Shown here: positions 1-64,000 of the stretch, piece by piece
How the letters are laid out: every line of letters begins with the position of its first letter
How positions within the stretch are numbered: the first letter of the stretch is position 1
Assembly (NCBI RefSeq): GCF_001677475.2
Contig: NZ_CP015229.1
Length of the DNA stretch: 64,000 bases
DNA from: Escherichia coli
GTDB lineage: Bacteria > Pseudomonadota > Gammaproteobacteria > Enterobacterales > Enterobacteriaceae
Direction: 5' to 3' (one strand)
Program-made: the position numbers and the translations under genes
Notes under the pieces: generated by a model
What the model saw: the letters and a program-made list of their open reading frames with translations, nothing else
Database searches by the model: none
Told to the model about the DNA's origin: nothing

Positions 1-1004
1 AGGAAGAAAGGGAGGCTTTTCTTGAGGCCATTCAGGCTGGTGATTGTTTCGATTTCCTTAGCCTTCTGGAATATCCCGTCGCGTTGCAGAACCAGACTGT
101 TGAGTATTACTTCGCGCTGGAACGCTGCTGCCGTTACCATCCCGACTATGTCACTGCGTTTATGGCAATGGAAGGTCCGTGGTTCATTCCTGATGATGTC
201 AAGTTACATCGCAAACTGTTGCGCTGGTACAGCTCGGTGAAAACAGGTATGGCGGAACTCATTCCTGTTGCCCAACAGTGGCAAGCAGAAGAACCAGAAA
301 GCGAAGATGCCCGTTATTACCAGTGTGCGCAACGGTTGTACTGTGGCGAGGGGGAAAGCCTGCTTGCCGATCTCTGCGCATACCGGGAGAGTTACCCATC
401 TACACAAGCCGATAATTTGTTGTTGCAGTGGAGCAAGCGTCATTGCCCGGATTATTTCGCGCTGTTAGTGATGGTTATCGAAGCGCAGAGCATGGTTGAT
501 GCGCAAGGTCAACCGTTGAAATATGTTCCTGGTGAGAGCGCCCGGACGCGGCTGTTATGGGCGGAAATTTTACATAGCGGAAAATTATCGCCGTTAGGTC
601 AATCGTTTATTGAGTCGTTATTCTTCAAGCGCAAAGCATGGGCGTGGTGGAAATCGAGAGTCGGTAGCGAGACAGAACAAGATTCACCGTTACTGGATTT
701 GTATCGGGTAGCGGAACAGGTTGTGCTGGAAGCGTTCCCGAAACAAGAGATGCTGGCCCGTCTTAATACAAGGCTGGAAGGTGGAGATGCTCATCCATTA
801 GAGGCCATTATCACCCGGATGCTGTTGACGAAAGTGAAACTCGAGCCGGAGGATGAAGATGTCGATGAGACAACACCTGAAAACCACGAAGAAATAAATG
901 ATGAGGATGAAAAACCACAGAGCATTACCAGCATTATCAAAATCAGCTTAACGGTGCTGGTGATAGGTTATGCTCTCGGAAAAATCGCGATGTTGTTTAG
1001 CTGA
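1..1004 (+). CDS. djlC: J-domain co-chaperone DjlC-like, 3' portion (5' end outside window)
   Basis: The frame is open from the window edge (codons from nt 3) to the TGA at 1002-1004. An HPD tripeptide lies at 138-146 in a J-domain-like context. An acidic tail is followed by a C-terminal hydrophobic anchor. The gene is convergent with hscC, as remembered for K-12. Confidence 0.75.
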
Positions 1005-1019
1005 GGAAGTGTTTTTTGC

Positions 1020-1043
1020 GCCGATGCCGGATGCAGCGTTTAT
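1020..1043. repeat. Left half of a REP/palindromic unit split by the IS
   Basis: gccgatgccggatgcagcg is complementary to cgccgcatccggc on the far side of the IS (2476-2494). Confidence 0.7.
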
Positions 1044-1570
1044 TGAACTGCACCCCAAATGTTGGACATAATCTGACATCTGAAGGTGCAGTTTATGAAA
1101 CATTCATTTGAAGTAAAACTTGCCGCTGTAAATCATTACCTGGCTGGTCATGCAGGCATCATTTCTACGGCAAAACTCTTTCAACTTTCTCACACCAGCC
1201 TCTCACACTGGATTAATCTTTTTCTTCTTCACGGTCCTCGGGCACTGGATTGCAGACACAAGCGTAGCTATTCTCCTGAAGATAAACTTTGCGTGGTTCT
1301 TTATGCTCTCGGGCATTCTGAGTCTCTACCCCGGGTAGCTGCCCGGTTTAACATTCCCAGCCACAACACGGTTAAAAACTGGATAAAAGGCTACCGCAAA
1401 TCTGGTAATGAGGCCTTTATCAGGCGCAGGAAGGAGAAAAGCATGACCCGTTCTGATGATACCCATGAAAACGAGGCAAACATGACGCCGGAAGAGATGA
1501 AGAATGAGCTGCGTTATCTTCGCGCAGAAAATGCATATCTGAAAGCCATGCAGGAGCATCTCCTGGAAAA

Positions 1571-2494
<924 letters not shown>

Positions 2495-2499
2495 CGTGT

Positions 2500-4170
2500 T
2501 TAAGGGATCTCAATAGCCAAATAATCGCTCGCCCGTCGCCGAACTTCATCGACGCGGGCCATATCGTTTGACTGCAACGCCGCATCAAAATCGGTGATCA
2601 CCCGGCCGATCTCTTCTCGCTCGTCACCCAGCGCCCGCGCCCACAACTCTTCCAGTTTTGCTTTAAAGGTACGGTTGATGAGCATATCGCGCGGATAAAT
2701 TTTCAATGCGGATAACCGCGTCCGACTCTCTTCAATCTGCTGTGCGCTCAATGTTACAGGACTGTGATTAATGACTCTGGACTTAACGCTGCCGTCTTCC
2801 AGAAGCACGTCAACTTCAAGCAACCCGTTGATATCATAACTAAAGCGAATATCAATCGACTGATAAGCCCCGGTTTTCTTCAACGGCACATCGAAGGATT
2901 CCACCAGAATGTTATTTTTAACTTTGTGGTTTTCTCCCTGATAGACGTTAACCGTAATTGAATCCTGTTCCGGGTGCATGGTCGAGTAAGTTTCTACACG
3001 CGACACCGGTACAGTGGTGTTTCGTTCAATAATCGGCGAGAAAATGCCGGAAACGCCCTGGCGGTTAACTTCAACACCCAACGAGTAAGGGCAAATATCA
3101 GTGAGGATCACCTCTTCAATATCTTCACTGCGTAAGCGGCAGGCGGCCTGGATTGCTGCGCCCAGCGCGACAATGGTGCTCGGGTCGTAACTTTGATATG
3201 GTAATTTGCCAAACAGACGTACGGCGATTCGCTGCACCAGCGGCATTTGTGATGCGCCGCCAACCAGCACCAGACTGTCGATTTGACTTGGCTTCAGACG
3301 TGCATCGCGCAACGCCTGTTCAATCGGTACTCGCAAGCGATTGAGCAGCGGCAACCACAAATCTTCCAGTTCGTTTTCGTAAAATTCGCACTTACGCGTT
3401 TCTTCCTGATACTGCCAGCTAATTTGCAGCGGTAATTGATTGCCGCATTTTGCCGCTTCCACGCTGGTGTACAGGGCTGCCAGCTCACTTTCGTTGAGCA
3501 TGTTTTTAGCCACTGCGGCGCGTTTTAAAACTTCATCCACCAGCATATGAGTAAAATCTTCGCCGCCAAGAAAGTTGTCGCCAGCGGAGGCGTGAACTTC
3601 AATCACCGGCGTGGCGTATTCGAGCACCGTGACGTCAAACGTGCCGCCACCGAGATCAAAAACCAGCGAGCGGGTATTTTGTTGCGTATGCAGGCCATAT
3701 GCCATCGCAGCTGCTGTGGGTTCATTAATTAAGCGTACCGCATTTAACCCGGCTAACTCCGCTGCTAAACGGGTATGCTTGCGTTGTTCATCGCTGAAAT
3801 AAGCCGGAACGGAGATCACCACATCTTTAATCGGACGTTGCAGAAATTCTTCGGCATCTTCTTTTAATGAGCGTAATACCAAAGAGGACAGTTCTGGCGC
3901 GTTAAATGTATCGCTGCCTAACCGCCAGTTGGTATTACTGCCCATTGCACGTTTAAATAACGCTGCCGTTTTATCCGGATGCGAAGTGCGCCGTGATACA
4001 GCCGGTTTTCCGACTAAAATATGATTATTTTCATCCATGCTAATTATGGATGGTGTTAAATATTCACCGAACTTATTTGGAATTAATTGCGCGGCACCGT
4101 CTTTCCAGACGGCAATTAAACTATTGGTAGTACCGAGATCGATACCAATGGCGAGTTCTGCATTATCCAT
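2500..4170 (-). CDS. hscC: Hsp70-family chaperone HscC
   Basis: 556-aa ORF with Hsp70 ATPase motifs (IGIDLGTTNS, DLGGGTFD). Synteny with djlC and rihA. Confidence 0.95.
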   Translation of the reverse strand: MDNAELAIGIDLGTTNSLIAVWKDGAAQLIPNKFGEYLTPSIISMDENNHILVGKPAVSRRTSHPDKTAALFKRAMGSNTNWRLGSDTFNAPELSSLVLRSLKEDAEEFLQRPIKDVVISVPAYFSDEQRKHTRLAAELAGLNAVRLINEPTAAAMAYGLHTQQNTRSLVFDLGGGTFDVTVLEYATPVIEVHASAGDNFLGGEDFTHMLVDEVLKRAAVAKNMLNESELAALYTSVEAAKCGNQLPLQISWQYQEETRKCEFYENELEDLWLPLLNRLRVPIEQALRDARLKPSQIDSLVLVGGASQMPLVQRIAVRLFGKLPYQSYDPSTIVALGAAIQAACRLRSEDIEEVILTDICPYSLGVEVNRQGVSGIFSPIIERNTTVPVSRVETYSTMHPEQDSITVNVYQGENHKVKNNILVESFDVPLKKTGAYQSIDIRFSYDINGLLEVDVLLEDGSVKSRVINHSPVTLSAQQIEESRTRLSALKIYPRDMLINRTFKAKLEELWARALGDEREEIGRVITDFDAALQSNDMARVDEVRRRASDYLAIEIP

Positions 4171-4253
4171 TGCATTTATATCTTGAAAGAAAAAGAGATA
4201 AACAGATTAAGACCACCCGGGTAACGCGTGGTGATCTTAATCAATGACGTGTG

Positions 4254-5189
4254 TTAAGCGTAAAATTTCAGACGATCAGCCAGTAAATCAACAAAGCCCT
4301 GACGATCAACATCGACCATTACAGTGGCATTCGGTTTATTGCCGGTCAGATAATAATAATCAACAACCGTCATACCCTGGGTATATTTCCCTTGTGTTTC
4401 CACGCCAACCCAGCGCTCAACAGTGGTAAACAACTCGGGTTTTAACAGCCAGGCGATGGTGCATGGGTCATGTAGCGGTGGGCCGACAAAGCCCCATTTT
4501 TCGTCTTTGTGATATTCGAGGAAGAAATCCAGCAGTTCGGCAACAATGGTTGAAACAGGGTTGCCAATGGCGCGGAAACGCTCGGTGTCCTCAACGTGAA
4601 TTTGTGCTTTGTGAGTAACATCCAGACCGGCCATCACCACCGGGATCCCTGACTGGAAGACAATTTCTGCCGCTTCCGGGTCAACGTAAATATTAAATTC
4701 AGCCGCAGGCGTCCAGTTACCAAGCCCCATTGCGCCGCCCATAATCACGATACGGGCAATTTTGCTATGCAGTTCCGGATGGCTATTGAGCAGCAAGGCA
4801 ACGTTAGTTTGCGGTCCGGTAGACACAATCGTGACAGGTTCCGCACTTTCACGTAGCGTTTTCGCCATCAGCTCCACCGCCGTACACTTTTGCGGTGCAA
4901 ACGTCGGTTCCGGTAATGCCGGGCCGTCGAGACCGCTTTCGCCGTGCACATTGTCCGCGATAATCAACTCACGCATTAACGGTTTTACTGCGCCGCCGGC
5001 TACCGGAATATCGGTGCGATTAAGCAATGTCAGCATACGCAGAACATTGCGTAAGGTTTTTTCTGGAGTCTGGTTTCCGGCGGAAGACGTAATTGCTTTG
5101 ACATCAAGCTCTGGTGAGGCGAGGGCGAGAACTATTGCGATAGCGTCATCATGACCTGGGTCGCAATCTAACAGAATTGGCAGTGCCAT
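4254..5189 (-). CDS. rihA: Pyrimidine-specific ribonucleoside hydrolase RihA
   Basis: The protein starting [15 protein letters not shown] matches remembered RihA (311 aa). ATG at 5187-5189; the ORF-track start at 5222 is an upstream extension. Confidence 0.93.
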
Positions 5190-5306
5190 TGTTGCTCCTT
5201 GTTGTGTGCTTCTTTGCGACAAGGGTACCGCCAGGATGTAACAGATACGAGGAGCGAAACGATAAAGCGTGAGATGGCGCGCACTTGGGTATGCGCGCCA
5301 GAGTGA

Positions 5307-6032
5307 TTAATGCAGGATTTTCGCGAGGAAGTCTTTTGCGCGGTCCGATTTCGGATCATCGAAGAAAGCGTCTTTCGGCGAGTCTTCGACAATTTTACCC
5401 TCGTCCATAAAGATCACCCGATTCGCCACTTTACGGGCAAAGCCCATTTCGTGGGTCACCACCATCATGGTCATTCCTTCATTCGCCAGTTCGACCATTA
5501 CGTCCAGCACTTCGTTGATCATCTCCGGATCCAGCGCCGATGTCGGTTCGTCGAACAGCATCGCGATAGGATCCATGCACAATGCGCGAGCGATCGCCAC
5601 ACGCTGCTGCTGACCGCCGGAAAGCTGCGCCGGAAACTTATTGGCATGTGCGGAAAGCCCGACGCGCTCCAGCAATTTCAATGCTTTTTCACGAGCGGGT
5701 GCTTTATCGCGTTTAAGCACTTTCACCTGCGCCAGGGTCAGGTTTTCAATAATCGACAAATGGGGGAACAACTCGAAATGCTGGAACACCATTCCCACAC
5801 GGGAACGCAGCTTCGCCAGATCGGTTTTCTTATCGTTCACCACGATGCCATCGACGGTGATTTCACCTTGCTGCACCGGTTCGAGGCCGTTAACGGTTTT
5901 AATCAGCGTTGATTTACCGGAGCCAGATGGGCCGCAAACCACCACCACTTCGCCTTTTTTCACTTCCGTTGAGCAGTCGGTCAGCACCTGAAAGTGACCA
6001 TACCATTTTGAAACATTTTTCAGGGTAATCAT
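5307..6032 (-). CDS. gltL: Glutamate/aspartate ABC transporter ATP-binding protein
   Basis: 241 aa with Walker [10 protein letters not shown] and the LSGGQQQR signature. Operon context. Confidence 0.95.
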
Positions 6033-6706
6033 TATGCTGTCCTTCTTTTCAAGTAGCTGACCAACAACGACGCGCTAAGGCTAATAACGAAATAAACAAA
6101 TCCGGCAAACAGGATCATCTCAACCTGCGTACCATCACGCTCACCAATGGTTGAGGCGGTACGGAAGAAATCGGCCAGAGATAACACATACACCAGTGAG
6201 GTATCCTGAAACAGTACGATGCCCTGAGTGAGCAGCAGCGGCACCATCGCGCGGAACGCCTGCGGCAGAATAATCAGTTTCATCGACTGCCAGTGGGTCA
6301 TCCCCAACGCCAGCGCGGCGCTCGACTGACCACGAGAAATACTTTGAATACCGGCACGGATAATCTCTGAATAGTAGGCCGCTTCAAACATCGAAAACGC
6401 CACCATCGCCGAAATTAAACGGATATCATTTTTTGGTGATAATCCCAGCACGTTTTGCAGAAAACCCGGCACGATCAGGTAAAACCACAGCAAAACCATA
6501 ACTAAAGGAATCGAGCGGAATACGTTAACGTAGGCTTTGGCAAACCACGCTACGGGCGCAAAGCTGGACAAGCGCATCACCGCCAGCATGGTGCCCCACA
6601 AAATACCAATCACGACTGCCGTGACGGTGATTTTCAGGGTGATCACCAGCCCGTCGAGCAGATATGGCAGGGAAGGAACAATGGAACTCCAGTCAAACTC
6701 GTACAT
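6032..6706 (-). CDS. gltK: Glutamate/aspartate ABC transporter permease
   Basis: 224-aa polytopic membrane protein. Its start/stop overlaps its neighbours. Confidence 0.93.
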
Positions 6707-7446
6707 TATTTGCCCCCCATGTTGCCGGGCAGGCGAACTTTACGTTCAACCAGCGTCATCACCAGCATGATAAAAGCGTTAATCAATACATACGCCAGCG
6801 TAATCGCGGTAAACGACTCCCAGGCGTGAGCCGAGTAGTCGAGCAATTTACCCGCCTGCGCTGCCATATCTACCAGACCGATGGTCGAGGCGATGGCGGA
6901 GTTTTTCACCAGGTTCATCATCTCTGAGGTCATCGGCGGGACGATAACGCGATAAGCATTAGGCAGCAGTACGTAGCGGTAAGCCTGCGGTAGCGTCAGA
7001 CCCATCGCCAGCGCGGCATTCTTCTGCCCACGCGGCAGCGACTGAATAGCGGCGCGTACCTGTTCGCAAACACGGGCGGCGGTAAACAGTCCAAGGCAGA
7101 GCATGGATGAAAGGAAAAACTGAATATTGGGATCCAGCTCGGCCTTAAACCACATGCCGATTTTCTCTGGCAGCAACTCCGGGATCACCAGATACCAGGT
7201 AAAGAATTGCACAATCAACGGCACGTTGCGGAACAGTTCGACATACAACGTACCCAGACCGGAGAGAAAACGGTTTGGAACGGTACGTAAAATGCCGAAA
7301 AATGAACCGACGAGGAAAGCGATAATCCAGGCGCAGATCGACAAAGCGATCGTCACCTGAAAACCACTCCAGATCCAACCAAGATAGGTGGTGTTGCCGA
7401 ACGGGGCTTGTTGTAAAAAAATACCCCAGTTCCAGTCTATAGACAT
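6706..7446 (-). CDS. gltJ: Glutamate/aspartate ABC transporter permease
   Basis: 246-aa membrane protein in the operon context. Confidence 0.93.
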
Positions 7447-7457
7447 AAATCTACTCC

Positions 7458-7620
7458 AGAAAAAAGAGGGTAGCAGCGTTAACTGCTACCCTCGAAGATT
7501 GTTACCCAGCGTATTGCGGTTTTCAGGCCCGATGGGGAACGACCATCAGGCGTATAGTCTGTCCGTGCTACGTAACAATCGAGAGGGCTGGAATTTCCGC
7601 CCCTGGTTCTTGTAATTAGT
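7458..7620 (-). ncRNA. sroC: SroC sRNA (processed from the gltI-gltJ spacer; GcvB sponge)
   Basis: It occupies the gltI-gltJ intergenic region. On the minus strand it ends at the hairpin gagggtagcag..ctgctaccctc (7467-7493) followed by a U-run. Placement uses remembered K-12 offsets, which also reproduce the gltI stop position. Confidence 0.55.
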
Positions 7621-8524
7621 TCAGTGCCTTGTCATTCGGTTCTTTGAACAGAGCTTTCATTTCGTCTGACAGTTCGAAATTCATGTTCAGGTTTTTCGGC
7701 GGAATTGGATTTTTGAACCACTTATCAAACCATTTTTCCGCTTCGCCGGAGGTCTGCACCTGCGCGATGGTGTCATCCATCAGCTTTTTGAACTGCGGAT
7801 CATCTTTACGCAACATACAACCGTAGGCTTCCTGAGACTGCGGCTTGCCGACGATTTCCCAGTTGTCTGGTTTCTTCGCTTTCGCACGTTCACCGGCCAG
7901 CAGAGCGTCATCCATCATAAAGGCAACGGCACGACCGCTTTCCAGGGTGCGGAAAGAGTCACCGTGATCTTTGGCGCTGATGATGCGCATATTCATTTTT
8001 TGCTCTTCATTCAATTTGTTGAGCAAAACTTCAGAGGTAGTGCCGGAAGTGACGACTACGGCTTTGCCTTTCAGGTCGGCAAAATCTTTGATATCGCCGC
8101 CCTTTTTAGTCAGAAGGCGCGTACCGACCACGAAAATAGTGTCAGAGAAAGCCGCCTGTTTCTGGCGTTCGACGTTATTGGTGGTAGAACCACATTCAAA
8201 ATCGAAAGTGCCGTTTTGCAGCAGAGGAATACGGTTTTGTGAGGTGATCGGAATCAGTTTCACCTGCAAGTCCGGTTTGTTGAGTTTCTTTTTCACTGCT
8301 TCAACAATGGCGTTGGAGTAATCCTGCGAGTAACCCACCACTTTTTGCTGATTGTCGTAATAAGAGAAAGGTACTGAAGATTCACGGTGACCGACGACAA
8401 TCACACCGTTTTTGGCGATTTTGTCCAGCGTACTGCCCGCTGCCGGGGCGGCGTCATCTGCCTGTGCCAGTCCTGCGGAAAGCGCCAGGGCCAGGATTGC
8501 TGTGGCAGGTTTACGTAATTGCAT
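7616..8524 (-). CDS. gltI: Glutamate/aspartate periplasmic binding protein
   Basis: The protein starting MQLRKPATAILALALSAGLAQA (signal peptide) matches remembered GltI (302 aa). ATG at 8522-8524. Confidence 0.93.
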   Translation of the reverse strand: MQLRKPATAILALALSAGLAQADDAAPAAGSTLDKIAKNGVIVVGHRESSVPFSYYDNQQKVVGYSQDYSNAIVEAVKKKLNKPDLQVKLIPITSQNRIPLLQNGTFDFECGSTTNNVERQKQAAFSDTIFVVGTRLLTKKGGDIKDFADLKGKAVVVTSGTTSEVLLNKLNEEQKMNMRIISAKDHGDSFRTLESGRAVAFMMDDALLAGERAKAKKPDNWEIVGKPQSQEAYGCMLRKDDPQFKKLMDDTIAQVQTSGEAEKWFDKWFKNPIPPKNLNMNFELSDEMKALFKEPNDKALN

Positions 8525-8920
8525 ATCCAACTCCTTTATCTTCTGCGTTAAGAACGCATGGATACCTGTTGTGAGTGTTTGTGTTGTTATCATCTGCAAC
8601 TTTATTGTGCAGTGTTGTGCCTGTTAGGTAACATTTAGTTTGGCTAAATGTAAAGATATTGCTGTTTTATTGTTTGTTTTTGCGAGTTGCGCCGCACCAT
8701 TCCGAAGCAAAATTCTTAAAATGCACTCTTTTGGTGCTACCCGTGGATTGCTGTGGTGCAACCGGGTTGTACTGATGCTGGTTCACGCTTTGCCTTGTAT
8801 AACAAAGCAATAGATGTGCCAAAGTTGGATAGGGGAATTTTGTTATCCGGATAACGCACTGATGCCGCATCCGGTGAGCGTGCCGAAATACGGGATGTAT
8901 TCCGGCACGATAAGAAGGGA

Positions 8921-10459
8921 TTATTTACGTCGTTGACGCAGACTCATCAGCACAGCAGCAAAACCAAACAGCGCCGTAAGCACCCACAGCGGCCAGTTGC
9001 CGGTACGTGCGTACGGTGTGAGTCCGGTGGTCGGCGTCACGTTAGTGGTTAACACCTCGCGGGTGAACTGCGGGATCATCGCCTGAATCTCACCCTGCGG
9101 ACCAATCACCGCCGTAATGCCGTTGTTGGTGCTACGCAGCAGTGGGCGCGCCAGCTCCAGCGCACGCATTCGCGCCATCTGGAAGTGTTGCCATGGACCA
9201 ATAGATTTACCAAACCACGCATCGTTGGAGATAGTCAGCAGGTAGTCGGTATCCGGGCGGAAGTTATCACGCACTTGCTCGCCGAGAATGATCTCGTAGC
9301 AAATAGCCGCAGTAAGCTCAATACCGTTTACCGACAGCGGCGGCTGGATATATGGCCCACGGCTGAACGACGACATCGGTAGATCAAAGAACGGTGCTAA
9401 CGGACGCAGAATCGACTCCAGCGGGACAAACTCGCCAAACGGCACCAGATGGTTTTTGTTATAGCGATCGGCTGATTCGTAGCTGTACGGCGCACCTTTA
9501 CCCAGCGTGATGATGGTGTTGTAGGTATCGTAGCGGTTCTGCTTATTGAGACGTGCGTCAACAATCCCGGTTACCAGCGAGCTACCTTTATCGCGCAACT
9601 CACCGTCCAGTGCTTTGAGGAACGGTTGCTGATTAATTTCCAGATCGGTTATCGCCGACTCCGGCCAGATAATCAACGATGATTTGCCCATCAGCGGTGC
9701 CGTTGCGTTGTAGTAAATCTTCAGCGTATTAAGAAGCTGGTCTCCGTCCCATTTCAGTGATTGCGGAATATCGCCCTGAACCATCGAAACCTGAATGGTT
9801 TTCTCCGGTTGCGGGGTAAACCACTGGATGTAACGCAGCGGGAAGGGAAGGGCGAACAGCACGACGGCCACCACCATCGGACGCCAGTTGCGTTTGACCA
9901 ACGCCAGTGCCAGCAGGCCGCTAACCATCATTAGCAGGAAGTTAATGGCTTCCACGCCCATTATCGGTGCCAGCCCTTTTAACGGGCCATCAATCTGGCT
10001 ATAGCCGAACTGTAACCACGGGAAACCAGTCAGCACCCAACCGCGCAGAAACTCGGTCACTTGCCAGAGAGCAGGGGCGGCAATCGCCACGCGCAGCCAG
10101 GTGGTTTTCGGCCACAGACGCGACAGCACGCCAGCAAACAGTCCGGTATACAGCGACAAATACGCCGCCAGCAGCACCACCAGGAAGATGTTAACCGGGC
10201 CAGGCATTCCGCCAAAGGTCGCGATGCTGACATAGACCCAGTTAATACCGCTGCCAAAGAGGCCAAATCCCCAGCAAAAGCCAATAGCGGCAGACTGGAG
10301 TGGACGGCGGTTAAAGGTCAGCGCCTGAAGCCCCATCAGCGAAATAATCGCCGCAGGCCAGACGTCGTAAGGAGAGAAGGCCAGCGTTCCGCAGGCACCG
10401 AATAATAACGCCAGCAGCAGGCGAATGCGCTGGCGTTCAATTAATGAGGCAAAAGCCAT
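8921..10459 (-). CDS. lnt: Apolipoprotein N-acyltransferase
   Basis: 512 aa, with a multi-TM N-terminal half and a nitrilase-like C-terminal half. Synteny. Confidence 0.95.
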
Positions 10460-10483
10460 GTAGTTATCTATCCAGTTTCGGTT

Positions 10484-11362
10484 TTATTCATCCAGCTTCG
10501 GCTGGGGTGAGTCATCCGGGATTTTGACATGAACCTGAATAATACGCCGACTGTCGGCCATCGCCACTTTGAACTGGTAACCGTCGATGTCGATGGTTTC
10601 GCCACGCGCCGGAAGATGCCCAAATGCCTGCATCACCAGACCACCGATAGTGTCAACCTCTTCATCGCTAAAGTGGGTGCCGAACGCTTCGTTGAAGTCT
10701 TCAATGGAAGCCAGTGCGCGCACGGTCCAGGTATGACGGCTCAGCTGACGGAAGTCGATATCATCTTCTTCGTCATACTCGTCTTCAATCTCACCAACAA
10801 TCAGTTCCAGGATGTCTTCAATGGTCACCAGACCGGAAACCCCACCGAATTCGTCAATGACGATCGCCATGTGGTAACGCTGAGAGCGAAACTCTTTCAG
10901 CATCCGGTCTACGCGCTTACTTTCAGGAACGACAACCGCCTGACGTAACACTTTGTCCATGCTGAAGGCTTCAGCATCGCTGCGCATAAACGGCAGCAAG
11001 TCTTTCGCCATCAGAATCCCTTCAATGTGATCTTTGTCTTCGCTAATCACCGGGAAACGTGAGTGGGCGGACTCGATGATGACATCAAGGCATTCGTCCA
11101 GCGTCTGGTTGCGTTTCAGGGTAATCATCTGGGAGCGGGGGATCATGATGTCGCGGACGCGTTGGTCTGCGATGTCCATCACCCCTTCGAGCATATCGCG
11201 CGTATCTTCGTCGATAAGGTCGTTCTGCCCGGAATCACGGATCAGCGCCAGCAGTTCGTCACGGTTTTTCGGTTCACCGTGGAAAAGTTGGCTGAGTAAC
11301 AGGGAGAAAAATCCCTTCTTGTTGCTTATCGTGTCACTACTGTGTGAATTGTCGTCGCTCAT
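10484..11362 (-). CDS. corC: CBS-domain Mg/Co efflux-related protein CorC (YbeX)
   Basis: 292 aa with CBS pair and CorC_HlyC-like regions. Synteny. Confidence 0.93.
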
Positions 11363-11451
11363 GGCGTCGTATGGGTTCTCATGTTAGTTAATCAAAACGC
11401 CGTCGTTAATCACCAACGGCGGGGACATCTGCCAGTCAAATGCCTGGCAAA

Positions 11452-11919
11452 TTATTCTTTCTCGGCAATGTACGGATCCTCATAGCCCAGAGCAAGCATA
11501 ATCTCTGTTTCGAGGGCTTCCATTTCTTCTGCTTCGTCATCTTCGATGTGATCGTAACCTAACAAATGCAGACTGCCGTGCACCACCATATGCGCCCAGT
11601 GCGCCTCCAGTGGTTTGCCTTGCTCCTGTGCTTCCTTCTCAACCACCTGACGGCAGATAACCAGATCGCCCAGTAGCGACATTTCCATGCCAGGCGGTAC
11701 TTCAAACGGGAAGGAGAGCACGTTGGTCGGCTTATCCTTACCGCGATAGGTCAGATTCAGACTGTGGCTTTCGGCGGTATCGACCACGCGAATCGTCACT
11801 TCCGATTCTTCCTGAAACTGCGGGATCACCGCATTCAGCCATGTCTGAAACTGGCTCTCTTCCGGTAACCCGGAATTATCTTCACATGCCAGTTGTAAAT
11901 CGAGGATCACCTGACTCAT
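11452..11919 (-). CDS. ybeY: Endoribonuclease YbeY (16S rRNA maturation)
   Basis: 155 aa with the HxxxHxxGxxH metal motif ([11 protein letters not shown]). Confidence 0.95.
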
Positions 11920-12956
11920 TTTTGTTCCTGTTCTTCGCGCTTGCGTTCTGCTGCCAGCGCCGCTTTACGTTTTTGTTCGGCTTCTTCCCAGGCTTCATAA
12001 GCGTTAACGATACGCGCCACCACCGGGTGACGAACCACGTCTTCGCTGTGGAAGAAGTTAAAGCTGATCTCTTCGACATCGGCCAGCACTTCGATGGCAT
12101 GACGCAAACCTGATTTAGTATTACGCGGCAGGTCGATCTGTGTGACGTCGCCGGTGATAACCGCTTTTGAGTTAAAACCGATACGGGTCAGGAACATCTT
12201 CATCTGTTCGATGGTAGTGTTCTGGCTCTCATCGAGAATGATAAATGCGTCGTTCAGCGTACGACCACGCATATAGGCCAGCGGTGCGACTTCAATAACG
12301 TTGCGCTCAATCAGTTTCTCAACTTTCTCAAAGCCCAGCATTTCAAACAGCGCGTCGTACAGCGGGCGCAAATACGGGTCTACTTTCTGGCTTAAATCGC
12401 CAGGCAGGAAGCCCAGTTTCTCACCGGCTTCTACCGCCGGACGAGTCAGCAGAATACGGCGAATTTCCTGACGCTCCAGGGCATCAACTGCCGCAGCCAC
12501 TGCCAGGTAGGTTTTACCCGTACCCGCCGGGCCAACGCCGAAGGTGATGTCATGGTCGAGAATATTGGCGATGTACTGCGCCTGGTTTGGCGTGCGCGGC
12601 TTGATTACGCCGCGTTTGGTTTTGATATTGACCGCTTTACCATACTCCGGCACGCTCTCCGCGCTTTGCTCCAGTACCCGCGCTTCTTTAATCGCAAGGT
12701 GGATCTGTTCCGGTTCGATATCCTGAATCTGACCGCGCATCGGGGCTGTATCGACATACAGGCTACGCAGAATGTCTGCCGCAGCGGTGACGCAAATCGG
12801 ACGGCCGGTCAGTTTAAAGTGGTTATCGCGGCGATTGATCTCGATGCCGAGACGGCGTTCGAGTTGTTTGATGTTGTCATCAAACGGGCCGCACAGGCTC
12901 AACAGACGCGCATTGTCTGCTGGCTCCAGGGTGATTTCGCGAGTGTCTATGTTCAA
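11916..12956 (-). CDS. ybeZ: PhoH-like ATPase YbeZ
   Basis: Walker A motif GPAGTGKT. The TTG at 12954-12956 gives the remembered 346-aa product; the ORF stays open to the ATG at 12995 (359 aa). Overlaps the ybeY start. Confidence 0.9.
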
Positions 12957-13108
12957 ACCGTTCCTCTTATCTGTATGCCGCCGGAAGCTGAACATTCACC
13001 GGCCTATAAGGAAATTATTCACGCCACAGGAAAAAGGCGCAAGCATTGCGATAAAGATGGGGATAAAGAGAGAAAAAACAAGGCCCACCGGAACGGCGGG
13101 CCTGAGAA

Positions 13109-14533
13109 TTACGGCTGATAATAACCCACGCCAAGGTCGTTTTCTTTGCGGGTACGGGCAATGACTGATTCCGGTGTTTCTGCCACGCGCAGACCCATTT
13201 CATCTTCAGTTCGCACCACTTTACCGCGCAGAGAGTTCGGGTAGACGTCGGTAATTTCTACATCGACGAATTTACCGATCATATCCGGTGTGCCCTCGAA
13301 GTTGACCACGCGGTTATTTTCAGTGCGACCGGAAAGCTCCATGATGCTCTTACGCGATGTACCTTCTACCAGAATACGCTGGGTGGTGCCGAGCATCCGG
13401 CGGCTCCATGCCATCGCTTGCTGATTAATACGTTCTTGTAGAATATACAGACGCTGCTTCTTCTCTTCTTCCGGAACATCATCAACCATGTCGGCGGCTG
13501 GTGTACCCGGACGTGCAGAGAAGATAAAGCTGTAGCTCATGTCGAAATTGACGTCGGCAATCAGCTTCATCGTTTTCTCGAAGTCTTCGGTGGTTTCGCC
13601 AGGGAAGCCGACGATGAAGTCAGAACTGATCTGAATATCCGGACGCGCCGCACGCAGTTTACGGATGATCGCTTTGTACTCCAGCGCCGTGTGGGTACGC
13701 CCCATCAGGTTCAGAATGCGATCGGAACCGCTCTGTACCGGCAGGTGCAGGAAACTCACTAGCTCCGGCGTGTCGCGGTACACTTCGATGATATCGTCGG
13801 TGAATTCGATCGGATGGCTGGTGGTAAAGCGAATACGATCGATCCCGTCGATCGCAGCAACCAGACGCAGCAGATCGGCAAACGATCCGGTGGTGCCGTC
13901 GTAGTTTTCACCACGCCAGGCGTTCACGTTCTGACCGAGCAGGTTGACTTCACGCACGCCCTGAGCCGCAAGCTGGGCGATCTCAAACAGAATATCGTCG
14001 GACGGACGGCTTACCTCTTCACCACGGGTGTAAGGCACTACGCAGTAGGTGCAATATTTATTGCAGCCTTCCATGATGGAGACAAACGCGGTCGGCCCTT
14101 CGGCACGTGGTTCCGGCAGACGGTCAAACTTCTCGATTTCCGGGAAGCTGATATCTACAACCGGGCTGCGGTCGCCGCGCACGGAGTTGATCATCTCCGG
14201 CAGACGGTGCAGCGTTTGCGGCCCAAAAATAATATCGACATAGTGGGCGCGCTGGCGAATGTGCTCGCCTTCTTGCGATGCCACGCAGCCGCCGACGCCG
14301 ATAATCAGGTCTGGATTCTTCTCTTTTAACAGTTTCCAGCGACCCAACTGATGGAAGACTTTTTCCTGAGCCTTCTCGCGGATTGAGCAGGTGTTCAGCA
14401 GCAGCACATCCGCTTCTTCCGCCACGTCGGTCAGTTGATAGCCGTGGGTGGCATCCAGCAGATCGGCCATCTTCGATGAATCGTACTCGTTCATCTGACA
14501 GCCCCAGGTTTTAATATGGAGTTTTTTGGTCAT
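13109..14533 (-). CDS. miaB: tRNA-i6A37 methylthiotransferase MiaB
   Basis: 474 aa with the radical-SAM CxxxCxxC motif (CNKYCTYC). Confidence 0.96.
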
Positions 14534-14678
14534 CGACTTGCTCTTGCGAAATAGTAGCCAGGAATGCAGGGCGCATAGTGTAATGCTTTGCTGCCGTTGT
14601 GACCAGTATGAGCGTTATCAGCCCTTGGGGGTAAAAATCCTGTAAACTTAAAGCATATTGCTAACAGGATGATTGACC

Positions 14679-15854
14679 ATGACAAATCAACCAACGGAAA
14701 TTGCCATTGTCGGCGGAGGAATGGTCGGCGGCGCACTGGCGCTGGGACTGGCTCAGCACGGATTTTCGGTAATGGTTATCGAACATGCCCAACCTGCACC
14801 GTTTGTCGCTGACAGCCAGCCGGACGTGCGGATCTCGGCGATTAGTGCGGCTTCGGTATCATTGCTTAAAGGGTTAGGGGTCTGGGATGCAGTACAGGCT
14901 ATGCGTTGCCATCCTTACCGCAGACTGGAAACGTGGGAGTGGGAAACGGCGCATGTGGTGTTTGACGCCGCTGAACTTAAGCTACCGTTGCTTGGCTACA
15001 TGGTGGAAAACACTGTCCTGCAACAGGCGCTGTGGCAGGCGCTGGAAGCGCATCCGAAAGTAACGTTACGTGTGCCAGGCTCGCTGATTGCGCTGCATCG
15101 CCATAATGATCTTCAGGAGCTGGAACTGAAGGGCGGTGAAACGATCCGCGCGAAGCTGGTGATTGGTGCCGACGGCGCAAATTCGCAGGTGCGGCAGATG
15201 GCGGGAATTGGCGTTCATGCCTGGCAGTATGCACAGTCGTGTATGTTGATTAGCGTACAGTGTGAGAACGATCCCGGCGACAGCACCTGGCAGCAATTTA
15301 CCCCGGATGGACCTCGTGCGTTTCTGCCGTTGTTTGATAACTGGGCATCGCTGGTGTGGTATGACTCTCCGGCACGCATTCGCCAGTTGCAGAATATGAA
15401 TATGGCGCAGTTACAGGCGGAAATCGCGAAGCATTTCCCGTCGCGTCTGGGTTACGTGACGCCACTCGCCGCGGGGGCGTTTCCGCTGACGCGCCGCCAT
15501 GCGTTGCAGTATGTGCAACCGGGGCTTGCGCTGGTGGGCGATGCGGCGCACACCATTCATCCGCTGGCGGGGCAGGGGGTGAATCTTGGTTATCGTGATG
15601 TCGATGCCCTGATTGACGTTCTGGTCAACGCTCGCAGCTATGGCGAAGCGTGGGCCAGTTATCCGATCCTCAAGCGTTACCAGATGCGGCGCATGGCGGA
15701 TAACTTCATTATGCAGAGCGGTATGGATCTGTTTTATGCCGGATTCAGCAATAATCTGCCGCCGCTGCGTTTTGTGCGTAATCTTGGTTTGATGGCGGCG
15801 GAGCGTGCTGGCGTGTTGAAACGTCAGGCACTGAAATATGCGTTAGGGTTGTAG
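14679..15854 (+). CDS. ubiF: 2-octaprenyl-3-methyl-6-methoxy-1,4-benzoquinol hydroxylase UbiF
   Basis: 391 aa from the ATG at 14679, with the FAD-binding motif GGGMVGGA. The track start at 14673 is a TTG two codons upstream. Confidence 0.94.
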   Translation: MTNQPTEIAIVGGGMVGGALALGLAQHGFSVMVIEHAQPAPFVADSQPDVRISAISAASVSLLKGLGVWDAVQAMRCHPYRRLETWEWETAHVVFDAAELKLPLLGYMVENTVLQQALWQALEAHPKVTLRVPGSLIALHRHNDLQELELKGGETIRAKLVIGADGANSQVRQMAGIGVHAWQYAQSCMLISVQCENDPGDSTWQQFTPDGPRAFLPLFDNWASLVWYDSPARIRQLQNMNMAQLQAEIAKHFPSRLGYVTPLAAGAFPLTRRHALQYVQPGLALVGDAAHTIHPLAGQGVNLGYRDVDALIDVLVNARSYGEAWASYPILKRYQMRRMADNFIMQSGMDLFYAGFSNNLPPLRFVRNLGLMAAERAGVLKRQALKYALGL

Positions 15855-15856
15855 CC

Positions 15857-15965
15857 TTACAACATTGCCGGATACATGCCAACCGTAGGTCGGATAAGAC
15901 GCGTCAGCGTCGCATCCGACTTTGAAGGATAAGACGTGTCAACATCGCATTCGACATTGAATATA
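15857..15965. repeat. REP/BIME cluster
   Basis: Contains REP-type palindromes, for example taggtcggataagacgcgtcagcgtcgcatccgac. Confidence 0.6.
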
Positions 15966-15970
15966 CGCAG

Positions 15971-16004
15971 AAAAGCAAAAAGCTCGCCGAAGCGAGCTTT
16001 TTTA
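15971..16004. terminator. Bidirectional intrinsic terminator (end of the tRNA operon; also faces ubiF)
   Basis: Stem agctcgc/gcgagct with loop cgaa. T-runs lie on both strands. Confidence 0.75.
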
Positions 16005-16007
16005 ATG

Positions 16008-16082
16008 TGGCTGGGGTACGAGGATTCGAACCTCGGAATGCCGGAATCAGAATCCGGTGCCTTACCGCTTGGCGATACCCCA
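16008..16082 (-). tRNA. glnX: tRNA-Gln (anticodon CUG)
   Basis: Reverse complement reads TGGGGTATCGCCAAGCGGTAAGGCACCGGATTCTGATTCCGG...CCAGCCA. 75 nt with encoded CCA. Confidence 0.97.
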
Positions 16083-16119
16083 ACTGGGTGCACTTACGAT
16101 GTAAGCGTCTTGAATAAAT

Positions 16120-16194
16120 TGGCTGGGGTACGAGGATTCGAACCTCGGAATGCCGGAATCAGAATCCGGTGCCTTACCGCTTGGCGATACCCCA
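16120..16194 (-). tRNA. glnV: tRNA-Gln (anticodon CUG)
   Basis: Identical 75-nt copy of the CUG isoacceptor. Confidence 0.97.
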
Positions 16195-16242
16195 ACAAAT
16201 TGGTTTGTGAATTTGCCGAACTTATTCGACACATTCAGAATT

Positions 16243-16319
16243 TGGTGGCTACGACGGGATTCGAACCTGTGACCCCATCATTATGAGTGATGTGCTCTAA
16301 CCAACTGAGCTACGTAGCC
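16243..16319 (-). tRNA. metU: tRNA-Met elongator (anticodon CAU)
   Basis: Reverse complement reads GGCTACGTAGCTCAGTTGGTTAGAGCACATCACTCATAATGATGGGG...CCACCA. 77 nt. Confidence 0.97.
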
Positions 16320-16334
16320 AGATTGTTTCTTCGA

Positions 16335-16409
16335 TGGCTGGGGTACCTGGATTCGAACCAGGGAATGCCGGTATCAAAAACCGGTGCCTTACCGCTTGGC
16401 GATACCCCA
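16335..16409 (-). tRNA. glnW: tRNA-Gln (anticodon UUG)
   Basis: 75 nt. Anticodon loop reads ccggtttttgataccgg on the minus strand. Confidence 0.97.
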
Positions 16410-16443
16410 ATAACCGGGCGGTGAACCGCTTACTCGAAGAAGA

Positions 16444-16518
16444 TGGCTGGGGTACCTGGATTCGAACCAGGGAATGCCGGTATCAAAAACCGGTGCCTTA
16501 CCGCTTGGCGATACCCCA
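16444..16518 (-). tRNA. glnU: tRNA-Gln (anticodon UUG)
   Basis: Second 75-nt UUG copy. Confidence 0.97.
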
Positions 16519-16541
16519 TCCGTACAACGCTTTCTGGTGAA

Positions 16542-16626
16542 TGGTGCGGGAGGCGAGACTTGAACTCGCACACCTTGCGGCGCCAGAACCTAAATCTGGT
16601 GCGTCTACCAATTTCGCCACTCCCGC
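16542..16626 (-). tRNA. leuW: tRNA-Leu (anticodon UAG), long variable arm
   Basis: Reverse complement reads GCGGGAGTGGCGAAATTGGTAGACGCACCAGATTTAGGTTCTGG...CCGCACCA. 85 nt. Confidence 0.97.
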
Positions 16627-16634
16627 AAAAAAGA

Positions 16635-16711
16635 TGGTGGCTACGACGGGATTCGAACCTGTGACCCCATCATTATGAGTGATGTGCTCTAACCAACTGA
16701 GCTACGTAGCC
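16635..16711 (-). tRNA. metT: tRNA-Met elongator (anticodon CAU)
   Basis: 77-nt copy identical to metU. Confidence 0.97.
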
Positions 16712-16750
16712 ATCTTTTTTTCGCGATACCTTATCGGCGTTGCGGGGCGC

Positions 16751-16779
16751 ATTATGCGTATAGAGCCTTGCAGCGTCAA
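16751..16779 (-). promoter_or_regulatory. Sigma70 promoter of the metT tRNA operon
   Basis: On the minus strand: TTGACG (16774-16779), a 17-nt spacer, then CATAAT (16751-16756). A GC-rich discriminator GCGCCCCGC follows, and A/T-rich UP-like sequence lies upstream. Confidence 0.7.
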
Positions 16780-17090
16780 CCTCTTTTTCAAGGAAAATTG
16801 CTCGAAAGTGACTGTTTGGTTAGGTTGCGAACAGCGTGGCGCTATATTCGTCAATTATTGTTTACTTTGTGTTTTTTCCCCACCCTACAGCCATTCTTTT
16901 GTCATACAGGATGAAATTCGGAATTCAACAATAGTGGTGGGAAATTAATCTATGAAGTACTGGCCTACAGTGATGAATTGTCAAACAGTGATGTGGCAAA
17001 CCCTGAACATTTCCTTACTGCATATCAGAATCAACAAGCAGCTCAATAACTAAAACAGCCCCGGATTTCTCCGGGGCAGTACCGCATTTC

Positions 17091-18755
17091 TTACTTATAC
17101 GCCGACTGGTGAACACCAACCGCACGACCAGACGGATCGTCCATTTTCTTGAACGCTTCATCCCACTCAATCGCTTTAGCGGAAGAACACGCGACGGAAG
17201 GACCGCCCGGTACGCACTCTGCGGCGCTCGGAAGCGGGAACAGTTCTTCAAAGATCTCCCGGTACAGATACGCTTCTTTGGACGTCGGCGTGTTGTACGG
17301 GAAGCGGAAGCGGGCAGTTTCCAGCTGTTGATCAGAAACCTGCTGCGCCGCCACTTCTTTCAGGGTATCGATCCAACTGTAACCGACGCCATCGGAGAAC
17401 TGCTCTTTCTGCCGCCAGGCCACGCTTGCAGGCAGATACGCTTCAAAACATTCACGCAGGATGTGTTTTTCCATTTTGCCGTTACCGCACATTTTATCCT
17501 GTGGGTTAATGCGCATCGCCACATCAAGGAATTTTTTGTCGAGGAACGGAACGCGTGCTTCCACGCCCCAGGCTGACATCGCTTTGTTGGCACGCGCGCA
17601 GTCATACATATGCAGGGCCAGCAGTTTACGCACCGTCTCTTCATGCAGTTCTTTGGCATTCGGTGCTTTGTGGAAGTAAAGATAACCGCCAAACACTTCA
17701 TCAGAACCTTCACCGGACAGCACCATTTTAATGCCCATCGCTTTGATCTTACGCGACATTAAATACATCGGTGTTGAAGCGCGAATAGTGGTCACATCAT
17801 AGGTTTCGATGTGGTAAATCACGTCGCGGATGGCGTCCAGACCTTCCTGTACAGTGAAGTGAATTTCATGATGCACAGTGCCCAGATGGTTTGCCACTTC
17901 CTGGGCTGCCTTCAGATCCGGTGAACCCGGCAGACCTACAGCAAAGGAGTGCAGCTGCGGCCACCAGGCTTCAGAGCGTTCCTGATCTTCCACGCGACGG
18001 GCGGCGTATTTCTTGGTGATAGCGGAAATGATTGAGGAATCCAGGCCACCAGATAGCAGCACACCGTAAGGCACATCAGACATCAGATGGCTTTTAACGG
18101 AATCTTCCAGTGCCTGACGCAGCTCGTTTTTGTCGGTCACGTTATCTTTCACTGCATCGTAGTCGAACCAGTCGCGGTGATAATAAGAACGGATTTCGCC
18201 GTCCTGACTCCACAAATAGCTCCCCGCCGGGAACTCTTTAATCGTGCGGCATACCGGCACCAGGGCTTTCATTTCTGAGGCCACATACAGCTGACCATGT
18301 TCGTCATAGCCCATATACAGTGGGATGATCCCCAGATGGTCGCGACCAATCAGATACGCATCTTTTTCGCTGTCGTACAGGGCAAAAGCGAACATGCCCT
18401 GCAAATCGTCCAGAAATTCCGGCCCTTTTTCCTGATACAGCGCGAGGATCACTTCACAGTCAGACCCGGTCTGGAACTGGTAACGATCGCCATATTCAGC
18501 GCGCAATGCCTGGTGGTTGTAGATTTCACCGTTTACTGCCAGCACGTGGGTTTTTTGTTGGTTGTAGAGAGGTTGCGCCCCCGCGTTAACGTCAACAATG
18601 GACAGACGTTCGTGGGCGAGAATGGCGTTATCGCTGGCATAAATACCGGACCAGTCCGGGCCACGATGACGCATCAGGCGTGACAGCTCGAGTGCTTTCT
18701 TGCGCAGCTCAACTGCGTCTGTTTTGATATCGAATACGCCAAAAATTGAACACAT
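17091..18755 (-). CDS. asnB: Asparagine synthetase B (glutamine-hydrolysing)
   Basis: The protein starting MCSIFGVFD (N-terminal Cys nucleophile) is 554 aa with the SGGLDSS PP-loop. The track ORF extends 27 codons upstream. Confidence 0.96.
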   Translation of the reverse strand: MCSIFGVFDIKTDAVELRKKALELSRLMRHRGPDWSGIYASDNAILAHERLSIVDVNAGAQPLYNQQKTHVLAVNGEIYNHQALRAEYGDRYQFQTGSDCEVILALYQEKGPEFLDDLQGMFAFALYDSEKDAYLIGRDHLGIIPLYMGYDEHGQLYVASEMKALVPVCRTIKEFPAGSYLWSQDGEIRSYYHRDWFDYDAVKDNVTDKNELRQALEDSVKSHLMSDVPYGVLLSGGLDSSIISAITKKYAARRVEDQERSEAWWPQLHSFAVGLPGSPDLKAAQEVANHLGTVHHEIHFTVQEGLDAIRDVIYHIETYDVTTIRASTPMYLMSRKIKAMGIKMVLSGEGSDEVFGGYLYFHKAPNAKELHEETVRKLLALHMYDCARANKAMSAWGVEARVPFLDKKFLDVAMRINPQDKMCGNGKMEKHILRECFEAYLPASVAWRQKEQFSDGVGYSWIDTLKEVAAQQVSDQQLETARFRFPYNTPTSKEAYLYREIFEELFPLPSAAECVPGGPSVACSSAKAIEWDEAFKKMDDPSGRAVGVHQSAYK

Positions 18756-19011
18756 AACCTTCTCCGTTAACCTGGTATTTGTTGCTTGTTGTGTTTGCTT
18801 GTTTAAAAAAATGCCGCAAAGCAGCACTGTGCGCAAGCGATTTGGCAGGGGGTAAATAAAAAACGTAATGGTGATTGCTGATTAATGAAAAAGGGTAGGG
18901 TGTGGAGGTGTATTTATTGATGAATCGATAATTTTTGGCGGGTTTTATTGAATGGGTGAATTTTAATGATGGGTAAAAATAAGAAACCACGCCCTGAGGC
19001 GTGGTTGCTAT

Positions 19012-19764
19012 TCAGATAACGTCGATTTCAGCGACTGACGGGTAAATCCAGCTTGGGCGGAACGGCATACTGTCGATATCGTCAAGCGACGAAACACCAG
19101 AGAGCACAAGAATCGTCTCCAGACCGGCCTGGAAGCCCGCCAGAATATCGGTACGCAAGTTATCGCCGACAATCACCGTTTCTTCCGAATGCGCCTGCAT
19201 TTTGTTTAATGCCGCGCGGATGATCCACGGACTCGGCTTTCCAACATAGAACGGTTTGCGCCCGGAGATTTTCTCGATCCCTGCACACAACGCGCCACAG
19301 GCGGGATAAAAACCGCGCCCGTGGGTGTCCGGGTTGGTGGCGATAAAGCGTGCACCGTTAGCGACGAAATAGGCTGCTTTATGCATCATGTCCCAGTTGT
19401 AGGAACGCGTTTCGCCAACAATCACAAAATCAGGGTTCACATCGGTAATAGTGAAACCGGCTTTGTACAGTTCATGAATCAGTGCGCCTTCGCCCACCAC
19501 ATACGCTTTCTTGCCTTCCTGGCGACGCAGGAAATCGGCGGTCGCCATCGCGGAGGTATAAAACACGCTATCCGGTACATCGACACCAGCAGTGGCAAAG
19601 CGGTTCGCCAGATCTTGCCCGGTCTGCGAAGGATAGTTGGTCAGCAACACCAGCGGCAGGCCTTTATCCATAATCCCGTGCAAAAATTCCGCTGCACCCG
19701 GTACGGCGACGTTATCGTGCATCAGCACGCCGTCGATATCGCAAATTACATTTTTAATGGTCAT
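19012..19764 (-). CDS. nagD: HAD-family UMP phosphatase NagD (UmpH)
   Basis: 250 aa with the DxDG motif (ICDIDGVL). Last gene of the nag operon. Confidence 0.94.
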   Translation of the reverse strand: MTIKNVICDIDGVLMHDNVAVPGAAEFLHGIMDKGLPLVLLTNYPSQTGQDLANRFATAGVDVPDSVFYTSAMATADFLRRQEGKKAYVVGEGALIHELYKAGFTITDVNPDFVIVGETRSYNWDMMHKAAYFVANGARFIATNPDTHGRGFYPACGALCAGIEKISGRKPFYVGKPSPWIIRAALNKMQAHSEETVIVGDNLRTDILAGFQAGLETILVLSGVSSLDDIDSMPFRPSWIYPSVAEIDVI

Positions 19765-19811
19765 GGACTACCCAGAATATTGACAACAATAAGCGCCACT
19801 ATAAAAGCATA

Positions 19812-21032
19812 TCAATTTTCCAGCAAATGCTGGAGCAAAATACCGTTGAGCATGGCGCGTTTTACCAGCGCAAAAGCGCCGATTGCCGAGCGGTGATCCA
19901 ACTCAGAACGTACCACCGGTAGATTAGTACGAAACGCCTTCAGCGCCTGGGTATTAATGCAGCTTTCAATAGCAGGGAGCAGCACTTTATCGGCTTCGGT
20001 GATTTCTCCAGCAATAACAATTTTTTGCGGATTAAATAAGTTGATAGCAATGGCGATGGTTTTACCCAGATGACGACCGACATATTCAATCACTTCCGAG
20101 GCCAGGCTATCGCCTTTGTTCGCGGCTTTGCAGATAGTTTTGATGGTGCAGTCGTCCAGTGGCACACGGCTCTGGTAGCCCTGCTTTAATAAATTCAACA
20201 CCCGTTGTTCAATGGCAGCGTTGGCAGCGATAGTTTCCAGGCAGCCGAAGTTGCCACAGTGGCAGCGTTCTCCCAGCGGTTCAACCTGAATATGACCAAT
20301 TTCACCGACGTTGCCGTTGCGGCCGATAAAAATGCGCCCGTTAGAGATGATTCCAGCCCCCGTTCCGCGATGCACGCGCACCAGAATGGAGTCTTCGCAA
20401 TCCTGACTTGCACCGAAGTAGTGCTCTGCCAGCGCCAGACTGCGGATATCGTGGCCGACAAAACAGGTCACTTTAAAACGCTCTTCCAATGCTTCTACCA
20501 GCCCCCAGTTTTCTACCTGAATATGCGGCATGTAATGAATTTTGCCGCTGTCCGGGTCAACAAGTCCTGGCAGGATCACGGAAATGGCGATCAGCTCGCG
20601 CAGCTTGCGCTGGTAGCTATCAATAAACTGAGCAATGGCGTTAAGCAGGGCATGTTCCAGCGTCTGCTGGGTACGTTCCGGCAGCGGGTAATGTTCTTCT
20701 GCCAGCACTTTGCTACTGAGATCAAACAAGGTGATGGTGGCGTCGTGACGACCAAGCCGTACGCCGATTGCGTGGAAATTGCGGGTTTCGGTGACGATGG
20801 AGATAGCGCGGCGGCCCCCGGTGGAGGCCTGCTGATCAACTTCTTTGATCAGCCCGCGTTCGATAAGCTGACGCGTAATTTTGGTTACGCTGGCGGGGGC
20901 AAGCTGACTTTGCTCGGCAATCTGAATCCGCGAGATTGGCCCATACTGGTCAATCAGGCGATAAACCGCCGCGCTGTTAAGCTGTTTTACGAGATCAACA
21001 TTACCTATCTGAGCTTGTCCGCCTGGTGTCAT
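19812..21032 (-). CDS. nagC: ROK-family repressor NagC
   Basis: 406 aa with an N-terminal wHTH and a ROK domain carrying the CHCGNFGC zinc motif. Confidence 0.96.
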   Translation of the reverse strand: MTPGGQAQIGNVDLVKQLNSAAVYRLIDQYGPISRIQIAEQSQLAPASVTKITRQLIERGLIKEVDQQASTGGRRAISIVTETRNFHAIGVRLGRHDATITLFDLSSKVLAEEHYPLPERTQQTLEHALLNAIAQFIDSYQRKLRELIAISVILPGLVDPDSGKIHYMPHIQVENWGLVEALEERFKVTCFVGHDIRSLALAEHYFGASQDCEDSILVRVHRGTGAGIISNGRIFIGRNGNVGEIGHIQVEPLGERCHCGNFGCLETIAANAAIEQRVLNLLKQGYQSRVPLDDCTIKTICKAANKGDSLASEVIEYVGRHLGKTIAIAINLFNPQKIVIAGEITEADKVLLPAIESCINTQALKAFRTNLPVVRSELDHRSAIGAFALVKRAMLNGILLQHLLEN

Positions 21033-21040
21033 ACTTTCTC

Positions 21041-23049
<2,009 letters not shown>

Positions 23050-23138
23050 TATTCACCTCAATAAGTAAAATGTAAGCCGTTGGCGGATTAGGCATCTTTA
23101 AGCGTAACCTAGATTTGCGCAGACAGGCGTCAATCCGA

Positions 23139-23164
23139 CCTGATTTTTTGAATGATAAAATAAG
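23139..23164. promoter_or_regulatory. Putative NagC operator (nagB-proximal)
   Basis: cctgattttttgaatgataaaataag is an AT-rich pseudo-palindrome in the divergent nagB/nagE control region. It matches my memory of the nagB box. Confidence 0.5.
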
Positions 23165-23208
23165 TTTTCTGGTTTAGCCAGTAAAAGGGAGTGATGATAA
23201 CGATATTT

Positions 23209-23224
23209 GGTGACAAAACTCACA
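23209..23224. promoter_or_regulatory. CRP (CAP) binding site between nagB and nagE
   Basis: GGTGAcaaaacTCACA compared with the consensus TGTGA-N6-TCACA. Confidence 0.6.
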
Positions 23225-23235
23225 AAAGACACGCG

Positions 23236-23262
23236 TTTAATTTGCGATACGAATTAAATTTT
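23236..23262. promoter_or_regulatory. Putative NagC operator (nagE-proximal)
   Basis: tttaatttgcgatacgaattaaatttt contains the inverted repeat TTAATT..AATTAA. Confidence 0.5.
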
Positions 23263-23381
23263 CACACACTCTGTAGCAGATGATCTAACAATCTGATTAC
23301 AGAACATCGGCAGTACAATTTGCAGCAAAATAAAAATACGGCTTTAAACGAGCCAAATAGGGTTCTCGTAGGGGGAATAAG

Positions 23382-25328
23382 ATGAATATTTTAGGTTTTT
23401 TCCAGCGACTCGGTAGGGCGTTACAGCTCCCTATCGCGGTGCTGCCGGTGGCGGCGCTGTTGCTGCGATTCGGTCAGCCAGATTTACTTAACGTTGCGTT
23501 TATTGCCCAGGCGGGCGGTGCGATTTTTGATAACCTCGCATTAATCTTCGCCATCGGTGTGGCATCCAGCTGGTCGAAAGACAGCGCAGGTGCGGCGGCG
23601 CTGGCGGGTGCGGTAGGTTACTTTGTGTTAACCAAAGCGATGGTGACCATCAACCCAGAAATTAACATGGGTGTACTGGCGGGTATCATTACCGGTCTGG
23701 TTGGTGGCGCAGCTTATAACCGTTGGTCCGATATTAAACTGCCGGACTTCCTGAGTTTCTTCGGCGGCAAACGCTTTGTGCCGATTGCCACCGGCTTCTT
23801 CTGCCTGGTGCTGGCGGCCATTTTTGGTTACGTCTGGCCGCCGGTACAGCACGCTATCCATGCAGGCGGCGAGTGGATCGTTTCTGCGGGCGCGCTGGGT
23901 TCCGGTATCTTTGGTTTCATCAACCGTCTGCTTATCCCAACCGGTCTGCATCAGGTACTGAACACCATCGCCTGGTTCCAGATTGGTGAATTCACCAACG
24001 CGGCGGGTACGGTTTTCCACGGTGACATCAACCGCTTCTATGCCGGTGACGGCACCGCGGGGATGTTCATGTCCGGCTTCTTCCCGATCATGATGTTCGG
24101 TCTGCCGGGTGCGGCGCTGGCGATGTACTTTGCAGCACCGAAAGAGCGTCGTCCGATGGTTGGCGGTATGCTGCTTTCTGTTGCTGTTACTGCGTTCCTG
24201 ACCGGTGTGACTGAGCCGCTGGAATTCCTGTTCATGTTCCTTGCGCCGCTGCTGTACCTCCTGCACGCACTGCTGACCGGTATCAGCCTGTTTGTGGCAA
24301 CGCTGCTGGGTATCCACGCGGGCTTCTCCTTCTCTGCGGGGGCTATCGACTACGCGTTGATGTATAACCTGCCGGCCGCCAGCCAGAACGTCTGGATGCT
24401 GCTGGTGATGGGGGTTGTCTTCTTCGCTATCTACTTCGTGGTGTTCAGTTTGGTTATCCGCATGTTCAACCTGAAAACGCCGGGTCGTGAAGATAAAGAA
24501 GACGAGATCGTTACTGAAGAGGCTAACAGCAATACTGAAGAAGGTCTCAATCAACTGGCAACCAACTATATTGCTGCGGTTGGCGGTACTGACAACCTGA
24601 AAGCAATTGACGCCTGTATTACTCGTCTGCGCCTGACCGTGGTTGACTCGGCTCGCGTCAACGATGCGATGTGTAAACGGCTGGGTGCTTCTGGGGTAGT
24701 GAAACTGAACAAACAGACTATTCAGGTGATTGTTGGCGCGAAAGCGGAATCCATTGGCGATGCAATGAAGAAAGTTGTTGCCCGTGGTCCGGTAGCCGCT
24801 GCGTCAGCTGAAACTGCGCCTGCAACTGCCGCGCCTGTAGCAAAACCGCAGGCTGTACCAAACGCGGTGTCTATCGCGGAGCTGGTATCGCCGATTACCG
24901 GTGATGTTGTGGCACTGGATCAGGTTCCTGACGAAGCATTCGCCAGCAAAGCGGTGGGTGACGGTGTGGCGGTGAAACCGACAGATAAAATCGTCGTATC
25001 ACCAGCCGCAGGGACAATCGTGAAAATCTTCAATACCAACCACGCGTTCTGCCTGGAAACCGAAAAAGGCGCGGAGATCGTCGTCCATATGGGTATCGAC
25101 ACCGTAGCGCTGGAAGGTAAAGGCTTTAAACGTCTGGTGGAAGAGGGCGCGCAAGTAAGCGCAGGGCAACCGATTCTGGAAATGGATCTGGATTATCTGA
25201 ACGAAAACGCCCGCTCGATGATTAGCCCGGTGGTTTGCAGCAATATCGACGATTTCAGCGGCTTGATCATTAAAGCTCAGGGCCATGTCGTGGCGGGTCA
25301 AACGCCGCTGTATGAAATCAAAAAGTAA
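23382..25328 (+). CDS. nagE: PTS N-acetylglucosamine transporter EIICBA
   Basis: 648 aa with a membrane EIIC domain, EIIB (ITRLR), an Ala/Pro linker and EIIA. Confidence 0.96.
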   Translation: MNILGFFQRLGRALQLPIAVLPVAALLLRFGQPDLLNVAFIAQAGGAIFDNLALIFAIGVASSWSKDSAGAAALAGAVGYFVLTKAMVTINPEINMGVLAGIITGLVGGAAYNRWSDIKLPDFLSFFGGKRFVPIATGFFCLVLAAIFGYVWPPVQHAIHAGGEWIVSAGALGSGIFGFINRLLIPTGLHQVLNTIAWFQIGEFTNAAGTVFHGDINRFYAGDGTAGMFMSGFFPIMMFGLPGAALAMYFAAPKERRPMVGGMLLSVAVTAFLTGVTEPLEFLFMFLAPLLYLLHALLTGISLFVATLLGIHAGFSFSAGAIDYALMYNLPAASQNVWMLLVMGVVFFAIYFVVFSLVIRMFNLKTPGREDKEDEIVTEEANSNTEEGLNQLATNYIAAVGGTDNLKAIDACITRLRLTVVDSARVNDAMCKRLGASGVVKLNKQTIQVIVGAKAESIGDAMKKVVARGPVAAASAETAPATAAPVAKPQAVPNAVSIAELVSPITGDVVALDQVPDEAFASKAVGDGVAVKPTDKIVVSPAAGTIVKIFNTNHAFCLETEKGAEIVVHMGIDTVALEGKGFKRLVEEGAQVSAGQPILEMDLDYLNENARSMISPVVCSNIDDFSGLIIKAQGHVVAGQTPLYEIKK

Positions 25329-25376
25329 TCTGCTTTATGCCTGATGCGACGCTTGAGCGTCGCATCCAACAATGAC

Positions 25377-25410
25377 AAGCGGTGGAGATCTTCTCTGCCG
25401 CTTTTTTTTT
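25377..25410 (+). terminator. nagE intrinsic terminator (preceded by a REP hairpin at 25343-25366)
   Basis: Stem aagcgg/ccgctt followed by a T9 run. Confidence 0.6.
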
Positions 25411-25530
25411 CATCAATCATCCCCATAATCTCAGTGAGATTTTCGATTTTCACTAACTAACAGTTGTCAGCCTGTCCCGCTTATAAGATCATACGCCGTT
25501 ATACGTTGTTTACGCTTTGAGGAATCCACG

Positions 25531-27195
25531 ATGAGTGAGGCAGAAGCCCGCCCGACTAACTTTATTCGTCAGATCATCGATGAAGATCTGGCCAGTGGTA
25601 AGCACACCACAGTACACACCCGTTTCCCGCCGGAGCCGAATGGCTATCTGCATATTGGCCATGCGAAATCTATCTGCCTGAACTTCGGGATCGCCCAGGA
25701 CTATAAAGGCCAGTGCAACCTGCGTTTCGACGACACTAACCCGGTAAAAGAAGATATCGAGTATGTTGAGTCGATCAAAAACGACGTTGAGTGGTTAGGT
25801 TTTCACTGGTCTGGTAACGTCCGTTACTCCTCCGATTATTTTGATCAGCTCCACGCCTATGCGATCGAACTGATCAATAAAGGCCTGGCGTACGTTGATG
25901 AACTGACACCGGAACAGATCCGCGAATACCGCGGCACCCTGACGCAGCCGGGTAAAAACAGCCCGTACCGCGACCGCAGCGTTGAAGAGAACCTGGCGCT
26001 GTTCGAAAAAATGCGTACCGGTGGTTTTGAAGAAGGTAAAGCCTGCCTGCGTGCGAAAATCGACATGGCGTCGCCATTTATCGTAATGCGCGATCCGGTG
26101 CTGTACCGCATTAAATTTGCTGAACACCACCAGACTGGCAACAAGTGGTGCATCTACCCGATGTACGACTTCACCCATTGCATCAGCGATGCGCTGGAAG
26201 GTATTACGCACTCTCTGTGTACGCTTGAGTTCCAGGACAACCGTCGCCTGTACGATTGGGTGCTGGACAACATCACCATTCCTGTTCACCCGCGCCAGTA
26301 CGAATTCTCGCGCCTGAATCTGGAATACACTGTGATGTCCAAGCGTAAGCTGAACCTGCTGGTGACCGACAAGCACGTTGAAGGCTGGGATGACCCGCGT
26401 ATGCCGACCATTTCCGGTCTGCGTCGTCGTGGTTACACTGCGGCTTCTATTCGTGAGTTCTGCAAACGCATCGGCGTGACCAAGCAGGACAACACCATTG
26501 AAATGGCGTCGCTGGAATCCTGCATCCGTGAAGATCTCAACGAAAACGCCCCGCGCGCAATGGCGGTTATCGATCCGGTGAAACTGGTTATCGAAAACTA
26601 TCAGGGCGAAGGCGAAATGGTCACCATGCCGAACCATCCGAACAAACCGGAAATGGGGAGCCGTCAGGTGCCGTTTAGCGGTGAGATTTGGATCGATCGC
26701 GCCGATTTCCGCGAAGAAGCTAACAAGCAGTACAAACGTCTGGTGCTGGGTAAAGAAGTGCGTCTGCGTAATGCTTACGTCATTAAGGCTGAACGCGTGG
26801 AGAAAGATGCCGAAGGCAATATCACCACCATCTTCTGTACTTATGACGCCGACACCTTAAGCAAAGATCCGGCAGATGGTCGTAAAGTGAAAGGCGTTAT
26901 TCACTGGGTGAGCGCGGCACATGCGCTGCCGGTTGAAATCCGTTTGTATGATCGTCTGTTCAGCGTGCCTAACCCAGGTGCTGCGGATGATTTCCTGTCG
27001 GTGATTAACCCGGAATCGCTGGTGATCAAACAGGGCTTTGCTGAACCGTCGCTGAAAGATGCGGTTGCGGGTAAAGCATTCCAGTTTGAGCGTGAAGGTT
27101 ACTTCTGCCTCGACAGCCGCCATTCCACTGCCGAAAAACCGGTATTTAACCGCACCGTTGGGCTGCGTGATACCTGGGCGAAAGTAGGCGAGTAA
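25531..27195 (+). CDS. glnS: Glutaminyl-tRNA synthetase
   Basis: 554 aa with the class I motifs HIGH (LHIGHAKS) and VMSKR. Confidence 0.97.
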
Positions 27196-27261
27196 TTTTA
27201 AGTTCTACCAGGCCGGGTGAGGCGTTTACGCCGCATCCGGCATGAAACATGCAAACAATCC

Positions 27262-27289
27262 AAAACGCCGCGCTCTGCGGCGTTTTTTT
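27262..27289 (+). terminator. glnS intrinsic terminator (REP at 27211-27241 upstream)
   Basis: Stem acgccgc/gcggcgt followed by a T7 run. Confidence 0.7.
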
Positions 27290-27643
27290 CTGCTTTTCTT
27301 CGCGAATTAATTCCGCTTCGCAATTTATCCATAAAACAAATTTAAAATCACAAGCCATAATTAAATAAAATGTAACCGCTTTCATCTTGCTGGAATTTCA
27401 CGCTTTTATTCTTCTGCAAGCCTTTCAACTGCAAACTTAAGCCTTGTAACAAAAATCATCAAAATATGTGCGGTTGCTCATGTTCTTACATTCTGGTTAC
27501 AGAAAGAGATTGATAATTCGCGTCGCGAAAAATAGTCTGTTCCTGTAGTCAGCGAGACTTTTCTCAACGCTACTTTTTTAATTTTTATTTTTTTCGCTGT
27601 TCACCTTTGGTGCAGCAATTTATACGTCAAAGAGGATTAACCC

Positions 27644-29050
27644 ATGCGTACGTTTAGTGGCAAACGTAGTACGCTGGCGCTGGCTATCGCCGGTGTTACA
27701 GCAATGTCGGGCTTTATGGCAATGCCGGAGGCTCGCGCCGAAGGATTCATCGACGATTCAACCTTAACCGGCGGTATCTATTACTGGCAGCGTGAACGCG
27801 ACCGTAAAGATGTTACCGACGGCGACAAATACAAAACCAACCTTTCTCACTCCACCTGGAACGCCAACCTCGATTTTCAGTCTGGTTATGCTGCTGATAT
27901 GTTCGGCCTTGATATTGCTGCGTTTACGGCGATTGAAATGGCGGAAAACGGTGACAGCTCTCACCCGAACGAAATCGCGTTTTCAAAAAGCAATAAAGCC
28001 TATGACGAAGACTGGTCCGGCGACAAAAGCGGTATAAGCCTGTATAAAGCAGCGGCCAAATTTAAATACGGTCCGGTGTGGGCGAGGGCAGGTTACATTC
28101 AGCCAACTGGTCAGACGCTGTTAGCGCCGCACTGGAGCTTCATGCCGGGTACTTATCAGGGGGCGGAAGCCGGGGCGAATTTTGATTACGGCGATGCTGG
28201 TGCGTTGAGTTTCTCCTACATGTGGACCAACGAATACAAAGCACCGTGGCATCTGGAAATGGATGAGTTTTATCAGAACGATAAAACCACCAAAGTTGAT
28301 TATCTGCACTCCCTTGGGGCGAAATACGACTTCAAAAATAACTTCGTACTGGAAGCGGCATTTGGTCAGGCGGAAGGGTATATCGATCAATATTTTGCCA
28401 AAGCCAGCTACAAATTTGATATCGCCGGTAGCCCGTTAACCACCAGCTACCAGTTCTATGGTACGCGCGATAAAGTTGACGATCGCAGCGTCAACGATCT
28501 TTATGACGGCACCGCCTGGCTGCAAGCGTTGACCTTTGGTTACCGGGCGGCTGACGTAGTGGATTTGCGCCTCGAAGGCACCTGGGTTAAGGCTGACGGT
28601 CAGCAGGGATACTTCCTGCAACGTATGACTCCAACCTACGCTTCCTCGAACGGTCGCCTGGATATCTGGTGGGATAACCGTTCCGACTTCAACGCTAACG
28701 GCGAAAAAGCGGTCTTCTTCGGTGCGATGTATGACCTGAAAAACTGGAATCTTCCAGGCTTCGCCATCGGCGCTTCCTACGTTTACGCATGGGATGCTAA
28801 ACCTGCGACCTGGCAGAGCAATCCGGATGCGTACTACGACAAAAACCGGACTATTGAAGAGTCTGCCTACAGCCTGGATGCGGTGTACACCATTCAGGAC
28901 GGTCGCGCCAAAGGCACGATGTTCAAACTGCACTTCACCGAATACGACAACCACTCCGACATCCCAAGCTGGGGCGGTGGTTACGGCAACATCTTCCAGG
29001 ATGAGCGTGACGTGAAATTTATGGTAATCGCACCATTCACCATCTTCTGA
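27644..29050 (+). CDS. chiP: Chitooligosaccharide porin ChiP (YbfM)
   Basis: 468 aa with a signal peptide and OprD-like beta-barrel ending in F. Followed by chiQ. Confidence 0.93.
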
Positions 29051-29099
29051 TGCCCGACGCGGCAGGTTTTGTGCCTGCCGCACGTTTGAGGAATTTGCT

Positions 29100-29426
29100 A
29101 TGAAAAAACTGATTCTCATCGCCATAATGGCATCGGGGCTGGTAGCTTGTGCGCAATCAACCGCGCCACAGGAAGACAGTCGTCTGAAAGAGGCATACAG
29201 CGCCTGTATCAACACCGCACAAGGTTCGCCAGAAAAAATTGAAGCCTGCCAGAGCGTGTTAAACGTGCTGAAGAAAGAGAAACAACATCAGCAGTTTGCC
29301 GACCAGGAAAGTGTCCGCGTACTGGATTATCAGCAGTGTCTGCGCGCAACGCAAACCGGAAATGATCAGGCGGTGAAAGCCGATTGTGATAAGGTCTGGC
29401 AGGAAATTCGCAGTAATAACAAATAA
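29100..29426 (+). CDS. chiQ: Lipoprotein ChiQ (YbfN)
   Basis: 108 aa with lipobox LVAC. Confidence 0.9.
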   Translation: MKKLILIAIMASGLVACAQSTAPQEDSRLKEAYSACINTAQGSPEKIEACQSVLNVLKKEKQHQQFADQESVRVLDYQQCLRATQTGNDQAVKADCDKVWQEIRSNNK

Positions 29427-29466
29427 GTGAGAGCTGTAACTCTCGCTTTTCTTATTTCCCTTATAT

Positions 29467-29496
29467 AAAAAAGCCAACCCGCAGGTTGGCTTTTCT
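29467..29496. terminator. Bidirectional terminator between chiQ and fur
   Basis: Stem agccaacc/ggttggct. It is flanked by an A-run and a T-run. Confidence 0.7.
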
Positions 29497-29509
29497 CGTT
29501 CAGGCTGGC

Positions 29510-29956
29510 TTATTTGCCTTCGTGCGCGTGCTCATCTTCGCGGCAATCGCCTTCGGCACAGTGACCGTAAAGATAGAGACTGTGGTTAGTCAGGCGAATG
29601 CCATGTTTTGCGGCAATTTCACGCTGACGCGCTTCGATGGAATCATCACTAAATTCGATTACCTTGCCGCAGTCGAGGCAGATCAGGTGATCGTGGTGAT
29701 GTTGCTGTGTCAGTTCAAATACGGATTTACCGCCTTCAAAATTGTGGCGGGTGACGATACCAGCGTCGTCAAACTGGTTCAGTACGCGATATACCGTAGC
29801 CAGACCAATTTCTTCACCCATATCGATCAGACGTTTGTATAAATCTTCCGCACTGACGTGATGGTTGTCCGGCTCCTGAAGAACTTCCAGGATTTTCAAG
29901 CGAGGAAGCGTTACTTTCAGGCCAGCTTTCTTTAGGGCGGTATTGTTATCAGTCAT
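29510..29956 (-). CDS. fur: Ferric uptake regulator
   Basis: 148 aa, starting MTDNNTALKKAGLKVTLPRLKILEVL, with HHHDH and CxxC metal sites. Confidence 0.97.
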   Translation of the reverse strand: MTDNNTALKKAGLKVTLPRLKILEVLQEPDNHHVSAEDLYKRLIDMGEEIGLATVYRVLNQFDDAGIVTRHNFEGGKSVFELTQQHHHDHLICLDCGKVIEFSDDSIEARQREIAAKHGIRLTNHSLYLYGHCAEGDCREDEHAHEGK

Positions 29957-30035
29957 GCGGAATCTGTCCTGTTACTAAGCGGTTCACTTCATTAGAAGAA
30001 GTGACAGAATTTGCTCTTGAGATAATGCGTATCAT
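29949..30035 (-). CDS. uof: uof, 28-codon upstream ORF translationally coupled to fur
   Basis: MIRIISRANSVTSSNEVNRLVTGQIPHD. ATG at 30033-30035. The stop overlaps the fur ATG (CATGACTGA). Below the ORF-track size cut-off as a stand-alone ORF. Confidence 0.65.
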   Translation of the reverse strand: MIRIISRANSVTSSNEVNRLVTGQIPHD

Positions 30036-30039
30036 TATA
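30021..30039. promoter_or_regulatory. Fur box (fur autoregulation)
   Basis: GATAATGCGTATCATTATA matches the consensus GATAATGATAATCATTATC at 15/19 positions. Confidence 0.6.
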
Positions 30040-30244
30040 GAATTGCCACGCCTAAATGAAAACCACAAGTCCCTGGCAAATATTGTTAATAAAAACGTGG
30101 CACAGCTTACATTTACAACGGCAAGGCCACTTGAACACCGGGACATTGTACAGGTACAACAGCAAAAGTTACAAATTTGTAGCAATTATTTTGATTGGCA
30201 TTATCTATTAATACGGCGTAGACATGAGTCTACGCCGCATCACA

Positions 30245-30775
30245 TCAGGCATTGAGAATTTCGTCGAGATGCAGCTCTTCAGAAATTTGTTTAACCCATT
30301 TTTCTACACGTTCAGCGGTCAGTTCCGGCTGACGATCTTCGTCGATAGCCAGACCGACAAAGTGGTCATCATCAGCCAGACCTTTTGACGCTTCGAAGTG
30401 GTAGCCCGCGGTTGGCCAGTGACCAACGATGGTTGCACCGCGCGGTTCAATGATGTCGCGGATGGTGCCCAATGCATCGCAGAAGTATTCTGCGTAATCT
30501 TCCTGGTCGCCACAACCAAACAGCGCAACCAGTTTGCCATTGAAATCAATCTCTTCGAGAGTCGGGAAGAAGTCATCCCAGTCACACTGCGCTTCGCCGT
30601 AATACCAGGTTGGGATGCCCAGCAGCAGAATGTCATATGCTTCCAGATCTTCTTTGCTGCTTTTTGCAATGTCATGGACATCGGCAACGTCTTTACCAAG
30701 CTGTTTTTGAATCATTTTTGCGATATTTTCGGTATTACCGGTGTCGCTGCCGAAAAAGATGCCAGTGATAGCCAT
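30245..30775 (-). CDS. fldA: Flavodoxin 1
   Basis: 176 aa from the ATG at 30773-30775 ([16 protein letters not shown]). The track ORF is an upstream extension. Confidence 0.95.
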
Positions 30776-30914
30776 GAGTGAAATAACCTCTTGAAACTTA
30801 TTGAAATGGGGGTGGAAAATTGCCCACGGATAAAGGCAATCATAGCAGAACAGGCAGTCTTGCGGAATCAGCAAACGAGCAGGACTGCACACTGTGCTAC
30901 ATGAAAGTGGAAAT

Positions 30915-31208
30915 TTAAACGATGCCCTGACTACGCAGCGCCGCCAGTTGCTGCATTAACATCTCTTCGATCAGTTCGCTACGGCTCATATTGCGCGATT
31001 CCGCCAGCTCGTTCAGCGCCTCGACAGCTTCCGCGTTCAGCTTCAGTTCGACACGCTTAAGGCCACGTACTTTGTCGCGTTTTAGCTGGTTGCGTTTATT
31101 AATACGCAGCTGTTCATCGCGCGAAAGCGGATTAGTTTTCGGTCGTCCCGGTCGACGCTCGTGCGCGAACAGATCTAATGTCGTACGGTCCGTTTGTTCT
31201 TTGGCCAT
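30915..31208 (-). CDS. ybfE: YbfE, small CopG/RHH-like protein
   Basis: 97 aa from the ATG at 31206-31208 ([14 protein letters not shown]). Matches remembered YbfE. Confidence 0.85.
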
Positions 31209-31347
31209 GATCTTGGTGACTTCGGGGGAAACAATCAGCCAGGCCTCTGCCCGGATGGATAGCGCGCCATAATACATCAGCGCGATGAGTCACGCCAACG
31301 CCCACGCGCGGAAAGCGACGCGGACGCTGGGTTTTTAATCAGTTGCG

Positions 31348-32112
31348 TTAATCATTGAGATAGCGACGGATAGCGCGTAATACCGCATCCGGTTTTTCAG
31401 CATGGACCCAGTGACCCGCGCCTGCAATCACATGCGCCCGTGCCTGTGGAAATTGTGCCAGTAAATCATCACGGTACTGCTCGCTAACATACGGAGAATT
31501 GCCGCCAGGGATAAACAGGGCAGGGTGATCCCATGCCGGGATTTTCTCCCAACCCACAATATGCGGATACTGATCCCACAATACCGGCACGTTAAAGCGC
31601 CACTCCCCGTCAACAAAAGATTTCAACAGAAACTGAATCACCCCTTCTTCATTAAGATGCTGGCGCATTATTGCTGCTGCTTGCTGGCGAGTTTGTGCGT
31701 CCGATTCACTGACCGCGTTGATGGCCGCAAAAATCTCATCATGACGGCGTACGTGATAGTCGACCGGTGCGATATCGATCGCTACCAGCTTATCGATGCG
31801 ATCGGGGGCCAGTGCAGTAAGAGCCATTACCGCTTTACCGCCCATGGAGTGACCGATAAATGTTGCTTTGTCGATCTGCTGTGCATCCAGGGTATCAACA
31901 AGATCCTGCGCCATCGCCGGGTAATTCATTACCGGATCTCTCGGTGAAAGACCGTGGTTACGCATATCAACCTGGATGATATTGTGATCGTTTACCAAAT
32001 CGCGAGCCAGTACGCCAAGGTTGTCGAGACTGCCAAACAGACCATGGACAAGAACGATGGGAGAATTATTGTGCTGGTTTTGTGCAGTTTGCGCGCGGAT
32101 ATTCAATTTCAT
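31348..32112 (-). CDS. ybfF: Alpha/beta-hydrolase esterase YbfF
   Basis: 254 aa with the nucleophile elbow GHSMGG. Confidence 0.93.
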   Translation of the reverse strand: MKLNIRAQTAQNQHNNSPIVLVHGLFGSLDNLGVLARDLVNDHNIIQVDMRNHGLSPRDPVMNYPAMAQDLVDTLDAQQIDKATFIGHSMGGKAVMALTALAPDRIDKLVAIDIAPVDYHVRRHDEIFAAINAVSESDAQTRQQAAAIMRQHLNEEGVIQFLLKSFVDGEWRFNVPVLWDQYPHIVGWEKIPAWDHPALFIPGGNSPYVSEQYRDDLLAQFPQARAHVIAGAGHWVHAEKPDAVLRAIRRYLND

Positions 32113-32296
32113 GGCAAAGTTCTTTTTTTCGCGTTGTCGGGTTAGGGTATTATGTTGACCATTGTGCCACAGGGCTGCAACAAATAAGGTTTATTCCGAG
32201 TTTTTCTGCAAGCCAGGCTTGACGCTATCCGCTGCCGGGATTTATTCATATACTCCTGGCGACTTGTATTCAGCTAAGACACTGCACTGGATTAAG

Positions 32297-32842
32297 ATGA
32301 AAACGATTGAAGTTGATGATGAACTCTACAGCTATATTGCCAGCCACACTAAGCATATCGGCGAGAGCGCATCCGACATTTTACGGCGTATGTTGAAATT
32401 TTCCGCCGCATCACAGCCTGCTGCTCCGGTGACGAAAGAGGTTCGCGTTGCGTCACCTGCTATCGTCGAAGCGAAGCCGGTCAAAACGATTAAAGACAAG
32501 GTTCGCGCAATGCGTGAACTTCTGCTTTCGGACGAATACGCAGAGCAAAAGCGAGCGGTCAATCGCTTTATGCTGCTGTTGTCTACACTATATTCTCTTG
32601 ACGCTCAGGCGTTTGCTGAGGCAACGGAATCGTTGCATGGCCGCACGCGCGTTTACTTTGCGGCAGATGAACAAACGCTGCTGAAAAATGGTAATCAGAC
32701 CAAGCCGAAACATGTGCCTGGTACGCCGTATTGGGTGATCACCAACACCAACACCGGCCGTAAATGCAGCATGATCGAACACATCATGCAGTCGATGCAA
32801 TTCCCGGCGGAATTGATTGAGAAGGTTTGCGGAACTATCTAA
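32297..32842 (+). CDS. seqA: SeqA, hemimethylated oriC sequestration protein
   Basis: 181 aa from the ATG at 32297 ([17 protein letters not shown]). The track ORF is an upstream extension. Confidence 0.95.
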
Positions 32843-32867
32843 AACGTTGCAGACAAAGGACAAAGCA

Positions 32868-34508
32868 ATGGCAATCCACAATCGTGCAGGCCAACCTGCA
32901 CAACAGAGTGATTTGATTAACGTCGCCCAACTGACGGCGCAATATTATGTACTGAAACCAGAAGCAGGGAATGCGGAGCACGCGGTGAAATTCGGTACTT
33001 CCGGTCACCGTGGCAGTGCAGCGCGCCACAGCTTTAACGAGCCGCACATTCTGGCGATCGCTCAGGCAATTGCTGAAGAACGTGCGAAAAACGGCATCAC
33101 TGGCCCTTGCTATGTGGGTAAAGATACTCACGCCCTGTCCGAGCCTGCGTTCATTTCCGTACTGGAAGTGCTGGCAGCGAACGGTGTTGATGTCATTGTG
33201 CAGGAAAACAATGGCTTCACTCCGACGCCTGCTGTTTCCAATGCCATCCTGGTTCACAATAAAAAAGGTGGCCCGCTGGCAGACGGTATCGTGATTACAC
33301 CGTCCCATAACCCGCCGGAAGATGGTGGTATCAAGTACAATCCGCCAAATGGTGGCCCGGCTGATACCAACGTCACTAAAGTGGTGGAAGATCGTGCCAA
33401 CGCACTGCTGGCCGACGGCCTGAAAGGCGTGAAGCGTATCTCCCTCGACGAAGCGATGGCATCCGGTCATGTGAAAGAGCAGGATCTGGTGCAGCCGTTT
33501 GTGGAAGGTCTGGCCGATATCGTTGATATGGCGGCGATTCAGAAAGCGGGCCTGACGCTGGGCGTTGATCCGCTGGGTGGTTCCGGTATCGAATACTGGA
33601 AGCGCATTGGCGAGTATTACAATCTCAACCTGACCATCGTTAACGATCAGGTCGATCAAACCTTCCGCTTTATGCACCTCGATAAAGACGGCGCGATCCG
33701 TATGGACTGCTCCTCCGAGTGTGCGATGGCGGGCCTGCTGGCACTGCGTGATAAGTTCGATCTGGCGTTTGCTAACGACCCGGATTATGACCGTCACGGT
33801 ATCGTCACTCCGGCAGGTTTGATGAATCCGAACCACTACCTGGCGGTGGCGATCAACTACCTGTTCCAGCATCGTCCGCAGTGGGGCAAAGATGTTGCTG
33901 TCGGTAAAACGCTGGTTTCTTCTGCGATGATCGACCGTGTGGTCAATGACTTGGGCCGTAAGCTGGTAGAAGTCCCGGTAGGTTTCAAATGGTTTGTTGA
34001 TGGTCTGTTCGACGGCAGCTTCGGCTTTGGCGGCGAAGAGAGCGCAGGGGCTTCCTTCCTGCGTTTCGACGGCACGCCGTGGTCCACCGATAAAGACGGC
34101 ATCATTATGTGTCTGCTGGCGGCGGAAATCACTGCCGTTACCGGTAAGAACCCGCAAGAACACTACAACGAACTGGCAAAACGCTTTGGTGCGCCGAGCT
34201 ACAACCGTTTGCAGGCAGCCGCGACTTCCGCACAAAAAGCGGCGCTGTCTAAACTGTCTCCGGAAATGGTGAGCGCCAGCACCCTGGCAGGTGACCCGAT
34301 CACCGCGCGCCTGACCGCTGCGCCTGGCAACGGTGCTTCTATCGGCGGTCTGAAAGTGATGACTGACAACGGCTGGTTCGCCGCGCGTCCGTCAGGCACG
34401 GAAGACGCCTATAAGATCTATTGTGAAAGCTTCCTCGGGGAAGAACATCGCAAGCAGATTGAGAAAGAAGCGGTTGAGATTGTTAGCGAAGTTCTAAAAA
34501 ACGCGTAA
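32868..34508 (+). CDS. pgm: Phosphoglucomutase
   Basis: 546 aa from the ATG at 32868 ([11 protein letters not shown]) with the active-site motif TPSHNP. Confidence 0.96.
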
Positions 34509-34522
34509 ACACATTTAATAAG

Positions 34523-34553
34523 AAAAAGGGCGGTCAGAAGATCGCCCTTTTTT
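34523..34553. terminator. Bidirectional terminator between pgm and potE
   Basis: Stem gggcg/cgccc. It is flanked by A5 and T6 runs. Confidence 0.65.
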
Positions 34554-34564
34554 ACTTTGCTTTA

Positions 34565-35884
34565 TTAACCGTGTTTATTTTTCAGTTCAAAGCGTGGTGA
34601 GACCAGACCATACAGTGTCCAACCGAGGAAGGTCACGATGGAACCGTATAGCATGGCTTCTTCCCCGGATGAGTACAGCGCATAAAAGCTGTACATCGCG
34701 CCAACAAAAGCAACAAAGTTTGCAACTTTCGCTTTTGAGGGGGGCACATTAGCGACCTTCTGAATAATGACTAATGCCGCCATTGACAGAATATACGGAA
34801 TGATATTGGTCACCACGGCCAGGTTAACCAGCACGTTGAACTGACTGTTTAGCGACGGGCTAATCGTCATCAGCGCCAACCCGCTCTGGATAATCACAAT
34901 GGTCAACATTCCCTGCACCGGTGCATCCACTTTGGTTACACGGGAGAAAATTTTAGGGAAGTAGCCTTCATCAGATGAAGATTTAAACACCTGGGCAATG
35001 GTGAACTGCCAGCCAAGCAGCGAACCGCAGCAGGACATCACCATCAGCGCCATAATGACTTTACCCACTTCTGGCGTGAACATCTGTGCGAAGGCCAGGC
35101 CAAATGGTGCCGTTGAATTTGCCAGCTCCATATTAGGCACAATCCCTGCAATCACGTTGGTGGAGACGATATAAATCACCGCCGCACCTAACGTACCGCC
35201 GAGTACCGCGATTGGCACATTACGTTCCGGGTTTTCCACTACATCAGTATTCGCACACGCAGACTCCAGACCAAGAAAAGCCCACAGCGTCATAGCGATG
35301 GAAGAACCTACCGCACTGAAGAACGGTGCATGATGCGGATTCCAGGAATCAACGTAAAGCGTCGGGCTAAACCAGAACCAGCCGATAACGCACAGGCCTA
35401 CCACCGGAATAATGACCCCCCACACGGTAATGCTACTGATTTGCCCGGTAATGCGCGCACCACCAAAGTTAGCCACGGTACAAATCCACAGCACCCCGAT
35501 GGTCGCAAGACCAATCTGCACTGGCGACAAACTCGCGCCGAGCAGTTCGGTGCCGTAACCAACCGCCGAAATAGCAATCGCGACGTTAGCAATCAGCAGT
35601 GAGACGCCGTAGGTATAGTTCGCCATAAAGTTACCGGATTTACCGAAAGCATACTCGGCATAACCGCCCATACCACCTGATTTACGGCTGAACATACCGC
35701 ATTTTGCGAATGCCCATGCCAGTGCCATTGAGCCTACGGCTGTCACCAGCCAGGAAATAATTGAGATTGTCCCGACTTCGGCAAGCTTTGTCGGCAGCAT
35801 GATGATACCGGAGCCCATCATGTTGACCATCGTCAGTATGGTTAACTGAACGACGCCCATCTTATTCGATTTAGCCTGACTCAT
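34565..35884 (-). CDS. potE: Putrescine-ornithine antiporter
   Basis: 439-aa APC-family membrane protein that overlaps the speF stop. Confidence 0.95.
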   Translation of the reverse strand: MSQAKSNKMGVVQLTILTMVNMMGSGIIMLPTKLAEVGTISIISWLVTAVGSMALAWAFAKCGMFSRKSGGMGGYAEYAFGKSGNFMANYTYGVSLLIANVAIAISAVGYGTELLGASLSPVQIGLATIGVLWICTVANFGGARITGQISSITVWGVIIPVVGLCVIGWFWFSPTLYVDSWNPHHAPFFSAVGSSIAMTLWAFLGLESACANTDVVENPERNVPIAVLGGTLGAAVIYIVSTNVIAGIVPNMELANSTAPFGLAFAQMFTPEVGKVIMALMVMSCCGSLLGWQFTIAQVFKSSSDEGYFPKIFSRVTKVDAPVQGMLTIVIIQSGLALMTISPSLNSQFNVLVNLAVVTNIIPYILSMAALVIIQKVANVPPSKAKVANFVAFVGAMYSFYALYSSGEEAMLYGSIVTFLGWTLYGLVSPRFELKNKHG

Positions 35885-38079
35885 AATTTTTCCCCTTTCA
35901 ACAGGGTGCTTTGCGCATCACGAGGCTTGATGACATAGCACCAAACTTGCTTACGACCATCATGTTCTTCGATATAGACACCCTGCAGCTCTGGTGCAAA
36001 ACCTGGCAGCAGGTTGATCCCTTCTTCCAGAGCGCTGAAGTAACGCAGAACAGCACCACCCCAGATTTCACCCGGAACAACACACAGCACACCCGGAGGA
36101 TAAGGAAGCGCACCTTCGGCAGCGATACGGCCTTCTGCATCCGGCAGACGAACCAGCTCCACTTCACCGCGTAAGTAGGCGTAGTTGGCTTCTTGCGGAT
36201 TCATGCTGACGCGTGGGAAGTGTTCCTTACGGAACATCTCTTTTTGCAGTTGTTTCACGTTGTGACGGGCATACAAATCATGCATTTCCTGGCACAACTG
36301 ACGCAGGGTATAACCGGCGTAGCGCTCTTCATGCTGTTTGTAGATGGAAGGCAGTACTTCCGCCAGAGGCGCATCAGCTTCCAGTAGTTTTTCGAAGCGT
36401 ACCAGCAGGGCAACAAGTTGCTGCAGTTTGGCCATATCTTCTGCCGGAGTCAGCAGGAAGAGGATGGAGTTAAGATCGCATTTTTCCGGCACTACGCCAT
36501 TTTCGCGCAGGAAGTTAGCAAGAATCGTTGCGGGTACACCGAACGCTTCATATTCGCCGTTACGTGCATCAATACCTGGAGTTGTCAGCAACAGTTTGCA
36601 CGGATCGACAAAGTATTGGTTCTCTGCGTAGCCTTCAAAAGAATGCCAGTGCTCACCGGGTACAAATTTAAAGAAGCGTAGATCAACCGCAATTTGCGCT
36701 GTTTCATACGACTGCCAGGGTTTACCATCCACCAGTTCAGGAACGAACGGGCGAATGTGCTGGCAGTTATCGAGGATCAATTTGCGGGCATTAATACCGT
36801 TAACCACACAATCCATCCACATATTACGACCGCTGACACCTTCATGCATTTTAGCGTTGATATCCAGTGCGGCAAACAGCGGATAGAACGGGCTGGTGGA
36901 GGCGTGCATCATAAAGGCGTTGTTCATGCGTTTGTGCGGTACATAACGCTGTTGCCCTTTGATATGGCTGTCTTTTTTATGAATTTGTGAAGTCTGAGAA
37001 AAACCAGCCTGTTGTTTATGCACAGATTGCGTAACCAGAATACCCGGATCGTTCTCATTAAGCTCCAGTAGCAGCGGCGAACAGTCCGCCATCATCGGAA
37101 TAAACTGTTCATAGCCGACCCATGCTGAGTCAAACAGGATGTAGTCACACAGATGACCGATTTTATCCACCACCTGGCGGGCGTTATAAATAGTACCGTC
37201 GTAGGTGCCTAACTGAATCACAGCGAGGCGGAACGGACGCGCCTCTTTTGCCCGTTGCGGTGCAACTTCTGTAATCAGTTCACGCAGATAACTTTCTTCG
37301 AAGCAGTGCGCATCAATGCCACCGATAAAACCATACGGGTTACGTGCTGTTTCCAGATAAACCGGTGTTGCACCAGCCTGTAGCAAGGCCCCGTGGTGGT
37401 TAGACTTATGGTTATTGCGGTCAAACAGCACCAGATCACCCGGTGTCAGCAGGGCGTTTAAAACCACTTTGTTGGAAGAGGAGGTGCCGTTTAAAACAAA
37501 GTACGTTTTATCGGCATTAAACACTTTAGCCGCATGTTGCTGTGCAATGCATGGCGCACCTTCATGAATCAGTAGATCGCCCATTGCAACGTCGGCATTA
37601 CACAAGTCGGAGCGGAAGAGCATTTCGCCAAAATATTCCACGAACTGATTGCCTGCCGGATGGCGACGGAAAAACTCACCTCCCTGATGACCCGGGCAGT
37701 CAAAAGCGCTATTGCCCTGATTGACATAATCGACCAGTGCGCGGAAGAAGGGCGGGCGCAGTTGCGTTTCATAATGGCTGGCAGCGGTTTCTAACTGACG
37801 TCCATAAAACTCTTTCCGTGATTCGCAATGCTCGAAGACACCCGAAATACGGGGCAAATACTCTGCGGGTACACGTTCTTCATTTTCCGTTGCAATAAAA
37901 ACAGGAATGCCATAGCCAGTAGCGTCTATTTCATCGAGTTTTCCACGTTCAACATCACTGACTGATAAAATAATGGCGGCAACGTCAATATAATTACTTT
38001 TGTCAATATTCACGCATTCACGATGAGTGGAAAAACAATCCGGGCAAGAACGGCTAACGGCAATTTTTAATTCTGACAT
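35881..38079 (-). CDS. speF: Inducible ornithine decarboxylase
   Basis: 732 aa from the ATG at 38077-38079 (MSELKIAVSR). Fold-III PLP decarboxylase. Confidence 0.95.
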   Translation of the reverse strand: MSELKIAVSRSCPDCFSTHRECVNIDKSNYIDVAAIILSVSDVERGKLDEIDATGYGIPVFIATENEERVPAEYLPRISGVFEHCESRKEFYGRQLETAASHYETQLRPPFFRALVDYVNQGNSAFDCPGHQGGEFFRRHPAGNQFVEYFGEMLFRSDLCNADVAMGDLLIHEGAPCIAQQHAAKVFNADKTYFVLNGTSSSNKVVLNALLTPGDLVLFDRNNHKSNHHGALLQAGATPVYLETARNPYGFIGGIDAHCFEESYLRELITEVAPQRAKEARPFRLAVIQLGTYDGTIYNARQVVDKIGHLCDYILFDSAWVGYEQFIPMMADCSPLLLELNENDPGILVTQSVHKQQAGFSQTSQIHKKDSHIKGQQRYVPHKRMNNAFMMHASTSPFYPLFAALDINAKMHEGVSGRNMWMDCVVNGINARKLILDNCQHIRPFVPELVDGKPWQSYETAQIAVDLRFFKFVPGEHWHSFEGYAENQYFVDPCKLLLTTPGIDARNGEYEAFGVPATILANFLRENGVVPEKCDLNSILFLLTPAEDMAKLQQLVALLVRFEKLLEADAPLAEVLPSIYKQHEERYAGYTLRQLCQEMHDLYARHNVKQLQKEMFRKEHFPRVSMNPQEANYAYLRGEVELVRLPDAEGRIAAEGALPYPPGVLCVVPGEIWGGAVLRYFSALEEGINLLPGFAPELQGVYIEEHDGRKQVWCYVIKPRDAQSTLLKGEKL

Positions 38080-38388
38080 TTTGTTCATCTCTTTATTTCA
38101 GGTAATAGCAGGTCCTCAATTTCTCAAAGGAGAAATTGATCACGCCGGAAAAAAAGCAAAACCCACCGCTGATAAATAAATCAGTAGTTTGCTTTTTGCA
38201 GATGCAATAACCCAGACCAGCCCGGTAACTGGCTATACTCGTCATACTTCAAGTTGCATGTGCTGCGACTCGAATTATTTAGAGTTTAAAAGGGTTAGCA
38301 GTATATGAGCACCGAGGGATACAGGTATTAACCTGTAATGCTTAAAGTCAGGGAGACCTGTACGCTGAGGTGCCCTTTAGTCAGAAGA

Positions 38389-38493
38389 CTAGCGGGCATT
38401 AAAGAAATGAAAGTCAAAACTATTACGATGTGCAAACTTCATGATATGGGTTGTCCGCCTTATATGAGGCATTAAGCGGTTATTATTTTCCAT
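38389..38493 (-). CDS. speFL: SpeFL ornithine-sensing leader peptide (34 codons)
   Basis: The minus strand reads ATG GAA AAT AAT AAC CGC ... GCC CGC TAG, giving MENNNRLMPHIRRTTHIMKFAHRNSFDFHFFNAR. Too short for the ORF track. Located upstream of speF. Confidence 0.85.
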   Translation of the reverse strand: MENNNRLMPHIRRTTHIMKFAHRNSFDFHFFNAR

Positions 38494-38767
38494 TTACCTT
38501 TACCTTTTTCTGTGTCAGTTGAAGGTAGAGTTATTCTATCCATGAAATGGCTATAATCTGTGAAGAAGATCAACAAAAAACGATCATATCCCAAATAATA
38601 AATCATTAATGATGAATAGCGCCATATTAGATGCTGTTTTGTTGTTTAAATGTTGCAATTTTGTGGGTTGTATTTTCATTAAGAAATTAAACCTGCCAAA
38701 TAATAATTTTCGGGGCAGGTTTAATAATAAATTAATAATTATTTAAGCGTATTTATTGAATAATAAT

Positions 38768-39445
38768 TCATGGCATAAACCGATACCCAATACCGGTTTC
38801 AGTAATAAAATGGCGGGGGCGGGCGGGATCTTGCTCCAGTTTTTGTCGCAGATGCCCCATATAAATACGCAAATAATGACTGTGTTCGACCGCGTTTGGC
38901 CCCCACACCTGGTTAAGGAGCTGGCGCTGGGTGAGCACTTTTCCCGCATTATTAAGCAACACTGCCAGCAGGCGGAACTCAATCGGGGTAAGATGCACCT
39001 CTTCCTCGCCCCGATGGATCACACGAGCTGCTAAATCGACGGTAACATCGGAAAATTTCACCAGCGGATCGGGCGCGGTGGTGGCAGAGTGGCGGCGTAA
39101 AGCGACGCGCAGACGGGCCTGCAATTCGCCAATGCCAAATGGTTTACTCAGGTAATCATCCGCTCCGGCATCCAGCGCGGCGATTTTGTCGCTCTCTTCG
39201 CTACGTGCGGAAAGCACAATCACCGGCACTGCGCTCCACTGGCGCAGGTCGCGGATAAACTCAATCCCATCACCGTCGGGCAGGCCGAGATCGAGAATAA
39301 TCAAATCTGGCTTACGGGTTGCCGCTTCCAGCAAGCCGCGTTGCAGCGTTTCGGCCTCAAAGACGCGCATACCGTCGCCCTCCAGCGCCGTGCGCAGAAA
39401 GCGACGAATAGCCTGTTCATCTTCAACAATCAGAACGTTTGTCAC
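38768..39445 (-). CDS. kdpE: OmpR-family response regulator KdpE
   Basis: 225 aa with receiver and winged-helix domains. Confidence 0.96.
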   Translation of the reverse strand: MTNVLIVEDEQAIRRFLRTALEGDGMRVFEAETLQRGLLEAATRKPDLIILDLGLPDGDGIEFIRDLRQWSAVPVIVLSARSEESDKIAALDAGADDYLSKPFGIGELQARLRVALRRHSATTAPDPLVKFSDVTVDLAARVIHRGEEEVHLTPIEFRLLAVLLNNAGKVLTQRQLLNQVWGPNAVEHSHYLRIYMGHLRQKLEQDPARPRHFITETGIGYRFMP

Positions 39446-42126
39446 ATATCCTCATGAAATTCTTCAAGTTCAGGAGCTGTTTGCTGGGGAAGTGTAACAC
39501 GAAAACAGGCACCACCTTCCGGTCGGTTGAATGCGGTAATGGTGCCGCCGTGTACATCCACTATCGCCCGACAAATTGCCAACCCAAGCCCTACACCCGG
39601 TACCGCCGACTCTTTATTCCCGCGAGCAAACTTATCAAATATCGTCTGCTCCTGGCCTGGTGGAAGACCGGGGCCATTATCCCAGACATCCAGTTGTAGA
39701 TTTTCGCCCTCAACGTGGGCATCGATACCAATTTCGGCCTGCGCACCCGCGTATTTCACCGCGTTCTCCAGCAGATTAATCAGCACCCGTTCAAACAGTG
39801 GCCCGTCAACGTGGATTAAGGTCAGCGGTTCTGGCAGAGAAAGATTGATGGGCGACGATAAACCCGGTTCCAGCATTTGCAGCGCGCTGCCGACCACTTC
39901 TTCCAGCGTTAACCACTCTTTCTTCAAATTAAAGCCGCCGGACTGAATTCGCGCCATATCCAGTAGATTATTCACCAGTCGGGTCGTGTTCAGCACATGC
40001 TGACGAATCTCGCTGGCCTGGCGGGCGTGGGGCGATCCTTCGCTTGCCAGATCGAGCGTTAAGATTTCTGCCTGACCGAATAACACCGTGAGCGGAGTGC
40101 GTAAATCATGCGAAAGTGCCGCCAGCAGGGCGTTGCGGATCTGTTCACGTTCGCTTGCCATCCGCGCCTGTTCTTCGCTGGCGGTCAGTGTCAGCCGCTC
40201 AAGGGCATTGGCGACTAACAGCGTAAACGTCTCCAGCAGGCGCTGCTGTTCCGGGATCATCAACTGGCGCAGATTCCCCGGTTCCACCACCACCAGTCCG
40301 TAGGTTTTCTCGCCGCTTTTTAGCGGCAAAATCTGGTACGGTACACCGGGTAACGTGTCGGTGCCCGCGCCCGCAGGCAGGCCTTTATCAAAACTCCACT
40401 GCGCGATGGCATCGTCCCACGGCGTCATTCCTTGCGGATGTGTTAAAGGCTGCAATTTACCGTTGTCATCAGGCAGCAACACCTGGCTACGGGCATGAAA
40501 CGTGGAGGCAATAAACTGTTCGCTGGTGGCGGCGATATCCTGCGAACTACGGCCCACAGCCAGAGCTTTCGACATTTCATATAAGTGCCGTGTGCGTTGT
40601 TCGCGGTAACGGGCTACCCGCGCCTGATAACGCACGCCAGCAGTAAGGTTCCCGATCACCAGCCCGACGGTTAACATCACCGCGAAGGTCAGCAGATATT
40701 GCACATCAGAGACGGCGAGCGTGCCGCGTGGGGCGATAAAAAAGAGATCGAAACTCACCACATTAATGACGGTGGCAACCACCGAAGGCCAGCGTCCGTA
40801 AAATAGTGCCACCACCACGACGCCAAGCAGATACAGCATCACCAGGTTGGCGGCATCAAACGCCATCAGCCACTGCATGGCAATTAAGGTGATAACGGCG
40901 CATAACGCGGCGGCAACCACGCATCCCTGAATCTGTACCCGCCACTTGTCTTTAAAAGAGCGGCTATCCGGCGCGTTGTTAAGCGTGCGGGCGGGTGGTT
41001 CATCAAGCGCGACCAGCACCTGATCGAGATCGGGGGCGATGCGCGCCAGCCGGTCAGCAAACGTTTCCCGACGCCACCAGCGGCGCGAGGCTGGGCGACC
41101 GAGAATAATCTTGCCGAGATTATGTTCACGGGCATAACGCACTACCGCTTTCTCTTCCGCTGGATCAGAAAGTGTTGCCGTCTCTGCGCCCAGTTCCTGC
41201 GCCAGACGTAAGGCGCTGAGAATTGCCCGACGTTTTTTCTCCGGTAAACGGTGCAAGGCAGGGGTTTCAACATACACCGCGTGCCAGACGCTCCCCAGCC
41301 GTGACGCCAGCCGCGCCGCTGCGCGGACCAGTTTTTCGCTGCCCGTGTTATGCCCGATGCATAAAAGGATCGCGTCGCGCGTGTGCCAGACTTTCTCTTC
41401 GCCAGGATGCCCCCGCCAGGCGCGCATTTGCTCATCTACGCGATCGGCAGTACGGCGCAGTGCCAGTTCGCGCAGGGCGATCAGATTGCCTTTGCGGAAA
41501 AAATGTTCAATGGCGCGCTCCGCCTGCCCGGTAATATAGACTTTGCCTTCTTTCAGTCGCTGGCGCAGATCGTCCGGGGGCAAGTCCACCAGTACTACGT
41601 CGTCGGCGGCATCAAAAAAAGGATCGGGCACGGTTTCCCGTACCTGAATTCCGGTGACGCCGCTGACCACATCATTCAGACTTTCCAGATGCTGAACGTT
41701 GACGGTTGTGAAAACATCAATGCCAGCTTCCAGCAGTTCTTCGATATCCTGCCAGCGTTTAGGATGACGAGAACCTGGCGCATTACTGTGCGCCAGTTCG
41801 TCCATTAAGATCAGCGCCGGACGGCGGGCGAGGGCGGCATCGAGATCAAACTTGCTGATATGCCGCCCACGGTACGCCTGGCGTTTCAGCGGCAGAACAG
41901 CCAGCCCTTCCAGCATGGCGGCGGTATCTTTCCGACCATGGGTTTCTACCACGCCAACCACAATATCCAGCCCTTGTGCCCGCAGTCGCTGGGCTTCTGC
42001 CAGCATCGCCCAGGTCTTCCCGACGCCTGCACAGGCACCGAAAAAAACTTTCAGCTTCCCCCGATGCGGCGCGGCAGTTTGTTCCAGCAGACGATCGGGG
42101 TCGGGACGTAAGGGTTCGTTATTCAT
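39442..42126 (-). CDS. kdpD: Sensor histidine kinase KdpD
   Basis: 894 aa from the ATG at 42124-42126 ([14 protein letters not shown]). Contains KdpD N-terminal/Usp, 4 TM, GAF and HisKA/HATPase regions. Confidence 0.95.
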
Positions 42127-42691
42127 CAAGCTTATCCAGCGCCAGATTGAGTTCGACAATGTTGACGACCGGCTGGCCGATATATTTCACCAGCGGTTGT
42201 TGGCTGTATTTTGCGATCAGTTGCGTGAGTTGTTCAACGCTGAGATTACGCGCTTTCGCCACGCGTGGGATCTGCCAGGCTGCCGCTTGCGGGGTGATGT
42301 TATTGTCCAGCCCGCTTGCCGATGCCGTCACCAGTTCAACCGGAACGCTCGCGCTGGCATCCGGGTTAGCGGCCCGTAATGCAGCAACGCGTGCGGCTAT
42401 TAGTTTATCCAGCTCAGGGTTACTGACCGCCAGATTGCTCCCGCCAGAAGCCTGTGGATTATAGGGTATTTCTGCCGTTGCCGACGGGCGACCATGAAAA
42501 TAGCCGTTGCCGGTAAAATTCTGCCCGATTAATGCTGAACCCCGCACCGTATCACCTTCACGAATCAACGAACCGTTGGCCTGCCAGGGAAACCACCATT
42601 GCCCCAGCGCGGTGGTCAGCAGCGGGTAAACGCCGCCAGTAATCAATAACAGAAAGATAAATGTTGATAATGCCGGACGTAATCCACTCAT
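42119..42691 (-). CDS. kdpC: K+-transporting ATPase subunit C
   Basis: 190 aa from the ATG at 42689-42691 ([11 protein letters not shown]). Confidence 0.94.
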
Positions 42692-42699
42692 GGTAAACC

Positions 42700-44748
42700 T
42701 CACACCAGACCGCAAACGGTCAGCAGTAAATCAATGACTTTGATACCAATAAACGGCACCAGCAGCCCACCCAGACCGTAAATCCATAAGTTACGGCGCA
42801 ACATGGCAGAAGCGGTAAGCGGTTTATAACTCACGCCTTTTAACGCCAGGGGAATCAAAAAGACGATAATCAAGGCGTTGAAAATGACCGCACTGAGAAT
42901 GGCGGAGTCGGGCGAATGCAGGCGCATGATGTTCAGCGCATTTAACTGTGGATACGTTGCCGCGAATGCCGCCGGAATAATGGCGAAGTATTTCGCCACA
43001 TCGTTGGCAATGCTGAAGGTGGTCAGCGAGCCACGGGTCATCAGCATCTGTTTGCCAATGTGCACCACCTCGATCAACTTGGTCGGGTTAGAGTCGAGAT
43101 CCACCATATTGCCCGCTTCTTTCGCCGCCTGAGTACCGGAGTTCATCGCTACCGCGACATCTGCCTGCGCCAGCGCCGGAGCATCGTTGGTGCCATCGCC
43201 GGTCATCGCCACTAAACGGCCTTCCGCCTGATACTGACGAATCAATGCCAGCTTGGCCTCCGGTGTCGCTTCGGCGAGAAAATCATCGACACCCGCTTCC
43301 GCAGCAATCGCGGCGGCAGTCAGACGGTTATCGCCGGTAATCATCACCGTTTTAATGCCCATTTTACGCAACTGCGCGAAGCGTTCTTTAATGCCGCCTT
43401 TGACGATATCTTTCAGCGCAATAACGCCCAGCACACGGGAACCTTCCACCACCACCAGCGGCGTGGCTCCCTGACGCGCAATCTGATCGACTTTTTGATC
43501 AACATCGGCTGGGAAGTGACCACCATTAGCCTCAACATGGCGGCGAATGGCATCGACAGAACCTTTACGGATCATGCGGTTGTCGATGTTGATCCCGCTC
43601 ATCCGGCTTTGCGCAGTAAACGGTACAAAGGTGGCATGGAGCGACTGCACATCGCGCTCGCGCAGGTTAAAACGCTGCTTGGCGAGGATCACAATACTGC
43701 GGCCTTCCGGCGTTTCATCAGCCAGCGAAGCCAGTTGTGCGGCGTCAGCCAGCGTTTTTTCATCCACGCCCTGCGCGGGGATAAACTCCGACGCCTGACG
43801 GTTACCGAGTGTGATGGTGCCGGTTTTATCCAGTAGCAGAACGTCAACGTCACCTGCCGCTTCAACTGCACGTCCGCTGGTGGCAATCACATTCGCGCCC
43901 AGCATCCGACTCATCCCGGCGACGCCGATCGCTGACAACAGGCCGCCAATAGTGGTTGGGATCAGACAGACCAGCAGCGCCACCAGTACCGTTACACTCA
44001 CTGCATTACCGCCCCACGCGGAAAACGGCCACAGCGTGGCGGTTGCCAGTAAAAAGACGATAGTCAGGGCAATCAGGAGAATGGTCAGGGCAATCTCGTT
44101 CGGCGTTTTGCGTCGCTGTGCGCCTTCCACCATCGCGATCATCCTATCCAGAAATGTCTCGCCGGGGTTAACGCTGCACTCAATCACCAGCCAGTCAGAA
44201 AGAATACGCGTGCCGCCAGTGACGGAGGCAAAATCGCCGCCGGATTCACGGATCACCGGTGCCGATTCCCCGGTGATGGCGCTTTCATCGACCGATGCCC
44301 CCCCTTCAATAACTTCACCATCGCAGGGGATAATATCGCCAGCTTCTACCAGTACGATATCGCCTTTACGCAGTTGATCGGCAGGTACTTTGTCCGCCGC
44401 AGCGCCATATTTCGGCTCACGCAGCTTGCGGGCAAAGGCAGTTTTTTTCACCCCTTTCAGACTGTTGGCCTGCGCTTTACTGCGGCCTTCTGCCAGCGCC
44501 TCGGCGAAATTAGCGAACAGTACGGTGACCCACAGCCAGCCGCTAATTGCCGCGCTAAACAGCGCATTGCCAGGCATCGCACCGCTTGCCATCGCGATGC
44601 TAATACAGGTGGTCAGCAGACTGCCGATCCAGACGATAAACATCACCGGATTGCGCCATTGCGCCTGCGGGTTTAATTTTTTCACCGCTTCTTTCAGCGC
44701 CTGAACGACAAGTGTTGGTTCGAATAGCGCCAGTTGTTTACGACTCAT
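42700..44748 (-). CDS. kdpB: K+-transporting P-type ATPase subunit B
   Basis: 682 aa with the DKTGTIT phosphorylation motif and the [11 protein letters not shown] hinge. Confidence 0.97.
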
Positions 44749-44770
44749 ATTCAGTGCTCACTCAATATCA

Positions 44771-46444
44771 TCAGGAGAGATATTCCGCCACCGGACCAAG
44801 CGCCAGGGCAGGGATAAAGGTCAGTGCGCCAACCAGCAATACGGTGCCGATTAACAGGCCAACAAACAGCGGGCCGTGCGTTGGCAGCGTGCCGGAGCTG
44901 GCGGGTTGGCTCTTTTTACTCACCAGCGAACCGGCAATTGCCATCACCGGGATAATCACCCCGAAGCGACCGACAAACATGCAGAACGCCAGTAAACAGT
45001 TCCAGAACGGAGAGTTGGCGCTTAATCCGGCAAAGGCGCTGCCGTTGTTGTTAGCGGCGGACGACACGGCGTACAGCACTTCGCTAAAACCATGCGGGCC
45101 AGGGTTGAGCATGGCGCTACGTCCGGCGTCGGTCATCATTGCCAGCGCCGCGCCCATCAGCACCAGCGTCGGGGTGACCAGAATCGCCAGCGCGGTCAAT
45201 TTCATCTCGCGTACGTCGATTTTTTTACCCAGATATTCCGGTGTACGACCAATCATCAGCCCGGCAATAAACACCGCCAGCAGGACGAACAGCATCATGC
45301 CGTAAAGACCAGAACCGACACCGCCGAATACCACTTCACCAATTTGCATCAGCCACATCGGCACCATGCCACCAAGAGCGGTAAACGAATCATGCATCGC
45401 AATCACCGCGCCGCAGGAAGCCGCCGTAGTCACGACCGCAAACAGGCTACTGACCAGCACGCCGAAACGACTCTCTTTACCTTCCATATTGATGCTGCTG
45501 TCCGCGCCCAGTGCCAGCAGATGCGGATTACCCTGAACTTCTGCCCACATCACCACGCCTGTGCAGATGATAAAAATCACTGACATCGCCCACAGCAACA
45601 TGCGCCCCTGGCGGCGATCGCCCGCCACTTCACCAAAGGCAAAGCACAGCGCTGTTGGGATCAAGAAGATCGCCAGCATCTGCACGAAGTTGGTCAGTGC
45701 GGTTGGGTTTTCAAACGGATGCGACGAGTTGGCATTAAAGAAGCCACCACCGTTAGTGCCGAGCATCTTGATCGCTTCCTGAGAAGCCACCGGACCCATT
45801 GGTAACAGCTGTTTCGCTCCTTCAACGGTATTCACCGCCTGATAGGGCAGAAAGTTTTGCAGTGCACCTTGTTGAATAAAAAACAGTGCGATCAACAACG
45901 CCACAGGGACTAGCACCCATAACGTGATGCGTAGCAGATCGACCCAGGCATTCCCGAGTGTGCTCATGCTCTGGCGGGTAAATGCACGGATGAGGGCAAA
46001 AATCACCGCAATCCCGCTGGCGGCAGAAAGAAAGTTTTGCACCGTTAAGCCCGCCATCTGGCTGAAATAGCTCAACGTGGTTTCACCGCTGTAAGATTGC
46101 CAGTTGGTATTCGTGACAAAGCTGACGGCGGTATTCAGCGCCAGATCCCATGACAGTCCCGGCAACTGCTGCGGATTAAGCGGCAGATAGTGCTGACCGA
46201 GCAACATAAAAAACAGCACCGCCAGCCCCAGCATATTCAGGCCAAGAATGGCTGAGAGATACTGCTTCCAGTTCATCTCGCGGTCAGAGACGCCAAGCGC
46301 GCTAAAGAGTACGCGTTCAACGCCCGTCGTACCAGGAAGAGGAATATCATTAATCAGCCGCGCCAGCCCGCTGCCTAAAGGACGTGCCAGTACCATTAAC
46401 ACCAGTAAAAACGTGGCGATCAGTAAGAACCCTTGCGCAGCCAT
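44771..46444 (-). CDS. kdpA: K+-transporting ATPase subunit A
   Basis: 557 aa from the ATG at 46442-46444 ([12 protein letters not shown]). ATGA overlap with the kdpF stop. Confidence 0.95.
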
Positions 46445-46533
46445 CAGAACGCCTCCGCATTGATCAGGGCATAAACCAGATAACCCAGTAATAAAAACAC
46501 CAGCAACACGCCGGCTATCACGCCTGCACTCAC
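46444..46533 (-). CDS. kdpF: KdpF, 29-aa membrane subunit
   Basis: GTG at 46531-46533 preceded by a GGAGG SD. The product is (M)[28 protein letters not shown]. Confidence 0.85.
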
Positions 46534-46616
46534 AGTGCACCTCCAGTGGCCTAAAAGTGATACCGGAAGGGTAGAATTCTGGCTGCAAAGATTTCGCAAA
46601 AATCTTCGGGCGGGAT

Positions 46617-46634
46617 GTAAAAAAAGTATAAAAA
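46617..46634 (-). promoter_or_regulatory. Putative KdpE binding site in the kdpFABC promoter
   Basis: The minus strand reads TTTTTATACTTTTTTTACA (direct TTTATA / TTTACA half-sites) about 85 nt upstream of kdpF. Confidence 0.5.
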
Positions 46635-46845
46635 TGGCAAAAGCCATGATTTAACTGATGGTTAGTATTAATTTAACTTTTGTGTAACTTAATTACAGTG
46701 TGAATGTAAATAAACCATCAATAAGCAAAAATAAGTGGTCGGATGAGTAGTAAAATTACACAAAAGGCGGTACTATTTTCATCAGATAAACAAATTCATT
46801 TTTCCGGTGCCATTCACCGGGTAGATACAAAAGGGGGAGAAAAGT

Positions 46846-47052
46846 ATGGAACTCTACAGAGAATATCCTGCATGGCTTATCTTTTTACGCCGTACTTATG
46901 CGGTTGTAGCGGGCGTCCTGGCGCTGCCTTTCATGCTTTTCTGGAAAGACCGCGCCCGCTTTTACAGCTACCTGCATCGCGTCTGGTCGAAAACCAGCGA
47001 TAAACCGGTGTGGATGGATCAGGCCGAAAAGGCAACTGGTGATTTTTACTGA
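46846..47052 (+). CDS. ybfA: Small membrane protein YbfA
   Basis: 68 aa, starting [30 protein letters not shown] hairpin lies at 47067-47095. Confidence 0.88.
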
Positions 47053-47806
47053 TTGCCTGCGCGTTTAAGCCAGCCTCGTATCAGGGGGCTGGTTTAGGCG
47101 TTTTGAATCAACGGGTTCCATGGTGTTGTTCATTTAATCACTGTTTTAGTATCAATTTTCAATAGTATCCTTTCATAGGACTACTCTGGATGCGTTCACC
47201 TTCATTGTCGCTCTAAGCAACTAGATCCTCAGAAATCTCCAGTTAGGTTGCATCCTTCCTTACACACTTTCCTGAAACTTCAGGGTAAGGTGAGAAAGCC
47301 GCCATCACTTTTTCTTATTCCAGCATCTAAATAAATTCCGAATTTTGCTATTAATATCGCTACCGCAATAAAAACAGATAGTAAAGAGAGTAATATATAC
47401 TTTAGTGATATGTTAAGAATAATTGATTGTTAACATATCTAATGGGATAAGATGTGTTTCTGTTAATGAAAATATTCAAGATTTATAGTTGATAATTAAA
47501 ATACACTCGATATCTCAGCCCTTTCTATGCAAGATGCAATTTTATAAGCTGTCCATTTTTTATATGGAGGCGGTAGCGTGTTTGTTACTCGTGATTTTAT
47601 TGGTATGGTGAATATGTTGGGATTGTTAAATACATAACGGCATATCAGTTCCGGTCATTGTAAATATGGGTAATTGCTTAATGTTATTAGTGATTACCGT
47701 TTGAAAGATAAAGAGTGCTGTAAAGCGGTGATAGACATTACATTCATGATTAAAAAACAGAACCTGTCAATAAATAATTCATTTATTAAAAAGGACGACT
47801 TCTATT

Positions 47807-48036
47807 ATGACGGAATATTATCTCAATGAGACGGTTTGCAAATACAGAGCCAGTTTCTCCGGGGTAACGAGCAGGTGTACCAGTGTCAGGTGGCATTTGT
47901 ATTGCCGGGTGAGCGGGTCATGATGGCCTTCACCTACGCCCGAACCACACCGCTGACCCCGGCAGATATGACGCGCTGGGCTGAAATTAAAAAGAATCTG
48001 CGCTTCAGGATGCGGCAGGAAGCCGGGACGAATTAA
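47807..48036 (+). pseudogene. Eag-family (DUF1795) T6SS effector chaperone, internally deleted and frameshifted
   Basis: The ATG at 47807 encodes MTEYYLNE, a typical Eag N-terminus. It runs into another frame and stops after 38 codons. The C-terminal roughly 64 codons (QVYQCQVAFVLPGERVMMAFTYARTTPL...) are in a different frame (47836-48036). The total span of 230 bp compares with about 450 bp expected. Confidence 0.7.
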
Positions 48037-48054
48037 TCACACAGGGAACGGGAC

Positions 48055-51000
48055 ATGGAAGAGGCATTCTGGGCGGCAAGGCAGGGTGATGCCCTGCTGC
48101 ATACGTCGTTTATGGCAGATGTGCTGGGGGCAGTTGTAGAGGTTGCCGCCACAGCCCTGGTGGATGTTCTGGTTGTCGGAACCATGGCGGCGCTGGGCGG
48201 AGTTGAAGTGGCAACGCTGGGCTGCTCAACCATTTTAGCGATCGGTATAGCAACAGCGGTATTTATGTCGTATCAGGGCTGGAATGACCGAATCAGTAGG
48301 GAAAGTGAGCAACTGGCGAACTGGCTTTTCCCGCCTCAGATTGAAGGTTACATCCTCACCGGCTCTGGCGACACATGGATCAACAGCAAACCTGCCGCGC
48401 GGGCCGCGGCGACTGCGGCATCGCGGCAGGACATTGAGGCGCAGGAGGCGCAGGCGAAGGCGGAACAGGAAGAAGCGCAGCGTCAGGAGGATGCCAGAAC
48501 GTTCCTGGATGTGGCCGGGGAATATCTGGAAATGGCGGGGGCCATAGCCCTGGCGGTTAACCCGGTGACAGGGCCTGTGCTGATGTCCCGGGCGCTGCAC
48601 GACCAGCTCAGTACGGAAGAAGGGCGTTCTGAAATGGTGGATGGCGTGACACATTTTGTGTCGGAACTATGGCAGCCCACCGTGGCCAGTGCGGCCCCGG
48701 GCTCCACCCCGACCCCTGACGATAAAATCGACTGCCATAAACATCCCTCCTCACTGACGCAGTTTCTCGCACAAAAAAAAGCCGCCTTTCTGGATGACCC
48801 CCTGGGAACGGCCCTTAACCTGCTGAGTCCGGGCGGTATGCTGGAAACCGCCTTTCAGGGAGTGAATGCGGTTATTGGCAGCATCAGTAATCTGTTCAAA
48901 GGCGATGATGAACCGCCCGCAGCGGAATATATCGCGGAAGGCGCGCGGGATGTGCGTATCAACAGCCAGCCGGCGGCACGCAGCGGGGCACGCTGCACCT
49001 GCGAGGCCAGGGTGGTGAATGAGCCGGGGAACGGGGCGTTTGTGTCACCGGATGTCCGCATTGGCGGTCCGTTACTGGTGGTCAGGGATATCAGAAGCGG
49101 CAGGTCGCAGATAACCCTGGTGGCAACCGTGGCGCTGATGTTTCTTCGCCCGGGCAAAATGCTTTCTAAAATCGCCTGTTTTGCTGCCAGTGTCGGGATG
49201 GGGGTGATGACGCAGAAGGCCATCAGTGCCCTTCCGCATCCGGTCAATGCCGCCACCGGAGCCAAATATCTGGCCGATGACGATGATTTTGACTTCAGTC
49301 TGCCGGGCCACTTTCCGCTGGACTGGCAGCGCGTGTACAGCAGTCGTGACGACCGCACGGAAGGGATGTTCGGGCAGGGCTGGAGTGTAATGTATGAAGT
49401 CAGCCTCGAGCGCACGCCGGGTACTGCTGACGAAAACTGTATGACCTTTGTGTCGGGCATGGGACGACGTCTGGATATGGAGGCCGTGCTGCCGGGGAGC
49501 GGGTTTTACAGCCCCGGCGAAGGACTGGCAGTACGGCGGGGTGAGCAGGGGCACTGGCTTATCAGCAGCGATGACGGGCAGTTTTTTCTGTTTGAGGCCG
49601 ACCCGCGTCACCCGCAGCGCCAGCGGCTGAAAATGCTGGGCGACCGCAACAGCAACTGTCTGAATCTGTACTACGACGAGCTGGGGCGCATCACGCAAAT
49701 CAGCGGTGAACAGCAGCGTCCGTGCATCCGTCTGCATTATGAACTGGCGGCGCATCCCCGGCGGGTGACACAGATTTATCAGCATTTCCCTGAGATGGCT
49801 CCTTTACTGCTGCGTCGTTACCGCTATGACGAGGCCGGCGACCTGAACGGCGTGTACGACAGCACGGGGCACCTGCTGCGCGAGTTTGCTTACGACGAAA
49901 ACCACTGCATGACCCTGCACCGCCAGCCGGGCGGCGAAGGGTATTATTACCAGTGGGGCTGGTATGAAGGCCCGGATGACGCAGCGTGGCGGGTGACGGG
50001 GCACCACACGGACAGCGGTGAACAGTACCGGCTGGCGTGGAGCCTGGCGGCACGCAGGCTGTGCGTGACGGACGGGCTGGGGCGCACGCGTTATCATCAG
50101 TGGGACGCGCAAAATCAGGTGACGGCGTACCAGGACGAAGCCGGGCAGGTGACGACGTTCCGCTGGAGCGACGAAGAACGGCTGTTACTGGGAATGACCG
50201 ATGCGCAGGGCGGCAAATGGCGCTATGTGTATGACCGGCAGGGGCATATCACGGAGACGCACGACCCGCTGGGGCGGGTGGCACAGACACAGTGGCACCC
50301 GGTGTGGCACCAGCCGGAAACGGAGGTGGACGCGGCGGGGAACAGCTGGTGCTGTGAGTACGATGAACGCGGCAATCTTCTTGCGGTGACCGACCCGCTG
50401 CAGCAGAACACCCGGTATCAGTATGACCGCCACGGCCAGGTGGTGCAGATAACGGATGCGCGCGGGGGGAATAAATACCTTCAGTGGAACGAAGACGGGC
50501 AGCTCATGCGGCACACGGACTGTTCCGGCTCGCAGACGGCCTGGTTCTACGACGAACGCACGCGGCTGATACGGATGACAGACGCGCAGAGCCACAGCAC
50601 GCGCTACGGGTATGACGACAGCGGCCACCTGACGGAGGTGATACTGGCGGACGGCCGCACGGTGAATTACCAGTCGGACGCGGCGGGCAGGCTGGTGAAG
50701 TACACCAGCCCGATGGGGAGGATAACGCGCTGGCAGCGGGACGGGCAGGGCCGGGTGCGCAGCCGGACAGACGCGACGGGGCGCAGGACGGCGTTCGGGT
50801 ACGATGCCTACGGGCGTCTGGTCACGCTCACGAACGAGAACGGAGAAAGCTACCGGTTCCGCCATGACGTGCTGGACCGTCTGGCGGAGCAGATAAATCC
50901 GGACGGCTGCCGCCAGACGTACCGCTACAACGCGCTGAACGCGGTCACGGAAGTGGTGTTCACCGGGGACCGGGGCGGTGAAATCCGCCACCGGCTGGCA

Positions 51001-52737
51001 CGTGATGCGGCGGGCCGGCTCACGGCAAAGGAGACAGCCGATGGCCATACGGAATACGTCCATGATGCGGCAGACCAGCTACTGGAAATCCGCCGCCGAC
51101 GGTCGGATGCCGGGGAAACAGACGCACCGGAGATTATCCGTTTCAGTTACGACAGACTGGGGCGGATGCTGACCGAGGAGACGGCGCAGGGCGTCCTGAC
51201 CCATCAGTACGATGAACTCAGCAACCGGACAGCCACCACCTTTCCGGATGGCAGAACGCAGCGTCATCTGTACTACGGCAGCGGCCATCTCCAGCAGATA
51301 AATCTGGACCGGGAGGTCATCAGCGAGTTCACACGTGACGCCCTGCACCGGGAAGTGCTCAGAAGTCAGGGGCGACTGAGCACGCGGCAGCTTTATGACC
51401 CCGCCGGGCGGCTGAAGCGCAGGGAGACATACAGCGGGATGCGCGGGGTGGTACCGGAGACGTTCACGGACCGGCAGTACAGCTACAGCGGCGAGGATGA
51501 ATTGCTGAAGACGCGGCACAGCCGGCGGGGGGAAACGGATTACTTCTACGACCCCACGGGGCGCATCACGGCGTGCCGCTCGGAGGATGAGAGGTATCTG
51601 GCGAGCTGGCAGTACGACGCGGCGGGAAACCTGCTGGGGAGGCGCGCGGGGGAAAGGGCCACGGCAGAAAACAGCGTGGTGCCGTTCAACCGGCTGATGT
51701 CTTACCGTGGTGTGCACTACCGTTATGACGAATTTGGCCGGACGGTGGAAAAGGAGGGCCGGAGCGGCACGCAGAGTTACCGTTATGATGCGGAACACCG
51801 GATGGTGGAAGTGACGACAGCGCGGGGGACATACCGGTATGTGTACGATGCGCTGGGGAGGCGGACGGAAAAACAGCACATCAGCCCTGACGGTAAACCG
51901 TACAACCGGACGACATTTTTATGGGACGGAATGCGGCTGGCGCAGGAGAGCAGGCCGGAGGGAATAAGCAGCCTGTATATCTACAGCGACCCGGGGAGTT
52001 ATGAACCGCTGGCGCGGGTGGATAAGGCGGGCAAAGAGGGCCCGAACCGGATACTGTATTTTCACACGGATGTGAACGGTGCGCCGGAAGAGATGACGGA
52101 CAGTGACGGGAAAATCGTGTGGGAGACGGGGTATCAGGTCTGGGGTAACACGATACAGGAGAAGGACCACGGCGGGGTGGAGCAGAACCTGCGCTACCAG
52201 GGACAGTACCTCGACAGGGAAACGGGGCTGCATTACAATCTGCACAGGTACTATGATCCGGATGTCGGGCGGTTCATGGTAACGGACCCGATAGGGCTGG
52301 CGGGGGGACTGAATCTTTACCAATACTCACCGAATCCAATAAGTTGGATCGACCCGCTGGGATTAACAGGGGAGTGGGTTAATCCCAAAGATATTAATTT
52401 TTCTCAAAGAACAATATCACCTCATGATTATGCCGATATTATGCGTAATGGTGGTTGGGATTGGGACAGGTCTCCATTAAGAGTAATTGATATTGATGGG
52501 CAATTAGTTTCTTATGATAATAGGCGATTAGACGCAGCTCTAGAGGCCGGATTAGATAAGGTTAAAGTCATTAGAGTTGACCCTAATGCTCCTCATCCTG
52601 ACTCATCTACTGGAAAAACATGGTTACAAAAATTCCGAGAGAGATTTAGAGATCGAAGAAATATAAAGGCCGGTGGAATAGTACCAGATAAAGGATTAAA
52701 TTCTCGACCGGAAAGAACATCAAGAGGTTGCAAATGA
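48055..52737 (+). CDS. Full-length prePAAR/PAAR-Rhs (YD-repeat) polymorphic toxin with C-terminal ParB/Srx-like toxin tip
   Basis: 1560 aa. The AARQGDALLH prePAAR motif lies at 48073-48102. Two hydrophobic TM regions flank PAAR-like segments. A long GC-rich YD-repeat core follows. The core-end motif PNPISWIDPLGL has DPLGL at 52351-52365. An AT-rich 123-aa tip follows. Confidence 0.93.
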   Translation: MEEAFWAARQGDALLHTSFMADVLGAVVEVAATALVDVLVVGTMAALGGVEVATLGCSTILAIGIATAVFMSYQGWNDRISRESEQLANWLFPPQIEGYILTGSGDTWINSKPAARAAATAASRQDIEAQEAQAKAEQEEAQRQEDARTFLDVAGEYLEMAGAIALAVNPVTGPVLMSRALHDQLSTEEGRSEMVDGVTHFVSELWQPTVASAAPGSTPTPDDKIDCHKHPSSLTQFLAQKKAAFLDDPLGTALNLLSPGGMLETAFQGVNAVIGSISNLFKGDDEPPAAEYIAEGARDVRINSQPAARSGARCTCEARVVNEPGNGAFVSPDVRIGGPLLVVRDIRSGRSQITLVATVALMFLRPGKMLSKIACFAASVGMGVMTQKAISALPHPVNAATGAKYLADDDDFDFSLPGHFPLDWQRVYSSRDDRTEGMFGQGWSVMYEVSLERTPGTADENCMTFVSGMGRRLDMEAVLPGSGFYSPGEGLAVRRGEQGHWLISSDDGQFFLFEADPRHPQRQRLKMLGDRNSNCLNLYYDELGRITQISGEQQRPCIRLHYELAAHPRRVTQIYQHFPEMAPLLLRRYRYDEAGDLNGVYDSTGHLLREFAYDENHCMTLHRQPGGEGYYYQWGWYEGPDDAAWRVTGHHTDSGEQYRLAWSLAARRLCVTDGLGRTRYHQWDAQNQVTAYQDEAGQVTTFRWSDEERLLLGMTDAQGGKWRYVYDRQGHITETHDPLGRVAQTQWHPVWHQPETEVDAAGNSWCCEYDERGNLLAVTDPLQQNTRYQYDRHGQVVQITDARGGNKYLQWNEDGQLMRHTDCSGSQTAWFYDERTRLIRMTDAQSHSTRYGYDDSGHLTEVILADGRTVNYQSDAAGRLVKYTSPMGRITRWQRDGQGRVRSRTDATGRRTAFGYDAYGRLVTLTNENGESYRFRHDVLDRLAEQINPDGCRQTYRYNALNAVTEVVFTGDRGGEIRHRLARDAAGRLTAKETADGHTEYVHDAADQLLEIRRRRSDAGETDAPEIIRFSYDRLGRMLTEETAQGVLTHQYDELSNRTATTFPDGRTQRHLYYGSGHLQQINLDREVISEFTRDALHREVLRSQGRLSTRQLYDPAGRLKRRETYSGMRGVVPETFTDRQYSYSGEDELLKTRHSRRGETDYFYDPTGRITACRSEDERYLASWQYDAAGNLLGRRAGERATAENSVVPFNRLMSYRGVHYRYDEFGRTVEKEGRSGTQSYRYDAEHRMVEVTTARGTYRYVYDALGRRTEKQHISPDGKPYNRTTFLWDGMRLAQESRPEGISSLYIYSDPGSYEPLARVDKAGKEGPNRILYFHTDVNGAPEEMTDSDGKIVWETGYQVWGNTIQEKDHGGVEQNLRYQGQYLDRETGLHYNLHRYYDPDVGRFMVTDPIGLAGGLNLYQYSPNPISWIDPLGLTGEWVNPKDINFSQRTISPHDYADIMRNGGWDWDRSPLRVIDIDGQLVSYDNRRLDAALEAGLDKVKVIRVDPNAPHPDSSTGKTWLQKFRERFRDRRNIKAGGIVPDKGLNSRPERTSRGCK
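50912..52299 (+). repeat. 1388-bp direct repeat, copy A (rhs core 3' part)
   Basis: Aligns without indels to 60705-62092 at a constant offset of 9793 nt. Only four amino-acid differences separate the translated copies. Confidence 0.9.
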
Positions 52738-53168
52738 AAAATATTATTCAGTTATGGGAAGATGGTTTATTACCGATAAAAGATGCTATTTACTTTTCTA
52801 ACGGTGAATCTTTCCTTTGTAAAATAACATCTTACCCTACTCCTTGTATTGAGAAAAATGGTGAGTTTGATTTCTCTGCCTTTTATGAAAAAAATAAAGA
52901 TGAAGTTACTGATATTGATAAGTCTAGAGAAGTTAAATTAGCGAATAATTGCTATTGTTGCATTGGAGAAGGTAGTTATGGTTCTGAAGGATTTATCGCA
53001 TATCTCGATGAAAATAAAAACTTAGTTTGGGTTCTTTATTCCGAAGAATCTAATCCATTTATTAATATAACTGAATATACATCTGATATTATTATAGTAG
53101 AATCAAGTTCTAATATTAGACTAAGAATAAATATAAACAATCCAGTGGATTTAGAATTGGCATTTTAA
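52734..53168 (+). CDS. Cognate Rhs immunity protein (RhsI), family unknown
   Basis: 144 aa. Its ATG overlaps the rhs stop (ATGA at 52734-52737) and an SD aagagg lies upstream. AT-rich like the toxin tip. Confidence 0.75.
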   Translation: MKNIIQLWEDGLLPIKDAIYFSNGESFLCKITSYPTPCIEKNGEFDFSAFYEKNKDEVTDIDKSREVKLANNCYCCIGEGSYGSEGFIAYLDENKNLVWVLYSEESNPFINITEYTSDIIIVESSSNIRLRININNPVDLELAF

Positions 53169-53170
53169 AT

Positions 53171-53208
53171 AAAAAGCCGGGTGAAATTAAATCTTCCCGG
53201 CTTTTTTA
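53171..53208. terminator. Cassette hairpin H1 (bidirectional terminator shared by rhsI and the symE-like gene)
   Basis: aaaaaGCCGGGtgaaattaaatcttCCCGGCtttttt. Confidence 0.75.
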
Positions 53209-53212
53209 TTAT

Positions 53213-53542
53213 TTAACTCTCGTTCAGCACACTAAACATCCCGTTCCGCATCCCCTTAACCACCTGTTTAACCTGATAAAGTTCTTCCCGCAGCTCCTGC
53301 ACCTCGTCACTGTCAGCGATGATGGTCAGGTACCCCTCCGAAATCTTCACCGTGACACCCCGCCCGGTATCAAATCCCGCCTCAGCCAGCCAGTCGCCCT
53401 TGAGGTGCAGGCTGGGATGTTGTGAATAATACCGGGCTATACCTGTTGTGCGGTCCTGGTGGCGGGTTCTGACATAGCCGACTTTATAGCGGCGCTGGGT
53501 TTTGGAAATGGTGACTTCTGGCGTAATATCGTGTTCAGCCAT
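53213..53542 (-). CDS. SymE-family (AbrB/SpoVT-fold, type I toxin-like) protein, intact copy
   Basis: 109 aa. The segment HLKGDWLAEAGFDTGRGVTVKISEGYLTII aligns with remembered K-12 SymE [32 protein letters not shown]. An SD aggag lies 7 nt before the ATG. Confidence 0.75.
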   Translation of the reverse strand: MAEHDITPEVTISKTQRRYKVGYVRTRHQDRTTGIARYYSQHPSLHLKGDWLAEAGFDTGRGVTVKISEGYLTIIADSDEVQELREELYQVKQVVKGMRNGMFSVLNES

Positions 53543-53616
53543 GATTAACTACTCCTGTTAGTTGCTTGTGGTGAGCGGCTGTTACAGGCGGCAACCTGTA
53601 GCAGTCGCGTTAAATA

Positions 53617-53760
53617 TCAACGCATTACCTTCATTACCTGCTTCATCTTCTCCTGGGTGATCGCCATATCCAGAATACGGCAGATCACTTCCTGATCGTC
53701 TGCTTTAAGCTCATCAACCTGCTTACACAGTTCTTTTAACCGCTTGTTTTTTATATCGAA
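53617..53760 (-). pseudogene. 3' fragment of an unknown gene upstream of symE-like copy 1, apparently cut by the GC-rich fragment
   Basis: The minus frame reads ..DIKNKRLKELCKQVDELKADDQEVICRILDMAITQEKMKQVMKVMR* (stop at 53617-53619). There is no start codon. AT-rich sequence ends abruptly at about 53760. Confidence 0.3.
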
Positions 53761-54861
53761 AACATCGCGGAAGAAGAAGGTGTGCGCCAGGCGGCCTACG
53801 CGCTCAAGCTGTTGCAGTCGGACGGGGAACTGACCATCGCCAGTACGGGCAAGGATGACGCCAGCGGTAACCTGGTCACCAAACAGTATACGGTGAAAGG
53901 CCCGGTGATGCTGATGCTGACCACCACCGCCATCGATGTTGACGAGGAGTTACTCAACCGCTGTCTGGTGCTGACGGTGAACGAATCGCGGGAACAGACG
54001 GAAGCTATCCACGCGGCGCAGCGTTACGCGCAGACGCTGGAAGGACTGCTGGCGGCTAACGAAAAAAGTTACATCACGCAGCTTCACCAGAACGCGCAGC
54101 GGCTGCTGCGCCCGCTCAACGTGGTGAACCCGTTCGCCTCGCAGCTCACGTTCATGAGCGACAAAACCCGCACCCGGCGCGACCACATGAAATACCTGAC
54201 GCTGATCCAGGCGATCGCCCTGCTGCACCAGTACCAGCGGGAGATCAAGCGCGTGGAGCATCGCGGGCAGGTGGTGGAGTACATCGAGGTCACGCGGGAG
54301 GACATCGCCCTGGCGAACCGCCTGGCACATGAAATACTCGGGCGCACCCTGGATGAAATGCCGCCGCAGACGCGCAAACTGTTAACCCTGATCCAGCAAT
54401 GGGTGAGCGACAGCGGTCAGGCGCGTGAGGCGATGCGGTTCACCCGTAAACAACTGCGTGACGCGGTACAGTGGGGCGACACGCAGCTCAAGATCCACCT
54501 GGCGCGGCTGGTCGAAATGGAATATCTGCTGGTCCACCGTCTCGGGCTGACGTTCTGCTATGAACTGCTGTTCGACGGGGACGGCAGCGCAGACACCGCG
54601 CACCTGTGCGGGCTGATCGACGTACCGGAACCACCGTATGACGTCGCCCGGTCGGGGGAAACGGTGAAGCAGCTGGCCTCTGGTCGGGCAGTGGTCGGCG
54701 GTCAGTCGGGTAAGGAAAAAACCGCCTCAGACCAGACACCACGAGGCTTACAGGCCGGAGCGGTCGGGGCAGAGGAAAAAGCCCTGTTCCGGCAGAACGC
54801 AAAAAAACCGTCCCGCAATCATACTGCGGCCCGTCCGGGCCGGAGCAACACGGAAGCATAA
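53761..54861 (+). pseudogene. 5'-truncated gene of a GC-rich mobile element (large conserved protein, function not assignable here)
   Basis: The ORF reading ..IAEEEGVRQAAYALKLLQSDGELTIASTGKD... has no plausible native start. Composition changes sharply at about 53760. It is followed by a tyrosine recombinase gene. Confidence 0.55.
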
Positions 54862-54895
54862 GTACGACTTCATCCGGTCGGGGCAACGGCTGCAA

Positions 54896-54939
54896 TAGTC
54901 GGCCCCTGGTCGGCAGTCAGTCGGCGGGTAGTCGGGGTG
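54896..54939. repeat. Four tandem 11-bp iteron-like repeats containing GTCGG
   Basis: tagtcggcccc / tggtcggcagt / cagtcggcggg / tagtcggggtg. A fifth GTCGG lies at 54877-54881. The repeats lie between the truncated gene and the recombinase gene. Confidence 0.7.
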
Positions 54940-55065
54940 CGTAAAACCCCCGCAGGCCGCGCCCGGCAAGGTTCAGGCCATGAAGCGGTCGGCCTGCCTG
55001 AAAATCACTGTTCCATCCTCTGTTCTTCTCTCTGTCGTACCGTAATCTCAATCAGGACAATCATC

Positions 55066-56095
55066 ATGACAAAACCCATCCCTCCGGGGCCGGAGGAACT
55101 TTACCTCAGCCGCCAGAACCTGACGCAGCGCCAGTATGTGGTGGTGTGGCTGGAATACCTGACGGCACAGAACTACAGCGCGATCAGCGTAAGCGACTAT
55201 CGCGAACGGGTGTTACCGTTCGTGACATGGTGTGAGGAGCGCGGGCTGATGTACGCGCCGCAGGTCAGCCAGCCGCAGCTTGAAAGCTATCAGCGCCACC
55301 TTCACGGCTACCGTAAGGCGGACGGCCATCCGCTGGCGGTCAGCGGTCAGGTGGGCCGGATAAGCGCGATAAAAATCTTTTACCGCTGGCTGCTGAAGCG
55401 GCATGTGATCCTGTACAACCCCGCCGATCTGCTGGAACTGCCAAAGCCGGACAAACGGCTTCCGGCGCAGGTGTTCAGTAAGGGCGAGACGCGGCAGGTG
55501 TTACAGAGCCTTGATATCAACACGCCCGTTGGCCTGCGCAACCGGACAATCCTTGAGGTGCTGTGGAGTACCGGGATCAGGCGGATGGAGCTGGCCAGCC
55601 TGATGTTGTGGGATGTTGACACCGGGCGCGGTGTGGTTAACGTGCGGCAGGGTAAGGGGCGTAAGGATCGGGTGGTTCCGGTGGGCCATGTGGCGCTGGG
55701 ATGGCTGGCAAGACGTGCGACCACAGATGACGCGCCAGCGCGACAGTGGTCATCTGTTCGTGACGAAATACGGCAGCGGGATGAAACGCAACACGCTGAC
55801 GGCGATGGCAGGCACCGCGATCCGGGAAACGGCACGGATCGACAAACCGGGCGCGTGCCATATCTTCCGGCACTCGATGGCGACGCAGATGCTGGACAAT
55901 GGCGCAGACACGCGGCATATCCAGGCGATCCTCGGCCATGAGAAGCTGGAGACGACGCAGATCTACACGAAGGTGGCCATAAAGCCGTTGCAGAAGGTTC
56001 ATGCGCGGACGCACCCGGCAGAGAAGCGGCGAAGGGAAAAGCGCGTGCAGCAGCCGGACGAGGCCACCGTATCGCCGGACAGCCTGAAAAGTTAG
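55066..56095 (+). pseudogene. Tyrosine recombinase (XerC/D-like integrase), frameshifted
   Basis: MTKPIPPG...TGIRRMELASL...[12 protein letters not shown] is in one frame. After about 55710 the homology continues in the +1 frame ([36 protein letters not shown]). The catalytic Arg is therefore separated from the HxxR and Tyr residues. Confidence 0.8.
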
Positions 56096-56260
56096 GTGGC
56101 GATCCCTGTAAGGCCGTGGGGTGCGGTGCAGGGCAGACAACCGCCTTCCCTGGCGGTTGACTGCCCCCTGCCAGCGGCGTGCGCGGGGGTAAATGCCGTC
56201 CGCCCCGTGGAGGCAGCCGCGCCCCATGCGACCATGCAGCACGGGGCAAACGTCATTCAA

Positions 56261-56352
56261 CATAATGCGGATTATGCGCACTCTCGCCGGTCGGCAATGA
56301 CGGCGAACCCGATCCGCTGTGCGCGGCTCGTGTTCGCACAATCCGCATTATG
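56261..56352. repeat. Imperfect 20-bp inverted repeat with a 52-bp spacer
   Basis: cataatgcggattatgcgca (56261-56280) against the reverse complement of ttcgcacaatccgcattatg (56333-56352). 18/20 positions match, including 13 contiguous. Confidence 0.7.
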
Positions 56353-57005
56353 TCTGACGCCCCCGCGTTCAGCCCCGTGGTCCGTGCAGCGCAAAGCTTC
56401 GCTGGCGCTCCGCTCTGCTGCCGGGTGCGGTGTTCTTCTGTGGCCCCGCAGTCGCCGCCATCCCTGGCGGCTCCGGTGCCGTTCTGCGGCAGCGTCATCG
56501 TGTGGCAGTCAGTCAGAAAAGGGTGTCGGCCTGGCGGCCTCCGCTTGTAAGGGCTTTATGCCCGCCCGGCGTCGTCTGGCTGCGGCGGCTCGTGCCGCGC
56601 AAAAAGGCCGCGCGTCACTCGTTCCCGCCTCGCCAGCTTCCGCTGCCCGCCCCGGTCAGGTGTGGTCATGCAAAGGCAACCCCCGGTCAGGCAGCGGTGC
56701 CACAGAGCGCCGTTCCGTCGCTTGCGGACTCTCTGCCGCCCGCACCCGCAGACCCCGCGCCGTGGCCCCGCCATGCCGCCGGAGGCGTCCTGGCGGCCCC
56801 CCGTCACGGGGTGCCGGAAACGGACTTAGTGGAAAGCGGAATGACAGGCGGTGGTGGTGGTGCTATGGTGAGCGGGCGTGAAAATGCGCGTCGGGAAAGT
56901 CGGGTTAACGTGCTGTTAAATAAGTAAAAGGTGATAGCCGGGAAGCCAGAAACGGCGCGGGCGGTAGCGTGTTAAAAAGTGTGACCTGCACCGGATCGTT
57001 CCGAT

Positions 57006-57515
57006 GACCCGATAGGACTGCGGGGTGGATTAAATCTCTATCAATATGCGCCGAATCCGTTGAGCTATATTGATCCTCTTGGCCTTTGTAAATTAAGGGG
57101 AAGTAATGGGCGCTTCAGAAGTGCTCAGAATATTCAGGAAGAAATAGGCGGACTACCTAATTTTTCAGGGAAGACTCCAGGGCAAATACGACAAACTTTG
57201 CGTAATCGAGTTTATTCGTCGGTACAAGCGCATAGTGGTGGAGAGGTCTGGACAAAAGCATTACCTGACGGAAATACTGTTGCTGTGAGAATTGACCCGG
57301 CAAATCCTCGCTCACCTTCACATTATGCTGATGCTGTGCCTCATGCTCATATTGAAACAGTTCCAACGTCCAGTGTTTCTAATGGGAATTATCGCCCACG
57401 AGACGTGACTGGCAGGCATACTGCCACTGGTGGGATTTCTGACCGAGGAACGAATCCGAATCATAATGCTGATGTTCACATTCCAATGTCTCCGGGACGA
57501 TTCCCATATAATTAA
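57006..57515 (+). CDS. Orphan Rhs C-terminal toxin 1 (core stub + CT domain of unknown family); no own start codon
   Basis: [27 protein letters not shown] is followed by a 143-aa AT-rich CT. The frame opens just after a TGA, with only an internal TTG at 57060. Confidence 0.75.
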   Translation, partial: DPIGLRGGLNLYQYAPNPLSYIDPLGLCKLRGSNGRFRSAQNIQEEIGGLPNFSGKTPGQIRQTLRNRVYSSVQAHSGGEVWTKALPDGNTVAVRIDPANPRSPSHYADAVPHAHIETVPTSSVSNGNYRPRDVTGRHTATGGISDRGTNPNHNADVHIPMSPGRFPYN

Positions 57516-57526
57516 TGTGAGGTTTT

Positions 57527-57790
57527 ATGAATATCCGAAATCAATATAATGAAGCCTTAAATAAATTAGAAGTTGATGTTAATGATGGTTTAAGAGATTT
57601 AATAAACATATATTGTGTAGCTATTGATTCTTTTGAAAATGATATCGTTGACTCGATTGCTTTATACGTGATTGATATGGGAAATAAAGATACTTGTCGA
57701 TATCTACAAGAAATATTATCAGAGAATGAAGATCCTTATTTAGTAAAAGAATTTAATGCATGGATGAAAGAAATTAAGAAAAAATATTAA
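57527..57790 (+). CDS. Orphan immunity protein 1
   Basis: 87 aa. It begins 11 nt after the toxin stop with an SD gagg. AT-rich. Confidence 0.7.
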   Translation: MNIRNQYNEALNKLEVDVNDGLRDLINIYCVAIDSFENDIVDSIALYVIDMGNKDTCRYLQEILSENEDPYLVKEFNAWMKEIKKKY

Positions 57791-57793
57791 AAT

Positions 57794-57831
57794 AAAAGCC
57801 GGGACGGTTATTAAATCTTCCCGGCTTTTTT
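57794..57831. terminator. Cassette hairpin H2
   Basis: aaaaGCCGGGacggttattaaatcttCCCGGCtttttt. Confidence 0.75.
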
Positions 57832-57836
57832 ATTAC

Positions 57837-58070
57837 TTAACTTTCGTTCAGCACACTAAACATCCCGTCACGCATTCCCTTAACCGCCTGTTTAACCAGA
57901 TAAAGTTCCCTGCGCAGTTCCTGTACTTCGTTGTTATCCGCAAGCAGGATCAGACATCCTTCCGAGATCTTCACGGTGACGCCCGTGCCGATCTCAAATC
58001 CCGCTTCTCTCAGCCATTTTGCGCTGATTTTGATTACCGGCGTGTCGCTGCGGTTGGGCAGATAACCCAC
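57837..58070 (-). CDS. SymE-family ORF, copy 2, lacking a canonical start upstream of the conserved N-terminal segment
   Basis: 77 aa from an in-frame GTG. The frame stays open upstream to 58154 and encodes the conserved ISKTQRHCTVGY segment, but contains no ATG/GTG/TTG or SD there. Confidence 0.5.
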   Translation of the reverse strand: MGYLPNRSDTPVIKISAKWLREAGFEIGTGVTVKISEGCLILLADNNEVQELRRELYLVKQAVKGMRDGMFSVLNES

Positions 58071-58376
58071 GGTACAGTGGCGCTGTGTTTTGGAAATGAT
58101 ATTCTTATATTTAATCTGCTGATTAGATAGTAAAATTAACTTCGTGCAGATAGCTTACTTTATCAGGGTGCGGCGGTAGTGTATGAACTATGACGTGATG
58201 GTTTTAGTGATTTATATACGAAAATGACAGTACGATCCGGACTTCGAATAGATTGCGCGATTTGACCCGATAGGGCTGGCGGGGGGATTAAATCTCTATC
58301 AATATGCGCCTAATCCGTTAAGTTATATTGATCCACTTGGATTGTGTCCTAAAACTGACTTTAAATGGGGAAATCC

Positions 58377-59667
58377 CAGGGAAAGATCACGTAATGCTGC
58401 TTTTTTGTACTAAACAATTCGCATTTTATGTTTAAAAATTGAGATATTCCTCATTACATAAAGCTGTTTTTTATTGCTTATACATGATCAAATACTCCTT
58501 ACATAATTAAGGAGAACAAAATGGAACTTAAAAAATTGATGGAACATATTTCTATTATCCCCGATTACAGACAAGCCTGGAAAGTGGAACATAAATTATC
58601 GGATATTCTACTGTTGACTATTTGTGCCGTTATTTCGGGTGCAGAAGGCTGGGAAGATATAGAGGATTTTGGGGAAACACATCTCGATTTTTTGAAGCAA
58701 TATGGTGATTTTGATAATGGTATTCCTGTTCACGATACCATTGCCAGAGTTGTATCCTGTATCAGTCCTGCAAAATTTCACGAGTGCTTTATTAACTGGA
58801 TGCGTGACTGCCATTCTTCAGATGATAAAGACGTCATCGCAATTGATGGAAAAACGCTCCGGCATTCTTATGACAAGAGTCGCCGCAGGGGAGCGATTCA
58901 TGTCATTAGTGCGTTCTCAACAATGCACAGTCTGGTCATCGGACAGATCAGGACGGATGAGAAATCAAATGAAATTACAGCTATCCCTGAACTTCTTAAC
59001 ATGCTGGATATTAAAGGAAAAATCATCACAACTGATGCGATGGGTTGCCAGAAAGATATTGCAGAGAAGATACAAAAACAGGGAGGTGATTATTTATTCG
59101 CTGTAAAAGGAAACCAGGGGCGGCTAAATAAAGCCTTTGAGGAAAAATTCCCACTGAAAGAATTAAATAATCCAGAGCATGACAGTTACGCAATTAGTGA
59201 AAAGAGTCACGGCAGAGAAGAAATCCGTCTTCACATTGTTTGCGATGTCCCTGATGAACTTATTGATTTCACGTTTGAATGGAAAGGACTGAAGAAATTA
59301 TGCGTGGCAGTCTCCTTTCGGTCAATAATAGCAGAACAAAAGAAAGAGCCAGAAATGACGGTCAGATATTATATCAGTTCTGCTGATTTAACCGCAGAGA
59401 AGTTCGCCACAGCAATCCGAAACCACTGGCACGTGGAGAATAAGCTGCACTGGCGTCTGGACGTGGTAATGAATGAAGACGACTGCAAAATAAGAAGAGG
59501 AAACGCCGCAGAATTATTTTCAGGGATACGGCACATCGCTATTAATATTTTAACGAATGATAAGGTATTCAAGGCAGGGTTAAGACGTAAGATGCGAAAA
59601 GCAGCCATGGACAGAAACTATCTCGCGTCAGTCCTTGCGGGGAGCGGGCTTTCGTAATCTTGCCCTG
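58377..59667 (+). mobile_element. ISAs1-family element (Rhs-associated H-repeat), 1291 bp
   Basis: Terminal IRs are CAGGGAAAGATCACGTAA and TTACGAAAGCCC..(rc CAGGGCAAGATTACGAAA). A perfect 10-bp target duplication GGGGAAATCC lies at 58367-58376 and 59668-59677. Confidence 0.9.
58521..59657 (+). CDS. ISAs1-family (H-repeat-associated) transposase
   Basis: 378 aa, starting [51 protein letters not shown]. Matches remembered YbfL/YhhI-type proteins. Confidence 0.92.
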
Positions 59668-60010
59668 GGGGAAATCCAAAAAGTAAGCCTACATACGGTC
59701 ACACATTTTCTGAACACGGACAGAAAATGAAACCAAGTCAGTTAATTGATCGTGCCAGAAATAAAGGTCATCAAGTAGGACAATATCTCGATGATAATTC
59801 TGCTGCTGATTTTATTGCTTCTGTTGCCAAAAAAGGTCCGGGTGTGCATGATGTGCCATTGCCTACAAATATAAAAGGTCGAGGTTATTTGCCTGATGGG
59901 ACAGAGGTCGTTCCAGATATGGCAAGGGTTGTTGTAAAACCCGATGGTTCTGTACGAACATCGTTCCCATTCAATTCATCACACACCAACTAAAGTAATG
60001 AAGGGTATAT

Positions 60011-60391
60011 ATGAATGAAATAGATAAGATCTGTAGTGAACTTGGCGTACCAGTTGGTGATAAGTTTACACAAGATTGGGCTTATGAACTGCCTGAAAAA
60101 TATCGAACTAAAGAGTGGCTAAGTAAATACATTGCTGCATACTTAAACAATGGCTACTCCCAAAAAGGGAAGACTGAATTAATGACTTTAGCCCTTGATG
60201 TCTGTAATGATTTATTATCTTCTGGAGTACCCCCATCAGATGAGGTTATTATAAAAGTACTCAACGCCCTGCGTGATAATTACAAAAATCATATAGATCT
60301 TATTAATTATTGGTCCTTGGATGATGAATCTTTAGATGACAGTTTTGCATTAACTCCTGAAATAAGGGAGCTAAAAAGAAGATTGATTTAG
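60011..60391 (+). CDS. Orphan immunity protein 2
   Basis: 126 aa. It begins 17 nt after the toxin-2 stop with an SD aaggg. Confidence 0.7.
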   Translation: MNEIDKICSELGVPVGDKFTQDWAYELPEKYRTKEWLSKYIAAYLNNGYSQKGKTELMTLALDVCNDLLSSGVPPSDEVIIKVLNALRDNYKNHIDLINYWSLDDESLDDSFALTPEIRELKRRLI

Positions 60392-60413
60392 GATTATAAT
60401 ATTATTAAGTTAT

Positions 60414-60447
60414 AAAAAGCCGGGAATATAATCTTCCCGGCTTTTTT
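60414..60447. terminator. Cassette hairpin H3
   Basis: aaaaaGCCGGGaatataatcttCCCGGCtttttt. Confidence 0.75.
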
Positions 60448-60452
60448 ATTAT

Positions 60453-60677
60453 TTAACTCTCGTTCAGCACACTAAACATCCCGTCACGCATCCCCTTAAC
60501 CGCCTGTTTAACCTGATAAAGTTCCCTGCGCAGTTCCTGTACTTCGTTGTTATCCGCGAGCAGGATCAGGCAACCTTCCGAGATCTTCACGGTAACGCCC
60601 GTACCGATCTCAAATCCCGCTTCTCTCAGCCATTTGGCGCTGATTTTGATCACCGGCGTGTCGCTGCGGTTGGGCAG
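60453..60677 (-). pseudogene. SymE-family gene, copy 3, 5'-truncated at the junction with an rhs core fragment
   Basis: Identical to copy 2 apart from one residue, back to ..LPNRSDTP. Homology stops at about 60677, where rhs-core-like sequence begins. Confidence 0.75.
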
Positions 60678-60704
60678 ATGCTGCGCTGGCAGCACGACGG
60701 CAGA

Positions 60705-62518
60705 GCCAGACGTACCGTTACAACGCGCTGAACGCGGTCACGGAAGTGGTGTTCACCGGGGACCGGGGCGGTGAAATCCGCCACCGGCTGGCACGTGATG
60801 CGGCGGGCCGGCTCACGGCAAAGGAGACAGCCGATAGCCGAACGGAATACGTCCATGATGCGGCAGACCAGCTACTGGAAATCCGCCGCCGACGGTCGGA
60901 TGCCGGGGAAATGGACGCACCGGAGATTATCCGTTTCAGTTACGACAGACTGGGGCGGATGCTGACTGAGGAGACGGCGCAGGGCGTCCTGACCCATCAG
61001 TACGATGAACTCAGCAACCGGACAGCCACCACCTTTCCGGACGGCAGAACGCAGCGTCATCTGTACTACGGCAGCGGCCATCTCCAGCAGATAAATCTGG
61101 ACCGGGAGGTCATCAGCGAGTTCACACGTGACGCCCTGCACCGGGAAGTGCTCAGAAGTCAGGGGCGACTGAGCACGCGGCAGCTTTATGACCCCGCCGG
61201 GCGGCTGAAGCGCAGGGAGACATACAGCGGGATGCGCGGGGTGGTACCGGAGACGTTCACGGACCGGCAGTACAGCTACAGCGGCGAGGATGAACTGCTG
61301 AAGACGCGGCACAGCCGGCGGGGGGAAACGGATTACTTCTACGACCCCACGGGGCGCATCACGGCGTGCCGCTCGGAGGATGAGGGGTATCTGGCGAGCT
61401 GGCAGTACGACGCGGCGGGAAACCTGCTGGGGAGGCGCGCGGGGGAAAGGGCCACGGCAGAAAACAGCGTGGTGCCGTTCAACCGGCTGATGTCTTACCG
61501 TGGTGTGCACTACCGTTATGACGAATTTGGCCGGACGGTGGAAAAGGAGGGCCGGAGCGGCACGCAGAGTTACCGTTATGATGCGGAACACCGGATGGTG
61601 GAAGTGACGACAGCGCGGGGGACATACCGGTATGTGTACGATGCGCTGGGGAGGCGGACGGAAAAACAGCACATCAGCCCTGACGGTAAAGCGTACAACC
61701 GGACGACATTTTTATGGGACGGAATGCGGCTGGCGCAGGAGAGCAGGCCGGAGGGAATAAGTAGCCTGTATATCTACAGCGACCCGGGGAGTTATGAACC
61801 GCTGGCGCGGGTGGATAAGGCGGGCAAAGAGGGCCCGAACCGGATACTGTATTTTCACACGGATGTGAACGGTGCGCCGGAAGAGATGACGGACAGTGAC
61901 GGGAAAATCGTGTGGGAGACGGGGTATCAGGTCTGGGGTAACACGATACAGGAGAAGGACCACGGCGGGGTGGAGCAGAACCTGCGCTACCAGGGACAGT
62001 ACCTCGACAGGGAAACGGGGCTGCACTACAATCTGCACAGGTACTATGATCCGGATGTCGGGCGGTTCATGGTAACGGACCCGATAGGGCTGAGAGGCGG
62101 ATTAAACTTATACCAATACGCGCCTAATCCGTTAAGCTGGATCGATCCTCTTGGATTAAGTGCCGCCTCTGATTTACCTCAATTAAAAGGAAGATCCCCA
62201 GGGGCAATAGGTTCTATTCTTACTGATAATGGATTCAATTTAGATAAACAAACAAGTACCGGGAATCAGACTTGGAGCCACGCCGATGGTTCTAAAGTTC
62301 GTGTCGATCCCTATGGAAACCAAAGTATGACTATGAAAAACGGTGATCCATTACCGAAATCAGGAGCTAACGCACATGTGCATAAATATGATCCCGGTGA
62401 GATACCGCTGAATGACAGAGGCATTCCGAGTACAAATCCAAATGAAACACATATAGGGATCAGGAATCCAAATGATTATTCTACAAAACGAGGGCGGGCC
62501 CATGGGTGCGGCGTATAA
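60705..62518 (+). CDS. Orphan Rhs fragment 3: 1.39-kb core 3' segment (direct repeat copy B, 60705-62092) plus a distinct CT toxin
   Basis: The translation is near-identical to main Rhs residues from QTYRYNALNAVTEVVFT to VTDPIGL. It then diverges: [22 protein letters not shown] followed by a 119-aa CT from 62159. The 5' side (60678-60704) is a scrambled YD fragment in another frame. The only start is an internal GTG at 60746. Confidence 0.85.
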
Positions 62519-62530
62519 GGTAAGAAATTA

Positions 62531-62815
62531 ATGAGTGTTGAATATGTTATACATGTCGATGATAAAGTAGATAATTTACTTTCTTTTATTGTCGAGAGAA
62601 TAAAGGAAAATCAACCATCCTCTCGAATTAATACTGACGGTTCACTTTGGATTCCATCTAGCTATTCAAATTGGATTGATTTTTCAATAGAAGACCATGA
62701 GGATGGTTTTTTTATTGTAAATAATTTAAATGGAAGTGATAGAGATAAATTATTTTCACTGATATTTACTGCCTTTCATGAATTATCTATAAAATATGAA
62801 ATAGAAGAAGTCTAA
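62531..62815 (+). CDS. Orphan immunity protein 3
   Basis: 94 aa. It begins 12 nt after the toxin-3 stop with an SD aagg. Confidence 0.7.
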   Translation: MSVEYVIHVDDKVDNLLSFIVERIKENQPSSRINTDGSLWIPSSYSNWIDFSIEDHEDGFFIVNNLNGSDRDKLFSLIFTAFHELSIKYEIEEV

Positions 62816-62817
62816 TG

Positions 62818-62897
62818 AAAGCCGGGTTTTTGGACTGACCCCATAAAGTTGGACACCCAACTGATTAAGGTGCAGTCCAACATATTCCCGGCTTTTT
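62818..62897. terminator. Cassette hairpin H4, with its loop expanded by a 49-bp insertion
   Basis: aaaGCCGGGtttt[49 bp]acatattCCCGGCttttt. Confidence 0.6.
62831..62879. mobile_element. Miniature IS150-group/IS1397-like element (49 bp)
   Basis: TGGACTGACCCCATAAAGTTGGACACCCAACTGATTAAGGTGCAGTCCA has termini TGGACTG / CAGTCCA. It aligns with the first roughly 50 nt of the IS at 1044-1094 (TGAACTGCACCCCAAATGTTGGACA...GAAGGTGCAGTT). Confidence 0.6.
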
Positions 62898-62902
62898 ATT
62901 AT

Positions 62903-63136
62903 TTAACTCTCGTTCAGTACACTAAATATCCCGTCACGCATACCCTTAACCACCTGTTTAACCTGATAAAGTTCCCTGCGCAGTTCCTGTACTTCGTTGT
63001 TATCTGCAAGCAGGATCTGGCAGCCTTCCGAGATCTTCACGGTAACGCCCGTGCCGATCTCAAATCCCGCTTCTCTCAGCCATTTTGCGCTGATTTTGAT
63101 TACCGGCGTGTCGCTGCGGTTGGGCAGATAACCCAC
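62903..63136 (-). CDS. SymE-family ORF, copy 4, lacking a canonical start upstream of the conserved N-terminal segment
   Basis: 77 aa, differing from copy 2 at 4 residues. The upstream conserved but start-less segment is the same as in copy 2. Confidence 0.5.
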   Translation of the reverse strand: MGYLPNRSDTPVIKISAKWLREAGFEIGTGVTVKISEGCQILLADNNEVQELRRELYQVKQVVKGMRDGIFSVLNES

Positions 63137-63329
63137 GGTACAGTGGCGCTGTGTTTTGGAAATGATATTTTTGTATTTAACCTGCTGATTAGATAGTAAA
63201 ATAAACTTCGTGCAGATAGCTTACTTTATCAGGGTGTGGCGGTAGCGTATGAACTATGATGCGGTGGTTTCAGGAATGTACGTACAAAATCGATAGTACG
63301 ATCCTCCAATCAGGTAGATTTGCTGCCCT

Positions 63330-63734
63330 GATCCGATAGGGCTAAGAGGCGGGCTGAACCTGTATGCTTATGCGCCTAATCCGCTGAAATATATTGATCC
63401 ACTCGGATTAAAAAAAGAGCTCTGTAATGGAACTACTCGTGTGCGGCATTATACTAATCGTAAAGGTTCAAATGCGATTGCTGAAAGTGGGATAATTAAG
63501 GCGCATGATAACGGTCGTGTATATTTGGAACCTGCGAATAAAAAACCACTCAGTCAAGTAGACATAGAGGCGAAATATCAAATAGGTCGTGGGAAAGGTA
63601 GAGATTATGTGGATACAGATGTATCTAACGAGCAATTAGAGTGGGTAACAAACCCTCGATATCATATAGATGAATTGACTGTGAAAGGTGATATTATTCT
63701 TTCTGAAAATGCAAAAATAACTCGGCGTAAATAA
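63330..63734 (+). CDS. Orphan Rhs C-terminal toxin 4 (possible HYD1-type ADP-ribosyltransferase); no own start codon
   Basis: DPIGLRGGLNLYAYAPNPLKYIDPLGL is followed by KKELCNGTTRVRHYTNRKGSNAIAESGII.... The frame opens after the TAG at 63315-63317. Confidence 0.7.
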   Translation, partial: DPIGLRGGLNLYAYAPNPLKYIDPLGLKKELCNGTTRVRHYTNRKGSNAIAESGIIKAHDNGRVYLEPANKKPLSQVDIEAKYQIGRGKGRDYVDTDVSNEQLEWVTNPRYHIDELTVKGDIILSENAKITRRK

Positions 63735-63735
63735 T

Positions 63736-64000
63736 ATGAATAAAAACAATGATGTAATTAATATACCCGGAAAGGATGCCCTTTATATTCTAAGTGAGGT
63801 AGAGTACATATTGATATCACTTAAGAATATTGCAAGGTATTATTTCAATGGTATAGAACAGAACGTTATTGATGATAAATTGTTGAATTCTTACTTTAAA
63901 GAAACCACTAAATTTATTGATGATAAAAATATTACACATCGATTGGCTGAAATAAGAAGGGTTATTACTGAAAATTTTAATACTGATCTTGGAGATGATG
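63736..64000 (+). CDS. Orphan immunity protein 4 (3' end outside window)
   Basis: The ATG at 63736 lies 1 nt after the toxin-4 stop. The frame is open to the window edge (MNKNNDVINIPGKDALYILSEVEY...). Confidence 0.6.
   Translation, partial: MNKNNDVINIPGKDALYILSEVEYILISLKNIARYYFNGIEQNVIDDKLLNSYFKETTKFIDDKNITHRLAEIRRVITENFNTDLGDD

Follow-up and report, generated by a model that had tools for sequence, protein, structure and literature searches.

Why the same short sequence should recur in front of a main rhs gene and of several orphan Rhs cassettes is the question raised by this Escherichia coli locus, which lies in a stretch of 64,000 nucleotides that was analyzed as a whole (the 64-kb window). 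A pattern search of the window for GGCGGTAGYGT returned exactly four matches, all on the plus strand and starting at positions 47569, 56960, 58172, and 63238, where an earlier sequence-only reading had placed them. The spacings given there were recovered as well: the rhs ATG (48055) follows its motif at 486 nt, and DPIGL codons follow the other three at 46 nt (57006) and 92 nt (58264 and 63330). So was the leader described as common to cassettes 2 and 4, with 58071-58238 and 63137-63304 aligning over 168 nt at 88.7% identity. Under shuffling, 0.09 matches are expected and 0 of 100 shuffles reached four, which agrees with the claim that such recurrence is unlikely by chance; that argument is weakened, however, because sites 3 and 4 represent a single duplicated module and because we estimate that, whatever the sequence, 64 kb would be expected post hoc to hold approximately 2.5 exact 11-mer triples. 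The real significance of the motif lies in its position, its strand, and its conservation in other genomes.

The repeated motif is very probably the ops (operon polarity suppressor) element, the loading signal for RfaH, with a presumed dependence on RfaH at this locus. The published ops consensus is GGCGGTAGnnTG/GGCGGTAGCGTG, and the functional unit is 12 nt, a refinement of the 11-12-mer first described. A looser ops pattern, GGCGGTAGNNT, recovers the identical four sites across the window. Sites 1 and 2 match ops at 12 of 12 positions and sites 3 and 4 at 11 of 12 (A12), with positions 1-8 and T11 intact. The sites and their surroundings are as follows.

47569 to 47580, plus strand: ops site 1, the canonical 12-mer GGCGGTAGCGTG, from sequence
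47807 to 48036, plus strand: degenerate copy of the DUF1795/DcrB-related chaperone gene eagR, disrupted internally by a deletion or frameshift, from sequence reading
48055 to 52737, plus strand: main rhs gene, 1560 aa, PAAR-like N terminus
52211 to 52239, plus strand: sigma70-like site TCGACA-17-TACAAT within the core 3' end of the main rhs, a consensus match
52728 to 53168: immunity ORF of the main rhs, which it follows
53213 to 53542, minus strand: symE-like copy 1, full length, 109 aa, ATG start
53537 to 53611, plus strand: SymR-like antisense region (symR, 39 bits, under the gathering score)
53543 to 56959, plus strand: remnant HTH/DnaG-like primase/XerC-like recombinase element and GC-rich spacer, ending at ops site 2
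56922 to 56971, plus strand: JUMPstart-like leader ..GGTGATAGCCGGGAAGCCAG-N10-GGCGGTAGCGTG, whose 3' end is ops site 2 (RF01707, 18.4 bits)
56960 to 56971, plus strand: ops site 2, canonical GGCGGTAGCGTG, 46 nt 5' of the orphan-1 stub
57006 to 57790, plus strand: orphan cassette 1 (stub with DPIGL codons at 57006; toxin tip ORF ending at 57515; immunity ORF 57527-57790)
57798 to 57825: terminator-like hairpin 3' of orphan cassette 1
57837 to 58103, minus strand: symE-like copy 2, canonical ATG and 5' end lost
58110 to 58183, plus strand: class B leader TTTAAT..TGATT..TAAAAT..GTGCAGATAGC..TATCAGGGTG, then ops site 3
58172 to 58183, plus strand: ops site 3, GGCGGTAGTGTA
58184 to 58263, plus strand: relic Rhs core 3' end, degenerate and interrupted in frame by TAG/TGA stops (TIGR03696, E 2.7e-10)
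58264, plus strand: orphan-2 stub, DPIGL codons
58377 to 59667: ISEc1 insertion, 3' of the orphan-2 stub start
60453 to 60680, minus strand: truncated symE-like copy 3, joined in a fusion to the orphan 3 rhs core fragment
60683 to 62518: rhs core fragment of orphan 3
62903 to 63169, minus strand: symE-like copy 4, without a canonical ATG
63176 to 63249, plus strand: class B leader, whose 3' end is ops site 4
63238 to 63249, plus strand: ops site 4, GGCGGTAGCGTA, the same 12-mer as the RfaH-bound ops of CFT073 c1882
63250 to 63329, plus strand: degenerate Rhs core 3' end (MNYDAVVSGMYVQNR*YDPPIR*ICCP; TIGR03696, E 8.6e-13)
63330, plus strand: orphan-4 stub, DPIGL codons

Site 1 lies in an AT-rich leader, 238 nt 5' of the start of the degenerate eagR and 486 nt 5' of the rhs ATG; eagR homologues are annotated as intact in three related loci (L003, L004, and L084). 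The remnant element between symE-like copy 1 and site 2 has 91% coverage relative to intact 5.5-kb elements. At the relic 3' of site 3, the alignment to TIGR03696 begins 4-8 codons past the motif. GC content is 32-47% in the cassettes compared with 59-67% in the core, and the cassettes are separated by hairpins with following T runs. The pattern search of the 64-kb window found no ops in the orphan 3 cassette.

At ops, RNA polymerase is paused by the DNA signal and the NusG paralogue RfaH is recruited. Substituting G4, G5, A7, or G8 abolishes recruitment, substituting C3 or T6 lowers it approximately threefold, C3 and G8 can pair with T6 flipped out, and G12 is required for the U11 pause. The element is active solely from the non-template strand, and ops-like sites within translated ORFs are not bound. 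All four copies here share the plus strand with rhs, the stubs, the toxin tips, and the immunity ORFs, and in related loci every leader copy is co-oriented with its stub. As predicted for untranslated leaders, none of the four is covered by a plus-strand ORF of at least 50 aa, and downstream of sites 3 and 4 the reading frame is interrupted by stop codons.

We compared 18 leaders of class B, the Enterobacterales type to which those of sites 3 and 4 belong; they come from Escherichia, Entomohabitans, Erwinia, Kosakonia, Citrobacter, Superficieibacter, and one uncultured genus. Positions 2-8 of ops, including the RfaH contact bases, are invariant, as purifying selection at those bases, with positions 9-10 left free, would predict; variation is seen at positions 10 and 12, and 17 of 18 leaders keep T11. 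At the level of sequence, this pattern mirrors the functional anatomy of ops. A wider sample comprised 77 loci (1.03 Mb); because they were anchored on symE and many copies are related by descent, the counts are not independent. There, GGCGGTAGNNT has 27 matches against approximately 8 expected, ops lies on the same strand within 200 nt upstream of 15 of the 43 orphan stubs, six further matches fall in the same leader types, and stubs continuous with an intact core are never preceded by it (0/34). Equivalents of site 1 also occur in E. coli M3, EC9, and E. ruysiae, and the JUMPstart-like leader and ops arrangement of site 2 recurs in E. coli D6, E. ruysiae, Kosakonia, and Enterobacter. The lack of ops at most of these orphan stubs, as at orphan 3, counts against the ops reading, and so do the more distant XerC-type leaders of Erwinia tracheiphila and Buttiauxella, which have a degenerate stub-proximal copy. 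Absence of the motif from equivalent positions in other arrays had been named as an outcome that would speak against it; instead, the motif is conserved there.

Of 5426 E. coli genomes, 4620 have blocks related to the site 3/4 leader ahead of vgrG/rhs operons. One ops of comparable context, with the 12-mer of site 4, belongs to the c1882-tssI (PAAR-VgrG) island of CFT073 (Hustmyer et al. 2022, PMC9765446). Its flank, GTGCAGAT..ATCAGGGT.GGGCGGTAGCGTA, is homologous to that at sites 3/4, and its context reads GTGCAGATcatgtcATCAGGGTAGGGCGGTAGCGTA compared with GTGCAGATAGCTTACTTTATCAGGGTG(C/T)GGCGGTAG(T/C)GTA at sites 3/4. Judged from these sequences, the leader of sites 3/4 is homologous to one occupied by RfaH in vivo. 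The CFT073 ops stands 313 nt 5' of the first gene, comparable to the 238 nt between site 1 and eagR, but it heads a complete effector island, whereas sites 2-4 head truncated, promoter-less-looking orphan tips in an array. It lies within H-NS-bound T6SS effector DNA and is bound by RfaH only without hns and stpA (PMC9765446), and this restriction to a strain lacking both counts against the mechanism proposed below. The A in place of G at position 12 of sites 3 and 4 counts against the ops reading. Variants with A12 are nevertheless bound by RfaH in vivo in CFT073, namely GGCGGTAGCGTA 313 nt 5' of c1882/tssI and GGCGGTAGCATA at kps (PMC9765446, Data set S2A).

The leaders of sites 2 and 3 were searched with the RF01707 covariance model, for which family membership is defined by a gathering score of 35 bits and a 5-bp stem followed by GGGCGGUAGCGUG. 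The K-12 waaQ leader, which reads CAGGTAGCTgttgagCCTGGGGCGGTAGCGTG, served as positive control and scored 55.2 bits. Site 2 reached 18.4 bits (E 0.62), in a weak match that stops exactly at ops, site 3 had zero matches up to E 10, and site 1 is without a JUMPstart-like flank. These results count against the ops reading; the leaders resemble JUMPstart and are not classed as members of the family. A consensus promoter scan found no site adjoining ops sites 1-3, and the promoters 5' of sites 2-4 are consensus-level guesses. In vgrG/rhsE-type leaders, TTATCA-16-TATATT spans ops, class B leaders carry an invariant TAAAAT 35 nt 5' of ops, and partial Ssr1/isrA matches indicate that plus-strand RNA across the symE antisense region is made by relatives.

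The alternative that survives best, although we consider it unlikely, is that the motif is a passive hitch-hiker. The orphan leaders would be what is left of the 5' leader of a once complete VgrG/Rhs element after deletion of the remainder (the rest of the leader, vgrG, eagR, and most of the core), and the ops copies would be inherited scars that have lost the ability to load RfaH. Homology does link the class B leader to the conserved block found ahead of complete vgrG/rhs operons, specifically to its final ~40 nt, and a degenerate core end with stop codons lies directly 3' of it. In 10 divergent copies, however, the ops segment has an identity of 0.94, the highest of a 500-nt stretch and above that of the symE coding sequence, the relic, and the stub, and its invariant bases include the RfaH contacts, whereas the relic and the symE 5' half beside it have drifted to 0.3-0.65. 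Sites 3 and 4 are without G12, and the loss of the ATG in the neighboring symE suggests general decay, but the A12 variant is RfaH-bound in CFT073. A related proposal, that the motif is a relic of the ancestral junction, holds for its surroundings, since at both site 3 and site 4 a degenerate Rhs core end fills the 81 nt from motif to stub, but not for the motif itself, which occurs in 0/40 and 0/34 intact core ends. Rhs core codons were rejected as its identity: the best match upstream of 40 core-continuous stubs has 3 mismatches, and TIGR03696/NF041261 HMM alignments end at the 3' edge of the motif.

Considerably less probable is a recombination joint, in which cassettes would be exchanged at the motif and its conserved flank, these serving as a crossover or binding site for the XerC-like recombinase or as a RecA homology patch. 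Cassette 4 combines a symE and leader of cassette-2 type (0.93-1.0) with a relic of Citrobacter/Superficieibacter type (0.73-0.79 versus 0.65), locus L011a is a mosaic in the opposite direction, and upstream homology among different islands stops at the motif; yet a conserved patch flanked by variable DNA is expected to show breakpoints anyway, several of the homology breaks are ISEc1 insertions, and relative to E. coli M3 the insertion boundary falls in the DPxGL stub, not at the motif. A XerC-like gene (NF002331, 533 bits) lies ~900 nt 5' of each site-2-type copy, but the sequence as read holds no inverted-repeat core or dif-like site. A tyrosine-recombinase attachment site, defined by the same core at both element ends and inverted arms around a 6-8 bp overlap, was rejected, as the first XerC element of D6 has the motif at its right end only. 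Nothing tested supports the site-specific crossover at the motif that had been suggested, although breakpoints coincide with it and the XerC-like element ends beside site 2, and a joint would leave the ops identity and the strict strand bias unexplained.

A further reading, that the motif regulates the minus-strand symE-like gene, either as its promoter or operator (a suggestion of the sequence-only reading) or by marking where a SymR-like antisense RNA ends, is highly implausible: the motif does lie 70-100 nt upstream of the symE-like coding sequence at sites 3 and 4 and, in Brenneria (L053), only 19 nt separate it from a canonical symE ATG (a sister copy having the 5' arm of a hairpin in its place), but service to symE is unsupported because ops needs the non-template strand and the motif is on the template strand for symE transcription, it also occurs without a nearby symE (site 1, L007 at 67 nt, and vgrG leaders), the site leaders show no conserved RNA structure (-3.5 kcal/mol, zero compensatory pairs) and no Rfam symR match, and the adjoining symE copies are without start codons.

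Returning to the ops reading, we propose that a rightward plus-strand polymerase would transcribe ops and pause at U11, that the non-template strand would form a small C3:G8 hairpin exposing G5 and T6, and that RfaH would bind and displace NusG. The RfaH-loaded polymerase would then resist pausing, Rho, and H-NS/StpA filaments and could reach the end of the 4.7-kb rhs operon when loaded at site 1, or of an AT-rich orphan tip and immunity cassette when loaded at one of sites 2-4. The terminator-like hairpin at each cassette end, common to the cassette and the convergent symE-like gene, would shed RfaH loaded upstream, and each cassette would therefore need its own loading site. Of the roles first suggested, that of a plus-strand promoter or operator comes closest, in that the motif appears to be a plus-strand transcription signal, but the predicted action, RfaH loading and anti-termination, is on elongation and not on initiation or repression. 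The compact leader of sites 3/4 (TTTAAC..TAAAAT..GCAGATAGC..CAGGG..ops) may be read as a portable promoter and JUMPstart-like ops module that would keep displaced tips transcribed, immunity genes above all. We offer only tentatively the broader idea that orphan Rhs tips travel with this leader as RfaH-dependent, H-NS-resistant units, so that immunity to a discarded toxin survives C-terminal displacement, and that the leader, being ultra-conserved, doubles as a homology patch for shuffling cassettes between arrays and genera and might be a preferred landing zone for ISAs1/H-repeats. H-repeats have long been noted alongside both Rhs elements and O-antigen clusters, a co-occurrence that such landing would explain.

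The ops/JUMPstart elements of waaQ (rfaQ), rfb/wzx, wza, hlyCABD, kps, and F tra have the same 12-nt sequence and strand rule, with sites 1 and 2 equal to the waaQ ops, and like the window sites they lie in the untranslated leader of horizontally acquired AT-rich DNA. Blocks of (G/A)TAGC...C(A/T)GG 5' of ops at sites 2-4 resemble the 5' part of JUMPstart. The window departs from this regulon in that ops precedes Rhs toxin tips with their immunity genes rather than envelope or secretion operons, in that it is reiterated, one per ~1-5 kb cassette (orphan 3 excepted), rather than present once per long operon, and in that the JUMPstart covariance model is unsatisfied and sites 3 and 4 carry A12. 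The EAEC Sci1 T6SS cluster likewise has intergenic ops1 and ops2 inside a T6SS-related gene set, and mutation shows that they are needed for downstream transcription; unlike those of the window, they lie between structural and accessory T6SS genes, and that paper makes no mention of Rhs or orphan cassettes (bioRxiv 10.1101/2025.02.08.637259). In Salmonella, main and orphan rhs genes have internal P2 promoters, so that toxin tip and immunity gene can, as proposed here, be transcribed separately from the rest of the gene (Starsta et al. 2020, PMC7043789). The P2-equivalent TCGACA-17-TACAAT is present in the intact core ends of the window, with its second copy at 62004-62032 in orphan 3, and position 52247, 89 nt 5' of PxxxxDPxGL, is the equivalent of the P2 start site (comparison with PMC7043789). 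P2, however, is an initiation signal inside the coding core, whereas ops is an elongation signal in a noncoding leader, and at sites 3 and 4 the P2-equivalent sequence lies 3' of ops in the degenerate relic. Integron attC and recombinase-associated immunity arrays share with the window short cassettes, a conserved noncoding separator, and a nearby Xer-family gene, but the window element is without an imperfect palindrome or R'/R'' core sites, and it appears to be a transcription signal, with no evidence of recombinase action at the element.

The locus thus presents a known element in a new placement, ops before an Rhs operon and its orphan cassettes, a context that we did not find reported. 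As sequence the element is ordinary; its value lies in placement and reiteration. Each cassette is AT-rich, ends in a terminator-like hairpin, and would carry its own RfaH loading site (orphan 3 excepted). For annotation, an ops within ~150 nt upstream of a DPxGL stub may mark orphan cassettes and their leaders. RfaH controls capsule, LPS, hemolysin, conjugation and, as recognized recently, T6SS genes. If the sites work, RfaH would also be a master switch for the Rhs toxin reserve and, more importantly, for the stock of orphan immunity genes, which would offer a concrete and testable account of expression from orphan cassettes that look promoter-less and lie in H-NS-silenced DNA, and would join interbacterial immunity to the cell-envelope regulon.

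The motif GGCGGTAGYGT occurs on the plus strand at 47569, 56960, 58172, and 63238 across the whole window, confirming the four copies that the sequence-only reading had described. The spacings it gave were also right: 486 nt to the ATG of the main rhs from site 1, and 46, 92, and 92 nt from sites 2, 3, and 4 to three DPIGL stubs, the codons (DPxGL) that head a toxin tip. As a fixed pattern the motif matches four times in the window against ~0.1 expected. The earlier argument that chance is unlikely needs qualifying, because sites 3 and 4 represent one duplicated module (the shared cassette 2 and cassette 4 leaders are 88.7% identical over 168 nt) and because, by our own estimate, an exact 11-mer at three places in 64 kb is not rare post hoc. 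The case consequently depends on where the motif sits, on its strand, and on its conservation in other genomes. The window is an Escherichia kdp-ybfA rhs island, in which an orphan cassette denotes a toxin tip with its immunity gene.

Features of the island, in island order
First in the island: ybfA, then an AT-rich leader with site 1
47807-48036: degenerate eagR (DUF1795 chaperone gene), after the site 1 leader and upstream of the main rhs
After the degenerate eagR: rhs (1560 aa), then its immunity gene
After the main immunity gene, minus strand: full-length symE-like gene with a SymR-like region
53543-56959: decayed HTH/primase/XerC-like element and GC-rich spacer, the spacer ending at site 2
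After site 2: orphan cassette 1
57837-58103, minus strand: symE-like copy without ATG, after orphan cassette 1, then the site 3 leader
58377-59667: ISEc1, splitting orphan 2, after site 3
60453-60680: truncated symE (copy 3), joined directly to orphan 3's long core fragment, after orphan 2
62903-63169, minus strand: second symE without ATG, after orphan 3, then the site 4 leader
After site 4: orphan 4, last in the island

Recognizable codons of eagR, a 150-aa gene in related strains, are limited to ~10 N-terminal and ~40 C-terminal ones, so the main Rhs may not be deliverable in this strain. The GC content of the cassettes is 32-47% versus 59-67% for the core, and a hairpin with a T run, shared with the convergent symE, lies between cassettes.

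A literature search with the motif string itself led to papers on RfaH: GGCGGTAGCGTG is the ops element (consensus GGCGGTAGnnTG), the 12-nt signal that loads this anti-termination factor. At ops, RNA polymerase pauses at U11, and a C3:G8 hairpin of the non-template strand exposes G5 and the flipped T6 for RfaH; substituting G4, G5, A7, or G8 abolishes recruitment, while G12C loses the pause and keeps recruitment (PMC5995543). The canonical 12-mer stands at sites 1 and 2. At site 4 the sequence is GGCGGTAGCGTA, identical to the CFT073 ops where RfaH was mapped, and the CFT073 sequence, GTGCAGATcatgtcATCAGGGTAGGGCGGTAGCGTA, shares its context with sites 3 and 4. That ops, 313 nt upstream of c1882-tssI and beside ansP, carried RfaH by ChIP-seq in a strain without hns and stpA, and the kps ops, GGCGGTAGCATA, likewise has A12 (PMC9765446, Data set S2A). 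The K-12 waaQ leader contains a canonical JUMPstart, the longer leader element that includes ops (CAGGTAGCTgttgagCCTGGGGCGGTAGCGTG, 55 bits); sites 3 and 4 have GCAGATAGCttactttatCAGGGtgtGGCGGTAGCGTA and site 2 has GGTGATAGCCgggaaGCCAG-N10-GGCGGTAGCGTG. The Rfam search of the leaders gave no match except the weak, sub-threshold JUMPstart at site 2 (RF01707, 18.4 bits), which ends at ops. The leaders of sites 2-4 resemble JUMPstart but stay below the threshold of its model.

Conservation was examined in 77 loci encoding symE relatives, one genome per species, with an orphan stub defined by fewer than 150 open codons upstream. With the window and five E. coli loci included, the motif, allowing one mismatch and a distance of up to 200 nt, preceded 24 of 53 orphan stubs and none of the 40 stubs that run on from an intact core. 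Within the 77 loci, GGCGGTAGNNT matched 27 times versus ~8 expected, with 15 of 43 orphan stubs having it on the same strand within 200 nt upstream, 6 further matches in the same leader types, and none upstream of 34 core-continuous stubs; these copies are not independent, and the sample is anchored on symE. Spacing from motif to stub falls into classes of 46 nt (where the XerC-element spacer ends), 91-92 nt (class B, the leader type of sites 3 and 4), 67, 102, and 144-146 nt. Class B leaders were found in Escherichia, Entomohabitans, an Erwinia MAG, Kosakonia, Citrobacter, Superficieibacter, and an uncultured Enterobacteriaceae genus. Across 18 aligned class B copies GCGGTAG, ops positions 2-8, is invariant, position 10 varies, and T11 is kept in 17, the pattern expected of a working ops. 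Among ten divergent copies, no part of a 500-nt stretch had a higher mean pairwise identity than the motif window (0.94); the symE coding sequence, the segment after the motif, and the stub were all lower.

Flank alignments against shuffles were significant only for site 2 versus sites 3 and 4 on the upstream side (z 4-6), where colinear blocks (TTAAC..TGCTG.TTA..AGTAAAA) are common to site 2 and class B; they gave site 1 no homology to the other sites beyond the 14-mer. After the motif, sites 3 and 4 read RMNYDAVVSGMYVQNR*YDPPIR*ICCPDPIGL in the DPIGL frame. This segment is a degenerate Rhs core end; its TIGR03696 matches have E values of 1e-9 to 1e-13, with alignments starting 0-10 codons past the motif. 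Its in-frame stops (58184-58263, 63250-63329, and class B loci) are a TAG inside ops followed by TAG or TGA, at positions common to several genera. An ATG at ops position 12 opens a frame of 14-15 codons (MNYD...), and this start codon is not kept in all copies. A hand alignment made it attractive to view the motif as R-Y codons of the decayed core, but intact cores lack the motif and the HMM alignments stop at its edge, placing the motif outside the relic.

Similar leaders precede intact operons. In a second E. coli D6 island, vgrG-eagR-rhs by ansP, gtGCAGATtaagatATCAGGGTGGGGCGGTAGCGT lies 262 nt upstream of the first gene. BLAST matched this region in 4,620 of 5,426 complete E. coli genomes, with 1-3 places per genome, among them the K-12 rhsE locus and a cusS-linked vgrG-rhs locus, both with ..GTGCAGATcatgtTATCAGGGTGG(G/A)GCGGTAGC(G/A)TATATT. 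The motif is thus a general feature of Rhs/VgrG operon leaders, and the class B leader is homologous to the last ~40 nt of the vgrG/rhs upstream block.

Together, these comparisons show that the motif is ops in sequence, that it is on the right strand and lies in leaders, that its contact bases are under selection, and that the leader of sites 3 and 4 is homologous to one that RfaH occupies. Rightward transcription would pause at ops and load RfaH, and polymerase carrying RfaH would then resist pausing, Rho, and H-NS/StpA filaments (PMC9765446) and could finish the rhs operon or an AT-rich cassette. The hairpins and T runs separating cassettes would explain one ops per cassette. Several points weigh against the ops reading: A12 at sites 3 and 4, the lack of ops at orphan 3, the degenerate proximal copies in distant XerC-type leaders, and the binding of the CFT073 island by RfaH solely in the absence of H-NS and StpA (PMC9765446).

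Candidate sources of this transcription are an invariant TAAAAT 35 nt upstream of ops in class B, a remnant of the SymR promoter, and upstream read-through, including from the primase/XerC genes for site 2.

Features bearing on transcription
52211-52239 and 62004-62032: near-consensus sigma70-like TCGACA-17-TACAAT, in codons L-D-R...H-Y-N of the Rhs core end
53105-53512, 57760-58100, 60062-60707, and 62668-63166, plus strand: partial Ssr1/isrA matches (Rfam)

The start predicted at 52247 lies 89 nt upstream of PxxxxDPxGL in an intact core end, and the experimentally mapped Salmonella P2 start is at the equivalent position (PMC7043789). Every symE-like copy has, antisense to it, partial matches to Ssr1 (a Shigella sRNA) and isrA (from Salmonella) that end at the symE 5' end. 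They indicate that relatives make plus-strand RNA over the symE antisense region, and the published sRNAs may be immunity-symE intergenic transcripts rather than separate genes. The sequence-only reading had offered a relic of the ancestral junction, a promoter or operator serving symE or the plus-strand genes, or a recombination site; it is partly supported, in that a plus-strand transcription signal stands, while a promoter, a role for symE, and a demonstrable recombination site do not. As a sigma70 spacer (TTATCA-16-TATATT) the motif fits the rhsE-type and cusS-type leaders, but the -10 is kept neither in L085, a D6 locus, nor in class B.

Mosaic breakpoints coincide with the motif: cassette 4 joins a symE and leader of cassette-2 type to a relic of Citrobacter/Superficieibacter type. 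In hundreds of E. coli genomes homology breaks off at the motif, and this break, considered as the junction of a mobile element, proved to be an ISEc1 insertion. An exact 11-nt inverted repeat pairs CCTGATAAAGT in the 3' coding part of symE with ACTTTATCAGG directly before ops (62962-62972 and 63223-63233; also at copies 1 and 3), but its arms lack covariation in 18 copies, so long-range mRNA pairing around symE was rejected. A structured RNA was rejected as well (RNAalifold -3.5 kcal/mol, no compensatory pairs in 18 leaders), ARAGORN found no tRNA-like attachment site, and by eye no dif-like, integron-like, sigma54, or LexA-box reading fits.

The XerC-like block consists of symE, an RstR-like HTH, a DnaG-like primase containing a P-loop, a XerC-like tyrosine recombinase (NF002331, 533 bits), and a GC-rich spacer of ~900 nt (window 53543-56959; L005 5077-10860 and 11710-17493; also D6 loci L002/L085). 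Found in 62 of 5,426 complete E. coli genomes, it sits between successive Rhs tips, at times in tandem. Relative to strain M3, the inserted DNA spans one DPxGL stub to the next, as we would expect had the block brought in its tip through C-terminal displacement.

In two of the four symE-like genes (57837-58103 and 62903-63169, minus strand), the canonical ATG is gone together with ~10 5' codons; in the equivalent gene of E. coli R32_14_1F (L001), the RefSeq start is one codon upstream of a conserved Ser, where the sequence is ATT. Upstream of ATG-bearing symE (53578-53607; class A loci) is a hairpin whose arms, judged by eye, differ by genus yet remain complementary. It falls inside a weak SymR match and seems to mark a genuine family of SymR-like antisense RNAs that extends beyond the Rfam model.

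ISEc1/H-repeat (ISAs1 family) ends lie near ops in several independent configurations (L088 5130; L004 9517, 10817; L003 9549; L092 1274; window 58377-59667). In ~660 genomes the end is inside ATCAGGG, just upstream of the place of ops in intact islands, with the downstream island and ops deleted; other ends lie 22 nt ahead of ops, 3 nt past it, and 9 nt past the RfaH-bound CFT073 ops, and the window ISEc1 is 194 nt downstream of site 3. A target preference may be involved, and this nearness might be tied to the fact that H-repeats have long been associated both with Rhs elements and with O-antigen clusters.

Published work puts T6SS genes under RfaH control in UPEC (PMC9765446) and in enteroaggregative E. 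coli (bioRxiv 10.1101/2025.02.08.637259); Rhs and orphan cassettes are mentioned in neither text. Literature searches for RfaH with ops and rhs, Rhs with SymE, and Rhs with tyrosine recombinase gave no relevant report. The element is thus already known; what appears to be unreported in the literature searched is that it recurs ahead of orphan Rhs tips and where a XerC/primase element ends. A further ops-like site, GGCGGTAGTTT, lies deep in the RfaH-bound VgrG island of CFT073 (L092 11531-11541), before small hypothetical genes. With this second site in a VgrG island, ops reiteration may be general in T6SS effector/immunity arrays, beyond those of Rhs.

Follow-up and report, generated by a model that had tools for sequence, protein, structure and literature searches.

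An intact prePAAR Rhs effector gene beside a deleted eag chaperone gene at the Escherichia coli ybfA locus, with chaperone and spike possibly supplied in trans

Introduction

Can a type VI secretion system (T6SS) effector still be delivered when the chaperone gene beside it has been destroyed? The question is raised by an rhs locus in the 64,000-nucleotide stretch of Escherichia coli DNA analyzed here, referred to as the window, in which a prePAAR rhs gene follows the remains of an eag gene. The original prediction for this locus held that such an effector needs a dedicated Eag chaperone encoded immediately upstream, and its leading reading was that the Rhs protein may be undeliverable. The requirement was overstated, as prePAAR effectors were reported to require only an Eag protein in the same genome (Ahmad et al. 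2020, PMC7773334). High specificity between Eag proteins and effectors was reported in the same study, and delivery of E. coli Rhs-CT is described as needing both vgrGO1 and eagR in the summary that PMC6730261 gives of Ma et al. 2017b.

Results

The rhs gene encodes a predicted class I prePAAR effector

The features of the locus are collected in Table 1. The window Rhs contains the parts that define class I prePAAR effectors, namely the prePAAR motif, a single transmembrane region ahead of PAAR, Rhs repeats and core, and a putative C-terminal toxin, and by this predicted domain content it is a member of that class. The motif was found where it had been predicted, at residues 7-16 of the reading frame, and the hydrophobic and PAAR-like segments said to follow it correspond to one strong hydrophobic region and one Pfam PAAR region. 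Another hydrophobic segment, at aa 160-178, was barely at the threshold on the Kyte-Doolittle scale. A solved structure from the Rhs family, 7Q97, was matched by residues 287-481 (E = 6e-56), and Pfam searches returned DUF6531, 15 RHS repeats and the RHS core.

The window Rhs was 98-100% identical to the Rhs of strain AR_0077 and to the island paralogues described below up to approximately residue 1400, and the C-terminal part was 13-50% identical among otherwise near-identical Rhs proteins. The putative toxin domain had no match in Pfam. When the related loci (L numbers) were compared, the transmembrane region was identical in L001, L002 and L005 and conserved at 99 of 100 residues in L004, and a second transmembrane allele, only 57-59% identical to that of the window, was found in L003, L006 and L008.

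Table 1. Positions and supporting evidence for the features of the eag-rhs locus and its surroundings in the window
Feature	Position	Strand	Basis
ybfA (DUF2517), conserved chromosomal gene, left flank of the rhs locus	46846..47052	+	Pfam PF10725, E=5.5e-34
eag 5' stub: ATG and codons 1-10 (MTEYYLNETV)	47807..47836	+	Residues identical to the N-terminus of the intact 150-aa Eag
eag deletion junction	47836..47837	+	Alignment with intact loci L003 and L004; 223 bp gone
eag 3' remnant: codons 85-150 and stop, in a frame different from that of the start codon	47837..48036	+	C-terminus of intact Eag; Pfam DcrB
Intact class I prePAAR Rhs effector gene (predicted), 1560 aa	48055..52737	+	Single stop-free ORF; Pfam PAAR, DUF6531, RHS
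prePAAR motif AARQGDALLH (AARxxDxxxH), residues 7-16	48073..48102	+	Motif definition in PMC7773334
Single N-terminal transmembrane region, aa 13-73, expected Eag-binding segment	48091..48273	+	Kyte-Doolittle 19-aa mean up to 2.32
PAAR motif region, aa 291-321	48925..49017	+	Pfam PF05488, 33.8 bits, cut-off 27
Variable C-terminal putative toxin domain, aa 1438-1560 (123 aa)	52366..52734	+	Follows DPIGL...DPLGL cleavage-region motifs
Candidate immunity gene, 144 aa, overlapping the rhs stop codon	52734..53168	+	ORF; no Pfam match
symE-like type I toxin gene closing the rhs module	53213..53542	-	Pfam SymE_toxin, E=6.2e-20
Orphan rhs C-terminal fragment (RHS repeats, core, another C-terminal domain)	60746..62518	+	Pfam RHS_repeat, RHS

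The upstream chaperone gene is a deletion pseudogene

Positions 47807-48036 are a pseudogene of an EagR-type chaperone (Pfam DcrB/DUF1795) and a true deletion derivative, made up, as had been predicted, of an N-terminal stub and a C-terminal remnant in another frame. The predicted deletion is real, but its junction lies at 47836/47837, which is 4-5 bp away from the position near 47832 first proposed. The alignment with intact eag-rhs loci, suggested as a check, defined the net loss as 223 bp (nucleotides 31-253 of the 453-bp eag gene), leaving 230 bp. The ribosome-binding region upstream of the ATG at 47807 is AAAAAGGACGAC. Codons 11-84 were removed and the frame was shifted because of the 223-bp deletion, and translation from this ATG runs on past MTEYYLNETV in the wrong frame until it meets a stop at 47923. 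No convincing microhomology was seen at the deletion ends in this alignment, and a promoter scan of 47040-48120 returned one weak match (47750-47778), which is fewer than in shuffled sequence and no better than chance.

The ORF in the second frame (47836-48036) encodes 66 aa equivalent to residues 85-150 of the intact 150-aa Eag, with which, the island Eag of strain MEI003 included, it agrees at 64 of 65 comparable positions. Against the DcrB/DUF1795 profile (PF08786), the 66-aa remnant gave E=1.8e-5 and 25.3 bits (cut-off 27.2) over profile positions 77-126 of 127, and an intact Eag paralogue from relatives gave 68.2 bits over positions 11-126. The remnant does not match the whole domain, nor is it a complete chaperone, which would be about 150 aa long and have N-terminal palm and groove residues to hold the transmembrane helices (placed here by position only); it is a fragment of a PF08786 family member and not itself a member. 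Its place directly upstream of a prePAAR effector gene is that of eag in intact loci, with 18 bp between the stop at 48036 and the rhs start at 48055. The original prediction would have been wrong had the ORF been naturally short and functional or unrelated to DUF1795. The former is contradicted by the full-length eag present at the same locus in other strains, from which the short form derives, and the latter by the profile match.

The contact residues of EagT6 are divided between an N-terminal half (I22, I24, S37, V39, S41, Q58, A62, L66) and a C-terminal half (L98, Q102, F104, I113) (PMC7773334), and only the C-terminal group falls in the retained part of eag when mapped by position and not residue by residue. 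Judged by position, the deletion would take out most of the transmembrane-helix-binding "claw" residues of the solved Eag structures. In related genomes, the remnant is already called a partial "DcrB-related" pseudogene by PGAP/RefSeq.

The deletion allele is old and widespread

The identical junction was present in 96 of 5,426 complete E. coli genomes (81-bp junction probe fully covered) and also in Shigella flexneri, where it lies at that species' own ybfA locus beside a truncated Rhs. Among the related loci, it is shared by L001, L002, L006, L007, L014 and L016. Because independent assemblies share the junction, the deletion is not an artefact, and the allele is old and inherited, neither private nor new. 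In species-representative genomes, the junction pattern had no exact match, and the pattern of the prePAAR region gave three loci, two of them with the eag deletion. A literature search on T6SS Rhs proteins at ybfA and on EagR pseudogenes found no paper describing the allele.

Rhs was intact in 7 of the 11 eag-deleted loci examined, and the C-terminal toxins that were compared differed. A frameshifted or truncated Rhs was found in 2014C-3338, 14EC020, S. flexneri SFBU1023 and ECMA0423. No complete genome exceeded 97.8-98.1% identity to the flanking core DNA of the window. An exact look-up of the Rhs protein gave no match, and the candidate immunity protein led to draft contigs from assemblies GCA_031341795.3 and GCA_033692315.1 that were 100% identical to positions 51545-61336. 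Compared with AR_0077, the rhs segment was 99-100% identical and the flanking core DNA 96-99% identical.

The window holds no other T6SS gene

A tblastn search of the 64 kb with 22 T6SS proteins, which represented two T6SS types, both VgrG types and Eag, gave the eag remnant as its sole match, and no second eag, vgrG or tss gene lies within the window. Together with the Pfam results, this agrees with the original description of a locus free of vgrG and T6SS genes with ybfA directly upstream. The ybfA gene, the next one upstream of the eag remnant, is annotated at this place in all related E. coli loci. Exact copies of the candidate immunity protein are encoded elsewhere, both immediately behind Rhs C-termini and, in other strains, as orphans within the rhs arrays at aspV. 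The symE-like gene has the same position in L003, L008 and L018. The orphan rhs fragment lies downstream of an ISAs1 transposase.

Relatives carry an intact eag in an ansP-yddH island

The 223-bp segment missing from the window was present in 204 of the 207-212 genomes having this eag family, and therefore at least 88 of the 96 deletion carriers keep an intact eag copy. With these copies, an undeliverable effector becomes less likely for this allele, and the evidence from its carriers favors the alternative that the original prediction had offered, a paralogous Eag elsewhere. A second eag place was seen in 27 of 28 deletion carriers among the matches listed. In the three relatives inspected, the intact eag is part of a vgrG-eag-rhs island between ansP and yddH, and the island Rhs has the same prePAAR, transmembrane and PAAR N-terminus as the window Rhs.

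The anatomy of the island was read in CT265 and MEI003. The N-terminal part of the CT265 island Rhs is identical to the window Rhs at 446 of 448 residues, including the entire first 100 aa, and a frameshift interrupts this island protein ahead of its toxin. The two Rhs proteins of MEI003, one from the island and one from the ybfA locus, share 100% identity across their first 1000 aa and have different toxins. Both Rhs copies are intact there, Eag is intact at the island only, and the strain also has tssBC of the T6SS. A near-identical Eag (97-99%) also accompanies the second transmembrane allele. The first gene of the island (176 aa, annotated "type IV secretion protein Rhs") was considered as an Hcp and rejected, as it was unlike three Hcp proteins and had no Pfam match.

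The island VgrG shares 76.6% identity with its counterpart in the AR_0077 T6SS at aspV, a cluster in which a SciW orthologue is also encoded (E=4e-67), and 32.6% with the T6SS-2 VgrG of strain Sakai. T6SS-2 is present in 2,280 genomes, and it is a less likely partner to judge from its VgrG, which has only this lower identity to that of the island. The SPI-6-like T6SS was listed for 2 of 28 sampled deletion carriers and for at least 22 of 32 genomes sampled from those with only an intact eag (Fisher p about 9e-7, with relatedness ignored); the tallies concern this T6SS type alone and draw on 88 of its 117 positive genomes. At least 11 deletion carriers possess the SPI-6-like T6SS, among them the closest matches AR_0077 and MEI003, and CT265 has no T6SS at aspV.

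Discussion

Because the island, an eag-deleted locus with an intact Rhs and a SPI-6-like T6SS coexist in MEI003, the best reading of the ybfA locus, and one toward which we lean slightly, is that Eag and VgrG may be supplied to its Rhs in trans. The local chaperone copy would then be redundant, with the second locus between ansP and yddH encoding VgrG, an intact Eag and another Rhs with the same loading regions. Since the prePAAR, transmembrane and PAAR regions are shared, the island Eag would serve both Rhs proteins by binding and stabilizing the transmembrane region of each, and the island VgrG would carry either one, with its different toxin, on the spike of the SPI-6-like T6SS encoded at aspV. 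In strains that have lost the T6SS or the island, this rhs gene would be an undeliverable relic. Several points speak against trans supply: neither the island nor a T6SS lies within the 64 kb of the window, the deletion allele is found preferentially in genomes that lack the SPI-6-like T6SS, Rhs has decayed in several carriers, and Eag-effector specificity was reported to be high (Ahmad et al. 2020, PMC7773334).

It is possible, though rather unlikely, that the window locus is itself such a relic in decay, with the cognate T6SS and/or the island absent here and the eag deletion as the first visible step of loss. The rhs frame would still be open for want of time or through repair by gene conversion from paralogues. 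The scarcity of deletion carriers in the SPI-6-like T6SS lists fits this explanation, as do CT265, with its frameshifted island Rhs and no T6SS at aspV, and the four genomes in which Rhs is broken. A relic is harder to reconcile with a 4.7-kb rhs ORF that lacks a single stop, with the retention of the matching candidate immunity gene and with the T6SS of at least 11 carriers. The toxin modules also differ among the carriers compared, and therefore either C-termini went on being replaced or the allele was transferred from one background to another. The original prediction had further suggested a recombination scaffold and immunity reservoir, in which the long core recombines with paralogous rhs genes and the immunity genes protect against related toxins of neighbors. 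The 100% identity of the MEI003 paralogues over 1000 aa indicates gene conversion, the rhs segment is closer to AR_0077 than its core flanks are, the window also contains an orphan rhs fragment, and orphan copies of the candidate immunity gene occur at aspV in other strains. These data are compatible with the suggestion, but it is not exclusive, as it agrees with trans supply and with a relic alike, and it leaves the retained loading region and full toxin unexplained; as the account of this locus, it is improbable.

Translation of the 66-aa ORF into a working shortened chaperone is very improbable. An ORF with a TTG start was made at the junction and its sequence is conserved among carriers, but its partial profile match is below the Pfam cut-off, and the palm and most groove residues are missing by position. 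Inspection of the sequence before the TTG revealed no recognizable ribosome-binding site, the junction codons differ among carriers (GAGACGGTTTGC, GAGGCGGTTTGG, GAGGAAGTTTGG), and PGAP calls the region a pseudogene.

If Eag and VgrG are supplied in trans, the allele is a natural experiment in which approximately 100 sequenced E. coli have a chaperone-dependent effector whose own chaperone gene is dead and an island Eag copy that serves two toxins. This would bear on the number of effectors per Eag/VgrG pair and on how rhs paralogues stay compatible. A broader proposal is plausible but tentative: one island Eag/VgrG pair may routinely serve at least two Rhs proteins encoded more than 1 Mb apart, and gene conversion may maintain full identity between their loading regions, which would free the second locus from needing a chaperone of its own. 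The near-identical Eag that accompanies the divergent transmembrane allele would also mean that Eag recognition is broader than strict "cognate" specificity. In practice, effector inventories that demand an adjacent eag would overlook or misjudge such genes. If the locus is instead a relic, the deletion is simply a dated marker for the loss of the T6SS from certain lineages, poultry-associated E. coli and Shigella among them.

Comparison with known systems

The eag-deletion locus is an ordinary instance of a gene decaying where redundancy exists, in a system whose components and rules are already known. It is similar to SciW-Rhs1 of Salmonella SPI-6 and EagR1-RhsA of Pseudomonas protegens in the AARxxDxxxH motif, the one transmembrane region, the PAAR domain, the Rhs cage and the C-terminal toxin (PMC7773334), as well as in a DUF1795 gene directly upstream across a short gap and in the association of a SPI-6-like VgrG with the family. 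In contrast to these systems, the adjacent chaperone gene of the window is a deletion pseudogene and there is no adjacent vgrG. In sequence, the intact Eag of this family is distant from SciW (E about 2e-3), and it shares 23.5% identity with the AR_0077 orthologue of SciW.

In the accounts given in PMC6730261 and PMC7216683, the E. coli vgrGO1-eagR-rhs-ct genes are orphan modules outside the main T6SS cluster (Ma et al. 2017b). The island found between ansP and yddH in the relatives is built in the same way, whereas the window locus is without vgrG or a working eagR. The vgrGO1-eagR cases reported in these accounts were T6SS-2 dependent, and the VgrG of the present family resembles that of the SPI-6-like cluster. 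Like the "neighbourless" Rhs-Nb proteins and RhsA-D of K-12, the window Rhs is encoded at a chromosomal rhs site (the rhsC position by ybfA) with no adjacent vgrG or working chaperone, and Rhs-Nb proteins are presumed to use factors encoded elsewhere, as is presumed for the window Rhs. Such proteins have a PAAR domain at the start and are not known to carry a prePAAR motif or transmembrane region, and they would need no Eag for that reason; the window Rhs differs from them in its Eag-dependent N-terminus.

A further parallel is found in Shigella flexneri, in which SF0266 and SF3490 were paired by co-purification (Ahmad et al. 2020, PMC7773334) and are far apart by their locus tags. That pair likewise combines a prePAAR effector with a putative distant DUF1795 protein of the same genome, and it differs from the present case in its locus and in its split effector.

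Disruption of the eag gene upstream of rhs

The window was aligned to two E. coli loci that carry the full 453-bp eag gene: 14EC033 (L003), where the gene lies at the ybfA position, and 24A16CRGN010 (L004), where it lies downstream of vgrG. By this alignment, 223 bp (nucleotides 31-253 of the gene) are missing from the window at a junction at 47836/47837, so that codons 11-84 are gone and the frame is shifted. The original prediction of a destroyed eag gene upstream of a prePAAR Rhs gene was confirmed by this comparison with intact loci, with the junction moved by 4-5 bp. The start codon gives MTEYYLNETV before the frame is lost, and the second frame matches intact Eag at 64 of 65 comparable residues. 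In the intact protein the Pfam DcrB/DUF1795 domain is complete (68.2 bits); the remnant covers only profile positions 77-126 and scores 25.3 bits, just below the Pfam cut-off of 27.2. Solved structures of Eag-effector complexes show a helix-gripping surface built from both halves of the protein, and 8 of the 12 named contact residues of EagT6 lie in the N-terminal half. Because this half, mapped by position, is missing here, we infer that the remnant is unable to act as a chaperone.

The Rhs effector and its module

The window is an E. coli-type chromosome segment in which the kdp operon and ybfA are followed by the rhs locus, at what we take to be the position used for rhsC in K-12. On its sequence features, Rhs is a predicted class I prePAAR effector as defined in Ahmad et al. 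2020 (PMC7773334). No Pfam match was obtained for the C-terminal toxin domain, in which the sole trace was a sub-threshold Ntox47 (E=0.13).

Features of the rhs locus in the window and of the related island
Feature	Position	Length	Remarks
ybfA	46846-47052		between kdp operon and rhs locus
eag start codon	47807
eag remnant, second frame	47836-48036	66 aa	equivalent to residues 85-150 of intact 150-aa Eag
Rhs ORF	48055-52737	1560 aa	DUF6531, 15 RHS repeats and RHS core (Pfam)
prePAAR motif AARQGDALLH	48073-48102 (residues 7-16)		perfect AARxxDxxxH
Hydrophobic region of Rhs	aa 13-73		single strong one
PAAR motif of Rhs	after prePAAR motif		score above Pfam cut-off
DPIGL/DPLGL motifs	ahead of variable tail
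Rhs variable tail (toxin domain)	52366-52734	123 aa
Candidate immunity gene	52734-53168	144 aa	overlaps rhs stop codon
symE-like gene			closes rhs module
Broken mobile element	53782-59657		3' of rhs module
ORF in mobile element		359 aa	matches frameshifted "DNA primase" of related loci
Tyrosine recombinase	54937-55941 and 55613-56095		split in two overlapping ORFs
ISAs1-family transposase	58521-59657
Island (CT265, MEI003)	between ansP and yddH		two small ORFs, vgrG, eag (150 aa), rhs

Other assemblies (loci L020-L022 and L027) have exact copies of the candidate immunity protein, without the toxin, at the end of their rhs arrays next to yafV, which is the position where the aspV T6SS cluster of AR_0077 ends. 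The presence of the exact protein without its toxin suggests that the toxin-immunity module circulates between rhs sites.

Against 5,426 complete E. coli genomes, the core genes (window 1-46800) reach a best identity of 97.8-98.1%, and the stretch from ybfA through the eag remnant into rhs (47000-50900) is 99-100% identical to AR_0077. The strain appears to come from a lineage of which few genomes have been sampled, and its rhs locus looks exchanged or homogenised. Draft contigs of GCA_031341795.3 (9,792 bp) and GCA_033692315.1 (6,921 bp), which are 100% identical to window 51545-61336, are probably of the same lineage.

Spread and age of the deletion allele

An 81-bp junction probe was fully covered in 96 of the 5,426 complete genomes, and another 111 matched its right half only, having intact eag genes only. 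The junction is common to five independent loci, with slight differences in the junction codons, and the same deletion is found in Shigella flexneri SFBU1023 and strain ECMA0423, where the Rhs ORF ends after 935 aa. Because the junction is shared in this way, the deletion is not a sequencing artefact, and the sharing points to a single old deletion, which later diverged or was passed on through recombination. The Rhs family has two transmembrane-region alleles (window 48091-48273; relatives' loci L003, L006 and L008) whose first 100 aa share only 57-59% identity, and the adjoining Eag proteins are 97-99% identical. The deletion allele occurs with both.

An intact second eag and the ansP-yddH island

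The deleted 223-bp segment was present in 204 of the 5,426 genomes, and any gene of this eag family in 207-212. This leaves at most 3-8 family genomes without an intact copy, so that an intact eag remains in at least 88 of the 96 genomes with the deletion. A second eag place was found in 27 of 28 carriers among the matches listed, and in CT265 and MEI003 it lies in the island between ansP and yddH. The island Rhs is identical to the window Rhs at 446 of 448 N-terminal residues and throughout the first 100, which hold the prePAAR motif and transmembrane region. In MEI003 the island and ybfA-locus Rhs proteins share 100% identity in the first 1000 residues, beyond which different toxins follow; this pattern points to gene conversion between the paralogous genes. 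Given the shared N-terminus, one Eag and one VgrG should fit both proteins.

In CT265 the island Rhs gene (L005 20442-25100) has a frameshift exactly at the DPIGLAGG motif, and the toxin is encoded in a different frame from there on. The shift reflects either genuine decay or a misassembled run of G. The first island gene (L005 16821-17351; L028 5821-6351) encodes 176 aa, and some records call it "type IV secretion protein Rhs"; its product matched no Pfam family and resembled none of three Hcp proteins.

A candidate delivering T6SS

No vgrG or tss genes were found in the 64-kb window. The island VgrG shares 76.6% identity with the VgrG that ends the complete aspV T6SS cluster of AR_0077, but only 32.6% with that of the common E. 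coli T6SS-2. The aspV cluster is named SPI-6-like here because, besides Tae4/Tai4 genes, it encodes a close orthologue (E=4e-67) of SciW, which is the Eag of Salmonella SPI-6. MEI003 combines in one genome this T6SS, the island with intact eag and intact Rhs, and an eag-deleted ybfA locus with intact Rhs. AR_0077, the best match to the window locus (99.3-99.6% identity), combines the T6SS with an intact Rhs at the ybfA locus, and also has a second matching place.

Redundancy or relic

For the window's strain, of whose genome 64 kb are seen, redundancy is the best-supported reading and on balance a probable one: the island Eag would chaperone both Rhs proteins, making the local eag dispensable, and the island VgrG would mount either Rhs on the spike. 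Most of the remaining probability goes to a more tentative account, in which the locus is a relic of a system no longer fired. The tssBC genes of the SPI-6-like T6SS occur in only 117 of the 5,426 genomes. Among the 88 of these that were listed were 2 of 28 sampled deletion carriers and at least 22 of 32 sampled genomes with intact eag only (Fisher's exact p about 9e-7, relatedness ignored); many carriers are poultry isolates, which may be one clone. CT265 lacks a T6SS at aspV, and the frameshift in its island Rhs falls just ahead of the toxin. Rhs is frameshifted or truncated in 4 of 11 eag-deleted loci examined (2014C-3338, 14EC020, S. flexneri SFBU1023 and ECMA0423) and intact in the other 7 (window, AR_0077, R32_14_1F, A37, CT265, APEC E14033 and MEI003). 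The low share of sampled carriers among the T6SS genomes listed, the state of CT265 and the decay of Rhs in these 4 loci suggest that the allele sits in many backgrounds within a system being lost.

Redundancy through the island copy agrees with Ahmad et al. 2020 (PMC7773334), where Eag is required in the same genome and not adjacent, and where two Shigella partners whose locus tags lie far apart co-purified. The same study stresses that the chaperones are effector-specific, and this gives weight here to the transmembrane regions being identical. Delivery in E. coli was reported to require the vgrGO1 and eagR genes upstream of rhs-ct (Ma et al. 2017b, as cited in PMC6730261). The literature thus supports the logic of supply in trans, which in the present case would follow from sequence comparison.

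Comparison with known systems

No paper describing the eag deletion allele was found. Every part falls in a family already described, and public annotation marks the pseudogene: RefSeq/PGAP labels the same stretch in related genomes "DcrB-related protein, incomplete, missing N-terminus". What is modestly new is the extent of the deletion allele, the fact that an identical paralogue almost always accompanies it, and its association with the absence of the SPI-6-like T6SS.

Follow-up and report, generated by a model that had tools for sequence, protein, structure and literature searches.

A 1388-bp direct repeat in a probable Escherichia coli rhs displacement array and the predicted exchange of its Rhs toxin tip

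Introduction

Can an E. coli rhs locus replace the toxin tip of its full-length Rhs protein by recombination within its own core? The question is raised by a 64,000-nt stretch of E. coli DNA (RefSeq assembly GCF_001677475.2, contig NZ_CP015229.1; hereafter the window), in which the conserved core of the main rhs gene recurs, nearly unchanged, in front of a downstream orphan tip. The initial annotation proposed that this repeat is primed to swap the tip by a 9,793-bp deletion and pointed to an experimental precedent in Salmonella. That precedent is real: in S. Typhimurium LT2, homologous recombination in the core shared by rhs-main (STM0291) and rhs-CT-orphan (STM0292) joins the orphan toxin to the delivery part of the protein, for which a tract of 522 bp at 95% homology sufficed (Koskiniemi et al., 2014; PMC3967940). 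C-terminal displacement arrays, such as Serratia marcescens SMA1610 and an E. coli clade IV locus, were described by Jackson et al. (2009; PMC2935791). The analyses below indicate that the E. coli locus is very probably a classical Rhs C-terminal displacement array which, because its third orphan kept 1388 bp of core, contains a 9,793-bp direct-repeat unit, and that its alternative arrangements probably differ by one reciprocal exchange.

Results

The locus lies at the kdp-ybfA / ybgA-phrB ('rhsC') site of a divergent E. coli lineage. A prePAAR/PAAR-DUF6531-Rhs gene carrying the CT1 tip and its immunity gene are followed by four orphan tip/immunity cassettes, each of which terminates in a symE gene (Table 1). 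GC content is 0.59–0.67 in the core versus 0.34–0.46 in the tips. The main Rhs protein contains, in order, AARQGDALLH (residues 7–16), which we take to be the prePAAR motif of Ahmad et al. 2020, a PAAR motif (residues 291–321, Pfam PAAR_motif 3.9e-8), DUF6531 (2.7e-19), RHS repeats (RHS_repeat 2.6e-79, 11 stretches), an RHS core domain (PF03527, 9.7e-15), a DPIGL demarcation, and the CT1 tip. By this domain content, the gene is predicted to be a T6SS-type PAAR-Rhs gene. The exact protein is on record as ANO87881.1/WP_065226381.1, from a single 5.50-Mb E. coli contig.

Table 1. Features of the rhs array in the window
Feature	Position	Strand	Basis
DcrB/DUF1795 (Eag-type) chaperone gene remnant	47808..48036	+	tblastn, Pfam
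Main rhs gene, full-length, 1560 aa	48055..52737	+	Pfam, translation
Repeat copy A, final 1388 bp of conserved core in main gene	50912..52299	+	direct comparison, self-BLAST
CT1 toxin tip, ParB/sulfiredoxin-like fold	52366..52734	+	AF2, Foldseek
imm1, presumed CT1 immunity gene, 144 aa from ATG	52734..53168	+	overlaps rhs stop codon
symE copy 1, full length, 109 aa	53213..53542	-	Pfam SymE_toxin 6.2e-20
Mobile-element remnant, GC-rich (58–68%): primase-like C-terminal ORF and broken tyrosine integrase	53782..56900	+	
Orphan 1: 85-nt stub, CT (151-aa ORF), 87-aa immunity ORF	57005..57790	+	
symE fragment, 77 aa	57837..58070	-	Pfam SymE_toxin 2.6e-11
Orphan 2: stub (58263–58347), ISEc1/H-repeat insertion, 88-aa ORF, 126-aa ORF	58263..60391	+	
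5'-truncated symE (80 aa) and 25-nt filler	60453..60704	-	symE homology ends 60679, core homology begins 60705
Repeat copy B, 1388-bp core fragment of orphan 3	60705..62092	+	direct comparison, self-BLAST
Orphan 3 ORF, 590 aa from in-frame GTG: core fragment, linker, CT3	60746..62518	+	RHS_repeat and RHS core matches
CT3 tip	~62159–62518	+	C-terminal part of orphan 3 ORF
imm3, presumed CT3 immunity gene, 94 aa	62531..62815	+	12 nt downstream of CT3 ORF
symE fragment, 77 aa	62903..63136	-	Pfam SymE_toxin 8.8e-10
Orphan 4: stub and Tox-ART-HYD1 ADP-ribosyltransferase tip	63329..63734	+	Pfam Tox-ART-HYD1 1.9e-14

The array also contains mobile sequences. The mobile-element remnant matches Phage_integrase and a SAM-like N domain at 54937–55941, and the corresponding place in E. 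coli EC554 holds a 'DNA primase, frameshifted' and xerC. The ISEc1/H-repeat transposase of orphan 2 (58521–59657) matches DDE_Tnp_1 and DDE_Tnp_1_assoc. Judged by position alone, the 88-aa ORF behind it is possibly the rest of the toxin and the 126-aa ORF a possible immunity gene; the same pair is found IS-free at another locus (L025).

Only orphan 3 retains a long piece of core, which begins at core position 2858 and contains no N-terminal delivery region. Its 1388 bp align with the end of the main-gene core at a constant offset of 9793 nt with 0 indels and 13 mismatches (99.06% identity), in agreement with the repeat as initially annotated. The mismatches fall, in main-copy coordinates, at 50925, 51043, 51047, 51048, 51119, 51120, 51174, 51249, 51502, 51592, 51898, 51969 and 52233, and the longest perfect runs between them are 305, 263 and 252 nt. 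The translated copies differ at five amino-acid positions (G/S, H/R, T/M, R/G, P/A) rather than the four first counted. To the left of the repeat, identity in a 50-nt block drops to chance level. To the right, it decays across a linker of ~67 nt (44/50, then 38/50). A PxxxxDPxGL-type demarcation is present (translation RYYDPDVGRFMVTDPIGL at 52285), directly after which the identity of the copies collapses. The self-BLAST match of the window (50902–52366 versus 60696–62159, 97.7%, one gap) is the 1388-bp repeat plus this degenerate linker. Such identity is beyond what chance could yield.

The join between symE and the core fragment in front of orphan 3 is an illegitimate junction, with a GCAGAT microhomology between it and main-gene position 50890. 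Misassembly of the window does not account for the duplication, since it recurs in independent NCBI assemblies: the left junction and all of orphan 3 are present in L007 (99.98% over 59669–64000), and the path that leaves CT1, crosses the 8.4-kb interval and enters orphan 3 is present in L017 (100% over 51545–61336) and L018 (52309–60717). The remaining orphans share only 78–85 nt with the main gene at 67–80% identity, the longest exact matches being 11, 24 and 11 nt for orphans 1, 2 and 4, respectively, which bears out the suggestion that their ~80-bp stubs would be poor RecA substrates.

The two tips at the ends of the repeat unit are unrelated in sequence; CT1 and CT3 cannot be aligned past the linker. 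The AF2 model of CT1 (28-sequence alignment) has a pLDDT of 93.8, and its best Foldseek matches in the PDB are ParB, Noc, KorB, SbnI and sulfiredoxin N-domains (E 4e-4 to 1e-2), supporting the earlier description of a ParB-like tip as a ParB/Srx fold; a profile search of Pfam and NCBIfam with CT1 matched no family. A tip 85% identical to CT3 terminates an ORF of at least 992 aa elsewhere (L013). The exact imm1 protein adjoins CT1 in 23/23 public contigs, and the exact imm3 protein follows CT3 in 10/10 of the public places among those listed (23 contigs read). The downstream gene products are presumed immunity proteins that would neutralise the tips, and we infer that CT3 is toxic and imm3 protective.

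The tips are decoupled from the cores that carry them: at the same locus of E. coli A34, CT1-imm1 stands by itself on a core just 94% identical, and a second rhs locus has both CT1 and CT3 as orphans with short stubs. CT1-imm1 is found at the main locus and, with a short stub, in the yafV-ivy-fadE rhs array. Among 5,426 complete E. coli genomes, one contains CT3, where it is an orphan with a short stub at a different locus.

A DcrB/DUF1795 (Eag-type) chaperone gene normally precedes Rhs genes of this class. The window retains a remnant with an internal deletion of ~225 bp and a frameshift: in tblastn with the intact 150-aa chaperones of E. coli EC554 and 2012C-4221, only residues 1–17 and 77–151 match, in different frames, and a 66-aa ORF gives a weak Pfam DcrB match. 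No vgrG was found between ybfA and rhs. A 98.4%-identical paralogue in 2012C-4221 has both the chaperone gene and vgrG, the latter annotated as a truncated pseudogene. With the upstream chaperone gene broken, it is uncertain whether the locus can deliver either toxin, including a swapped one.

The consequences of an exchange within the repeat were computed. A crossover at any point of the repeat gives a continuous in-frame ORF of 1556 aa that ends in CT3 and is followed by imm3, as expected if recombination fused the full-length Rhs to the third tip. The 9,793 bp lost would comprise what had been listed, namely CT1, imm1, symE copy 1, the GC-rich segment (the primase/integrase remnant), the first two orphans and their immunity ORFs, and the H-repeat of ISEc1; orphan 4 lies outside the predicted deletion. 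The proposal of a swap by deletion thus holds for substrate, in-frame product and interval content, but plain deletion is the less likely selectable route, because the gene for immunity to the sibling toxin (imm1) is lost. In Salmonella, a simple deletion that loses immunity was argued to be counter-selected, and the locus was duplicated before the recombinants appeared, so that immunity was kept (PMC3967940).

The fused arrangement, sought in related genomes, was found at the corresponding locus of a sister sublineage. Its complete absence from related genomes had been named in the initial annotation as an outcome that would refute the proposal, and the comparison did not refute it. The 14.9-kb contig (L006; Logan ERR14024652, a single short-read de Bruijn contig) reads kdpB-kdpA-ybfA-Rhs(1556 aa)-imm3. 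Its flank differs from the window at 3/2961 nt (99.9% identical), whereas the closest flank among 5,426 complete E. coli genomes reaches just 96.9% identity. The 5' core differs at 1/2857 nt, the chaperone remnant is identical in sequence, and no difference occurs in the 840 nt that span CT3, imm3 and the start of symE. The contig runs unbroken, which implies that this genome holds a single core copy. Within the repeat, L006 resembles the main copy at 50925 and 51047–48 and orphan 3 from 51119 to 52233, with nine differences from the main copy and four from orphan 3; among the latter, 51969T is private to the orphan copy of the window. The L006 alleles at 51249, 51502, 51592 and 52233 are shared by all the other cores examined (L001, L002, L016 and L031, in addition to orphan 3), and these four reveal only private alleles in the main copy.

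Taken as a pair, L006 and the window fit one reciprocal crossover, which would have occurred between 51048 and 51119. The 40-bp linker of L006 (window 62093–62132) departs from that of orphan 3 at 17 positions, being half CT1-type and half unique. Because of this discordance, L006 is not a clean one-step product of the window copies, and at least one additional conversion or an independent origin is needed.

As to the direction of the exchange, the SNP phase fits insertion of a circle exactly as well as deletion, the two being mirror images. The repeat might accordingly be a historical scar with no switching today: a single-copy Rhs-CT3 gene like that of L006 would be ancestral, and a 9.8-kb circle with a core fragment, CT1, imm1 and older orphans would have been inserted once by a single crossover, following Jackson's model. 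We give this reading somewhat less than an even chance. L006 has the common YbfA allele, against the private A21V of the window, and the symE/core join must date from one event. In the window's own sublineage, defined by the A21V allele, 23/23 contigs read end before the 3' end of rhs (of four representative places shown, three break inside the repeat and one ends upstream of rhs), which fits a fixed two-copy state without a fused variant. The five recombinant proteins predicted from single crossovers were all absent from about 15 billion public proteins, and no Rhs-CT3 fusion was found among the 5,426 complete E. coli genomes. Minority recombinants, however, are invisible to short-read assemblies, and at 99% identity a 1388-bp repeat can still serve as a substrate no matter how it arose, the shorter and more divergent Salmonella tract recombining detectably within days (PMC3967940). 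The linker of orphan 3 also mismatches L006, such that simple insertion into an ancestor like L006 misses by 17 nt, just as the deletion model does.

That the L006 fusion is an assembly chimera of a two-copy genome, and hence no evidence of a natural swap, seems quite improbable. The fusion stems from a single short-read contig of Logan, whose Rhs protein has one public record. In L008, a similar mosaic (T,A,G,C,T at 51502–52233) is best explained as a collapsed-repeat consensus, in an assembly batch where left contigs end and CT3 contigs start at one point, about 51271/61064. L006, however, could not be stitched from the two window copies, because it has sequence found in neither: the haplotype AGCCAT at 51043–51048, which lies inside one 31-mer, and a unique 20-nt linker segment. 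Its contig is moreover continuous through both would-be forks, the repeat start and the linker.

It is likewise very doubtful that orphan 3 is an autonomous TA-like or immunity-reservoir module with an internal start, its long core being kept for that role and not for recombination: it has an intact ORF from an in-frame GTG and a promoter-like site (10/12 matches) at 62004–62032, just upstream of the linker, and two papers report Salmonella orphan rhs modules as type II TA-like (PMC7043789) and orphan immunity genes as protecting against foreign toxins (PMC10539506), but promoter-like sites are no commoner here than in shuffled sequence (3 found, 5.2 expected), CT3/imm3 persists elsewhere with a mere ~80-nt stub (L009, L014–L016, 2012C-4221), which makes the long core dispensable for such a module, and this role would be compatible with the repeat as a recombination substrate too.

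Discussion

We favor the reading of the locus as a displacement array with a recombinogenic repeat unit. A full-length T6SS-type PAAR-Rhs gene is followed by displaced tip/immunity cassettes, and RecA-dependent homologous recombination would act between the two repeat copies with three possible outcomes. The interval could be excised as a 9.8-kb circle, fusing the Rhs delivery part to CT3 with imm3 directly downstream. Unequal sister exchange could duplicate the unit, placing Rhs-CT1/imm1 and Rhs-CT3/imm3 on one chromosome. In the reverse direction, a 9.8-kb circle could insert into a single-copy Rhs-CT3 gene. The direct basis is the repeat, the in-frame product, the genes of the interval and the occurrence of both arrangements in near-identical backgrounds with matching SNP phase. 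That the exchange would be RecA-mediated and would still proceed at a measurable rate is what we infer, and likewise any direction given to the historical event. A stronger version, in which tip switching through the excised circle is ongoing and reversible in the lineage of the window, with L017 perhaps reflecting circles or tandem amplification, is rather improbable.

As an observation in its own right, L017 is a 9,792-nt cycle-like contig. Real circles or tandem amplification and assembler behaviour are alternative origins of this form.

The E. coli K-12 RhsA/RhsB pair was reportedly described by Lin, Capage and Hill in 1984 as a 'rearrangement hot spot' undergoing RecA-dependent unequal crossing-over. 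Long near-identical core repeats are involved there too, but they sit in separate loci some 140 kb from each other, and large duplications result; the repeats of the window, in contrast, lie within one locus and would change a toxin tip.

The S. Typhimurium LT2 system likewise pairs a T6SS-associated Rhs with a core-sharing orphan tip and immunity gene (PMC3967940). The tract is 1388 bp at 99% here versus 522 bp at 95% there, and the interval is 8.4 kb, with two further orphans as well as symE genes, an IS and the remnant of a mobile element, as compared with only rhsI-main. The Salmonella recombinants, obtained by experiment, kept a second unrearranged copy. The arrays of Jackson et al. (PMC2935791) share with it dissociated tips downstream of an intact gene, core fragments of variable length forming direct repeats, AT-rich tips on a GC-rich core, and a proposed homologous recombination via an excised circle. 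Nothing essential is different; what is added here is a near-isogenic genome pair and a symE gene ending every cassette.

More distant parallels exist. The cdiA-CT/cdiI orphans of CDI systems (Poole et al., 2011; PMC3150448) are also silent pairs downstream, with a short conserved pre-toxin stretch for possible exchange, but they use two-partner secretion and VENN instead of DPxGL, and their homology tracts are usually much shorter. Neisseria pilE/pilS, an analogy cited in PMC2935791, similarly involves RecA-dependent rewriting from silent promoterless partial copies, whereas at pilS the exchange is a gene conversion, non-reciprocal and with cis elements dedicated to it; none of that type was found at the E. 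coli rhs locus.

Both architecture and mechanism are already published (Jackson et al., 2009; Koskiniemi et al., 2014), and the locus, though sound as an example, is an ordinary one: it shows a feature that is textbook knowledge for Rhs loci, represents no new kind of system and leaves current understanding unchanged. Its substrate is unusually good, with nearly three times the length and a far higher similarity than the tract that works in Salmonella, and a near-isogenic pair in public data appears to differ by the predicted exchange. The locus would therefore be a convenient natural test bed for switching rates, for the proposed circular intermediate and for the need for duplication before a swap. 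If switching through circles were ongoing, the intermediate of Jackson et al. (2009) would be directly observable. Rhs tips determine which neighbours can be killed, and the speed at which the active tip changes sets the pace of this arms race.

A near-identical direct repeat links the main rhs core to orphan 3

Part of the core of the full-length (main) rhs gene recurs in orphan 3, a displaced cassette of core fragment, tip (CT3), and presumed immunity gene (imm3). In a direct comparison the two copies, of 1388 nt each, are separated throughout by an offset of 9793 and align with 0 indels and 13 mismatches (99.06% identity), as the initial annotation had described. Its count of four amino-acid differences was one short, the translated copies differing at five positions (G/S, H/R, T/M, R/G, and P/A). 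Perfect-identity runs between the mismatches reach 305, 263, and 252 nt. Identity falls to background at once on the left of the repeat and decays on the right across a linker of ∼67 nt. At the left edge of orphan 3, symE homology stops at 60679 and a 25-nt filler precedes the core, with GCAGAT microhomology; this edge is an illegitimate join.

The two-copy arrangement is not an artefact of the window's assembly, since other assemblies reproduce parts of it. The left junction and the whole of orphan 3 were recovered in one public contig (L007) and the path from CT1, the tip of the main gene, through the interval to orphan 3 in two others (L017 and L018; 99.9–100% identity); 100%-identical pieces occur in many more NCBI E. 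coli assemblies. The entire L017 contig (GCA_031341795.3) corresponds to window positions 51545–61336, or 9,792 nt, one short of the repeat period (9,793), and both its ends abut inside the repeat. Assemblers normally behave in this way at a direct repeat, but an excised circle or a tandem amplification would give an identical picture.

Features of the rhs locus, in order along the window
Feature	Coordinates	Strand	Description
Chaperone gene	47808–48036		DcrB/DUF1795 (Eag-type); pseudogene
Main rhs	48055–52737		1560 aa; profile matches to PAAR, DUF6531, RHS repeats, RHS core domain
Repeat, main copy	50912–52299		
Sigma-70-like site	52211–52239		
CT1	52366–52734		
imm1	52734–53168		Overlaps rhs stop codon; ATG start at 52734
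symE	53213–53542	−	Full
GC-rich block	53782–56900		Primase/integrase remnant
Orphan 1			Followed by immunity ORF
symE	57837–58070	−	Fragment
Orphan 2 stub			ISEc1 H-repeat insertion; 88-aa and 126-aa ORFs follow
Hairpin	60414–60446		Terminator-like
symE	60453–60695	−	5′-truncated
Repeat, orphan 3 copy	60705–62092		
Sigma-70-like site	62004–62032		
CT3	62159–62518		
imm3	62531–62815		
symE	62903–63136	−	Fragment
Orphan 4			Tox-ART-HYD1 tip

The main gene, its tip and a broken chaperone gene

The locus is flanked by kdpFABC-ybfA on the left and, in relatives, by ybgA-phrB past the window end, and is the classical rhsC position of E. coli. The main protein (ANO87881.1/WP_065226381.1, E. coli, on a 5.50-Mb contig) carries an N-terminal AARQGDALLH motif. 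Its tip CT1 gave no sequence match in Pfam, NCBIfam, or the PDB. The predicted model of CT1 (pLDDT 93.8) matches the N-domains of ParB, Noc, KorB, and sulfiredoxin, and the label 'ParB-like' given to it initially holds at the level of the predicted fold only. CT1 belongs to a toxin-tip family that lacks a Pfam or NCBIfam model and has a confidently predicted ParB/sulfiredoxin-like fold. Its 58 homologues lie at the C-termini of Rhs or polymorphic toxins from Enterobacterales, Streptomyces, and Firmicutes; the invariant residues include S15, Q16, R17, and a YDNRR motif. A TTG start for imm1 had no exact look-up match, and the ATG is the called start.

The chaperone gene directly upstream of main rhs has lost residues ∼10–84 and its remainder is out of frame, making it a pseudogene. 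The same broken sequence is present in L006, a short-read contig from a sister sublineage, and an intact 150-aa gene in E. coli A34, EC554, and 2012C-4221. No vgrG is linked to the main rhs gene. Any delivery of either toxin from here would hinge on genes that lie beyond the window.

The orphan array

Every tip and immunity cassette of the array is closed by symE, which encodes a type I toxin and lies, whole or as a fragment, on the opposite strand. With 94–95% identity over ∼250–270 nt (57794–58063, 60415–60679, and 62882–63129), three of the symE copies offer additional substrates for recombination, through which entire cassettes could be deleted or shuffled. The hairpin beside the 5′-truncated copy is strong and bidirectional. 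The GC-rich block (58–68% GC amid AT-rich toxin cassettes) carries a primase-like ORF of 359 aa together with a tyrosine integrase that is broken; the same place in E. coli EC554 holds a 'DNA primase (frameshifted)', xerC, and an HTH regulator. The block resembles what is left of an integrative element that settled in the array.

Orphans 1, 2, and 4 share only 78–85 nt with the main gene, at 67–80% identity and with longest exact matches of 11, 24, and 11 nt, respectively. Such short and diverged homology makes them poor RecA substrates, as had been proposed from their stub-like cores.

CT3 had no Pfam or NCBIfam match. A Lysinibacillus homologue, 53% identical, bears the UniRef name 'HNH/Endo VII superfamily nuclease toxin'; an AHVHKYD stretch is present in CT3. 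At the core end of both repeat copies, just upstream of the linker, lies a sigma-70-like site (TCGACA-17-TACAAT, 10/12 matches) that could drive expression of tip and immunity gene apart from the main promoter; the region overall is not enriched in such sites.

A probable swapped form of the locus in a sister sublineage

The initial annotation had predicted that recombination between the copies would fuse the full-length Rhs to CT3 and imm3. Computed crossovers at any point of the repeat bear this out: each would yield a single unbroken 1556-aa ORF that terminates in CT3 and is followed after 12 nt by imm3, and would remove 9,793 bp, exactly the stretch named there. None of five predicted single-crossover recombinant proteins was found by exact look-up among ∼15 billion proteins; this negative carries little weight, as short reads seldom assemble into full-length rhs genes.

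An exact look-up of imm3 identified L006, a single short-read contig of 14.9 kb (run ERR14024652) with the order kdpB-kdpA-ybfA-Rhs(1556 aa)-imm3. Against the window it shows 3 differences in 2961 nt of flank and 1 in 2857 nt of 5′ core, and none in the 840 nt from 62133 to the contig end, which cover CT3, imm3, and the first part of symE. Within the repeat L006 is main-like at 50925 and 51047–48, and orphan-3-like at 51043 and at all sites from 51119 to 52233 except 51969, where the T is private to the window's orphan copy and C is found in L010, L008, and all outgroups. This SNP phase would be expected if one reciprocal crossover between 51048 and 51119 separated the two arrangements. Because the contig runs without a break across the entire rhs gene, that genome is implied to have a single copy of the core. 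In the window's own sublineage, marked by a private YbfA A21V allele, all 23 contigs read end before the rhs 3′ end; of four representative places, three are interrupted within the repeat and one stops upstream of rhs.

The fused form is shown by this one contig from a relative, with matching SNP phase; several observations limit that evidence. No fused arrangement was found in 5,426 complete E. coli genomes searched with a synthetic query (core 49500–52299 plus CT3 and imm3); CT3 occurs in one of them, as a short-stub orphan in a vgrG-rhs locus beside ansP/yddH. The L006 linker (62093–62132) also has 17 differences from that of orphan 3, being CT1-type in the first half and unique in the second, so that extra conversion or a more complex history is required. 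Overall, the repeat is confirmed and its interpretation as a recombination substrate is supported, with these qualifications.

Direction of the event

The SNP phase would be the same whether a window-like ancestor underwent deletion or an L006-like ancestor acquired a 9.8-kb circle by insertion. Compared with outgroup cores (2012C-4221, EC554, L016, and A34), four main-copy alleles are private to the main copy; these have no polarising power, since both events predict that pattern. The linker matches neither deletion nor insertion.

At nine places (L008 and eight similar ones) CT3 stands behind a core with main-private alleles at 51502, 51592, and 52233, as gene conversion between the copies might produce. 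In the same assembly batch, left contigs end at 51270–51276 and CT3 contigs start at the equivalent point; conversion was accordingly rejected, and the mosaic is most simply read as the consensus of a collapsed repeat. E. coli A34, which carries CT1 alone at the same locus, was rejected as CT1 donor because its core is only 94% identical and lacks the main-copy private alleles. L006 as a simple chimera of the window's copies is ruled out by haplotypes present in neither.

Mobility of the tips and lineage of the host

In other E. coli, CT1/imm1 and CT3/imm3 also occur together in a single array at another rhs locus, beside yafV-ivy-fadE (L014–L016 and L021), both as short-stub orphans, and symE again follows each pair. 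The tips are mobile between loci. The CT3 linker, with at least five different alleles across loci, is itself a recombination junction. A one-genome-per-species scan gave a single CT3 locus (Enterobacteriaceae bacterium B14) and is uninformative at strain level. Against cluster representatives, CT3 alone matches only short orphan-like proteins; full-length Rhs-CT3 proteins sit inside a 7,194-member cluster and were missed because its representative has a different tip.

The housekeeping flank (speF-kdp, window 36000–47500) is at best 96.9% identical to the 5,426 complete RefSeq E. coli genomes, although the Rhs protein is deposited as E. coli. Surveillance assemblies that match the window at 100% identity number in the dozens. 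The lineage is divergent and under-represented.

Relation to known Rhs systems

The mechanism is already published. Arrays of dissociated tips have been described whose core fragments, differing in length, constitute direct repeats, and homologous recombination via an excised circle was proposed for them (Jackson et al., 2009; PMC2935791). A tract of 522 bp at 95% identity suffices in S. Typhimurium LT2 for fusions of main and orphan sequences during passage (Koskiniemi et al., 2014; PMC3967940). Compared with that validated tract, the one here (1388 bp, 99.06%) is a better substrate. The recombinants of the Salmonella precedent invoked initially kept an unrearranged copy, as plain deletion would discard rhsI-main (Koskiniemi et al., 2014; PMC3967940). 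By analogy, duplication plus recombination is a more likely selectable route here than a bare 9.8-kb deletion. The locus is a well-documented case of a system already described, and its main value lies in offering a natural near-isogenic pair for testing the circle and duplication steps of Rhs tip exchange.

Follow-up and report, generated by a model that had tools for sequence, protein, structure and literature searches.

Why does a SymE-like gene stand convergent to each toxin/immunity cassette of an orphan rhs array? We addressed this question in a 64,000-nt stretch of Escherichia coli DNA (contig NZ_CP015229.1), hereafter the window. A first-pass annotation had described the array as one module repeated five times, with one symE per module. 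Its observations were confirmed in part and its interpretation was supported in part. A tyrosine-recombinase/primase element that it overlooked accounts best for the one-symE-per-cassette pattern, which is best read as the footprint of serial insertions.

The repeat unit was confirmed (Table 1): a DPxGL stub leads into an AT-rich toxin tip with its coupled immunity gene, and these are followed by a GCCGGG/CCCGGC terminator and, in convergent orientation, a gene of the SymE_toxin family (PF08845). The orphan toxin/immunity array was borne out by five DPxGL-type core ends or stubs (stub length 71–85 nt, identity 67–87%), by toxin tips and immunity genes with 27–45% GC against 58–66% in the core, and by immunity ORFs coupled through an ATGA overlap in cassette 1 and gaps of 2–17 nt elsewhere. 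Immunity gene 1 had no family match in profile searches, and the cassette 5 toxin belongs to ART-HYD1 (PF15633, E = 2e-14). The array hairpins H1–H3 each carry an A-run and a T-run, and on either strand their folds score z = −4.4 to −5.8, whereas the loop of H4 holds a nested palindrome of about 60 nt. The GCCGGG-loop-CCCGGC pattern occurs four times in the window versus 0.1 expected; one match, at 49491, is unrelated to the array.

The repetition proved less regular than described. A decayed integrative element of 3.4 kb comes after symE copy 1, an insertion sequence interrupts cassette 3, and module 5 extends past the window edge, which leaves only four symE copies in view. The leader into the next stub, given as roughly 190 bp, is present (approximately 165–190 bp) after copies 2 and 4 only; after copy 3 the 1.39-kb core piece cuts in directly. 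The final ~45 nt of leader 1 are a decayed rhs-core remnant ('RK*QYDPDFE*IARF'). There was no statistical support for core-remnant status beyond these ~45 nt or for homology between the leader and the element right end, and comparison detected no conserved RNA structure in the leader.

Table 1. Features of the rhs array and the decayed element in the window
Feature	Position	Strand	Evidence and details
Main rhs gene, 1560 aa	48055–52737	+	ORF; PAAR_motif PF05488; YD core
Main rhs core end (DPIGL at 52285)	52285–52737	+	Conserved stub 52285–52368; toxin tip CT1 52369–52737
Immunity gene 1	52728–53168	+	ATG 52734 overlaps rhs stop (ATGA 52734–52737)
H1 bidirectional intrinsic terminator	53171–53206		Stem 53176–53201; pattern match and fold
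symE copy 1, 109 aa	53213–53542	−	PF08845, E = 6e-20
SymR-like antisense RNA, two hairpins	53537–53611	+	Rfam RF01809, fold, covariation
cHTH (Xre-type) regulator remnant	53620–53763	−	C-terminal 48 aa; tblastn
DnaG-type primase/P-loop gene remnant	53764–54645	+	C-terminal part; tblastn, 97% identity
Xer-like tyrosine recombinase gene, frameshifted	55066–56092	+	Two tblastn pieces in different frames
Element right end	56413–57005	+	Hypothetical-gene remnants, then decayed rhs-core remnant
Cassette 2	57006–57790	+	Stub 57006–57089; CT2 to 57515; immunity 57527–57790
H2 terminator stem-loop	57798–57825		Pattern match and fold
symE copy 2	57837–58097	−	Pfam SymE_toxin; alignment to intact alleles
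Leader 1	58098–58263		73–96% conserved in at least 8 genera
Cassette 3	58264–60391	+	Stub 58264–58347; CT3 interrupted by ISAs1/ISEc1 transposase gene 58521–59657; CT3 3' part 59727–59993; immunity 60011–60391
H3 terminator stem-loop	60419–60441		Pattern match and fold
symE copy 3	60453–60704	−	5'-truncated at ~residue 23 by rhs core fragment
Cassette 4	60705–62815	+	Core fragment 60705–62077 (aa 954–1403), 98% identical to 50912–52284; stub 62078–62161; CT4 to 62518; immunity 62531–62815
H4 hairpin	62822–62893		GCCGGG/CCCGGC arms, nested palindrome in loop
symE copy 4	62903–63163	−	Start-less, as copy 2
Leader 2	63164–63329		87% identical to leader 1
Cassette 5	63330–64000	+	Stub 63330–63413; toxin to 63734; immunity gene from 63737, continues beyond window

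SymE of E. coli K-12 is an AbrB-fold protein that binds DNA non-specifically and condenses the nucleoid. Profile searches bore out the suspected homology, with all four convergent ORFs matching Pfam SymE_toxin above the cut-off (E = 6e-20 to 9e-10). Copy 1 is the sole complete SymE-family ORF in the window; in copies 2–4 the start codon, the ribosome-binding site and SymR are all missing. Homology of copies 2 and 4 to intact alleles ends upstream of 'ISKTQR', where no ATG, GTG or TTG was found, and from this motif onward copy 2 is 98% identical to an intact 97-aa allele. No LexA box was found near any of the window's symE copies.

The antisense RNA partner expected from K-12 is present at copy 1 as a covariation-supported SymR-like RNA, which overlaps the symE start by 6 nt with the same geometry as in K-12. 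It scored 39 bits with RF01809 (below the Rfam gathering score of 61), folds with z = −5.0 and retains 94% pairing, with compensatory changes at 13 of 28 pairs. No shuffle equalled it (0/500), slid controls gave 28–55%, and invariant G-U pairs tie the fold to the antisense strand. The Rfam isrA model also matched this strand (107.5 bits, above its gathering score of 51). In the homologous region of Salmonella Typhimurium, the antisense RNA IsrA is expressed inversely to the symE-like STM0294.1n, a gene just past the rhs region that was given as without clear function (Padalon-Brauch et al. 2008, PMC2330248).

The decayed element occupies positions 53620–57005, between symE copy 1 and cassette 2. 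Its cHTH remnant is 100% identical to residues 85–132 of the EC554 HTH protein (tblastn) and is joined to the primase gene through a deletion, while its right end closes with an rhs-core remnant ('AVAC*KV*PAPDRSD') that adjoins stub 2. In the presumed newest unit (52285–57005), symE and SymR are whole and the cHTH, primase and recombinase genes are wrecked; copy 1 has also lost whatever promoter drove the cHTH-symE operon. In the three units taken to be older, all that is left of symE is a body without a start or cut short.

Intact units in E. coli D6 and EC554 have the order stub, toxin, immunity, symE, cHTH, primase, xerC and right arm. In D6 they stand in tandem with a period of 8,833 bp, and the same gene order recurs in E. 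ruysiae, C. sedlakii, Erwinia tracheiphila and Scandinavium. Their proteins comprise an Xre-type HTH protein, a Zn-ribbon/Toprim primase that also has a P-loop, and a Phage_integrase assigned to the Xer subfamily (NCBIfam PRK01287, 528 bits). The cHTH gene lies directly upstream of symE on the same strand, probably in one operon with it, and the SymR-like RNA is also present. The element was found in 61 of 5,426 complete E. coli genomes, always on the chromosome, with a median of 4 and up to 6 copies per carrier genome, and it ended at an RHS annotation in almost all of the matches listed.

Comparison of empty and occupied alleles located the insertion point to the base. At the ybfA-ybgA locus, EC554 differs from GF50 by a 6,665-bp insert between 71-nt direct repeats whose first base coincides with that of GAYCCGATAGG (DPIGL); attB and the attR stub match at 100% identity, while element-type SNPs appear in the attL stub from its third base. 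The junction between JNE151685 and D6, at another locus and with another displaced toxin, fell on the same base, and the 3.1 kb downstream were 99.9% identical. At both junctions the homology block ends no more than 2 nt away, which leaves no homologous partner for RecA on the left. The codons CCG-ATA-GGG, rare ATA included, were fixed at 98%, 90% and 93% in 57 cores, versus only 40–60% for other conserved Gly, Pro and Ile codons of the same rhs genes.

We read the array as the 3' side of a T6SS PAAR-Rhs locus at the ybfA-ybgA site on which successive toxin tips have been stacked, and consider it somewhat more probable than its competitors together that the array is debris of a small rhs-targeting mobile element that delivers toxin tips, with symE as the element's own module. 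The mobile unit would run from the DPxGL stub through tip, immunity gene, bidirectional terminator, symE with its SymR-like RNA, cHTH repressor, primase and recombinase to a right arm that is a short, itself decayed, rhs-core remnant. Insertion into a resident rhs gene, presumably through the element-encoded recombinase, would occur at the 5' boundary of the sequence that encodes DPxGL, so that the incoming stub and tip fuse in frame with the resident core and the previous tip is displaced downstream, behind the right arm. Later deletion would remove the replication and integration genes and leave toxin, immunity gene, terminator and a symE remnant. Through serial insertion and later loss of the mobility genes, one symE would tend to follow each cassette. 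RecA-dependent events or whole-array transfer could lead to the same end products.

A survey of 45 contigs from about 20 named enterobacterial genera revealed that the symE-rhs linkage is no quirk of this strain: 65 of 67 informative symE copies converge on an rhs core end, with a median separation of 841 nt. Many copies (48/73) are 5'-truncated at many different points, as expected for relics. The strict rule of one symE per cassette holds in the window, but overall 59 of 83 cassettes carry symE, and among cassettes beyond the one bringing each locus in, about one-third have it and two-thirds do not. Several observations weigh against an element. Some cassettes, the main tip of D6 among them, lack symE. 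At about 40 of 51 loci neither a recombinase nor a primase gene was found nearby, so that for most surveyed arrays we infer relic status. Toxin swaps also break at a second motif, WIDPLGL, which means that other recombination routes work on these arrays as well. Start-less symE copies have a pN/pS of 0.18 and form no clade separate from intact alleles, pointing to purifying selection or gene conversion rather than free decay.

Some of this fits a less likely account, in which the stub on the left and terminator-symE-leader on the right serve as portable RecA substrates for cassette swap, deletion and duplication within and between genomes, with symE DNA kept as an arm and no site-specific step. 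The homology-arm idea of the first-pass annotation gains some support from the mixing of start-less and intact bodies in the symE phylogeny, from the greater likeness of copies within one genome (pS 0.07–0.08 versus 0.15–0.2 between genomes) and from toxin-exchange breakpoints at the edges of conserved motifs. In addition, the terminator-symE-leader-stub block is 73–96% conserved across genera with wholly different toxins, and experiments in Salmonella have demonstrated RecA-type recombination of main with orphan rhs (PMC3967940). Against it stand the two mapped junctions, the shortness and divergence of the stubs, the varied symE truncation points and the many additional cassettes without symE; the linked recombinase, primase and cHTH genes are left unexplained.

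Conservation of the start-less copies and leader, with their low pN/pS, could alternatively reflect a SymR/IsrA-type antisense promoter in the 5' part of the symE remnant, from which transcription would run through the leader into the stub, toxin and, most importantly, immunity gene of the next cassette. The −35-like hexamer TTGGAA from the SymR-like promoter region is still present in copies 2 and 4, and Salmonella IsrA, at 423 nt and cis-antisense over the 5' end of the symE-like gene, extends well past the overlap (PMC2330248). We consider this improbable: no promoter in the remnant region passed a consensus scan, the −10 element is weak (TAATCT), the leader lacks conserved structure, and the codon-position pattern of conservation is unexpected for a promoter.

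That each symE is an active type I toxin which, once its antitoxin is lost, kills cells that delete the neighbouring silent cassette, an addiction role also proposed at first pass, is very unlikely, because copies 2–4 are start-less or truncated and without SymR. SymE-family proteins are toxic when overexpressed in K-12 (PMC1891008; PMC11894785), and copy 1 has an intact ORF with a SymR-like RNA; yet even copy 1 lacks its upstream cHTH gene and promoter, most surveyed copies are truncated, and no copy has a LexA box nearby. Least probable is tandem duplication of one ancestral rhs-immunity pair with a passively carried symE and no role for symE or an element, which would suit the many genera with a single symE right after the main rhs immunity gene and the terminal copies adjoining chromosomal flanks at three E. 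coli rhs loci, but not the unrelated toxins within one array, the cHTH-symE operon and replication and integration genes of intact units, or the compensatory changes maintaining the SymR-like RNA.

Copy 1 shares with K-12 symE/symR (PMC1891008; Thompson et al. 2022, as outlined in PMC11894785) the PF08845 family and a 75–77-nt two-hairpin antisense RNA with a 6-nt overlap at the start codon. It differs in being only 34% identical to K-12 SymE, under the NCBIfam equivalog cut-off, in having no LexA box and in lying in an rhs array instead of the hsd/mcr region; intact relatives have a cHTH gene directly upstream, and copies 2–4 are not genes of the K-12 kind. Some genomic islands integrate in the 3' end of a gene, classically a tRNA gene, and restore it with their own copy. 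The proposed element resembles them in the tyrosine recombinase gene near one end, the direct repeat of the target 3' part flanking the insert, the tandem arrays at one site and the empty and occupied alleles. Here, by contrast, the target is a protein-coding toxin gene, the recombinase is Xer-like, and the 'restored' 3' end encodes a different toxin domain and immunity gene, so that insertion alters target function.

Published Rhs orphan arrays, formed by C-terminal displacement (Poole et al. 2011, PMC3150448; Koskiniemi et al. 2014, PMC3967940), likewise have a main rhs gene followed by displaced rhs-CT/immunity pairs retaining a core piece, and a toxin that is orphaned in one strain may form the main tip of another. 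Their published mechanism is homologous recombination across hundreds of bp of shared core, whereas here the right arm of an element encoding a recombinase precedes many stubs, which are only ~85 nt long and begin precisely with DPxGL. Bacteroidales rAID-1 arrays (Ross et al., bioRxiv 10.1101/471110) also link an Xer-family tyrosine recombinase to T6SS immunity genes of skewed GC, with repeated intergenic sequences that suggest active acquisition. They belong to another phylum, and a single recombinase heads a co-oriented, immunity-only array with no symE, primase or tip fusion to a delivery gene, whereas each unit of the element proposed here would bring its own recombinase. In cdiA/hecA orphan arrays (PMC11278526, PMC8386352, PMC11566119), symE faces orphan toxin/immunity pairs in convergent orientation, at times accompanied by a cro/cI-type HTH gene; by published description, the target family is different and the pretoxin motif is VENN.

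The earlier statement that no SymE-Rhs link was described was too strong. SymE neighbourhoods with RHS/haemagglutinin, cHTH and primase-helicase genes were drawn in 2007 (Kawano et al., PMC1891008, Fig. 7A legend), several genome papers mention symE within rhs, cdiA or hecA arrays (PMC7764402, PMC11278526, PMC8386352, PMC3942780), and PGAP already names symE genes of this kind; a functional link is not known to have been described. Most simply, symE would serve the element as a module for maintenance (addiction) or regulation, restrained by the SymR-like RNA and probably also by the cHTH repressor, and would not be a partner of the Rhs toxins. An element plugging new tips into an rhs gene would explain how toxin/immunity stacks arise.

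The window carries kdpA, ybfA and a PAAR-Rhs gene (1560 aa), corresponding to the ybfA-ybgA rhs site of Escherichia. The kdp flank showed 97.8% identity to the nearest genome among 5,426 complete E. coli, which makes the source an E. coli-like, under-sampled lineage. Five DPxGL core ends or stubs (short conserved rhs pieces starting at DPxGL) were found, each followed by an AT-rich tip, the toxin part, and then by a closely coupled small ORF. This is the layout of an Rhs orphan toxin/immunity array, in which a full-length rhs ending in PxxxxDPxGL precedes rhs-CT/immunity pairs that retain core sequence. The repeating module described in the first-pass annotation was real in its core, comprising DPxGL ends, AT-rich tips, coupled ORFs, SymE ORFs and hairpins, with these corrections: only four symE copies accompany the five DPxGL ends, module 5 being cut by the window end; cassette 3 (stub, tip and immunity gene) is split by ISEc1, and symE copy 3 is cut by a 1.4-kb rhs core piece; and a leader running into the next stub follows copies 2 and 4 and is absent elsewhere. 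Coordinates are listed in the table.

At 11-12 nt from symE stop codons lie three GCCGGG-loop-CCCGGC hairpins with flanking A and T runs, against a chance expectation of only 0.1 matches per window; their folds gave z = -4.4 to -5.8 on either strand. The loop of a fourth hairpin (H4) holds a nested palindrome of ~60 nt. This insert is strongly self-pairing (whole hairpin -40.8 kcal/mol, z = -7.9) and may be a tiny palindromic mobile insert. A promoter and terminator scan gave counts not above those of shuffles, and among the terminators it detected only H3 because it restricts loop length. The DcrB-related gene directly 5' of the main rhs is a single 151-aa ORF in E. coli EC554; in the window, an in-frame stop breaks it into two ORFs (51 and 66 aa), which may leave the main Rhs without its accessory protein.

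Coordinates of features in the window and in related E. coli and Limnobaculum loci
Feature	Position	Strand	Description
DcrB-related gene	47674-48036	+	split by in-frame stop
Main PAAR-Rhs gene	48055-52737		1560 aa
DPxGL core ends/stubs	52285, 57006, 58264, 62078, 63330		n = 5
Conserved DPxGL-coding site	52285-52299		GAYCCGATAGGGCT; all stubs
symE copy 1	53213-53542	-	intact
symE copy 2	57837-58097	-	start-less
symE copy 3	60453-60704	-	truncated
symE copy 4	62903-63163	-	start-less
H4 loop insert	62828-62887		nested palindrome
Rfam symR match	53537-53611	+	at symE1 start
SymR-like RNA	53536-53610		weak PtaRNA1 match (RF01811, 27 bits)
Hairpin then TTTTGAT	58010-58027, 60626-60643, 63076-63093	+	within symE copies 2-4
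Ssr1 (RF02627) matches	57760-58100, 60062-60707, 62668-63166, 53105-53512		DNA homology only
Xre-type HTH gene remnant	upstream of symE1		last 48 codons
DnaG-type primase remnant	deletion at 53763/53764		C-terminal third; fused to HTH remnant by the deletion
Xer-like tyrosine recombinase gene	between symE1 and stub 2		frameshifted
Hypothetical gene	upstream of symE1		fragments
Core remnant type 1	beside xerC		AVAC*KV*PAPDRSD
Core remnant type 2	in leader		RK*QYDPDFE*IARF
D6 main tip region	L061 3042-8539		no symE before next cassette
EC554 ydcC-pptA rhs locus	L058 1-10600		prophage tail region and DUF262 gene
E. coli IH5 match	NZ_CP168949.1 4977567-4978834		beside annotated MobH relaxase gene
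Limnobaculum SymE homologues	L037 9456-10267, L039 9971-12284		outside rhs arrays

The SymE-family assignment was borne out by profile search, all four ORFs scoring above the gathering cut-off (29) of Pfam PF08845 SymE_toxin, copy 1 with 71.5 bits and copies 2-4 with 39-44 bits. With the NCBIfam equivalog NF010128 (SymE proper), the scores of 42.6 and 44.5 bits fell short of the 132-bit cut-off, and copy 1 showed 34% identity to K-12 SymE; together, these values place copy 1 in a paralogous SymE subfamily. Intact E. coli symE alleles encode 97 or 109 aa, both beginning MAEHDITPEVTISKTQR, and copy 1 is the sole window copy of this kind, having a start codon, a ribosome-binding site and an intact toxin ORF. 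From ISKTQR onward, copies 2 and 4 share 95-98% identity with the 97-aa allele; the motif is preceded by unrelated sequence whose frame is open and has no ATG, GTG or TTG; their counterparts in several other genera are likewise start-less upstream of ISKTQR. The pN/pS was 0.18 for start-less symE bodies and 0.07 for intact ones. Start-less bodies formed no separate clade, and copies within a genome were more alike than copies from different genomes, a pattern pointing to gene conversion, selection, or both. No LexA box (CTGT-N8-ACAG, at most one mismatch), as SOS control would entail, was found in 53.1-53.8, 58.0-58.3, 60.6-60.8 or 63.1-63.4 kb.

The AbrB-fold assignment of SymE is taken from PMC1891008 and PMC11894785. 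In hhalign, SymE residues 37-75 aligned to E. coli MazE 7-45 in the right register with a probability of only 6%, the MazE sequence used being approximate. A PDB sequence search with the SymE family profile gave no match at E <= 10, and the AlphaFold2 monomer of copy 1 (16-sequence alignment) had a pLDDT of 55.8, too poor for a fold search. As summarized in PMC11894785, citing Thompson et al. 2022, SymE is now seen as a non-specific DNA-binding, nucleoid-condensing protein and not as an RNase.

Copy 1 is also the only copy showing a type I arrangement, with a putative cis antisense sRNA over its 5' UTR and start codon; a SymR-like RNA is absent from copies 2-4. The Rfam symR match at copy 1 scored 39 bits, short of the gathering score (61), with E = 2e-4 over 18 kb, and covers 6 nt of the symE1 start, an overlap identical to that in K-12. 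Alignment of the SymR-like region of 12 rhs-linked loci with K-12 symR revealed a two-hairpin fold with 94% pairing and compensatory changes at 13 of 28 pairs; none of 500 shuffles was as good, and slid controls reached 28-55% pairing. Four G-U pairs, invariant or almost so, would turn into A-C mismatches if read from the symE strand, which assigns the fold to the antisense RNA. The antisense strand of symE1 also matched Rfam isrA above the gathering score; Salmonella IsrA is cis-antisense to STM0294.1n, with expression inverse to it (PMC2330248). The SymR-like RNA additionally gave a weak match to PtaRNA1, another antisense antitoxin family. Weak isrA matches overlap a small conserved hairpin followed by TTTTGAT on the antisense strand within copies 2-4; this hairpin may serve to terminate or process an antisense RNA. 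Matches to Ssr1 were rejected as sRNA evidence: they trace to Shigella rhs-yafV intergenic DNA (PMC4782007), the model covers that entire 654-nt region including an unannotated symE remnant, the Ssr1 RNA itself is ~150 nt, and its mapped 5' end lies in a 354-nt part missing from the window.

The module list of the first-pass annotation was incomplete, having missed four element remnants directly upstream of symE1, in a stretch of 60-70% GC. E. coli EC554 and D6, which carry intact element copies, hold full or almost full versions of these genes, the EC554 primase gene being frameshifted; a whole cHTH gene is present in EC554, D6, E. ruysiae, Erwinia and Scandinavium. An Xre/Cro-type HTH gene directly preceding symE on its strand defines the cHTH-SymE operon class (Kawano 2007); the window retains just the final 48 codons of such a gene. 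In EC554 and D6, the order is stub, toxin, immunity, symE and cHTH, then divergently primase, xerC, hypothetical gene, right arm and next stub, with D6 holding two tandem units (8,833 bp). Of the 5,426 complete E. coli genomes, 61 contain the element; their median copy number is 4, every copy is on the chromosome, and among the matches listed almost all copies end at an RHS annotation. Its xerC lies ~1 kb from the right junction and stub repeats of 71-85 nt flank the insert, as in tyrosine-recombinase integrative elements. Integron integrase models scored 124.6 bits against a cut-off of 265, and the leader lacks the secondary structure expected of attC-like sites between cassettes, setting the element apart from integron/rAID-like arrays; the rAID-1 array of Bacteroidales (bioRxiv 10.1101/471110) is the nearest analogue.

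Several individual loci showed further features. In D6, no symE separates the main rhs tip and its Imm8-family immunity gene from the next orphan cassette, which lies no more than 74 nt away, implying that this tip was gained or trimmed by another route. At the EC554 ydcC-pptA rhs locus, the xerC end of an element copy borders on a prophage tail region and a DUF262 gene, and loss or rearrangement of the main rhs seems to have occurred there. The IH5 match, with 98% identity to the 3' part of the recombinase region, hints at a link of that region to a conjugative element.

At each of two loci, an occupied allele was matched with an empty one; the members of each pair are distinguished by precisely the element, and the junction is fixed. 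The empty-site strain GF50 has the order rhs (toxin B), immunity B, symE and ybgA, and in EC554 toxin B is displaced behind a 6,665-bp unit. The first base of GATCCGATAGG is precisely where homology to the empty site picks up again; in EC554, the stub on the right is 100% identical to the empty-site stub, and the one on the left carries element SNPs from its third base. Between the empty-site strain JNE151685 and D6 (locus vgrG to pptA, another displaced toxin), the junction falls at the same base, and the downstream 3.1 kb are 99.9% identical. RecA would not readily place a crossover at most 2 nt from the edge of a 71-nt block of ~85% identity, and from this precision we infer a site-specific step. 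No empty-site partner was found for the window's own insertion, cassette 2 having turned up solely at the yafV locus, where it is a terminal orphan.

Every such stub has a decayed rhs-core remnant on its left, of one of two conserved types. At the proposed insertion site, the codons CCG-ATA-GGG were fixed in 98%, 90% and 93% of 57 rhs cores, the rare ATA included, compared with 40-60% for other conserved Gly/Pro/Ile codons. The synonymous sites of the DPxGL-coding stretch listed in the table, with its rare ATA Ile codon, are conserved at all window stubs and in many genera (loci L003-L053), and conserved codons next to it vary freely. This codon fixation hints at a DNA-level constraint.

To assess the generality of the symE-rhs linkage, we surveyed one genome per species by pattern search, which yielded 51 loci on 45 contigs from ~20 named enterobacterial genera; the patterns were drawn from the rhs-linked clade, and the results are silent on K-12-type SymE. 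The linkage of symE-like genes to Rhs held, with a convergent rhs core end within 3 kb (median 841 nt) for 65 of 67 informative copies. The two long exceptions, both from Limnobaculum, are more distant SymE homologues: one is preceded by a ParD-type RHH antitoxin gene, with a C5 DNA methylase gene close by, and the other lies near a short tyrosine recombinase (integrase) gene. The strict rule of one symE per cassette applied in the window but not overall, symE being present in only 59 of 83 cassettes, or about one third once each locus's index cassette was excluded. The association is strong, and the 1:1 rule is local to the window. Truncation at the 5' end affected 48 of 73 surveyed copies, at many different residues, with rhs fragments of many lengths abutting the truncated copies.

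The one-per-cassette pattern is best read as the probable footprint of serial insertions by a tip-delivering integrative element, whose own module would consist of symE, SymR and cHTH. Each insertion would arm the resident Rhs with the element's tip and archive the old tip and its immunity gene downstream. More broadly, we tentatively consider, with our judgement still leaning against it, a family of small integrative elements that each encode a Xer-like recombinase, a primase and a cHTH-SymE-SymR switch and would use the near-invariant rhs DPxGL-coding GAYCCGATAGGG as attachment site and serve as the vehicle of Rhs C-terminal displacement; start-less symE with its leader would be non-autonomous and movable in trans, and related symE-bearing elements may act likewise at cdiA/hecA.

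Homologous exchange over conserved flanks is a second, non-exclusive process. Three pairs of toxins with 94-99% identity have stubs only 77-80% alike, their identity beginning at the second motif, WIDPLGL; this rejects the idea that a stub always moves with its own toxin and indicates that homologous or microhomology-based exchange also acts on arrays. Addiction by each cassette's symE, one of the possibilities raised in the first-pass annotation, is unlikely given the start-less and truncated copies.

The leader (~165-190 bp between symE copies 2 or 4 and the next stub) is 73-96% conserved in at least 8 genera and showed no conserved secondary structure (covariation term -0.72, 1 compensatory pair). 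Local and global alignments to core sequence, as a long decayed remnant, and to the element's right end, as a homologue, were no better than shuffles, and both origins were rejected. The last ~45 nt have a collinear GTAC..GATCCGGA at the same offset, suggestive of a core remnant, and a GGCGGTAGCGT motif common to the leader and the element right end is suggestive, without statistical support.

Kawano et al. 2007 (PMC1891008) recorded cHTH, primase-helicase and 'haemagglutinin and RHS' genes around SymE, and symE in rhs, cdiA or hecA arrays has been mentioned without explanation (PMC7764402, PMC3942780, PMC11278526, PMC8386352, PMC11566119). A literature search, with most subscription journals outside its reach, found no description of an rhs-targeting recombinase/primase element.

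How Rhs/CdiA loci acquire new tips and build orphan arrays has been a question since C-terminal displacement was described. To our knowledge, the sole demonstrated route to new tips is homologous recombination between existing copies. If the proposal is true, a DPxGL-targeting element with a toxin, an immunity gene and its own recombinase would provide a concrete mechanism for tip acquisition, directly testable in the sequenced E. coli strains that carry intact copies. As a practical warning, it would mean that the majority of 'SymE family type I toxin' annotations within rhs arrays are relics. The proposal, if correct, would also explain the recurrence of SymE-family genes and the sRNA IsrA beside polymorphic toxin genes, and would shift SymE from an 'orphan SOS toxin' to a 'module of a mobile element'.
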